Shown: positions 1-64,000 of the stretch, in pieces | Numbering within the stretch: position 1 is the first letter of the stretch | Layout: the number at the start of each line of letters is the position of its first letter | Origin: Pavona decussata | Taxonomy: Eukaryota | NCBI GenBank assembly: GCA_977016875.1 | Contig: CDRNST010000180.1 | Location: 1,736,001 to 1,800,000, forward strand | Direction: 5' to 3' | DNA length: 64,000 nucleotides | Made by a program: the position numbers and the translations under genes | Notes under the pieces: model-generated | Told to the model about the DNA's origin: nothing | What the model saw: the letters and a program-made list of their open reading frames with translations, nothing else | Database searches by the model: none

Positions 1-13065: not shown

Positions 13066-13512
13066 CGCTTTAAGTACGCTCAAACAAAACGTACACACTC
13101 TTGAAGGCGACGAAGGCGATACCGCCCCTGAATGTTCAGCCGCCTTAGCAACATTTGGACACTGTGTCCCACTAACAAGCATCGAGCCCAGATGAGCGAT
13201 GTAACTCGAGGCAAGACGTAATGTCTCTATTTTTGACAGTTTTCTATCCGACGGTTCTGTTGGTATAAGAACACGCAGCGCGCCGAAAGCTGAGTTGACG
13301 AGGTGCGTTCTACTCCGTTCCCGTGCATTAGCAGCTTGCCGTTGCTTGCTGAGGCCTGTGAGCCGAGGTCTTCTTCGTTTCCTCTTACTGATCTTTGAGC
13401 TGTTTTCTCCGTCGGAGTTGTGCTGCTTGGGTGATGAATCATAATCGTCCGAGTCCGTTGCGTTCATGTCTCTTAGCTCGGTTCTTTGTTTCCTCTTGCG
13501 TGTTCCCTCCAT
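13066..13512 (-). CDS. paraxis: bHLH gene 1: Paraxis/Scleraxis (TCF15/SCX) orthologue, exon 1
   Basis: [52 protein letters not shown] plus the downstream CTFCLS motif diagnostic of Paraxis/Scleraxis. First ATG at 13512. GTAAGT donor at 13065 (phase 0). The unspliced ORF would run to 13003. Confidence 0.93.
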
Positions 13513-15759
13513 TTTGAAATAAAAGTAAAACAAAAAAATCAGTACAAACACAACGCAAGTAAGGGAGCTGCGTCAAAAATCTCACACGGCCATGGATGCC
13601 TATGGCAGTCAGTAATAGCCAGTGAGTTTCAGAGATGAAAATATAGAAGCAACTCTAGATCCAAAATTTGCATAAGTGATCATTCAGGAAAGAGTTGTAT
13701 TTTAATACTGGGCGGTCTTTTTGACGAACCGCAGGAACTCAGAACCGCCGATTAGCTGTCCAATAAGAACTGCAGTATCAGTTATGTTATGGTCTAGAAG
13801 CGAGAATTCTAACACAACATCCTTGCTTGTTGACGAGATAATTGCTGTTCAGACCTTAGAGGGCAACCTCGCTTGTGTTGTGGAATTTGCCATTAATTTT
13901 AGTCACAAAGCTCAATGGTTTGCGGGCCGTTTAGTGACTACAGATTGATTCCACTTCTTACTAGGTGTTGAAGAAAGATGACTGTTCAAGTCGACACGCG
14001 ATTCTGGTAGAAACTAGCGTGGATACACATGAGGGGATCATGTGATATTTCCATCTGCACAGAAATGTTCTGTAAACTAACTTCCTCGCTATCAACGAAT
14101 AATTGAAGCTAGGAGGAGTCCAAGAGCATTAGCAGGAATAAAAAAAAATACTGCTAACTGGAACGGAGCCATGGCATTCAGCTTTCATTCGATTAATCGG
14201 ATCTTGTTACCTCAAGTGAATTTAACAACATTTGAGTTAATAGCACACTTGAGAGCAGATTTTCAAGAGCACTCCACTTGACTTAAAACCCTTATCCCTA
14301 TTAAAATCCGATGTTTTCTGAACGGAGAAAAATGATCCTGGCAAAGTGTACTCGCATGTATCATCGTGCTTGAAGGAACATATACAGTCAAAACAAAACA
14401 GAGACGATTTTGTAATTTCATCACGCAATTTTCTAATGTCCTGAACAACTGAAACTTTTAAGTAGATGATATATCCTTCCATTTTTCCTAACTATTCAGG
14501 CGACCTTCGGTTTAAACACTTGAGATAATCCCTGGATTTATTTTATCAAGGTCTTGACACGGTATGCGCGGAAACACAAAAGAAAGACTGAAACAAGCTT
14601 TGAGGAACACTTAAATGTTCCAAACATCGATCAGGACTACTGCAAATGGTGCAAATCACCACGTCAAGTGAAATCTTTAGTAAGACATGACATAAACTTC
14701 ATGGCTTTTCAGTTTCTAAAATATTGTCCACTGATTGGAATGAATTTAATTACGAGAAATAGTTCAGGTACTCCCTTTTATAATCCTAAATTTTCATCTT
14801 CAGCGAGGAAGTCCGTGGTGCCAATTTTGCGTGCCTTGAGTACCGTAAAAGCTGTTGTCCTCTTTTGATACTATTTGAGCGTCAAACGACTTCACAGGAC
14901 TTTATGCTATCAGTTAAACTAATTCACATCACATATTTAAAAGGCTAAAGTCTTGTTAAACTGAGCATACCTTTCTAACGAGCACGTCATGCTCCATTTG
15001 ATCGTTGTCACAAAATCGACCCGCGAAGCGCGTCTAGGCTCAAACGACGTAGTTAGATGCCTTTCCTTCGAAACGGAAGACTGCTATAATAAAAAAGGAC
15101 AAAAACAATAACGCGGAGATTCAGTAAATCGGTGGAATTTTAGCCGCGTCTTGCTCGCACTTCAAACGTCTCCATCAACCGTATGTTCGGACTTTCAGTT
15201 GAGCATGCACTGCAACCGGATACACGGCAAATTAGTTGACGTCATAACGGAACAAGCCCTTTCTGTTAATAATTATTCATTTCCTGTATGAGATTCTCCC
15301 TCATTTCCTTGTCTACTATACCATTTACAGGATTTACAGTCCTTCCTGTGAAACCGCCAGGTCATTTATACCATTCGGTGGTGAGCGATAAGAGTATCCG
15401 CACTTTCTCTCTATTTAAGTTTGGCGGTCTTTCTCTCAATTGTAAGATTTGACTCTAGGAGTAACTTTTACTGTCAAGAAGGACATTATTTTTTCCATTT
15501 TCTTTAGTGATTTTCGTTCAATATTGCACTTCGTGTACAAGGCCCTTAAATTTGGAATGACAGCCCTCTTTCCTTACGTAATTTGCTTACTATCTCGAAT
15601 TATAGACAAAAACTTAGAGATTACTTCCAATCATTGTGAATTCGTGTCTTTTTGAACTCTCGTACAAACGGCTTAGATTATTTAATAATTTATTTGTTAT
15701 TCGTTTTAGTTATTATTATCATTATTACCACTATTACTATTGTTAATATTAATATTTAT

Positions 15760-16126
15760 CTATTTATTTATTTATTTATTTATTTATTTGTAAACTGTAA
15801 AGTAATTGCACCATCTTGATCAATATCCTGTATGACTTATGCCATATAAGCCCCTGGCTTCGGCATCTCGAGGCGTGCTTGCGCAATCTCCCGCCTCTCC
15901 AGAGGCTCATGCATGATAAAGTGCTTGACAATAACCGAGATCGAATTGGAATTTGGAAATGTTTTTTCAGGAGAGGGGAAAACCGGAGTACCCGGTGAAA
16001 AACCTTTTGGAGCAAGGACGAGAACCAACAACAAACTCAAACCACATATGACGCCCGAGTACGGGAATTGAACCCGGCGCACGTTGGTGGGAGGCAGGTG
16101 CTCCCCCTACTGCGCCATCCCTGCTC
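15760..16126 (-). mobile_element. tRNA-derived SINE (GAGCAGGGATGGCGCAGT head family)
   Basis: Same head and body as the copies at 56478 and 57265. A/B-box-like motifs and a (TAAA)n tail. Confidence 0.8.
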
Positions 16127-17732
16127 AGCCCCAATCACCTTAATCACTAAACCTCAGTTTTTTCAAACCAAAACAGTTCATAAACTTTGAAGCCACATAC
16201 TGTATTTACTGAAAAAATAAAACAACAACAACACTCCTATCAATTTAAAGGTCCGCCTCAACTGATCATATGTCGGAACTGCCAAAAACGACATTAATTT
16301 CCTGGAGCAGTACCGGGAATTTATTTACTTAGGTAATTCAGATTTATCAGCTGATTTATAAACGAAAAAACACGGCCTTCTTGTCAGTGCAGTAGCCCTT
16401 TCACGGGAGGAGGGTAATACCATCCCCCTCCCCCTAAAAAAGACTGCGTTGGAGGCTACTCATAGGTATTTGCTACTGTAAGGGAAAAATAAATTTTCAA
16501 AGCCACACATGTCAACCCAAGTGAATCGCCTAACTCGCCATCAGTCTCCCAGCAGCACAGTGGTTAGAGCATCTTTTCGGTGTACGAAGGTCCTGGATTC
16601 AATTCCCGAGGATGACTGCGGAGTTTTTCTTTCAGTATCCCATCCATGTGACATGTGACATGCTAAATACTACAGCTTTGAAAAGTATTGTGTTAACTAT
16701 TTGACTTGTTATGTTGGAGATTACCTAGCAATCTCGCGGTGCGTCGAAAAATCGCAGCAAGATTTTACCAACCTATAAGGTATGCTGTATGTGTTTACTC
16801 CAAACGTTCCATGAATCCGCGATGTACACAAGAGCTCCTGCTGTGTTAGTTTAGAAATCCACCACATTTGCCGCAAAAAGAAGCCAAAATAGCCTGAGGA
16901 AGGCTTGATACTCACTGCAGGGGCATAACAACTTGGCTGAAGCGAGTGTTGGACTAATGTGATGTGATCATGACCATACTTATAGAACAAAAACCGTTGG
17001 TGTTAAGGGAAGACTTTCTCCGAAGTGAAGCCAGCTTCTTGTTTGTTATCTTCTACAACTTGTGATACTAAGATCCTAATTGCAAAAATGCAATATCATT
17101 GCAAAGCCCTCGTAAACAAATGTTGCGTATCATTTAATTTCGTGAATTTGAAGTTGAACAATCAGAAACTGTCGAGGTTGTGCGAGTGAGTCAAGGCTGG
17201 CTACATCCCCAATCCTTCTAGACAAGAATGTGAGATAGTAGTCCTGAGAGCCTTCAGTTTAATGACGACGAAATCCCTGGTGCAAGTCAGAACTATTGAA
17301 GAAACTGAAAAATTCCGGTGAAAGACTCGAAACACAATCGAACACTAACCCAAACAACTGAGCAACTGATCCTACTCCAAAATGAAACTCATTTAACCTG
17401 CCGATACGTATTAACAAAAAGAGTGTTAGTCAAACCTAGTCTAAAAGTACTGAATGTTCAAATGAGCTCAGTCATGTACGAATACACGTGCTTGGTGAGT
17501 TATACAACTAGAAAAGTTCACGTGCAGTGAGATCCTTTTGACATGCAGAGATCGGATAACCCCAGCAGAGAAAATACAAACGGTCGTCGGGTCTTTTTAA
17601 ACAAAATTAATGGCTTTGTGTTGAGTCAAAAGACTTATACCAGCGTAACGGCGCGTGGCTACAATCCTAAATATGTTGATATATTGCGGCAGCACTCGAT
17701 AAACACACATTTAACGCAGAGTCGTCTCCGAT

Positions 17733-18054
17733 ATGGACGTCACACCTATTGGGAAGGTAATACCACAACCCAAGAAGAGACCTCGGCGACGAGGACCCCG
17801 CCTAACGGGTGTGAGCAAGCAGAGAAGAGTAGCTAACGCAAGGGAAAAGAGGCGAATGGAAACTTTGAATATGAACATTCAAATACTGCGACACATGATC
17901 CCTCTTCCACCGCAAGACAGGGAACCTTCTAAAACTGAAGTGATATGGCTGGCTGTGGATTACATTACGGAGCTAAACAAAATGTTGGAATCAGCTAACT
18001 TCCTTGAGAGCCTTGACAGTCTAAAAGGAAGTCCACTTCATTTTAATTTTGAGG
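17733..18054 (+). CDS. bHLH gene 2, Paraxis-related paralogue, exon 1
   Basis: RRGPRLTGVSKQRRVANAREKRRMETLNMNIQILRHMIPLPPQDREPSKTEVIWLAVDYITEL. Donor G|GTAAGT at 18055 (phase 1). Confidence 0.9.
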
Positions 18055-18886
18055 GTAAGTATTTTTGGGTGACGTAATTACTTCAAGAAATTGGGACATG
18101 TGTGCGATTTCGTAGATGCGCCCAGGCATCAATGAAATGGCTAGCAAAATTGTATTTAGGTACAGCTCTTACTGCAAGATTTATGAATTTACATTCCTCA
18201 GGATTTTTTTTTTTTTTTTTGAGATTTTGAAGCTACACTGAGGCCACCAGAATAATATTTTGCAGGCAGAATTAATGGGCGGTTGTGAAAAGCTGTCACC
18301 AATTCCTGAGCTACAAAGCTGTTCTGCGTCGACCGTACATAAAAGTTAAGTCGCCACTGAAGAAAAAGAAACCTGACTGGGAAATGAAGCTGAACATTAC
18401 GAATAAACAGTTTTTACTTATATCTCTGGCGGTGTCCAACCCACAGGCTAGGCTGCCGTGTAGTGTGCAAGTTTGAGTGAACTAAAGTTCTACGATACTT
18501 TGCCAAACAAAATCTTTCGATTCTTTAACTTGGCCTTCGTGGGAAGTAGAATCAGCTGAGCTATGAAATGTTTGCCAAGACAACGTAACCCCAGATAGTC
18601 GCAGCTGTGTCAAGCGAATTCCACTTTTTTGGACTCGTGCTTTTCTTTTTTTTTTCCCTTTCGAAAGGAAACAAAACACGTCTTGGACGCAAATCACAAC
18701 ATAAACAAGCTTGTCATTGGCATTCGACTAGCAATTAATAAAACCTCGAATCCATTTTTTTTGGTTGATAAAACTTAACCGGCACTGTCTAAAAGACAGC
18801 CACCTGTACTGTTGTTGATAACCAAATTTAGTTGCCCCTTGTTGCTTATGATTGATGATCTGACAACCTCATTCTTTTTCTTTCAG

Positions 18887-18960
18887 GTTGTGCACCTGAC
18901 CCTGACACTCTAAGAATGGTTCATAAATTTAGCACAACGCCTCGTTCTTATGGACTTTAG
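18887..18960 (+). CDS. bHLH gene 2 predicted exon 2 (GCAPDPDTLRMVHKFSTTPRSYGL*)
   Basis: Acceptor TTCTTTTTCTTTCAG| at 18886. A homologous acceptor is present in gene 4. Confidence 0.65.
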
Positions 18961-20133
18961 ACTGATTTACAACTAAATACTCTTGAAACTTGAATATATT
19001 TGCAGGCTTTCTTTACGCGACTGCTTAAGTTGCGTAAATAATTCCGTTCTATTTAAACCAAATACTTTGCTACGAAAGTTGGAACAATAAGAGAAGAGTC
19101 CTTTCCAGTAGTTTCCAAAACGGAAAATTGTGAATTCGTTATGTTGTTCATTCTACAGAGCTCTAGACTAGACCGATTGATTAATATGGAACTGAATCGG
19201 ATGGAATAACTTTCTCATCTGTCATGTTGTATCAGTTAAAACGTAGCTTTAACTTGTACTTTATATTCAAATGAGAGAAATATAAAATTGAGTGTAACTC
19301 GGTTGTACTTGATATAACGTTTTACTCTCAGTAAAAAGTTCCTTCAAAGTGAAAAAGTTGCTCGAACGTAAAAAAAAACTGCATGCCCGCTCATTTCTGG
19401 ATAACTAAATGATTTTCCCCTAGCTATGGTTCAACAGCTCTTTATTTCTCGAATAAATAGTCGTCCATTTCTTGAGGAAGGCTGAGTCTCAGACAGCCGA
19501 ATCCGCAAATGTAAAATTTCATGAAATATATGACTGAGTTTTTACAATTTACTATTTTGTAAAACTCCGACCGACAAATCAAATGGTATAATGGAATGTC
19601 TCACGGCACATTCAGCAAAGATGGCCTCCCAAACCTCGACGTGGTGACGTAACGTTTTCTCAAGAAAACGACAAAGATAGATTCCATTTTCCAGTGAGTG
19701 ATAACTGAACAGACACCAAAATGTGCTGAGGAATAAGGATTTCTTTATATGGTGAGAATATGGTCCGTAAAGCTCACTGGTCACCCACTTCTTGCCTGAC
19801 ATCTTTCAAGTGAGTGTTTATCAGTTGTCCCTTTTGAGCAGGTCACAGTTCATGAGTTAATTTCGATTTCTTTGTTCACGTAAGTCACTGTGGTCATTGT
19901 TTAGTTGACTTATTTCTTTGATATCAATTTTGCAGCACTACTTGTTTTATTAAGGCTTAACGCAACACACGGCGTCACCCTCAAAAACATCGTATTATGC
20001 CCAAAATTGTGCTCGAATTCAAGTATTTGCTTGTTACTATGCTGTGCAGAATTCCTCCCGCACCACATCCTTCGAACCTCAAACCTTTGCTGCTTACTTC
20101 TCCAAGAGAATGAATGTTTCATTCATTATAAAA

Positions 20134-22462
20134 TAGGGTTTGATAGGGCAATCGTAATTAATGCAGCCTTTTACATGAATGGAGTACAGTTTAATTCCTC
20201 TTCATTGCCGGCATGATTGTCTCAATATCATCCTTTTGCATCAGGAGCTGTTTGCATATAACAATTTTCCCAGATGTACATTGAACTGAACAGTTAAGAA
20301 CTAAGCGAAAGAGCAGAATTATCTGAACTGCTAAACTCAGTTAAAAGTATCTTAAACAGTGTCCCTTTTGGTCTAAGCGTCTGACTCATCTCTTGTTGAA
20401 CTGCAGCATTTATTTAGTGAGCATTCAATGCAATCTGGAAACGTTATAACCTGTAGACCTTGTGCCCAAATGATATCGTTAGAATTGAGAAAACTCGCTC
20501 AGATGCCGCAGAAGAAGGCTGAAGCGGCAAAGCCATTTTTGCCGAGGAAGCCCAATGTGGGAGGTCGGTTTCATTGGTTTTTCCACCATTGCACGGCATC
20601 AACTTCTTCTGCATTTCCTTTATCCTTCACTAGATACCTGGGAAGCTCGATCTTTAAGATTCCAATTGCACACTGTTAATATCATTTGCAATAGGGCGTA
20701 ATTGGGAAATCTTGTATGGGTTTGGCAGCCTCGCTGACCATTTCCACTTGAGGAAGCACAGTTGGTTTGGCGGAAATAGTGCCATCCAGATTGAATAGCT
20801 GGCAGTCCTACTTGGTGCCACTGCTGCGCTGTATGTGTATTGCCAGCCGAAATTTCTCTAAATACTACAATCACATTAGGAAGACGGGCTGTGCCAATAC
20901 AGTTTTGGATAAATGACAGCTGCTCGTAGAATTTCCATACTAGGGTACCATCTGCTCAAGGATGTAAGTCGACCCAGCCATTGACTTACCTGCATCCACA
21001 GCAGCTGCCAGCTCAATTTTCAGCTGGGCCATAGTTTGAGCATCAGTCAGTATCTCTTCGGTGTGCCTCAGGGTAGCTGCTCTCTGATGACCTTTTCGTC
21101 GATTTTGAATAAAGGGCAACACTTCTCTAAACTGCTTCATCACTTGCTGGGCCACCTCCCACCAGCTCCACCACCTAGTTTCCGAATAACTTGCAATTGC
21201 TACATGCCTGTCTGTTCCTTCCAAGCCAATCGTGTGGCAGGACTTTGTCCAAATAAGTATTTCCAAAGCTGAAGAATTCTTCGAACAGTGGGGGCATTGA
21301 AGTGATGTCCGACCCTGTCAATAGTATGAGAAAAACAACCCGCATCAATGACATTTGGGAAAATAATCTTCACAGTTACGGCTCATTGCTGACTGTCATT
21401 GGCGATGTTGTACTGCCGAGCACAAACTGTTATCAACTCCCATCAGTGATTTGGCGGGCAGCTGAAGACGGTCTTGCCGTTGCTGAATGTGCCAGTCCCC
21501 TCAGTGTAACATATCTGAGTACGACAGCAAGTGCTTCTCCATGCCCTGTAGTGCCATCGAATATCGGTGCAACTTAAGTGCTAGAGACTTCGCCTTTGAT
21601 TCTTTCCTCTTCTTCCTTTAGAATGAAAGGAATAAGCTGTCTCATATTAGTCGAGGACGTCAGTCGGTAATCCCCATCTTTCAACAATTCACCAAAATTG
21701 TCTGGTTTAGTTAATGGGACGCCACCCTTAAGGAATGCAGTGACAAGTCAACCTTCACTCTACAAACATGCTAGTTTTCGCTTATCCTTTTGGATGATCT
21801 TGTTACTCATATCTCTTCATGGCCGGCCTCTAGTATGTTTGAATTTGTTTTTCCTTTTGAGTTTGAGCAAGCCTTGTTTTGCGTTTGTGTTTGGAAGACT
21901 CTACTTGCCTGTCAGTGAAATTGGCCTTTGTAGACAATACTTCTCGACAAGCATTATAAAAACTACTCATTGTTGAACTTACTAAGCCGTGTCTCTACTG
22001 AGACAGAGTTGAGGATTTTAGCGTTACCTTTGGCTCTTCCTGGCCCTCTTCTTTTTGTCGCTCTTACTATCAAGAACTCGACTCCGTACTGGCCGTCGAA
22101 TGCCTGGGCTCCTCAGCAAACTCAGGGCATTAGTGACTTGTATTTCTTGTTGAACATCAGCAGCATCGTTCGAGGCTGCCATGACACAACAGGACGGCGT
22201 AATTAGGGTAACCAGGCCTTCAACGCCTTCCAAAGACCACGCTGGGAACAAGCGTACTGCGCCTCATAACAACAAGCACCATATATTTTCACACTATTCT
22301 GATAGCAAACGCAAAAAAATCCCACTTTAATTCAATGGCTAGTTGCCGTACAATAATGTATTAAGTTGCGAAATAGCAGTATTATTTCGGCATAACGCCG
22401 GATGCTCTAACAGTATCCCGCATAAAGCTCGAAATTATGCCGGTGATGTATAGCAACCCCTA
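20134..22462 (-). mobile_element. Degenerate hAT-superfamily DNA transposon (transposase pseudogene)
   Basis: Minus-strand fragments VAPIFDGTT...LAVVLRYV (first catalytic D), GCFSHTID (CxxH), SETRWWS and LPHW...QPSSAASERVFS (hAT dimerisation motif). Stops and frameshifts. Imperfect ends TAGGGTTTGATA / TAGCAACCCCTA. No TSD seen. Confidence 0.8.
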
Positions 22463-24128
22463 TTTTCTGCCTAGAAGGGCAACTCTGCCTTCGAAAACGG
22501 GTGACCCTACCAGGCGACTAGCACTGCCATGACGGTCATATTTGAGCTTGCCATGTAAATGGTTCACAGCGTTTTGTAAAGAAATGCATCAAATACTGTT
22601 GACTCTTCTACCAGGGACATCTTTACGCCATATAAATTTCAGGGGCCCCAAGTGACTCGACTCGAATCGACTGCCATCGCAGGCGAGTCATTTCTTGCTT
22701 CTTATTTTGGAATCATCTGTGTCTCAGTTCAAGGAATGTTTTTTTCAGAAAAGAATGCGGCAATTCGTGATCATCAAGCGGAAAAAGATCGATTGGACAT
22801 TTATTTTTGTTTTACTGCGGCTTCTTAAAAGTGAATTGTTTAAGTACGTCCAATTGTGATAATTGTTAACTGGGAGAGCTTGCAGTTATGAACCACAACA
22901 ATCAAAATGCTAAAAGCCGACTTAATAACAGGTCGTACGGCGCATTTAAGTATTGTTTGTATTTTAGTTCTAGTTAATCTTATCGATGCATCAAGTAATT
23001 GCGTGAACGTCTTAATCTTACGATTAAAGCACGTTTCCATTAAAAATCAATTTGTTCAAACTATTGCGAAGGTATCTTGAAACCCTTCTAGAAAACAATA
23101 GGACAAACAACTTGACAATGCCCCCGACCCTAAAAACAATAGCAGCTGGCTACACAATTTTAAAACAATTACAAGCTTATGAGAGCTGCTACACTACTGC
23201 ATCAGTGGAGGTATTTGCAATTTTAAAAAAGCTGATCATAGTCTCTTGGAGGTTCACATTTCAAATGCAACCAAGAAGGGCTCCTGAAAACGTCAAGATT
23301 AAAATCGTTTGTTTGACACAATGCGCTGTAAAACAAGAGCTCCTTGTTGCATAAACGGTTTATAACAAAGGCACGCTTGCAGTCGTAAATATTTATAACT
23401 AATTTTCTATTTTTGATTGAACGATTTTCAGTAGGGAGCTTTATTAGCCAAGTAGAGTTAAAAGGAAAGCATTTAAAATATCCCCATGTGGGCGTCGAGT
23501 TCTGTTCGATATAACAGCGCTATAAGACATTGGCATGCCGACAAATATAAATAAATACTTTTGATATTTTACAACAACGAAACCGTTAGTAAATGTTCAC
23601 CCAAAAATCAGCTACTTTCTTCTTGGATCGTTATTCAGTGAAATAGTTTTAGCTCATGATTGGTCATTTCCAAGCATAAGAAAAAATAAATATTTTGGAA
23701 CAGTTCAATTCTGAGGGGCCTTAAATAGTACATATTGAATACTATTGAATGTCTTGAACCCGTGAGAGACTTTGTCCAGTTGCTTGTATTTCCATCACTG
23801 ATTCTGGGTTGGCTTCTGATTGGATGAACCTTGTGCAGATTAGAGGCCAATGTTTGGTGTATCCAAGCTGATCTTGTTATTTACAAATGGCACACATTCC
23901 TTGATTACTGCCTGCAGTCAAAGGATGAAAAAGAAAGTATGTGAACTGAAAGCTGAATAGAGCAATTCGGGTTTATTTGCAATAAGACAAAAACTAATCA
24001 CGGAAAATACAAAAGTAATGAATTGTTAGCTCTCTAAGTAATGCAGACTTAAATTCGTAAATCACAATACATTTTGTTCACTTTATCACTTATGTAGCAT
24101 ACAAACAGGAAAAGCTGGTTTAACTCAC

Positions 24129-24427
24129 CTCAAAACTGGTTCTCTTTCTTTAGGTTCTTCTTCCTCTTTTAACAGCAGCATCAGTCGACCGATGTAGGAA
24201 GCCGCCAACCAGATTATCTCAGTTTTTGAAGGTTCTTTGTGTTGAGGTGGAAGAGGTATCAACTTGCGTAAAATCCTGATGTTTGAATTCAAAGTGTGCA
24301 CCCGATTTCTCTCTCTGGCGTTCGCCAACCTTCTTTGTTTGCTTAGGCCTGTCAGCCGGGGACCTCGACGCTTCGGTTTCTTTTTGCGACTTTGTGAGGT
24401 TTCTCTATCCTTCGGTATGTTCTCCAT
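24129..24427 (-). CDS. bHLH gene 3, Paraxis-related paralogue, exon 1
   Basis: [60 protein letters not shown]. Donor AG|GTGAGT at 24128 (phase 2). Candidate acceptor TTTCATCCTTTGACTGCAG| at 23912 adds only Q* (23905-23911). Confidence 0.9.
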
Positions 24428-26013
24428 TTAAAACTGTTACCAAATAATGCAGCTTACGTAAGCGGTCGAGTTTTTATTTTGAAGCAAGATCAATTAAAAA
24501 AGCTTCAACGTGCCAAAGAAAATAAGAATGAAGCCAAGCCTGTGAAACCGTTCCGCTTGTTTGGAGCTTTTCAGAGGAACTAGCCGCCGACTGCACACAA
24601 AACACCGGAAACTCATGCTAGCAAAGAGCTTGATTCTATCGCGTTATATTAATTAAAGTTTAATTTCTTTATCCGTCATGACTATAAAAATATATCCTAT
24701 ATAATGCGGCTTAGCTATATTTTTAATTATTAGCGTGTCTGGAAGCATTGTTTAAGAGTTTTGTTTTGCAGGTTCTCGTTGCTTCGGTGGTGTTATTTTT
24801 GTCTTCCTTGAAGGAGCACCACTTTATCATAGACTCAGTCGCGACCATCTACGATGGATTATATCTGATTTTTATAGCTTTTGAACCCAAAGTTTCTTTC
24901 CAAGACGTTATCAGGCACTTGCTTAATTGATGGGCTTAATTACTGAGGATTAATATTCAATTTACACGATACGAGTTGGCACGACCGAGAGAACGTAGTG
25001 TTAAGTTATATTTGGGGTCATTACAATAAACAGAATTGTTTCATGAGAATGAAAGCCTAGCGCACGGTGGGATGTCCGCTTGCCATTGTTACAAACCCTA
25101 AATCAAATATATTAAACATTAAACAAAGCAAGTCAGCACGCATAAACATTGATCTTCCACAATACTTGACTTGGAAACGATTTCAGGAGGACGGGTTTGA
25201 AAAAAGCGTGAAATTGACAATACGCAAAGCTTGTAAATTGTGTTATTTTCAGATTTTGTTCAAACCATTCAGCGATTTTCGTTCTTCCAGGGAATTGTTG
25301 GTCCACAAGAAGCTTATGGACCACTGATATTGTGCCTTGAAGTATCCATTGGGGTCATTTTTATGCTGCTGTGTCATCGGGTTCACTTTGATAACCATTG
25401 TACATTATTGCAAGCAGATAACCTTGCGTTCGTTTTGACATTTATAACGTAATGTTATCTCCATTATCATCCATTTCACTTAAGTGAAACTCGTTGTTCC
25501 GCGTCGGTTTAAAAACACCAAAATCAACTTTAAGCAGGTTCACCAATGCTAACTGTAGAACTGATCAGAGAAATCTGCCCAGACAGGTGCCAGTACTGTA
25601 TCAACAACTCATAGAATGTAGACACATACCATTGAGTTACACCCATTTTTTTAATTTTTTTTTTTTTTCACTACTTGAGTATCAAGTACAACTGAGTTAC
25701 ACCCAGTTTTTATTTTTCTCACTTGAATATCAAGTAGAAGCCGATACCACGTTTTAAATATAACATGATTAATAAGAACATTATTCCATCGTTCAAGGTC
25801 CACCGGCAATTCAATTTGGCAAGCCTCTCGTATAGTAGGTCGATATTTATAAATATACCTAAAGACAAAGTATTCACAATTTTCCGTTATGGAAACAATG
25901 AAAGAACTCTTCTCTAATGGACATCAACTTTAGTTGCAAAGTCTCTAACTATGAATCAGTCTAAAGTCAATAAGAACGAGGCGTTGTGGCAAACTTGTTA
26001 TGATCCGTTCGGC

Positions 26014-26036
26014 TCAGAGTGAGATGGGAGCACAAT
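26014..26036 (-). CDS. bHLH gene 4 predicted exon 2 (DCAPISL*)
   Basis: Acceptor TTCCTTTTCTTTCAG| at 26037, homologous to the gene 2 acceptor. Confidence 0.65.
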
Positions 26037-39534: not shown

Positions 39535-39882
39535 ATGTCCTCATCGAGTGAAGAGCAATTGACAGAAGATTTATCGCACGGCAATGACGAGACACAAAAG
39601 AAGAAACGGCGTCGCAAGGTTTTGAAAAGACGCGGACCTCGATTGACCGGCGTGAGCAAGCAACGCAAAAAAGCAAACGCACGCGAGAGAAACCGGGTGA
39701 ACATCTTGAACAACTACATTCAACTTCTACGGACTCTCATTCCTGAATCAGAAGAGAGGGCTACCAAGTTCGATGTGATTATTGGAGCCGCGACGTACAT
39801 CTCCCAGCTAACGTCGATTTTACAAGAAGAAGAGAAAACGGAATCGATGGATGGTAGAGATTTGTTCAAACTGGACTGCTGA
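39535..39882 (+). CDS. bHLH gene 6, Paraxis-related paralogue (apparently single coding exon)
   Basis: RRGPRLTGVSKQRKKANARERNRVNILNNYIQLLRTLIPESEERATKFDVIIGAATYISQL. ATG-to-TGA ORF. AATAAA at 40209. Confidence 0.9.
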   Translation: MSSSSEEQLTEDLSHGNDETQKKKRRRKVLKRRGPRLTGVSKQRKKANARERNRVNILNNYIQLLRTLIPESEERATKFDVIIGAATYISQLTSILQEEEKTESMDGRDLFKLDC

Positions 39883-42731
39883 TTAGACTCGGCGCAGACA
39901 GCCGAGTTAAGGACTCACATGGTATTCATGCAATACAAAGTTTTAGATCTCGGTTATAATACAAATATTAAGGAATTCAAAGACGAGTTTAGGGTCAAGT
40001 TTATTTTAGCTCAAGACAGTGACAGCTAGGAAACTCCTAATGCAAGTTTTCAAATCCCGAGTTTAAACGAAAACACATGGTATCCATGCAATTTTAGAGC
40101 TCGCGTATAAAAATCAATCCATCGAGAAAGTCAAAGATAGCTTCGAATTTTAATTTAGATAGGCCGAACGATTTCCGTTAAAGAATACAGTGGCATATTC
40201 TAACATGTAATAAAATTCAAGTTGTCAAAAGTATGACGCGTGAGTGATACAAAATGTCGGTTGAATTTGTAGCGAATTTATGGAAACGCTGCAGTAGCGA
40301 TGTCTCGCTGCTAAGTATTCATATTGTGAAACTTCGCATGATTTCAATGCCTCATTATGTGTGTACGATCAAAACTGCTCGATCACCCGTGCGGTTTGAT
40401 TGCTATCGAGGCGCCGGATAAACCTCTAAACTGGCCAACTCTTTCCCAGGCTTCCTCTATTGAATTGAACAGCAGAAACCTTCAACGAGCAGGATATCTT
40501 CATTCGTTATCGAAAAAAAGAAGTCTTAGTTTCACTTAGCTGCTTTCGAATGGCTGAGCACAAGGTATTTATTTAGTTGTTTAATAAAATTGAGTCAGGG
40601 TATGAAATTGTCAAACACGCGAGAGTAATTATCTGTGAAAATATATGCACGATTTTTCCCTGAGGCTAGAGTTATTGTATTTATACCGAAAAGTCGGTCA
40701 GCGAAGTGATTAAAAAGGTCGTCTACAGTTCCATTTTGCGGAATAAAACCTATTCAGTTATGGGTTTCTAAGCTAAACTCATCGGTTCTGTTGTTCAACT
40801 TTGTTTTATGAAAAAATTGAAAAGTTTTGAGTTGTATCAATTAATAACTGTTTAAGCGCATTTTTGTTCAGCTAGATCAGTTTGACACCAATTTAAACTT
40901 GTATCCTTCGGCCTCTTTCAAAATCAGTCGAACGGAAAAGACCATCAGAATTCAGGCTTCAATCGCCGTGATAAATAAAGCTTACATCGTTAATACTTAA
41001 TTTGTTGGGCATAGCCTCTTCAACTGGTTCTCATAATTTGGTATTTCTGAGGTTCATGCTTAAAGTCGGACGAAATATCCACTGGCACGCGAAAGTTAAA
41101 GTTGCGCTTAAGAAACTTGTTTTGAAAAAGTTTTAAATTCTTGACCCCCCAGTTTACTTTGACGAAGTTACCTGCTGCGAAAGTCAAGTAAAGCAAAGCA
41201 TATTTAAGAGATGATTCCCATCTATTCAAAGACCAAATGATAACAATACTGTTGCATTTCTACAAGGCTAGGTGGTTTAAGAATGTGAGCGTAATTCAGT
41301 AGAATAAACCATAACATTCGGTAAGTATATTTTCTTTCTTGCCCTTTAATTAGCTTTAATACTTTTAATTGCTCTTCAGCGCTTTTTGCATTTAAAAGGC
41401 CGCTGAACTAATCATTTGACCTCGCTTATTACAATTCCCCGGTATCCGGTTATATGCATCTAAATTGTTTTTCGTTGTAAGTGCAAATTTTCAGCTACGA
41501 AATTAGGATCTCCGTTGGTTCATTTCGCAAAAAATAAAAATGTACTCATTTATCTTAGCAACCATCATGGCTTGCTTGTATCGAGATGTTGGTAGGCCAT
41601 TGACTGAAAATAAAAACTCGACTTAAGAGACTCGACTCAAATCTTCTGGTGCATGGAGGCTTTTATTTTGCATAAAAAGCAATTTGGTGTGAGCTGGTTA
41701 TTTCGGGTGCACTATTAAAATGCACATCGGTGAGCGCCATATTAGGCAAAGGAACTTAGACTTTAATATGACCACTATTAAAAAAAAGTTATTGTTTAAG
41801 AAAATTGCTTATTGAGCCTTGTACTGAATGAGCAGTAGGCCCGGCCCCTGAAGTAAATCTCTGATTTATACGCCCAATAAGATAAGGTAATAACTATTTT
41901 CATTTGTCATCCTTCAATTCTACCTCGAGTATCAGTCAAAGAAGCGAATAACTTAACGTTTCTGTATCACTAATAAATTGTCGCTGGAAAATCTTGATCG
42001 GGATAAACTAGCGAAAAACTCCGACGATTACCGACGAGGCCCCGACAAACGTCCAAATTGCAATTGATTAAACTCTCTATGTCAGCCGTGACTTGTTCCC
42101 TGCCGTGTTAGGTCATTTGGATCAGTAGGATTGATTCAATAGGCTTTGACTTTAATTCTTTAACAACACATGCAAAAAGGCAAACAAACAAAATCTATTT
42201 TCCTTTCTGAAACCTCTAGTTTTGTAGTTTAGGGCCTTTCTGAGTAAAACAAAGTTTCTTAGCTGATAATTGGATGGAACTCTGGGTTTTGATTCAGTAG
42301 AAAGCTGGGAGGGGCGACCTATACCGTTTGCAATGTCGTACATGGTTGGTTGAGAGGACAAAAGAACGAACAACGGAACAATGTTCCCAACCCTAAAAAA
42401 CAATGTAGCTTAGCTACAGGTTATAAGGGCGCGGTGAAAATAAAGATTTCGAAAGGTGCAGCTCTATTGATCTGGGATTCCTGCATCTATCCAAATACAA
42501 CGCAGTCTTCACTGTGCTCTCAATAATTTCCTGCAACCAAATCTCTGTATGTTGATATGATTGAATTCATCCTCTTGACCAGTTCAGAATGGAGGTTTAT
42601 TATCAACCTTTTTTAGTTAACTCCCTTTTGGCAAAAGCTTAACCCAAAGTTCAGTCAAAATTTCATCCTGACTTTGATAAGTGTTTAAATGCATCACAGC
42701 CAGCTCTCTTCAATTAAACAGGATTTCAACG

Positions 42732-43157
42732 ATGGTTAATTCAACGCTATGCGCCGTACGAGTCCTGCCCACCCGTGTTCCTCCTATGTGCAAGTTACAA
42801 ACAACAACGATCCCCACACCGCTGGTACAAGGAAAGAAAAAACACAGAAGACGAGGTCCGCGGCTAACTGGTGTAAGCAAGCAAAGAAAGTCTGCAAATG
42901 CGCGCGAAAGAAACCGCGTGCGTGTTATAAACAACGCCCTGGAGACGCTGCTAGATCTAATACCGTTGTTGCCAACGGAGAAACGGCCTTCCAAGATAGA
43001 GACCGTTCGTTTGGCAGCGCTGTATATCCATCATTTGACGGAACTGTTAACAAAAGTTAGAAGAAACGGACCGGCTATCGATCAAGGGCAGGGAAAATGC
43101 GAGACATATAGCGTTGAGATGAAACAGGAACAAATTGTAGAGCAAGACTTTGTTTGA
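42732..43157 (+). CDS. bHLH gene 7, Paraxis-related paralogue (apparently single coding exon)
   Basis: RRGPRLTGVSKQRKSANARERNRVRVINNALETLLDLIPLLPTEKRPSKIETVRLAALYIHHL. First ATG at 42732 (alternative 42786). Confidence 0.9.
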   Translation: MVNSTLCAVRVLPTRVPPMCKLQTTTIPTPLVQGKKKHRRRGPRLTGVSKQRKSANARERNRVRVINNALETLLDLIPLLPTEKRPSKIETVRLAALYIHHLTELLTKVRRNGPAIDQGQGKCETYSVEMKQEQIVEQDFV

Positions 43158-46100
43158 TAAAAAAAATTGACAATTGAGAACGTCCTCAAGTAAGGATACG
43201 TTTTCGGGGAGAAAAACTTTAATTGTGTTTGTAAACCCCGGGCTAGACAAAAGCGACAGTCGACGAGAGCTCAATTTTAAGAGCTCGCTAGACTGAAAGA
43301 GTGTACATGAGAATTTGAACTCAGCGAAACGGTTTCCCTCTGACGAAGGGTTAACGCTCTAAACGTCAGCTCTTGAATGTCTTTACGATGGCCTAAGCTA
43401 GTTTCTTCGTTAGAAAACCTCCCATGTCCTTCCTAATAAAAATTCGATTGAAACACTTTGCTGTGAAAAGAATTCGAGGTATCTTTCATATTGGAAGAGT
43501 GATTAAAAATAATATTTTTATTGTTATATGGTGGTATTTATCCAGGACTGCAAGCAGGCTATTATTAAAAAAAATTCGGAGCATGAGAATTGCCCCTCTT
43601 CGAGCTCGCCGCGATTATTCTACCTTGCATGAGATCAATGTTCTGGCAATCTATACTTGTCTCAAACTGAATATTGAAACGGTTAACAGTTTTCAAACTG
43701 AACGGAGACATGCATTGATTTGGTGTTGGCACTGTTTGTTTAGCCCCTTTTTGCGGCGCCAAACTGAGTCTGGTTTTTTATTCATTTTGGTTTGAAATAG
43801 GCCTAGGGTATAGATTTTAACAATTTTGATCTGAAAGTCTAATAACGGGTATAGATTTTACAGAAACGGCGTAGTATGGATTCTGCCAATGGAGGTCTGA
43901 AAAGGGGTGCCGGAAAATTACCTGTTTTGGTCTGAAATAGGATCAAAGTTGGAAAACCAAGCTACACACCCCACCTCAAATTCTGAGGAGTACCTCCCGA
44001 TATACAACCCCACTTTATAAGGGGGGTGTGAGTGCCGGACTCTCTGTTCCAGGGAAACAAAGTACGTGACGTCAGAGCGTCTGGTAATTGAGTTACACGA
44101 CTGATGTGCGCGTCCTTCGTGTACCGGCAAACTGAGACTGTCAGTTATTGTTATTCCAGGGCCCTAAGCAGTGATAAGGTTTCGTTTTGATGGTAATTCA
44201 TCACATTCCTGGCTTGAATTTGTTTTATGTTTGCTAAGGTTAATTTCTCAGGTCCTCCTGTGGGTTTGTCGTGGAAATTAAGTGATAAATAGAACCTGTA
44301 TATGTTTATGCTGCGAACTGTTTGTGTTGATGCTAAACTACGGTGATCATAAAGCTTAGAGGAGGCTCCTCTATGAGGGATGAAGTTAGTTAAGGAACCG
44401 ACAGCAAGATGGCGGTAGGTAAACAAAAACTTGAACCACCAGGAATATGAAGAGTGTCAAGCTAAGTGCGAGGTAAAGAAGATTTGGCTGTTGGCGATTT
44501 TAAAATAGTGCAAGAGAGAGCAATTTAAGCTTTTCTGTGACGTTATGGGGAGTATGTGGGAAAAAACTGATTTCCAATATTACTGAATCACGTCGGCATT
44601 TGGATCTTTGTGTTTTATCATGGTTTGACCTCACGTTTCGTGAAAAAGCCTTTAAATCACTTTTAAACCTTTTTTGCACACGTTAGTGTAAGTTACTGAC
44701 ATTCTTTTCAACCGCAATTATCTTTGTGCGAACCGGCGGAGCAGGGGCTGTTTAATCCGATGATAAGGAGAGGGCGATAGACTCGAGCTACCTTAACCTC
44801 CAAATTCATAAATAGCAAGTTTAAAAGAATGAAGAAAAGACTTGAGCAATCGAAAACTCATTCAGATTGTTGTCGCACTTGCCGTTTTCTTTTAGAGCTT
44901 CGGTAAGAGTGTTTCTATGTGGGACAAAACGTCCTTTTTATACGACTTTTTCAATAACGAGTTTTCATCTGTACACTGTAGGGCGCAAGCAAATTTGCGT
45001 ATCTCCTTCTTGTTTCTCTGACTGGGTAGAAGTGATGTATGTTTTAAAAGATCCGCTGATCTGTTTTGTTTGTTAAGCGGCCAACAAAGACGTTTTTGTT
45101 TTGATAAAAACAGTTTTTGCAGAAAAACGGCTCAACTAGCGAAGGGGACAGTGTAAACAAAAACGAGACATTAGAAAATACTTTTAAGCCCTGTTTTTCT
45201 TTATCTTGAGCAAATGTGTGCAATACATTATCTCCACTTCTGCACGTGTTTTTTTTTTTTCCACTGTACAGGTTTCTCCATGTTTGGTAAAAGAAGAAAT
45301 TCCTATCTTGTTAATATCGCTGGAAATGATAAGACCTCTAAAAGACTAGGAAAAGGTAAATAGTTGTTTATATACCCCGCGAAAGTTTAAAAAAAGACAC
45401 GTACTTAATGACTACCGAACGCAACCATACCGCCTTGGCGGCCATTTTGGAATTGATTGAAAATTTGCTTCAATTTTTCATTGGTGCGATTTTCGATTCC
45501 AATCCTTTCATTGTTTCAGGGATATCCAGCCGATCGGCTGTTGTACCCATTATGTAAATCACGATGACTGTGGTCGTTATCTCACGCCTTTTCAGCCTTA
45601 ATGTTTAATTAACCGAACATAACCAAATACCGATAAAGGAAAAGACACCCACACAACCCAGGCAACTACTTGAGAAACTCACTTTCCAAAACGAAACAAG
45701 CTCGCGAAAAAAGGCTATAGTTCGACATTCGATTTATAAGAGAGCTAATTGACAATGTTGGGGGTTGTTTCTTGCTGTTGCAAAATACTTTTGTCATCTG
45801 AAGCACGGGATACATTTCTAAGTTCGATCATTAGAGAGCTGAAAACACTTGTCATCGCTCACAAAGTATTTATTCTCAATGATGCCGCCTTAGTCACAAC
45901 TGTTATATTCGGCCTTAGTGAAAATCCATCCCGCATTTAGAAATATCATTGAACTATTGAAACTCGTATGCTATATCCTGCTCGAAAGTTTTAAGGGAAA
46001 CAGTTTTTCCCAAGAAGAAAAAAAAGAACTTGCGAAAAACCGTAAAAAAAAAAAAGAAGTAAAAAAGTGGGGCACGTATGCCTTCTTATCGCTACAATTT

Positions 46101-46688
46101 GTTTTTGCTTTCCATCCAATTCTCTTCCCAAATAATAATTCGTTATCAGGAAGGACAACTTGTTTTATTTGATTTGAACTGACGTTTTATTTTACAAAGA
46201 GAAAACAAGCTAACATGAAATCAATAACATGCTTCATAATACCTCACAGCTTGAGAACTATTAAAGTTATATGGCCTGAAGGTCGGTGTAATAATGTATT
46301 TACTATCATCACTAATTATGAAATTTTAAAACTCGTGATACGCCTTTAAATTAATGCCAAGTGGTTACTCTCTTTTCCAAGGCCCAGCCTTGTTTAAGCG
46401 TTTTATAACTCTATAACTACAATAATGTTCCACGGAAGTGATGAGTTCATTGTGTGTCTTCTATGATCACCAGCCACTTCAATAAGCTCTTCAAATAGTA
46501 ATTGATACGTTCGTCTACAGACAGTCAATTTTCAGTTCAAAGAAGCCTCCGAGTCTACGAAGGAAAATGCAAGCACTATTTTAAAACACGCCAAACCAGA
46601 ACTAATGCAGAGGAAAGCAACATCTGTTAAACTATTTATTTAGTGTTATTTTTCGCAGTGTAACTTTCTTTAAAAATCTTAGAAGACG

Positions 46689-46702
46689 TTAAAGGCCTTT
46701 AC
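46689..46702 (-). CDS. bHLH gene 8 predicted exon 2 (GKGL*)
   Basis: Acceptor TATTATTTCTTTCAG| at 46703. AATAAA on the minus strand at 46635-46640. Confidence 0.5.
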
Positions 46703-46879
46703 CTGAAAGAAATAATAGTTCGCTAAGATCTAGTTCTGACAACGAAGAGCAACCACCGTCGAGGCCAAAAAGATCGGCAACTGAAAGTAAAACACAAAAA
46801 TACCGTCAGCAGATCAATGATACAGCAACAGCGTTGAGAAAGATGTGTTTATCAGTCGGTGACACAGCCTATATACTAG

Positions 46880-47010
46880 GAAAAAAGGAAATCCGAGTTC
46901 TCCTCAGTAACAGGAGTCGAACCTATGACCTTCCAATTACTCAAATTCGGATGCTCTACCACTGAGCCGTGATAGGAGATTCATGGGAGCTAGGACATTA
47001 AACTAGGTTG
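46880..47010 (-). mobile_element. tRNA-derived SINE fragment in the predicted gene 8 intron
   Basis: GGAGTCGAACCTATGACC...GCTCTACCACTGAGC is the reverse complement of tRNA B/A boxes. Relatives at ~49230-49330, ~49780-49920 and 16545-16640 (+). Confidence 0.65.
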
Positions 47011-47050
47011 AAGAACAAGAACTACTGTAAGTACAATAATCATGTCTGAC

Positions 47051-47405
47051 CTGTTACATCTATTAGGGTAAGGTCCAAGCTCTGTGAGACATGTACCACA
47101 TCAACAGCATTTTCTGATGTGGTCGTGTCCACTGGTTTCTCTGTCTTCTGCAGCAATTCTGTGAGAAATTCAATATAAGTCGCTGCCATCCATATGACTT
47201 CAGTCTTAGTTGGCCGCTTCTCGTATGGAGACAGTGGAATAAGCTCGCGTAGATTTTCAATATGTGTATTCAAGGCCTGTACTCTTCGTCTTTCACGTTC
47301 GTTGGCCATTTTACGTTGCTTGCTCACACCCGTCAGCCGAGGTGGCCGGCGTTTGTTCTTCTTCCGCGATGTTCTTTTCTCGATCTCTTGGGGCTCTTTT
47401 CCCAT
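47051..47405 (-). CDS. bHLH gene 8, Paraxis-related paralogue, exon 1
   Basis: RRPPRLTGVSKQRKMANERERRRVQALNTHIENLRELIPLSPYEKRPTKTEVIWMAATYIEFL. ATG at 47405 (in-frame upstream ATG at 47492). Donor G|GTCAGA at 47050 (phase 1). Unspliced stop at 47040. Confidence 0.9.
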
Positions 47406-50400
47406 TCTACCTATGTTGGCCGTTTTACCTGACGTTTCCCGACTTAATTTACCTTGATATGCACTGCCGCGTGGCGTATGAGAAATAAACATATACAAAC
47501 AATGTTGAACCTAAAATAGGAGACGCAACACAAACAATCTCCTCCCATTTGCTTCGGCGAGTCTTCAAGATCCAGTTACTCCTCGCGGGAACGCCAAAAT
47601 GCGGTTCCAATAAAGTGAAATATAAACGCTGGAAGTCGATATTTCTTTTGACACGTGAAAAGTAAACGTTTCCTGGGTCAACAAAGTAGTTTACCCTTTT
47701 GTCAACGTACAAATCCTTGCAACTCACTCGAATACCGACCCGGAGGCACACCGCACTAAACATTACCGGAAAGGATTATAAAAACAAGGTTCATCATGCA
47801 TCTCAGGTCAGACGCCTCATCACGTCAAGTGAAAGGTCATTGTAGTAGTAAACACTGGATATTACTGGGAAAAAAATGAATAAAATCATTTCGAACCCAC
47901 GACCAAATCACTGAGTGGTTAAGTTATATATTGTTCTGATGAGAGGTTTAACAAATGGAATGCTTATTCTATCGTGATCAGATCGAGTGGCAGCTATAAC
48001 CGGAAATTGTTTTCCGACGGTACAACTTATAACGTCATCACCAGTTGTTAATTACTGAACATTTGAGCGGGCAAGAACAAGAAAAACTATCTTTTTAGCT
48101 TTTAACGCAACTTGCTGGCTCAACAATTGAAGTTAAATTTCTATAAAAAGGTTGGTTTTGCACAAAACCAAAGGGTGCAGATTGGACTGCCAAACCGTGG
48201 ATTGTTGAATCTCTTTCCAAGAATGCGTCAGAGCCAGGGAGGGATACCTCAGCTATTTTTGGCTATGTTCTTATAAATCAGTATTTCTAGACCTGTTAAA
48301 TTATTAGGTGGACACTATGAGCAAATCTAAAACAGCTGATCTCTGTTATGATTGGCGGTGAAGACGTTAATTGGAAAGCAATCGAGCGCATAGTGGAAGA
48401 AACAATTAACTTCAGGAAATTGTTAAAATGGGGTCTTCAAACATACCTTCGGCTAAATATATCTCCCGAGTTAGAAATGCTTCGGTTTTAGTGGTTTGAT
48501 TGGGAAACCAACCCTAGTATAAAATATTAGCTTGCTAGTTGGAGGGAACTCTTATTTACAGCGATGTACTGAGATCTGAATTCCTTCCAATTCATACTCT
48601 GTACAAATGTAAAGTCTGAAAGTTATTAATTTCGAAAAGGCCTTAAAATGTTTGAGCAGAGCATTTGCTATGACTTTGAACCTCATTTCACTGCACTGAA
48701 ATTTAAGAAACATAACCGAGGTTTAAAGTTTTCAACCGAAACCGATATCACCGGAAATGAGCGAAACTTATTTCTCCATCAGTTCAGTTGAGAGAAAGAA
48801 TTCAATGTTTTATCAAGAACAGCAGATGTTTACCGCAAATTTGTGGGACTTTTTTTTCAGATCTAGTCATTTTACCTCTTCCGCCAAGATGGATTCGCTT
48901 GTGTTAAGTGGAAAAAATATATATTCAAAAAGGGCCGAAATGTCTCTAACTTAGATTGCTAGAACCGTAGTTTACTTTTTCTGTCAAAAATGGTCTACAA
49001 AAGGGTAAGGGTTTGGACCTTAGGGCGGAATCTCCTCGTATAATATAAAACTTTGTTGTGTACTCCCTCCCTACGGGGGGCTTGGCTGACGAAAACTAAC
49101 CTCTTGCGAAATTGAAATGCATGAAGGTATTTGAGAGTCGCTAGTTTGAGTAAATTCATTTTGGGAAGAATGTGATGGCCTGGTTAGTGAAATGAGAACG
49201 ATGTATTTTATTAGTAATTTTCACAGGCAGACTCGGAAAAAGAAAGTCCAAGTCGGACAGGAGTCGAACCCATGACGTGCCTTAATCATTAATAGTCCGG
49301 ATGCTCCATTGAGCTATGTAGACTCACGAAAACAATGTCAACTTGTGTCTTTTACGACCTCTACAGCGGGAAAGACTGTCATCACGCTACCAGCTAATGA
49401 TTTGCGTATTTCACTGCCGTCAATCATAATTACGGCGACTATTGACTGACCACCAAGTACAGAAACCGACAAAGTGGATCGAAATCCTCCAATCGCAGCG
49501 CAGGAACATGACCCTTTGACCCCGTTGAAGCAAACGCCCTTTTTTCTAAGAGGTCCGCTGTAGTGATTGACGGCAGTGAAAAGCGTAACGGTTGGTTGAA
49601 TTTTGAACTTCAGTGTCCGCATGTTACTGGAAGGCGCAGTAATTTAGAGAGCAAATATTCACGTTGAAGAGATGATGGATCCCAGAGTAACAAAAGCAAT
49701 ATGGCGGTCCTTCCAGACTTAGTGCTCACTTTCCATCCCATATTACATTACGCTTCACCAGGAAATTGAAACTCTTTGTGTGTGTATAGGAGACTTTGTG
49801 GGAGCAAGGCCAGGTGTGAAAAACAGTCTGCATACAAATTCAATTACTAGTTTGGAAGCTCTACCACTGAGTGCGCTACAGGAGACTTGGCCATTTAAAC
49901 TAGGTTCACGTGACAAAGATACCATCTGGTCTCACTCCCACGCGTAGAGGTATCCGGACTAAGGATCGAAAGATCCCAGGTTCGGATTTTTTGCGAGTAA
50001 ATGCCTGTGTCGCTGGCTGATAACATAGGAAAGTTATGACTGACAAAGTACATCCTTATTAGAGGTTTTGGGGATTGTACTGAAATGAAAATAATAAGAA
50101 CAAAAATATCGGAGTTGCTTTTTCTTCTACTGCACTAGAAGTAAGAGCACAGTTACAACTGAGGTTAGCTTTCACCAGTCACCTCTCCAGTCAAACCATC
50201 GAATCATAGTTTTCCTTTAATTTGTCATCGCCCATGCAGTTTATATAGTCACACTAAAGGAGACTTATAAAGAAGCCGACATCATGCTCTGAAATGGTTC
50301 TGTGAAAAAAATGCGACAATTATACTATTATAATATCGTGGAGATTTAAACTCTTGACCATCCACTAACAGTATGCCGTCACCTGAGACCCTGTAAATAA

Positions 50401-50506
50401 AACCATGGATAAAACACAATTGGTTACTAGTTTCCTGAGGGGACGACCTGGGAAGCCAAACTAATTAAGTTCTTTCTAATTTTGTAGGCAGGTTTTATCA
50501 ATTTAA

Positions 50507-50736
50507 GGCTGCGTTCGATTGACTGTATTCCGGAGTAGGAATACATACAATGATGACAAGAAAATCCCTCATAAGAGGTTTTTGGAGTTACTGGGGTACG
50601 AGATGACTCTTAAATTCTCATGTGTCAGCGAAAGTTTGCAGAAATTAATGTCTTCCCAAATTTACTTAAAAAGAGATTGAATCTAACAGCTATTCCACTT
50701 ACTCTTATTCCGGAATACGGACAATCGAACGCAACT
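50507..50736. mobile_element. PIF/Harbinger-type MITE
   Basis: TGCGTTCGATTG...TATTCCGGA and TCCGGAATACGGACAATCGAACGCA inverted ends, with TAA/TTA flanks. Confidence 0.65.
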
Positions 50737-50816
50737 TTAATGTGTTAAATATAATAGCCGAGTAAAGAATAGACCTTGAGTAAAATATAATGGTCATTAA
50801 TTTCAAAGCAAACTTC

Positions 50817-50964
50817 AGGCTTCAGATGTTTCAAGAGCGGATAACTTTATCTAGCAGATAAGTCGCTATCCAGCGGATAAAAGGTCATAAAATGAATTTT
50901 TGTCCGCTGGATAGCGATTTATCCACTGGATAGCGTTATCCACTCAGTTGAACAACCTTGGCCC
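50817..50964. mobile_element. Palindromic MITE rich in GGATA/TATCC repeats
   Basis: GCGGATAACTTTATCTAGCAGATAAGTCGCTATCCAGCGGATAA mirrors TTTGTCCGCTGGATAGCGATTTATCCACTGGATAGCGTTATCCAC. Confidence 0.65.
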
Positions 50965-53659
50965 ACTAATTAATTTTGTAATTTAACTAAAAACAGGTGG
51001 TCATGAACGATACTAGTCAAGAAGACAAAACAAAACGAGTCAGCATCATTTGATCATTTGCAGGGAAGACACTCGATAATTTTCACTACTACTAATAGAA
51101 GTAGTATGATCTTTAATTACCGAGGGTGCCACGCAATAGCATGAGCCAATAAAAATAGATAATAAAATAACAAAACTGTGCTACAAAAACGATGTACTAT
51201 TATTATTCATATTCATAATGACATGCGATAGAGTGGTTTGATCACAAAGCTATTTCATACGTCCAAACTGACATTTAGTCTTTTTACTTCTTTGTTTGAG
51301 TAGTTAAAGCTTTCTTTCTTTTCCTCCCTTTTTTGTAAAATTGAGGTGTTATACGTTATTTTTCCCTTTTGCTGTATTATGATGAATTTCGAGGTTAAAT
51401 CAAGTACATTAATCCTAGCTTCAAAGCAGACAAAACGGAAACCAACGCTCGGTGAATGAGAATTGCGGTAAATTGTTGCCATCGTCTATTGACTCCTGCA
51501 GGCAAAGCTCGATGTCGAGTAATACGGGGACGCCCTACTCGCGCCACTAAAGCTGAAAAGCATTCGAGACTTGCTCCTGCGGTCGCTTCATCAGTTTAGT
51601 TCAACTGAGAGGATCTGAAAGACAGGGATCTAGAGGCGCAGCAGAGGCAACCTCGTTCCCAGGGTCTCTCTTCGTCTCATTCGGGGATAACCTGGACAGG
51701 GACACAACCAAAACCAAAGTTGAATGTTAGAAAAGTTTTAAGAATCCTATTTATTGATTCAAGGCACTGAGACTTTAATAATAAAACTGAGGTGATCAAG
51801 TATATGTCCAGCCACCGGGGTACGGATTTTGAGCCGGTTTTTTTCTGCAAATGGGTATAGATTCAACCAGTTTGGTCTGTAACTCCCACAACGGTTATGG
51901 AGTTTTCGGGATTTTCGTAGAAACTGGCATTGGAAGATTACTTATTTTGGTCTGAAATAAGGCCACGTTTTAGAGAACGGCGCACCTTTATTTTAAATTT
52001 TCCCTTTTCCCTTTCCACAGCGTCATTGGTAGTTCTTCATCCTACAGGCTTCTGTAGATTGAATGTAATGTGAGATTATGAGGCGACGCTGGCTACAGAA
52101 GTTATCGCTAGTTATTTTGCTCAATTTGTCCAGTTTCTACACATAAAATCATTTCCAAACGATAACATGAATTCTTTTTGGAAAAGCTGACCCAGTCTTC
52201 GCTGCATGATGTTTCACATAAAGAGGAAGTATATTTTTGCGACCACCATAAAATAATTAAATTTTATGGTTTTTTATTAAATTCATTTCGATTCACACGC
52301 GTCCAAGTCTCTAACACTTGCCCGCCCAATCACCATAGGAAAGTAATATCTATTTATGTGTGTAGCGCCTAGAATTCATTCAGGATGCCTTAGGGAGTTC
52401 ACAGGAACTAACATTTGCATACCACGTCGGTACTGTTAGCTAAATATTCACCAGGGTGGTTTAATTTATTGTTACAAGTTTTTGGATTGCGTCGTCCAGT
52501 TTCTACGAGCTGTTGTTCTCCCTGCTGAGTTTAGCGTTCTTCATCATTGTCTTTTACTTTCAAGTTTCCATTGCCACAGTTTTGTAAGTATTGCTCTTAG
52601 TTGTTTATTTGTTTATTGTTAATTGTTTATTTCGCGTAGTTTGTAATTGCTTTTTTCAGCTCGCATGTTTCTTGTGGATTTCTATTTTCGGTTTTGTTTA
52701 CTGATTTCAGTTGAATCAGTTGTCATTTGTCCATCTTCGCTCATATTTCGTTTTGTATATTAAAAATGCATTCATCCTGTGGCTTGTCATCTTCATGTTC
52801 GTAGCGGTGATGGCTTCGGGCACCCACAATGTGCAATGCTTGTTAACGGCATAAACATACTAAAAGTCAATATTTCGTTTATTTTTTCGGAGCTGAGTAA
52901 AATAGGTGGTTTTCATTGCCGCCATGTTGGTGTACAAAACAAAAGGAAATTTGTTCACATAGTTTGAGGAGAGGAAAAATATCTTATTCTTCCCGGCACA
53001 CCAACATGGCCACCATGACGTCACATGCAAACCATTAGCAGCGTTCTTGAAACAGCTTGGTGCCGAAGGCTGTGTGGCCCTCAATGACTAAAAACTGCCT
53101 TCTTTTTGTGTCTAGTGCGTAAAATGTACTGGTGAATTCCATGAATCATGATCATATTTGTGGAGATTTTACTCTTTGCTCAAAAGATTTCAGTCAGTTT
53201 CCATTTCGTGATGCGTTACATGAAGTGAAGTCTGGATGTTAAGCGTCATGTAAGTAACCATGTCGATATTTAATCGTGATTCGATGCATTCGGAATCTTT
53301 CGAGATCTATACAGTATACACATCATTCGCTCGAATGCCAACGAATATTCGGAGCCAATTAAACGCGGAAAACGTTTCAGGGCGAAGTGTCAAACAATCT
53401 TCGTGCAAATCACGTGGTTTTGGAAAAGAGAGAGAGTTGTTTTGGTGAGTATTTCGTTGTGCTTTTGGAAAGAAGCGAGTGCAGTAACAACGTTCTACTC
53501 TAGTTAACTGCTATTCACAATTTAGTGTGTGTCATGTTACAGCTAAGGTGAATAAACAAAGTTGCTACATGTGCTACAGTCAATTGTTATTCACAGTTTC
53601 TGACAAAAGATGTTTTACAGTTAGGGCAATGAACACAGTTGACACATTTTTTTAATGTT

Positions 53660-56245
53660 AGGGACCTGTCATTATTTATCGCCTGGGGGGGATCGAATGA
53701 TTTTGGGCTAAACACGATGAAATTTAGCCGATCCCCCCCTTAAATGTTATTTTATTGAAGCGATCCCCCCTCATAACTATATATAACTTTCGTGACCCCT
53801 CCCCCCACCCCATGTCTTTGTACCCATAATCACCTTTCGACGTGTATATTTAGTGTTTTAAACGTTCATATACAGGTAGTATTTCTAACTATGATGTACT
53901 TACAGCATAATAAAGCCATTATCGCGTAGTATTTTTTTAAACGTGTCTCTTGATCCGTGTCTCTTTCTAGTCTGGATCCAGACATCTGAATTCAGTTGAC
54001 ATACAAGCAATCTTGCTTAAAACTGCAAAGTGCTTGAAACTGCAATCAGTGCTTGAAACTGCAAAGTTACTCTTTTTAGAGTGCCAAATAGCAGTCCGCC
54101 AAGTCCCTATCAGCAGGTTATATTTAGCGACTATTCGGCCATCTGGAAGGGCTAGGATCCGCCACTGTTCCTGTCTCCTTTTTTTTTTCTATAGTGTAAT
54201 AGATCAGCCTTTTGTAGCTTTGCTCACATTTTCATAATTTTTTTTGTTCGTTTTTTTTTATTTTTTTTTTATTTTTGTTTTCCTTTTTTTTTTTCATCCA
54301 GTGTTTACTTGTACAGTAACTTCAGCTATTTGGTCATCTGGTACAAAAGTTAAAACTGGCATACGAACAGTTGACTGTAAATCGAAATCAGCAATGGCAA
54401 GATCATCTTCGCTATCCTCGTCATCATCTAACTCCGTATCTGATTCTTCACTCTCTTCCTCACTGCTGGACAACTCATTCCCGTTGCCTGGACTTCCCTG
54501 TCGATAGTAATGGTAGCGAATTACCTTTATCTTGTCCAGCTTTATACCAACAGTGGTCAGGCCATGTTCCTCAAGGTACAGGTCGAGCTGTCTCACCTTC
54601 AGCTTTTCAACTTTGCCATTCTCAATAAGTATGCCCCACTGGTAGTCCTTGTATGTTGGTTCCTCTTCTAACCTTTTTTTTTTCCTTAGCCTCTCTTGTT
54701 CTAATATCCTTCCTGATGTTGATATCATTTAGATGGCCTACGTTTTCAATGACATGCTTTTCCTCGACACTATAGGTTGCACAGAAAGCAGCGATGGTAT
54801 TTGGATTGTCCGCAGAGATGGCGTTTTGTTCGTACAAGTCCTTCGGACATTTCCTCGGTTGATAATCGTCTGGAGCATGACCTGTTGTCGGCGTTTCGTA
54901 CACATCCATAAAGTGTCCGGGATTTTGCTTGTCTGGCACAGGCTGAGGGATTCTTTCTGTTACTGGTCCCACCCATCAGTTGTTGGTACACCAGAAACAG
55001 AGTGTGGAGCTTGCATCGCTTTGCTTATTGCAGGCATCCCGATAAAATTAAAAAAAGAGCTCCCCTCGGACGTAGTGGTCCTCAATAAAACTCTCTATTT
55101 TACTAAGATATGCCGCACCGGGTATTTCGGCCTTATTGTTTTCTGAAGCATTTCGGTACGTACGTATTTAACTCAGAAGCATTAAAAAAGAATAACTCTT
55201 CGGGAGACTCACTCACTCTACTACTGATGTAATCCTTCAGAACAAGGGCGTCGTCTATCCTTTCGGCAACCTGCTTGCAAACGTGCCAAGCATTTTTTCC
55301 ATACGCTCTTTTTCGTACTGTTCGTAGGAATGGACAAGCGACTCAAGCAGAGGGCACGTCATCTCTTAGGAAACTTGACCTCAATCGAGGTCGCGGGGCA
55401 AATTTTCGGTTCAATCGAAGAGAATGATAGAGTTACTCCTGTAGATAGCATCAATGCTGACTTTGCTAAGAAACTAACAAGGCATTTGCATCTAGACCCT
55501 TTGCTATGGCTAGTACAAAAGGGTAGTTTTAGCACGACCCTAGCAAAAAATCTAGAGCAAGTAGCAGCCATTTTAAGGGCACAAAGTCCAGGGTCACCCT
55601 GCCGAAGGGGACTAAATGTTGTTGTTGAATCGGATGACAAGGCTCAAGAGGCAAATGAAGTTGTTGAATGGGATGATGAGGCTCAAGATGAGGCAGATGA
55701 AGCAGTTGGATCGAATTTAGTATAGAGCTGACACAAGATGCCCAATTCCTGGAGAGGCGATAAATGGTTTATTTTTAAACAAACACGCTTTTTACAATAA
55801 TTCAGTTATCAGAAGTTTATATAGTTCACAATTTAGAATCCACCTGTCATGTTTAAAGATGAATATTAGCTAAGTCATAAAAGTTATAAAAGGAAAAATG
55901 TAGAAGCGTTAAAACAAAGCTTTCTCAATATAAATTGAAATGCTCACATTAGCCAGTGTGACAGACTTCCGTTTTTTAAATAAAGTTGTGTTAGAACAAA
56001 TTGAGATTACAAATGCTACCATCTCCCAACAGAATGGGCACATTTATGTTGTATGCTTTCAAACTGGCATTGTTCAAGCAGATTTGAGTGGTCCCCCCTC
56101 TGAATCCTTCCAAAATTTTCAGTGATCCCCCCTTTTGGGCTCTCAGTTACAACTGATCCCCCCCTCTGTTCTCCTAAAAATCAAGTGATCCCCCCCCCCC
56201 CAAAATCCTCCAACCCCCCCAGGCGATAAATAATGACCGGTCCCT
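53660..56245 (-). mobile_element. 2.6-kb internally deleted DNA transposon with 31-bp TIRs and a broken ORF ending in a SAP-like motif
   Basis: AGGGAC(CT/CG)GTCATTATTTATCGCCTGGGGGG at both ends (30/31 match). Subterminal GATCCCCC repeats. Minus-strand protein relic at ~54294-55350 with stops and frameshifts. Confidence 0.8.
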
Positions 56246-56477
56246 TTATTGCTATTCTCAGCTATTCTCACTATACAGGTAAGTCGTTTAGGTTACAGTT
56301 CAATAAATAAAGAAAGTTTATACATGGCATCTGTTACAGTTATCAGTAATTGCTCTTCATGACTTAACGCAGTCAAACCAACAAATAATTTTTTATTTGG
56401 AAAAAATAATTTTTTACTGGTTTGCAAAGTTCCACATTTACAGTATTTATCTTGTATTAACATAATTGAAGAGATAC

Positions 56478-56740
56478 GGGAGCAGGGATGGCGCAGTGGT
56501 GAGAGCACTCGCCTCCCACCAATGTGGCCCGGGTTCGATTCCCGGACTCGGCGTCGTATGTGGGTTGAGTTTGTTGTTGGTTCTCGTCCCCGCTCCGAGG
56601 GTTTTTCTCCGGGTACTCCGGTTTTCCTCCCTCCACAAAAACCAACATTTCCAAATTCCAATTCGACCTGGAAACAGTGGAGAGAAGAGCCACCCCGTGG
56701 ATTCCACTGAAATTCCTATTTATTTATTTTATTTTTATTT
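56478..56740 (+). mobile_element. tRNA-derived SINE
   Basis: GGATGGCGCAGTGG (A box), GGTTCGATTCC (B box), (ATTT)n tail. Confidence 0.85.
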
Positions 56741-57265
56741 GATATGTGGAATTAGGCCCTAGGTGCATGATTCTTGATCTAATGACAAATTCTCTCTGTC
56801 TCACGAGAAAACACAAGGTAATTTGTAGGGAGAATGTAGTGGTTTATCAGAGGTCATTTGAGGTCTTTTCCCATTGATCCAAGGAACTATTCCACCACAG
56901 TGAATGGTTATTCAATGACGCTTTGTGTAAGTCCGCAAGGGTAAAAGCCATTCTCGTTATTATTCAGAACTAAATTAGCCACTGCGCAATAGCAAATTGC
57001 TATATACACGTAAAGCATTTTTTACCGTATATTGACTGCTATTCATGTGTATAGCAATTGACTGTGAATATAGAAATTTACGCTTCACTTGTGCGTGTCA
57101 GCAGTTTCATAGCTACTGACTGTGTAGCTATGAAACTGAACACTAGCACAAGTGAAGTGTTAATTAAGTATTTAAGTTGTTTGAAACATTTGCATTTAGT
57201 GCATAACTCTTTCCCGCTATGCCCACGTCCAGACACATATACTCTACGGTTTTCTGTACATCCAG

Positions 57266-57529
57266 GGGAGCAGGGATGGCGCAGTGGTGAGAGCACTCGC
57301 CTCCCATCAATGTGACCCGGTTCGATTCCCGAAGTTGACGCCATATCTGGGTTGAGATTGTTGTTGGTTCTCGTCCTTGCTTCGAGGGTTTTTCTCCGGG
57401 TTCTCCGCTTTTCCTCCCTCCACAAAAACCAACATTTCCAAACTCCAATTCGACCCGGAAACAGTGGACAAATAGCCACTCTGTGGATGTGTCACTGAAA
57501 TTCCCATTTATTTCATTTATTTATTTATT
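57266..57529 (+). mobile_element. tRNA-derived SINE with 9-bp TSD
   Basis: Same family as the 56478 copy. TSD TACATCCAG at 57257-57265 and 57530-57538. Confidence 0.9.
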
Positions 57530-58163
57530 TACATCCAGAGAACTCATTATTAAAACAAATTATGGGTAACGTTATTGTGGTTAGAAGAAGAGGGGTGTGG
57601 GGAATTGCTTTTTGACACTCCCAAAATAACAAGTACATTTTAATGCGTTTCCATTGGCTACATCAGATCTCTTTTTTAGATACAACATTTACTTCATGTA
57701 ATCACCTCGAATTAGCCGCAATAGACACACGTACGCATTGCGACGACAACGAATTTAAAAAACGACGGAACTCTTATCCACGTTCAGCTGTTGATATAAA
57801 CTTCCAAAAGTGCTACTTCCGCGACCACAAGAAACATATCAAATGTCGTGAACGGAATTTTATATTAAACTGTGGCAACCCTTGGAAGGTCAAAAAACGT
57901 AAAGCAGAGTTTTATCACGTCAAAAAGAGCACTGACGCTTTCGCAAACGAGTTGAAGCCCGGATGTGCGGGTGGCTGGTTTATTTTTGCGCTCTTGGTGC
58001 AGTCAAGTGGGCACCAATTCTGACGTACGTGACACGGCAGCTAATGGGCTGCGTGCCGGGCGATAGCGATCGACCTACTGCACAATTCCAATAAGACCTC
58101 TTCGTCTTAAAAGAAAACAGATCGGCTTCAAAAGCAAATTAAGTTCACAAAGACAAGTTAATC

Positions 58164-58530
58164 ATGGACAACGACGTTGCAGAAGAAACTCTGACACAAC
58201 CACAATTAAAGAAGAAAACCAAGAGACGAGGAAGGCGATTGACTGGCCTCAGCAAGCAACGAAGGACAGCGAATATGCGGGAACGAAATCGGGTTCATGT
58301 TCTGAACGATTGTATAGATCGATTGCGAGAGCTCATTCCATTGTTTCCGAATGAACGAAAACCTTCGAAGACGGACACTATTCGGTTAGCAGCTCTCTAC
58401 ATTTCCCATCTGACAGATTTGCTGGCTGTGGAGAACACTGACCACCCAGAAATAATGCGTGGAGAAAGTTTGGACGAGGAGATGTCAGTAACTTCATTGG
58501 AGTTTGATCCATTCGATGTGGAGACCGCAG
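58164..58530 (+). CDS. bHLH gene 9, Paraxis-related paralogue, exon 1
   Basis: [63 protein letters not shown]. Candidate donor G|GTATTG at 58531 (phase 1). The unspliced ORF ends at 58571. Confidence 0.92.
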
Positions 58531-58843
58531 GTATTGACATTTCTGTGCAATCAGTTTTTGACGTTAGTTAAGTTGGAAATCAGGAAACGTTGCTGTTTTG
58601 GCAAAGTTTTGACTTGTTTTTCTAACAAATAAGAAGCAAAATCATTCATAAAGTCGGGAACTACAAGTTTAGATTAGTCGCTGAAAATGGGAAAAAAATT
58701 TGTCTAAATGTATGTCTGAAACACTACACCGTTTAAAAGAGACGTCCCACTTTCTCAACGCCTACAGCAATTTAAGCGAAGTAGATAAACATTTTTTGAT
58801 GGGAAGATAATTGCAAATTATTATTCTCCTTGTTTTCCAACAG

Positions 58844-58917
58844 AGCTGGCAGTTTTCTTTTGGAAAGAGGACGACTTAAGTGGCGATACCAGTAATGACC
58901 TCTCAACGGTGTTTTAG
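58844..58917 (+). CDS. bHLH gene 9 predicted exon 2 (ELAVFFWKEDDLSGDTSNDLSTVF*)
   Basis: Strong acceptor TTATTCTCCTTGTTTTCCAACAG| at 58843. Open in phase 1. AATAAA at 59088. Confidence 0.6.
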
Positions 58918-59759
58918 AAACAAGAACCCTAAAGTAGCCGAACCAAGTACGTGAGAATAGAAAGGCCTGGTTGTTCTAAATGTTTCGAGTGCGTGGAATG
59001 AAAACTTCATTGATCCGTGACATAATATCCGTGTTATCGAACAGTCCCTTTATTTTGAACTCGTCACTTTTTGTCAGGCAGTTTATTAATAAACGTTTTC
59101 TCGCAAACTTTGGACGTTAAACTTTCGACTGAAAATCACGGTTTTCTTGAGTTCATTGCAAACAAATTCCTTTCAAATACTTTCAAATAATAGCGTGAAA
59201 ATAGTTGAAGTTATCTTATGTAGGTTAGCGTTAACTGTCGTGGGCTGTTTAAATAGAAGATATCCATCTAAGTCAAACAACTTATCGGTACAAAACACCC
59301 TTTTCGCGTGGGAAGAAAGGCATAAACAACGTTTAAGTAAACTTCGTTGTCTTATGTTAGCAAATATTGCGCACTCGGTCACGAACTTGAGCTTTGCTAC
59401 TCTCAGGTTGGAGGAATGCCTGAAGCGAAATTTAGAAGATAAGTTTTAATCTCTCCAAACCAGCCAAAGTAGGCGTTTCCTCGTAATTGTCTTGACGTCG
59501 ACGAGTTCAAACTGATCACCTAACAACCACGCACGAATTGTCAATGGTTTTGGTTACCTTTTTTTTTTTTTGTATTACAAATACAAAATATTAGTTGAAC
59601 ACATTGGCCGTATTCGAATTAATTTTTATTATTGTTTTTTAACTTAAGTGTTCAATGTGTAAGTAGGGTTTTAGATGTTGCGTCATACCTCTTTATTGAA
59701 CTATAGAAGGAACTCTAAACCTCGTCTTTACAGAGGCTGTCATTGTTGTTTTGTTATAA

Positions 59760-60143
59760 GGGACCTTAAGCAGCGAGGACCACGGCGCCAACGAAAACGT
59801 AAGCAAAAAGTTAAATTCGCGTTCTCTCCGAGCCAACGTGCGATAATTCCAACTACTGGTAATTTAATTTGCGTAATGCGGCCCAACTCTACAGGAGCTG
59901 AATCCGTAAGGGCCCACTAAACTAACTTTTTCAAGTTCAGAAAGAGAAAAGAAGATCGTGTGTTCACGTTCTCCATAAAACCTTGAAATTGGTCATTTCG
60001 CGTTGTCGTTTAGCAGAGGACGACAAAGAGATGTGCTTCAGTATACGTGTATAGCGCAGGTACAAAGCCAATCCTTTGCTAAAACTATCGCGGTTTTTTT
60101 ATGCCGTCCCTTTGCCGCCGTCTTCGTCGCTGCTTAAGGTCCC
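59760..60143. mobile_element. PIF/Harbinger (Tourist-like) MITE
   Basis: Perfect 17-bp TIR GGGACCTTAAGCAGCGA with TAA TSD on both sides. Relatives at ~33450-33700 and ~60867-61265. Confidence 0.9.
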
Positions 60144-63100
60144 TAAATTTTATAGCCGTCTCTGATTCGTGCCTCTTTACTACTAGGAGCGTTCAATATG
60201 TCGTAGAAACCCCTCTGAAGTTAGTTGGATGTCATTAACGGTAGTAAACCTTCCGTGAACATTTCTCTAGAGCTACAATAGCTGGATATAATTAACGATT
60301 GTAAAAATGCTATAAAAATTTGTCAAATTTGTACTTATACGTAATCTTATTGTGTATATCTGTCTCAAGAATTCACCAGAAGTGTTTCAATGTTATAGTG
60401 GTATTCAGTTGATGGAGAATATAGTGTAGAGGTTTGGATCGGAAAGATATTCTTATTTTGTACAGCTTAGACACAGCCATTTTCAAGGCATTCACTGGCA
60501 GAATATTTTTTTTACCTATATATGTACATATAGATTTCTGTTCATAATGAACAACTTATGATCAAGCGTGGTACAATTTAATCGCTGTAGTGGATTTTAA
60601 ATAAACTTACATATTCGAGGTTGTTTTTGTAATTCTTTTACGGGGAAAAGGATTTAATTTTTCGCACGATTTTAAATATGAGTCCTCATAAACATGAAAA
60701 ACGTTTTCTATTAAGTAGAGGATATCCGATTATAGATAGAGATTCCATTCTTTATTGCAACTAGTGCAACGATATGAGTCTCATATGAGAGTTTAAAAGG
60801 ATCCCATGAATGAAAGTATTTTTTACTGTTAATTCATGGTGAAAGCTTGACACCAGGGATCCAATTAGGGGAATGTTAGCTGTCACCATGACTATCACCG
60901 CAACCACCAGAGCCTTGAGTAAGCTAAGGAAAACGGCAACAGCAACGCCGAAAACCTCTCAAAACGTTGACGCCAGTTGTAACAGTCGCTCTACATCACC
61001 GTCATACGTTTTGGTACATTTCAGTCGCCGTCCTCTGGAAAAACGATGTGATACGGCCAGAAGTGGTTTTGTGGATCTCGAGCACAAACGCGCGACTAAC
61101 ACCGGAATATTTCTTTTCTTTCTTGAACTTGAATGTAGCCTTTATGTACTTAGCTCAGCCCAGATGATCATGCATCGTTAAACAAGTTGGAAATATTTCG
61201 AAGACCGTGAAGTTATATTTCAAGAAAAGTAGTTTTGGTTGGCGCTGCCGTGGTGAAAGTTCCCTCATGCATAATGTACCCGTTAAAGCCGTGATTCTAT
61301 TAAGATCCTGCTAAAAGGCACAAATTTAAATTATTGCTAATCAAGCAAGTTTTTGACAGCATTAAGTTGTTAAGGAATGTACTTTTAAACGCCAAGTTGT
61401 CGCCCAAGTCTGACATTGTTTTACCAACTGGCATAGTCACGATTCGACATCTTTGGACCTTTTTCTTTTGGACATAAACCTTCACACAGAAACCATTCGG
61501 ATGTTTTCGGACGATTTTCCTTATCCCTGAAACCAAGTGGAGTAGAGTGAGTCAGCAACAATGGTGACACTGGTAAATGCCCGGTAAATACGATATTTAT
61601 TGCATCATTGTAACTTCGTCGTGCAATAAACACTGAAACACCCTTTCAAACAAAAAAAAAGTTTTCATTTTCAGCGACGGCAGTCATATATGACGACTGG
61701 TTTAGGCTGTAAGTGGAAAACGTGGCCGTGCTATATTTTCGATCGTGTTATCAGTGAGATGTTTCATATTTCATAAAATCTTAATACAAAAAGCTTCCGG
61801 TTCCAAATGTTTTGACATTTAATTGTCAGAATGCCTTGTTTGAATTTGTTGGAACGTTTACAGTATAGTTTTGCTCGGAATTTGAGCGTCCGAAGATTTT
61901 CCAAGGTCAATTGTTCACAGGTGTATTTTCAGTTAGTAAAACTGTGAATTAAATTTTACCTCATATCATTTATGGTCTAAATTATCTGTAGTATTTAATT
62001 TGGTTATTTAGAGATTACGCAATCTAGATTTACAGGTGGATTTGATATTGTAACTATTTTCGCGGTGTAACAAAGTTTTGACCAGTTGTTAACACTTCAA
62101 GTTCACTCGCTGAACTTCTTTCAGGGAAAAGCGGATTAAGGAGTATTCCACAACAAGTACTTGGCAGGCCTTTGTAAGGGTTAAACCAGTTCATTCAATT
62201 CTGAGTAATTTTACAGTGATAATACCTAGTGTCACTGAACAACACTGAGATCTTGCACGTTATCAAATGCCATTTTTTTACAAATGGAAACAATATCGCT
62301 ATGAGATACAACGGTGGTTGCGTTTGTTTCGTGCTTGATAATCTTTATCGGTAGCATGGCACTACATTTGGTTACAAAGATAAGCTACAGGATTAGGCTT
62401 TGCAACGTACATCCGTGATAAACGAACTTTTGGGGGGTTTTGTACCTTTGGGAAGGGATTTTTTAAGTTTATTTTATGGTTTGTGAAGCAAAACACCTGT
62501 GGCTGGCCTGTCTCAATCACTGGGACCGTTTACAAGTTCATTTTGCAGCTTGTCTTGGTATAATCCTGCCACCGTGGTCAAGATGGTAAGGGCAACTCCC
62601 TCCAAACATTGCATGTGGAAATTGAATGACTTCATTCTACTTTTATGTGCTAATGGGACAATATGTCTACACGTTTGATAGGGTTCTCTTCCGCTCCCCC
62701 TGCCCTCCCCCCTCCTTCCCTCCCTCCCTCTCTCCCTCCCTCCCTCCGCTCTGGCCAATCCTTTTCCGTACCTTCAAAACGAGACGTATGTGAATTATGA
62801 TCAACAACAACAAAGTAGTAAATGGAATTGCGTGCAAAACGTAACTGTGTTAAGCTGTGATAAAAGGGTTTATTTTAATCCAAGATTGAACTATGTTTTG
62901 TTTACACTAAAGATTAGAGATGAAGAGGTCCGCAATTGCCCGAGGTCGTTCTAATCAACCTCAACTGTTGGCCTGTTTTAATTAAACCGGTGTAAGCTGA
63001 AACGACTTTGATGTGATATCTTTCCTATCCTCATGCCACTGATTTATATCTCACTGAAATTTCTAACAAAAATATCTCCCTTGAATAACAAGACTGCACG

Positions 63101-64000
63101 AACACGGATTTCGTCGGTTCATTGGGATATCAGCTATTCAGACATAACTGTCCACTGATTTCTGCAGAAGGACTTAACTTGCTCGCTTGGGTTCTCCAAG
63201 ACGATCAGCAGCGCGAAGGGGTAAAATAGACCGAGAGCCTCAGAGAGCAGTTCCTCAAAGCTGTATTGAAGGAAACGAGGAAGTATTAAACCTTGCTGGT
63301 AAAATGTTACTTCCCTTTCTTTGTAGTATTTTAATACGGTATTTATTGAGTCAACTCATTTGAGACGCCTTGACTCAGTTTTAAGGTGAACTCAGTGGCA
63401 TCGGTTGATGATGAAGCTGCTCTTGAACATAGTTTTCTCATAGGATGATGATTTGTAATTAGAAGCTTTTTGCGCCAATTCCGACTTTGGTTGAGTTTAA
63501 GTGCTTGTATTAAAACTCTTTGACTTTTGAGCACGCACTCACTAAAATTACAAAGCCGAGAAACTGAGAGCTTTAATCCGTTAGCCCAAAACCCAAATAT
63601 ATTTTCGAAGTAAAAAGCCTGCTGAATGCTTTTAACGTTGTTACCCTTGCGCAATTTCCTAAGGTTCTCAAGAGGCCGCATGACGAAAAATCTTCCAGCG
63701 TTCTTTAAAGATATATATCACTTAAATCCTTTAATGGTCTAGCTAAAACAGCTGAAACACTTGCAAAAAACATCAACTCTGTTTGAGTAACTCATGATAT
63801 TTTTACTTTATCAAGTAATTTGTGGCTAACCTCATTCTGTGAATAGAATAGACAAACGTTTCATCATTCAAATGTAAGGAATTCTTGTGATACATTTTAG
63901 CCTTCGATGTTTTGCTAAGTGCTATTTGTTTATTGTTGTTTTACTCTTTTCTGTCCCCTTTTATGCTATGATGCACCCATATAGGTTTTCCTTTCGAGGA

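Follow-up and report, generated by a model that had tools for sequence, protein, structure and literature searches.

The stretch analysed here, a window of 64,000 nucleotides from the coral Pavona decussata, is very probably best explained, taken as a whole, as the core of the scleractinian Paraxis-PaTH-Twist bHLH cluster. The first-pass annotation had claimed nine intact bHLH ORFs, with ATGs at 13512-, 17733+, 24427-, 27225-, 34808-, 39535+, 42732+, 47405- and 58164+. Each of these ATGs begins, or sits inside, an entry of the ORF list, and all nine products match the full Pfam HLH model (PF00010, E 1.5e-11 to 1.3e-18) with basic regions and reading frames intact. HLH matches number 70 across the 602 Mb genome, so that about 0.007 would be expected by chance in a 64 kb window; the clustering of nine bHLH genes is far above chance. 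The accompanying observation that no other recognisable host gene lies between them fits Pfam and Rfam scans of the window: 10 further ORFs of 108-181 aa, between or beside the bHLH genes, gave no Pfam match, a scan that short-exon genes could escape, and the sole Rfam match was a tRNA-like SINE.

The array continues past both ends of the window. In full it comprises 12 bHLH genes in 119 kb of one contig: g0, Paraxis, g2-g10 and Twist. The related bHLH gene g0 lies 1.1 kb ahead of the window start, and g10, an additional PaTH gene, 4 kb past its end. Twist, recognised by its WR motif and by a clade with Nematostella Twist (99/95), lies 53 kb beyond the window end and 104 kb from Paraxis, at the far end of the array. 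Both the PaTH family and its genomic association with Paraxis and Twist have been described before, under the name Cni-PaTH, and this kind of cluster is known; the size of the coral array and its collinearity across anthozoans are new here.

Gene 1 is Paraxis

The identification of gene 1 as Paraxis stands. Its closest relatives are the TCF15/Scleraxis family, which accounts for all of the top 120 matches in a similarity search, with 66% identity to Nematostella TCF15 and 50-64% to vertebrate and amphioxus TCF15/Scleraxis. It groups with amphioxus, shark, frog and eel TCF15/SCX in an 8-row clade (92/88; 93 in another tree), the base of the g1/TCF15 group being without resolution in the 86-row tree. 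Exon 1 (13066..13512, minus strand, 149 codons) carries a 10-residue motif and ends in CTFCLS, followed by a phase 0 donor, GCG/GTAAGT, at 13065. The Paraxis intron thus falls just after CTFCLS and leads to a short second exon (9265..9315, minus strand), in which 16 codons and a stop follow the acceptor ...CCTAAAG and match the C-terminus of the spliced orthologue P0003 (E 1e-5). The Nematostella Paraxis gene spans about 4 kb, similar to g1.

Genes 2-9 form one family

The proposal that genes 2-9 share an N-terminal signature with gene 1 was borne out by an invariant RR..RLTG.SKQR..AN.RE..R block in nine of nine genes. RLTG-x-SKQR marks the Paraxis superfamily and is also carried by bilaterian TCF15; in g2-g10 it precedes the basic region, as it does in TCF15 of amphioxus, coelacanth and frog. 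Unlike bilaterian TCF15/SCX, to which g1 is orthologous, g2-g10 have no CTFCLS, show LN.xI..L rather than VNxAF.AL in helix 1, and form a separate clade. In maximum-likelihood trees resting on 74 alignment columns, genes 2-9 fall in one clade (99/92 and 98/94) beside Paraxis, distinct from the Twist, Hand, PTF1a, SCL and atonal-like genes that this genome also contains. In the 86-row tree this PaTH clade holds 44 rows, among them Nem64 and Nematostella LOC116619576; the placement of the medusozoan single-copy gene lacks support. A Twist or Hand identity for g2-g10 was considered and rejected, as Twist (100/99) and Hand each have a clade of their own and g2-g10 lack the WR motif. Two helix-2 classes can be told apart, an IW type (g2-g5 and g8) and an IRLAA type (g7, g9 and g10). 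The nearest solved structures are class II bHLH proteins including NeuroD1, Twist1 and TAL1, with MyoD and Myf5 as distant PDB matches (E 1e-8 to 1e-9); the entries for NeuroD1, Twist1, TAL1 and the like were solved as E-protein heterodimers.

The bHLH ORFs are not whole genes, a correction to the first reading: in at least g1, g8 and g9 they are first exons, and consensus splice donors close the ORFs of g2, g4 and g5. The g4-type gene g2 (17733..18077, plus strand) is a lineage-specific inverted copy with donor GAGG/GTAAGT at 18055. On the minus strand follow g3 (24125..24427), positional counterpart of Nematostella nem64; g4 (26848..27225), with donor GAAG/GTAAGT at 26870; and g5 (34416..34808), with donor GATG/GTAAGT at 34456, which shares a group with LOC116619576 in the trees. 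The plus-strand genes g6 (39535..39882), with a shortened loop, and g7 (42732..43157) end their ORFs without a donor, and the g6 coding sequence is probably a single exon; g6 groups in one clade with Stylophora g6 and a gene of the more distant anthozoan Z (97/90), while g7 is the earliest-branching type within the PaTH family. Exon 1 of g9 (58164..58530, plus strand) ends at a phase 1 donor, CAG/GTATTG, and exon 2 (58844..58917, plus strand) supplies an FFWKED tail and stop that match the spliced orthologues P0159 and P0149 (E 7e-7). Identity to the Stylophora orthologue is 78% for g9 and 87% for g4.

Transcription in this species was shown for g8 only, by same-organism RNA contigs (X1 record 2, X1 record 6 and X7 record 24) that join three exons at GT..AG junctions with 0-5 mismatches. 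Exon 1 (47051..47405, minus strand) closes at a phase 1 donor, G/GTCAGA; the joint 47051/46780 skips 270 nt, GT..AG on the minus strand, and leads to exon 2 (46703..46780, minus strand), whose acidic/hydrophobic tail is homologous to the Orbicella and Montipora tails. The joint 46703/46554 skips 148 nt, was recovered from two runs of a single sample, and opens exon 3 (coding part 46532..46554, minus strand) of a transcript that reaches at least 46174. The X1 and X7 RNA contigs gave no coverage of g7. Short Logan contigs from relatives hold spliced g1-, g8- and g9-type products.

Age and conservation of the array

The description of the array as old and expanded is well founded. Its paralogues fall into orthology groups that take in several other corals. 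Every member but g2 has a Stylophora orthologue, at dN/dS of 0.03-0.16 (0.03 for g4) with dS saturated, and gene order and orientation are conserved across three anthozoan lineages: Stylophora has g5-g10 in identical order and orientation, and anthozoan Z keeps both for Paraxis, g3, g4, g5, g6, g7, g9 and g10. Judged from these sequence comparisons, the array is at least hexacorallian in age with its order and orientation fixed; the trees put several PaTH duplications before the coral-anemone split. The Stylophora g3 counterpart appears frameshifted, which suggests that not every member is indispensable.

The further claim that the array is still duplicating holds for one lineage-specific inverted duplicate, the g2/g4 pair; it is weakened in that the duplication had already occurred when the lineage parted from a 97%-identical relative, and the two copies owe their continued similarity to gene conversion. 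Two inverted arms of 402 nt (17595..17996 on the left, a gene-conversion tract, and its partner 26962..27363 on the right) are 98% complementary; outside them the 3' flanks are merely 80-86% identical and the upstream sequence is unrelated. The genes themselves are sisters in the trees (100/96). From this pattern g2 is evidently an inverted copy of g4, homogenised by gene conversion, and the sole recent change in this lineage.

Comparison with Nematostella

The sea-anemone study named in the first-pass annotation exists and says what was ascribed to it: nem7, nem24 and nem64 form a group of PaTH paralogues that lies together with paraxis and twist on chromosome 2 of Nematostella vectensis (Cole et al. 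2023, PMC10060217). Nem64 was identified through a published CRISPR 14-mer, which matches the gene beside Nematostella Paraxis, and its CRISPR site encodes the same PRLTG motif that the coral genes carry. The coral genes form one clade with Nem64 and, like their Nematostella counterparts, are linked to Paraxis and Twist, all of them within 119 kb of one contig. In all three animals the side and strand of Paraxis on which a g3/Nem64-type gene is found are the same; this gene is the immediate neighbour of Paraxis in Nematostella and Z, whereas in the coral the derived g2 copy comes between them. With g2 set aside, g3 is the PaTH gene closest upstream of Paraxis, and it is encoded on the same strand. 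The ML tree gives no supported placement of g3 with respect to Nem64; an AU test did not reject a g3+Nem64 clade (p=0.33). A g5-type gene follows further along in Nematostella as well. The two arrays differ in number, with at least 10 PaTH genes in 50 kb of the coral against three named in Nematostella (two found within 37 kb there), and in surroundings: Twist lies 8 kb downstream of Paraxis in Nematostella instead of at the far array end, and the g0-type gene that adjoins the coral array is 1.8 Mb away.

The literature describes the expansion as sea-anemone- or anthozoan-specific. These results revise the published view of a radiation confined to sea anemones, and a tentative reading, to which we give somewhat less than even weight, is that the array is an ancient collinear cluster. 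The hexacorallian ancestor would then have had Paraxis followed by at least 6-7 PaTH genes (g3, g4, g5, g6, g7 and g9/g10 types) in fixed order and orientation; corals and anthozoan Z would have kept this layout, Nematostella would be a reduced remnant, and nem64 would be the g3 orthologue. If so, the survival of this layout despite saturated silent-site divergence would imply cis-regulation shared across the array, as in Hox and NK clusters, and every member would be tied to its own cell identity. The Drosophila achaete-scute complex, Hox and NK are likewise tandem arrays of paralogous selector-type genes with long-kept order and orientation; they belong to other families, and the likeness is drawn from gene layout alone.

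Proposed function and alternatives

Genes g2-g10 are proposed to have arisen by tandem, DNA-level duplication of a Paraxis-like ancestor. Each PaTH gene encodes a small bHLH protein of class II (group A) in three parts: an intact basic region predicted to bind E-boxes, the RLTG-x-SKQR extension, and a C-terminal tail that is short and acidic/hydrophobic. In most members this tail is encoded around or downstream of a phase 1 intron. Every paralogue would heterodimerise with a ubiquitous E-protein, bind CANNTG sites and be activated in its own cell population, muscle subtypes being the likeliest, which would make the array a set of alternative identity factors driving overlapping effector sets. 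We infer E-protein dimerisation, E-box binding and cell-type-specific roles for the coral proteins, and the selector role is suggested by analogy with Nematostella, in which nem64 knockout removes the tentacle retractor muscle and e-protein knockout all muscle types (PMC10060217). A search of the coral genome for an E-protein bHLH encoded as a single exon found none. Cnidarians lack MRF orthologues; as Cole et al. noted by analogy, MyoD, Myf5, Myogenin and MRF4 are also paralogous class II bHLH factors that specify muscle identity with E-proteins, although the two are not homologous as families (PMC10060217). Aurelia cPATH is associated with striated muscle, and a later Nematostella chromatin study doubts simple co-option by Nem64.

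Public names of the orthologues would divide genes 2-9 among several classical families: NCBI and UniRef entries from Stylophora, Montipora, Orbicella and Exaiptasia call them neurogenin-3-like, atonal-like, Atoh1-like, FIGLA-like, PTF1A-like or scleraxis. This reading is almost certainly wrong and already contradicted by the sequence evidence, since both ML trees give a single clade with Nem64 that excludes the coral's own PTF1a-like, atonal-like, Hand, Twist and SCL genes as well as PTF1a representatives, and all members carry RLTG-x-SKQR, which the classical families are without. The array might instead be a by-product of tandem duplication, many members being redundant or decaying copies that nothing but their recent origin and gene conversion keeps together, and not a functional set. 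Gene conversion between g2 and g4 (pair dN/dS 0.7) and the frameshifted Stylophora g3-like copy would fit, as would g7, which evolves at nearly the flank rate (7.3% overall divergence against 6-7% in the flanks; dN/dS 0.36 against a 93%-identical relative). This reading is nonetheless highly improbable given nine intact ORFs and basic regions, Stylophora orthologues under constraint at saturated dS for all but g2, gene order kept in three lineages, and the spliced, expressed g8.

That the extra coral paralogues work mainly outside muscle, in coral-specific or other cell types (neurons, gland cells, cnidocytes or the skeleton-forming calicoblasts, for example), so that the Nematostella muscle-selector reading would not transfer, is unlikely, although several observations favour it: corals keep at least 10 paralogues to the three named in Nematostella, Nem64-positive cells share features with neurons (PMC10060217), and the g8 transcript comes from ordinary bulk runs that carry no tissue information. 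All functional data on the family (nem64, nem7/24, Aurelia cPATH), however, concern muscle, and the neighbouring Paraxis and Twist are mesoderm and muscle regulators. Twist-family factors swap partners, and with twelve linked, related bHLH genes and two helix-2 classes the members could pair mainly with one another or with Paraxis and Twist, tuning partner choice like vertebrate Twist and Hand rather than acting as independent E-protein-dependent activators. This is less probable again, as the loss of all muscle types in the Nematostella e-protein knockout fits an E-protein as common partner (PMC10060217). No other lineage-specific expansion of transcription factors in a non-bilaterian has so far been linked as well to new muscle cell types as that of the PaTH family. 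Annotations that name PaTH genes neurogenin-, atonal-, FIGLA- or PTF1A-like, sometimes fusing neighbours, will mislead name-based comparisons; about 10 short genes are now defined for look-up in coral single-cell atlases.

Composition and extent of the array

The array structure is real, and its first interpretation is largely right. The nine intact bHLH ORFs claimed in the first-pass annotation (g1 to g9 from left to right, with start codons at 13512(−), 17733(+), 24427(−), 27225(−), 34808(−), 39535(+), 42732(+), 47405(−) and 58164(+)) were all recovered at exactly these positions in an ORF listing of the window, and each encodes a full-length Pfam HLH domain (E 1.5e-11 to 1.3e-18). Alignment of the nine genes revealed 25 invariant columns, among them those of a block, RR..RLTG.SKQR..AN.RE..R, that starts just N-terminal of the basic region and extends into it. 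The whole 602 Mb assembly contains 70 PF00010 matches; chance alone would put ~0.007 of them in a 64 kb stretch, against the nine observed. No Pfam match was obtained for ten other ORFs of 108-181 aa lying between or beside the genes in the window, and an Rfam search of the window returned a tRNA-like element at 46910-46968 as its sole match.

The array continues beyond the window on both sides, a point that had been put forward for checking. A profile built from the nine genes identified three further bHLH genes on the same contig (C180): g10, a tenth close paralogue, at C180:1804062-1804319 (+), 4 kb past the window end; g0, which is more distantly related and carries the motif MLTGVSRQRR, at C180:1734683-1734919 (−; locus L012), 1.1 kb ahead of the window start; and Twist, recognised by its C-terminal WR motif, at C180:1852997-1853260 (−), 53 kb past the window end. 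In total, twelve bHLH genes lie within 118.6 kb.

Other tandem bHLH clusters are present in the genome on contigs C104 (4.67-4.83 Mb, achaete-scute-like), C143 (2.55-2.63 Mb), C25 (1.64-1.77 Mb) and C31 (3.34-3.41 Mb), the Paraxis-PaTH-Twist array being the largest. The long spacer between g8 and g9 holds overlapping ORFs of 116-144 aa with no Pfam match (window 54294-55725 and 56293-57479) and a 90% direct repeat (56529-56681 and 57316-57468) encoding a MEFGNVGFCGGRK-type peptide, together probably degraded mobile-element sequence.

Relationships of the array genes

The identification of g1 as Paraxis is borne out by 66% identity to Nematostella “transcription factor 15”, 50-64% identity to vertebrate and amphioxus TCF15/Scleraxis, and grouping with TCF15/Scleraxis in trees (support 93 in one, 92/88 in another of 52 rows). 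A g2–g10 profile matched 215 proteins at E<=1e-5, with named matches in stony corals (Stylophora, Pocillopora, Orbicella, Montipora, Desmophyllum, Oculina, Porites) and sea anemones (Exaiptasia, Nematostella). In an exhaustive profile search, 37 clusters at 50% identity were obtained at E<=1e-30, while Paraxis first appeared at ~1e-24. The public names of the array orthologues at NCBI are inconsistent, ranging over neurogenin-3-like, atonal-like, Atoh1-like, FIGLA-like, PTF1A-like and scleraxis. The g6 and g7 orthologues are fused in public models of Porites evermanni (protein P0121) and Stylophora (L036:3349-6568, a region of LSMT01000014.1), giving proteins of 220 and 274 aa.

Two maximum-likelihood trees, of 86 and 52 rows, were built from 74 columns covering the RLTG-x-SKQR motif and the bHLH domain. 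Genes 2–9 had been proposed to form one clade near Paraxis, and in both trees they do so, together with Nem64, rather than scattering among known families. In the 86-row tree, g2–g10, Nem64, the Nematostella gene LOC116619576 and one Exaiptasia gene form a single 44-row clade (99/92), the PaTH clade; a g0-type clade (100/99) is its sister (joint node 96/82), and both sit with Paraxis (85/91), apart from the genome's own Twist, Hand, PTF1a-like, SCL and atonal-like genes. The same clades recur in the 52-row tree (PaTH core, the g2–g10 clade, 98/94; g0-type 98/99; Paraxis 92/88), which also recovers orthology groups for g4 (98/95), g5 including LOC116619576 (87/73), g6 (97/90), g8 (99/91), g9 (99/98) and g10 (98/83). 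Nem64 groups with g3 and g2/g4 in the 86-row tree (92/82) and has no resolved place in the 52-row tree; the AU test did not reject g3, Nem64 and the g3-type gene of Z, an anthozoan ENA contig carrying a comparable array, as one clade (p=0.33). Nor did it reject grouping the single-copy gene of hydrozoans with the PaTH core (p=0.31); by this test the medusozoan “cpath” gene, present as a single copy, may belong either to the g0 type or to the core.

An N-terminal signature had been held to link gene 1 to the other eight; it is present in all nine, but it is not specific to the array. RLTG-x-SKQR occurs in the TCF15 proteins of amphioxus (KLTGVSKQRQ), coelacanth (RLTGISKQRQ) and frog (RLSGVSKQRQ), and in two more families with bilaterian members: the g0 type, found in Nematostella (“lin-32”), Hydractinia, amphioxus, a hemichordate, a priapulid and a sawfish, and a type represented on contig C95. 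The motif therefore marks a Paraxis superfamily, and this supports a Paraxis-like ancestor for the PaTH genes rather than one of the Twist or Hand type. The taxon spread of the g0 type resembles that of the “Peridot” family (Gyoja et al. 2012), a candidate identity only. The C95-type gene (L011, G000:C95:177628-177915) carries an 11-residue motif, has an amphioxus relative named TCF21-like, and lies 46 kb from a PTF1a-like gene (L013, G000:C95:131071-131313).

Gene order, age and duplication

With all orders flipped to the strand of the window, the coral array reads Paraxis(−) g2(+) g3(−) g4(−) g5(−) g6(+) g7(+) g8(−) g9(+) g10(+). The Stylophora locus (35 kb) reads g4(+), a g3-like gene with frameshifts(+), g5(−) g6(+) g7(+) g8(−) g9(+) g10(+), and Z (31 kb) reads Paraxis(−) g3-type(−) g4-type(−) g5(−) g6(+) g7(+) g9-type(+) g10-type(+); Exaiptasia has two tandem g9/g10-type genes (+)(+). 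The gene-type assignments in Z were checked, including by the 52-row tree, and its Paraxis belongs to none of the scleractinian, Nematostella-like and octocoral groups. The order common to the window, Stylophora and Z indicates that the Paraxis-to-g10 layout is ancestral to at least the lineages compared. Among these lineages, g8 was seen in stony corals only, and g2 is a derived copy.

Divergence from Stylophora is saturated at synonymous sites (dS 1.4 to over 3) with dN of 0.07-0.29; dN/dS is 0.03-0.16 for g4–g9, while g10 gave no dS estimate. Saturated dS at low dN/dS, together with the order kept in Stylophora and Z, upholds the description of the array as old and expanded. Against a ~93%-identical relative, g7 has a dN/dS of 0.36, with changes mostly outside the bHLH. 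The Stylophora counterpart of g3, in the nem64 position (L036:14328-14632; LSMT01000014.1 ~798.1-798.4 kb), reads in two frames and has a disrupted basic region and no annotated gene; this reflects either pseudogenisation or a mistake in the assembly.

The further suggestion that the array is still duplicating stands only in part. One lineage-specific inverted pair is present, g2 and g4 being inverted copies that flank g3. Their arms (17595-17996 and 26962-27363) share a 402-nt tract, 98% complementary, that spans the 5' UTR and the bHLH-coding part; outside it, the remaining CDS and at least 500 nt downstream are just 80-86% identical (window 17560-18600 versus 26350-27400), and the sequence further upstream is unrelated. 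This identity profile has the pattern expected of gene conversion. A relative whose Paraxis is 95% identical as protein (97% as DNA) already carries the g2-specific deletion in the same head-to-head position, so that the g2/g4 duplication predates the split from that relative; by the ML trees, it is younger than the split from Stylophora.

Relation to the Nematostella cluster and proposed mechanism

In Nematostella, nem7, nem24 and nem64 form a paralogue group without bilaterian orthology, named Cni-PaTH, which clusters with paraxis and twist on chromosome 2 (Cole et al. 2023, PMC10060217). These genes are expressed in distinct retractor muscles; nem64 knockout causes loss of the tentacle retractor, while e-protein knockout generally disrupts muscle formation, with fast-muscle markers gone (PMC10060217). 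The paper says what the first-pass annotation attributed to it (PMC10060217), and this kind of cluster is already published for Nematostella. Across 24 kb surrounding Nematostella Paraxis, the Nem64 CRISPR target (Cole et al. supplement) has a single match, which encodes the PRLTG motif and falls within a 124-aa bHLH gene 6 kb upstream of Paraxis. The locus order over 37 kb is Twist(−), Paraxis(−), Nem64(−), a 301-aa gene and LOC116619576(+); of the coral layout, Nematostella keeps Paraxis, one gene of the g5 type and, where g3 stands in the coral, Nem64. New here are the coral array's size and deep collinearity, along with the Paraxis-type signature, the corrected gene models and the positional nem64 counterpart; a literature search of limited reach found no paper on the coral array.

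Apart from one conservative change, to K in g2, the class II basic-region residues (AN.RER.R) are kept in all members. Among solved structures, the nearest by sequence are NeuroD1 (2QL2), Twist1 (8OSB) and TAL1 (2YPA), all three solved as heterodimers with E-proteins. The likeliest mechanism is one in which array members would pair with an E-protein, the heterodimers would act on E-boxes, and every paralogue would serve a cell population of its own, because the basic regions are kept and in view of the nearest structures and the Nematostella knockouts (PMC10060217). A Pfam HLH scan of this genome (70 matches) did not reveal the E-protein bHLH as a single exon: ten candidate stretches belonged to bHLH-PAS, Id-like, Myc-like or other genes, or gave no signal with the filter used. 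Nor was there a match to a back-translated E-protein motif; an intron may divide the domain.

Gene structures and expression

In at least three cases (g1, g8 and g9), the ORF is a first exon. Exon 1 of g1 ends in a GTAAGT donor at 13065, directly after a CTFCLS motif, and exon 2 contributes 16 codons (9265-9315); g9 has a phase 1 donor past 58530 and a second exon encoding an FFWKED tail (58844-58917). For g8, a 616-nt RNA contig from the same organism, with 0-5 mismatches, joins 47207-47051, 46780-46703 and 46554-46174, skipping GT..AG introns of 270 and 148 nt on the minus strand. The second joint recurs in another run from that sample, which also covers the 5' end to 47482, and the tail translated exon by exon matches the Orbicella, Pocillopora and Oculina orthologues. 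At the corresponding position, g2, g4 and g5 each terminate in a consensus phase 1 donor (G|GTAAGT). No convincing second exon emerged for them when orthologue tails were aligned locally to the 3 kb downstream; these exons are probably tiny, and going by the Stylophora g5 model the missing one may have only about 7 codons. No donor was found for g6 and g7. The phase 1 intron common to members near the 3' end of the CDS points to an origin of the array by DNA-level tandem duplication rather than retroposition.

The spliced RNA contigs demonstrate transcription of g8 in Pavona decussata. Spliced g1-, g8- and g9-type products of relatives are present in short Logan contigs, and the exact spliced product of Stylophora g9 was found in 14 contigs, each <2 kb; such RNA contigs cannot show absence of expression. 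Contigs from two “coral metagenome” metatranscriptomic libraries (X2 and X4) are collinear with window 42600-47600. They were rejected as expression evidence, as they evenly cover 5 kb including intergenic DNA at ~93% identity, which indicates genomic DNA of a related coral inside RNA libraries. The tRNA-like element at 46910-46968 (−; Rfam tRNA, 31 bits) lies inside g8 intron 1, shows very high contig depth in 4 of 4 runs and probably represents a SINE of tRNA origin; comparable spikes in depth were seen at ~43270-43430 and ~43770-43940.

Follow-up and report, generated by a model that had tools for sequence, protein, structure and literature searches.

Pre-basic motif in nine small bHLH genes of a coral

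Nine small genes within one 64,000-nucleotide window of the Pavona decussata genome, the window being the whole stretch of DNA analysed here, encode the segment RLTG(V/L)SKQR immediately ahead of a basic helix-loop-helix (bHLH) domain. A six-frame scan of the window returns exactly nine matches to RLTG[VL]SKQR, each within an ATG-to-stop open reading frame (ORF) of 100–169 amino acids that also matches the Pfam HLH model PF00010 at 44–67 bits (cut-off 20.7). As a preliminary description of the window had stated, and as both the scan and a nine-way alignment confirm, all nine proteins carry a K/R-rich run, then the motif, then xxANxRE, with the motif lying two residues N-terminal of ANxRE. Across the 602-Mb genome a degenerate DNA pattern of the motif gives 12 matches, compared with 3 for a reversed control, and the cluster holds 10 of the 12; given these counts, recurrence of the motif by chance is excluded.

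The first gene, g1 (minus strand, 13003–13512; RLTGLSKQR at 13339–13365), is a Paraxis/TCF15 orthologue whose exon 1 is seen as an open ORF; because a GTAAGT splice donor lies at about 13065, the last ~17 codons of this ORF are probably intron read-through. The remaining genes are paralogues. A Cni-PaTH-type gene, g2 (plus strand, 17733–18077, 114 amino acids; RLTGVSKQR at 17799–17825), has orthologues in other corals and reads REK in its basic region where the bHLH pattern has RER, and g4 (minus strand, 26848–27225, 125 amino acids; motif at 27133–27159) is its inverted near-duplicate. Gene g3 (minus strand, 24125–24427, 100 amino acids) has RLTGLSKQR at 24332–24358, and g5 (minus strand, 34416–34808, 130 amino acids; RLTGVSKQR at 34716–34742) is sister to a Stylophora protein in the HLH tree with support of 99/91. 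The most divergent HLH of the nine, with a loop shorter by two residues, belongs to g6 (plus strand, 39535–39882, 115 amino acids; motif at 39640–39666); in Porites evermanni a g6-like and a g7-like gene are fused, in the order seen in this window, into a single gene model, and g7 itself (plus strand, 42732–43157, 141 amino acids; motif at 42861–42887) is 85% identical to P. evermanni P0157. Gene g8 (minus strand, 47040–47492, 150 amino acids; motif at 47313–47339), whose true start may be an internal Met, is sister to a Pocillopora protein in the HLH tree, and g9 (plus strand, 58164–58571, 135 amino acids; RLTGLSKQR at 58236–58262) has orthologues in Desmophyllum and Stylophora at 70–85% identity.

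No other block of the nine proteins is as constrained as the motif (pooled pN 0.09, against 0.24 in the basic region, 0.33 in the K/R run and 0.45 in helix 1), which agrees with the earlier claim that it is better conserved than the HLH. Invariant alignment columns comprise RR, R-L-T-G, S-K-Q-R, the A, N, R, E and R of the basic region – which follows the xxANxRERxR-type pattern of group A, E-box-binding bHLH proteins – and nine further positions spread over the HLH. The eight residues before the motif include at least four K or R in all nine proteins, with the RR invariant. The same positions stand out in a wider sample: among 106 distinct Cni-PaTH segments the Thr, the Ser and the last Arg never vary and the Gly is present in 105, and Thr and Ser are likewise invariant in 31 of 31 L012-type and 31 of 32 long-loop-type segments.

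Free variation at third codon positions had been taken as evidence that this constraint acts on the protein and is not a result of recent copying. Such variation is seen for Arg (CGG, CGC, CGT, CGA), Leu (CTC, CTA, CTG, TTG), Thr (all four codons) and Gly (GGC, GGT, GGA), but not for Ser, which is AGC in every one of the nine genes. Pairwise pS is saturated (0.6–1.0) in all pairs save g2/g4, where it is 0.03; the independent old copies therefore number eight rather than nine. The recent inverted duplication of g2 and g4, along with the almost fixed S-K-Q codons (AGC AAG CAA), might invite the view that the conservation reflects homogenisation of tandem copies by gene conversion, or that it is the nucleotides themselves that are constrained, but synonymous sites within the motif are as saturated as those elsewhere in the gene (pS 0.84), three or four codons are in use for each of Arg, Leu, Thr and Gly, and unlinked genes and other phyla preserve the motif just as well. 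The copies do not share the identical nucleotide tracts that this explanation would need; it is contradicted by the data and highly improbable.

A Paraxis orthologue and eight linked paralogues

By HLH sequence and C-terminal tail g1 is a full member of the Paraxis/Scleraxis group (TCF15, SCX). Its best named match is Nematostella TCF15 (66% identity), it falls within the Paraxis clade of the HLH tree (support 98/94), and it ends in a CTFCL tail that is invariant in 120 orthologues. Among the nine genes, g1 is the only one that combines TCF15/SCX as closest relatives with the helix 1 sequence RTHxVN and the corresponding type of loop and helix 2. Genes g2–g9 form a clade of their own (support 99/96) with divergent helices and with Pro replacing Leu in front of the S/T-K that closes the loop; because CTFCL is absent from their ORFs they are not filed as Paraxis, an assignment that their separate position in the tree also led us to reject.

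All eight nonetheless lie no more than 45 kb from g1. Two further motif-bearing genes flank the window, giving a cluster of eleven in about 70 kb, and the coral Twist gene is located 53 kb past the window end. The paralogues each have orthologues in Porites, Desmophyllum, Stylophora, Pocillopora, Montipora, Acropora and Oculina, and one paralogue type is found in Exaiptasia too. A related arrangement is known from Nematostella vectensis, where nem7, nem24 and nem64 reside with paraxis and twist at the Cni-PaTH locus of chromosome 2 (Cole et al. 2023, PMC10060217). Cni-PaTH is an anthozoan expansion that includes these three muscle-identity genes, of which nem64 is required for an entire muscle type, and the nem genes could not be assigned to bilaterian families; the pre-basic motif is not mentioned in that study (PMC10060217).

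In the Nematostella genome a small motif-bearing bHLH gene, paraxis and twist lie within 20 kb, with another motif-bearing gene 25 kb away, and the genes beside paraxis resemble the g2/g3 type. Both loci thus consist of small tandem bHLH paralogues with paraxis, and with twist nearby, although the coral cluster is larger, with eleven motif-bearing genes compared with three named nem genes. The cluster is therefore already known from Nematostella, and the coral locus is an expanded form of it. We think it fairly likely that the window represents the stony-coral version of the anthozoan Paraxis/Twist-linked Cni-PaTH cluster, made up of one orthologue of Paraxis/TCF15 and eight old paralogues in tandem, and that the motif is an inherited, capped extension of the DNA-binding helix.

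Distribution and age of the motif

The preliminary description had proposed a lineage-specific module, adding that vertebrate TCF15 and SCX are not known to carry this exact segment. A search of other animals, which that description had suggested as a check, gives a different picture, with RL[TS]G[VLI]SKQR widespread from Cnidaria to tetrapods. Each anthozoan Paraxis protein found has it between a K/R run and the basic region, as do amphioxus and coelacanth; the exact RLTGVSKQR occurs in the salamanders Lissotriton and Pleurodeles; and frogs, turtles, lizards and many fishes have the motif in proteins annotated as TCF15, TCF15-like or scleraxis. More than 100 Paraxis-family proteins carry it, such that a K/R run with RL(T/S)G(V/L)SKQRQA is common to Paraxis/Scleraxis from cnidarians to tetrapods. 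Two other old bHLH families, represented in cnidarians (Hydractinia and octocorals), amphioxus, hemichordates, a priapulid and a sawfish, have it as well; motif-bearing proteins with other types of HLH come from amphioxus, Saccoglossus, Glandiceps, Priapulus, Pristis, Hydractinia and octocorals.

The earlier statement is correct only for canonical amniote TCF15, as the RLTGxS part is absent from the canonical mammal and bird proteins (lemming and bamboo partridge). A comparison limited to model vertebrates would accordingly suggest novelty, but an origin within this animal's own lineage is refuted by the presence of the motif in amphioxus, hemichordates, a priapulid, cartilaginous and bony fishes, amphibians, reptiles, octocorals and a hydrozoan, and has next to no probability.

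Whether the motif arose once is a separate matter. A tree of 54 HLH columns does not group the motif-bearing families into a single clade and leaves its deep nodes open, those bearing on a Paraxis/Twist/Hand superclade included; an AU test of such a clade gives p = 0.13 with all genes and p = 0.04 without the long-branched L012 gene. Because the HLH-only tree does not unite these families, the case for a single origin must rest on the motif itself, the shared linkage and the codon class, the Ser codon being AGY in 17 of 17 genes read as DNA from coral, Nematostella and amphioxus; these features suggest common descent. The K/R run with (R/M)LTG(V/L/I)S(K/R)QR is on this reading an inherited trait older than the split between cnidarians and bilaterians, retained in Paraxis and in at least two sister bHLH families and lost from canonical amniote TCF15.

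A predicted capped extension of the basic helix

The motif had been placed upstream of the basic region. It does precede ANxRE, but its C-terminal part reaches into the beginning of the basic helix: the Pfam HLH model starts at its final Arg, and SKQR is helical in AlphaFold (AF2) predictions. In two independent AF2 models, of g1 and g9, the basic helix starts at the motif Gly (helix 53–82 in g1, 28–57 in g9), with a mean pLDDT of 75–83 in the 10-residue blocks holding the helix start, a moderate confidence to be read with the tendency of AF2 monomer models to render basic regions helical. The segment N-terminal of the Gly is non-helical; at the same moderate confidence, Thr is predicted to abut the first helical residue on its N-terminal side, with Ser three positions beyond Thr. 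The g1 model superimposes on the bHLH chains of TAL1, NeuroD1 and MyoD with TM scores of 0.82–0.86 (normalised to target length). By sequence the closest solved structure is TWIST1 on DNA (PDB 8OSB; E 7e-13), in which L-x-x-Q-R at the start of the basic helix aligns with (V/L)-S-K-Q-R of the motif; coral and Nematostella Twist, unlike the cluster genes, lack R-L-T-G and the adjoining K/R run.

Taking together the presence, age, constraint and phyletic spread of the motif and the predicted helix start obtained in this analysis, our best reading is that it is ancestral and gives the DNA-binding helix a capped extension, with an NLS-like basic arm in front. The basic helix would be longer than usual by about one turn, with G-x-S-K-Q-R as its initial one and a half turns, and Thr as N-cap and Ser as N3 would together make a T-x-x-S capping box. 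Such a box would fix the start point of the DNA-bound helix, turning the conserved Arg seven residues before the E-box-reading Glu, along with the V/L/I, to the DNA side; it would also anchor the preceding K/R run, which could in addition contact DNA flanking the E-box. The DNA contacts and the role in nuclear import, which rest on analogy, are putative, as is any effect on specificity.

The N-capping box (S/T-x-x-E/D/Q/S/T) is a general motif of protein structure, with an acidic residue at N3 in its classical form. The coral motif resembles it in the placement that both models predict, at moderate confidence, for Thr (N-cap) and Ser (N3), and in the replacements at the Ser position, mostly Asn or Thr, but differs in having Ser rather than an acidic residue at N3. 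Gly at N1 is atypical of a capping box. In many fish Paraxis the Thr position accepts A, V, G or P, so a cap is not indispensable there. Asn at the Ser position in vertebrate Paraxis is a good capping residue that is not phosphorylatable, in support of a cap.

These substitutions also bear on the suggestion of a phospho-switch, in which a basophilic kinase would phosphorylate the Thr and/or the Ser, and the charge so added where the basic helix begins would shut off DNA binding or nuclear import. In myogenic bHLH factors a phosphorylated Thr in the basic region blocks DNA binding, at sites inside its base-contacting part. The coral motif shares with these a hydroxyl residue, a basic context and a DNA-binding helix; its Thr and Ser are nearly without exception in the segments counted above, Arg is present at −2 and −5 from Thr, providing an R-x-T context, the T-x-x-S spacing would suit priming, and the commonest change at the Thr in tetrapod Paraxis is to Ser. 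However, its Thr and Ser lie 10–13 residues before the E-box-reading Glu, unlike the myogenic sites, and no strict kinase consensus fits, with Pro at −3 and Gly at +1. Vertebrate Paraxis moreover has replacements that cannot be phosphorylated, both at Ser (Asn in 10 of 111, Val in 6, Gly in 3) and at Thr (Ala 15, Gly 9, Pro 8, Val 8), and the predicted N-cap and N3 positions account for the invariance with no need of phosphorylation. Both readings could hold at once; the models and the substitution pattern favour the helix cap and extension, and we judge a phospho-switch unlikely.

The segment could instead be purely a linear motif for nuclear import or cofactor docking, bound by an importin or a co-regulator and with no role in DNA binding. 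In every copy (K/R)(K/R)x(K/R)RR adjoins the motif N-terminally, a sequence that conforms to K-(K/R)-x-(K/R), the pattern of a classical monopartite NLS, and the region before the Gly is non-helical in the models, as a linear motif should be. Nevertheless, it is the NLS-like run that is far less constrained than the motif (pN 0.33 versus 0.09), an NLS has no need of an invariant L-T-G-x-S, and SKQR is continuous with the basic helix up to the Arg at the first Pfam HLH position, which makes this alternative quite improbable.

A search of the literature by motif strings found no paper describing the motif, which seems undescribed so far; its loss from mouse, human and chicken TCF15 is the probable reason why it escaped notice. 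A bolder proposal, which we advance only tentatively, is that LTG(V/L/I)S(K/R)QR and its basic arm form a functional module, dating back more than 600 million years, that marks an unrecognised bHLH superfamily – Paraxis, the anthozoan Cni-PaTH muscle genes, the long-loop family and an unnamed family ranging from cnidarians to sawfish – and that reads E-box flanks or gates binding by phosphorylation, and that its loss in amniote TCF15 altered target choice. With its function inferred, the importance of the motif is potential at present. It offers a short and precise target for mutagenesis in a setting where knock-out and rescue are already feasible in Nematostella, and it draws attention to two bHLH families, poorly named so far, in amphioxus, hemichordates, a priapulid and cartilaginous fish. 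Where HLH-only trees fail to resolve the anthozoan bHLH genes, the motif would serve as a shared derived character tying orphan muscle genes to Paraxis-like ancestors.

A bHLH gene cluster around the Paraxis orthologue

A six-frame scan of the window (40% G+C, zero N and no human-looking sequence, from a parent assembly of 602 Mb) returns nine matches to RLTG[VL]SKQR and no more, all of them inside ATG-to-stop open reading frames of 100-169 aa that score well over the Pfam HLH cut-off. In every predicted protein the N-terminus is short and variable and leads into a K/R run whose closing RR is invariant. One or two small residues (G/P/R, P/R) separate this run from the motif, which is followed, after two residues that vary, by ANxRE(R/K)xR and then by helix 1, loop and helix 2; the tail behind helix 2 is acidic and variable. 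The scan and a nine-way alignment show that the preliminary description of the motif in all nine proteins was accurate. The first gene in window order, g1, is the Paraxis/TCF15 orthologue. Its closest matches are coral sequences (77-95% identity), and its best named match is Nematostella 'transcription factor 15' (66%), followed by octocoral scleraxis-like and then by vertebrate and amphioxus TCF15 and TCF15-like proteins. It has a Paraxis-family HLH and a C-terminal CTFCL motif that is invariant across 120 aligned sequences, and it clusters with Paraxis proteins in an HLH-only maximum-likelihood tree with support of 98/94. The 169-aa reading frame of g1 ends in intron read-through, since a consensus GTAAGT splice donor lies directly 3' of its L-K-A codons (window ~13060-13070, minus strand); g1 orthologues diverge in their continuation past this point, and the searches used g1 as the unspliced reading frame of its first exon.

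The other genes, g2-g9, are paralogues of the Cni-PaTH type, an anthozoan Paraxis/Twist-linked bHLH group. A profile of these and a tenth copy matches 439 proteins at E ≤ 1e-6, with named matches in Porites evermanni, Desmophyllum, Stylophora, Pocillopora, Montipora, Acropora, Oculina and the anemone Exaiptasia, whose automatic names disagree (neurogenin-3-like, atonal, Atoh1-like, FIGLA-like, scleraxis). There is a separate conserved orthologue group for each coral paralogue, and the duplications are therefore older than the stony-coral radiation, with at least one older than the coral-anemone split. The exception to great age is the pair g2 (17733-18077, plus strand) and g4 (26848-27225, minus strand), a recent inverted duplicate with both pS and pN at 0.03 in the conserved block and differences mainly downstream of helix 2. 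We note that in a partial Porites evermanni gene model (P0157), 85% identical to g7, one g6-like and one g7-like bHLH are joined in the order and orientation of g6 and g7, which points to a mis-merged annotation and a conserved gene order.

The cluster extends past both ends of the window on contig CDRNST010000180.1 (C180). The tenth Cni-PaTH paralogue, L009, carries RLTGVSRQR and lies ~4 kb beyond the window end (C180:1804068-1804319), with relatives in Exaiptasia, Acropora, Desmophyllum and Oculina; an eleventh member of the cluster, L012, carries MLTGVSRQR and sits ~1.1 kb outside the window on its start side (C180:1734680-1734919). Both came from a whole-genome search. A Twist orthologue without the motif, L014, is situated 53 kb beyond the window end (C180:1853000-1853260), and the paraxis-twist linkage reported for Nematostella thus also holds in Pavona decussata. 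According to Cole et al. 2023 (PMC10060217), the Nematostella bHLH paralogues nem7, nem24 and nem64 form a cluster on chromosome 2 with paraxis and twist, Cni-PaTH is the authors' name for the Paraxis/Twist/Hand superclade with the nem genes, the expansion occurs in anthozoans only, and knock-out of nem64 abolishes the tentacle retractor muscle. In Nematostella, paraxis, twist and a 124-aa motif-bearing bHLH lie inside 20 kb, and a further motif-bearing gene (RLTGVSKLR) is 25 kb off. The coral cluster shares this architecture of motif-bearing bHLH genes, paraxis and twist, and we therefore regard it as a larger, expanded example of the published kind of Cni-PaTH/Paraxis/Twist locus.

Constraint on the motif

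The nine-way alignment has 25 invariant columns, eight of which fall in the motif and nine in the ~45 columns of the remaining HLH. Third codon positions do vary across the copies, as the codon listing bears out, and pairwise synonymous differences are 0.6-1.0 in every pair but g2/g4 (0.03), so the copies are old and g2/g4 were counted as one. Because the paralogues are synonymously saturated and the orthologues were compared as proteins, constraint was measured as Nei-Gojobori proportions, pooled over 12 genes of the Pavona decussata genome. With pS at about 0.8-0.9 in every segment, pooled pN is 0.33 in the K/R run, 0.09 in the motif, 0.24 in the basic region outside the motif, and 0.45 in helix 1, in keeping with the original observation that the motif is more conserved than the helices. 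Its placement upstream of the basic region holds for the first part of the motif but not for the rest: the Pfam HLH model begins with the final Arg as its position 1, and a helix is predicted for SKQR, so the basic helix starts inside the motif.

Conservation was also tallied over distinct segments of each group. In the Cni-PaTH type (106 segments) T, S and the final R are invariant, and L and G are each present in 105; in the L012 type (31 segments) L, T, G, S, Q and R are invariant; and in a long-loop type (32 segments) 31-32 agree at all positions but Q. The Paraxis segments (111, mostly vertebrate) have T in 40, S in 19 and A in 15 at the Thr position, and S in 87 and N in 10 at the Ser position. 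The motif Ser is encoded by AGC in all nine window genes (for example at window 13339-13365), with S-K-Q almost always AGC AAG CAA, and outside the motif the same genes use AGT 23 times versus AGC 11. Speculatively, AGT may be avoided at the motif because AGT AAG would form a splice-donor-like GTAAG.

Distribution and origin of the motif

Whole-genome matches to a degenerate DNA pattern of the motif number 12, compared with three for a reversed control, and comprise ten in the cluster, one chance Ser-Phe match and one unlinked bHLH gene. This last, L011 (C95:177631-177915), encodes a 137-aa bHLH protein with seven K/R, an exact RLTGLSKQR and a long loop, a type that may be Mesp-like; its family has members in corals and in two anemones, Actinia and Nematostella. 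L012 (MLTGVSRQRRA, a short loop, and helix 2 AAKWIDHLT) represents a third family, characterized by MLTGVS(K/R)QRRA and, in most members, by helix 2 AAKWIAHLT, with representatives in amphioxus (C3YC00), the hemichordate Glandiceps, Priapulus, the sawfish Pristis, and Hydractinia, the last with a more divergent helix 2. Public names of these relatives disagree (TCF15-like, twist-related, neurogenin-1-like), and we found no named bHLH family to assign it to. The ESM Atlas look-alikes of the long-loop gene and L012 are all generic bHLH clusters whose labels disagree (TCF23-like, HAND2-like, NHLH2-like, NeuroD-like), and we leave these families without names.

Within the Paraxis family, among the 119 best g1 homologues whose basic region is readable, all 42 cnidarian sequences share a single 11-residue segment at the motif. 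Amphioxus has KLTGVSKQRQQ, coelacanth RLTGISKQR, bichir RLTGFSKQR, and two salamanders the exact RLTGVSKQR; frogs, turtles and lizards have RLSG(V/L)SKQR, and many teleosts RL(A/V/L/C)G(V/I)SKQR. The expectation that vertebrate TCF15 and SCX do not carry the segment therefore holds for the canonical TCF15 of a lemming (Lemmus) and a partridge (Bambusicola), in which only (R/K)QRQA is left, but not for the salamanders or, with its near-match, the coelacanth. R-L-T-G is also absent from several short-contig matches with Paraxis-type helices. The Lemmus and Bambusicola database sequences suggest that the motif was lost from canonical amniote TCF15.

A motif-centred profile of 39 positions, searched against 1.84 billion representative proteins with names taken from cluster look-ups, gives 741 matches at E ≤ 0.001. 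These include long-loop relatives in Branchiostoma belcheri, with an exact 11-residue form of the motif segment, long-loop proteins with RLTGLSQQR in Saccoglossus and octocorals, a divergent amphioxus 'scleraxis-like' protein, and the L012-type proteins listed above. The motif is thus spread across several families and phyla beyond corals, and its presence in amphioxus, hemichordates, Priapulus, Pristis, amphibians, reptiles and fishes contradicts the earlier view of it as a lineage-specific module. We also note a 'bacterial' helix-loop-helix protein (P0304, WP_257296552.1, Endozoicomonas sp. YOMI1) that contains GPRLTGVSKQRRM as well as a bHLH domain and whose contig measures 8.5 kb; it is most likely host DNA inside a bacterial assembly, as Endozoicomonas inhabits marine invertebrates such as corals.

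In each of the 17 genes for which DNA was read, from coral, Nematostella and amphioxus, the motif Ser codon is AGY, the uniformity expected if selection had kept Ser without a break from a common ancestor onward. On Nematostella OW051986.1 two motif-bearing genes, L048 (~3.24 Mb) and L050 (~1.68 Mb), lie 1.56 Mb apart, one being the long-loop gene and the other paraxis; on Branchiostoma belcheri CM033055.1 L047 (~11.15 Mb) and L045 (~11.99 Mb) lie ~0.84 Mb apart, one of the long-loop and the other of the L012 type. This sharing of chromosomes is possibly a remnant of an ancestral tandem array. The HLH-only tree (54 columns, 50 rows) recovers Paraxis, Cni-PaTH and long-loop clades with the relations among them unresolved, and an AU test on it gives p = 0.13 for all motif-bearers in one clade, or p = 0.04 with the long-branched L012 omitted. 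We therefore do not claim monophyly of the motif-bearers from this tree, which neither supports nor rejects a single origin.

A capped helix extension as the proposed role

In the AlphaFold2 models of g1 and g9, each based on a 120-row alignment, the first residue in helical conformation is the motif Gly. The g1 helix spans residues 53-82, with a mean pLDDT of 75 over the block containing its start (residues 51-60), and the g9 helix spans residues 28-57, with means of 83 over residues 21-30, where it starts, and 97 over 31-40. T-x-x-S is a helix capping box, in which a Thr before the first helical residue is the N-cap and the Ser is N3, and the motif Thr and Ser would form such a box at the start of the basic helix. 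This start is 12 residues ahead of the E-box-reading Glu in the models, presumably about one turn earlier than in the MyoD and Max complexes. Projected at 100 degrees per residue, the invariant Arg (-7), Ser (-10) and V/L/I (-11) would lie on the Glu face and the K/R position opposite it, which would fit the free exchange of K and R. In the solved TWIST1-DNA complex L-x-x-Q-R aligns with (V/L)-S-K-Q-R, and the final five residues of the motif, if not more, are thus covered by the solved Twist1 chain. A Foldseek search of the g1 model against PDB returned generic bHLH chains only and was uninformative on the pre-basic segment.

The same Thr and Ser could instead act as a phospho-switch, although we consider this improbable: vertebrates replace the Thr position with Ala, Gly, Pro or Val and the Ser position with Asn, Val or Gly, and the context fits strict kinase consensus sequences poorly. 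Our best reading is that the motif lengthens the DNA-binding helix at its N-terminal end, an ancestral trait that includes a helix cap, and that it would also tether an NLS-like basic arm beside E-box-flanking DNA; the K/R run, under weaker constraint than the motif, fits a classical monopartite NLS pattern.

Literature searches on motif strings and on the Paraxis/Scleraxis basic region and NLS yielded no description of the segment, and the accessible text of Cole et al. 2023 (PMC10060217) and its supplement makes no mention of a pre-basic motif. The motif is thus a family signature that we could not find described, probably overlooked because mouse, human and chicken TCF15 are without it. As a shared character it connects Paraxis-like ancestors with the 'orphan' muscle bHLH genes of anthozoans and with two families whose naming is poor, and it offers a compact mutagenesis target where knock-outs already work.
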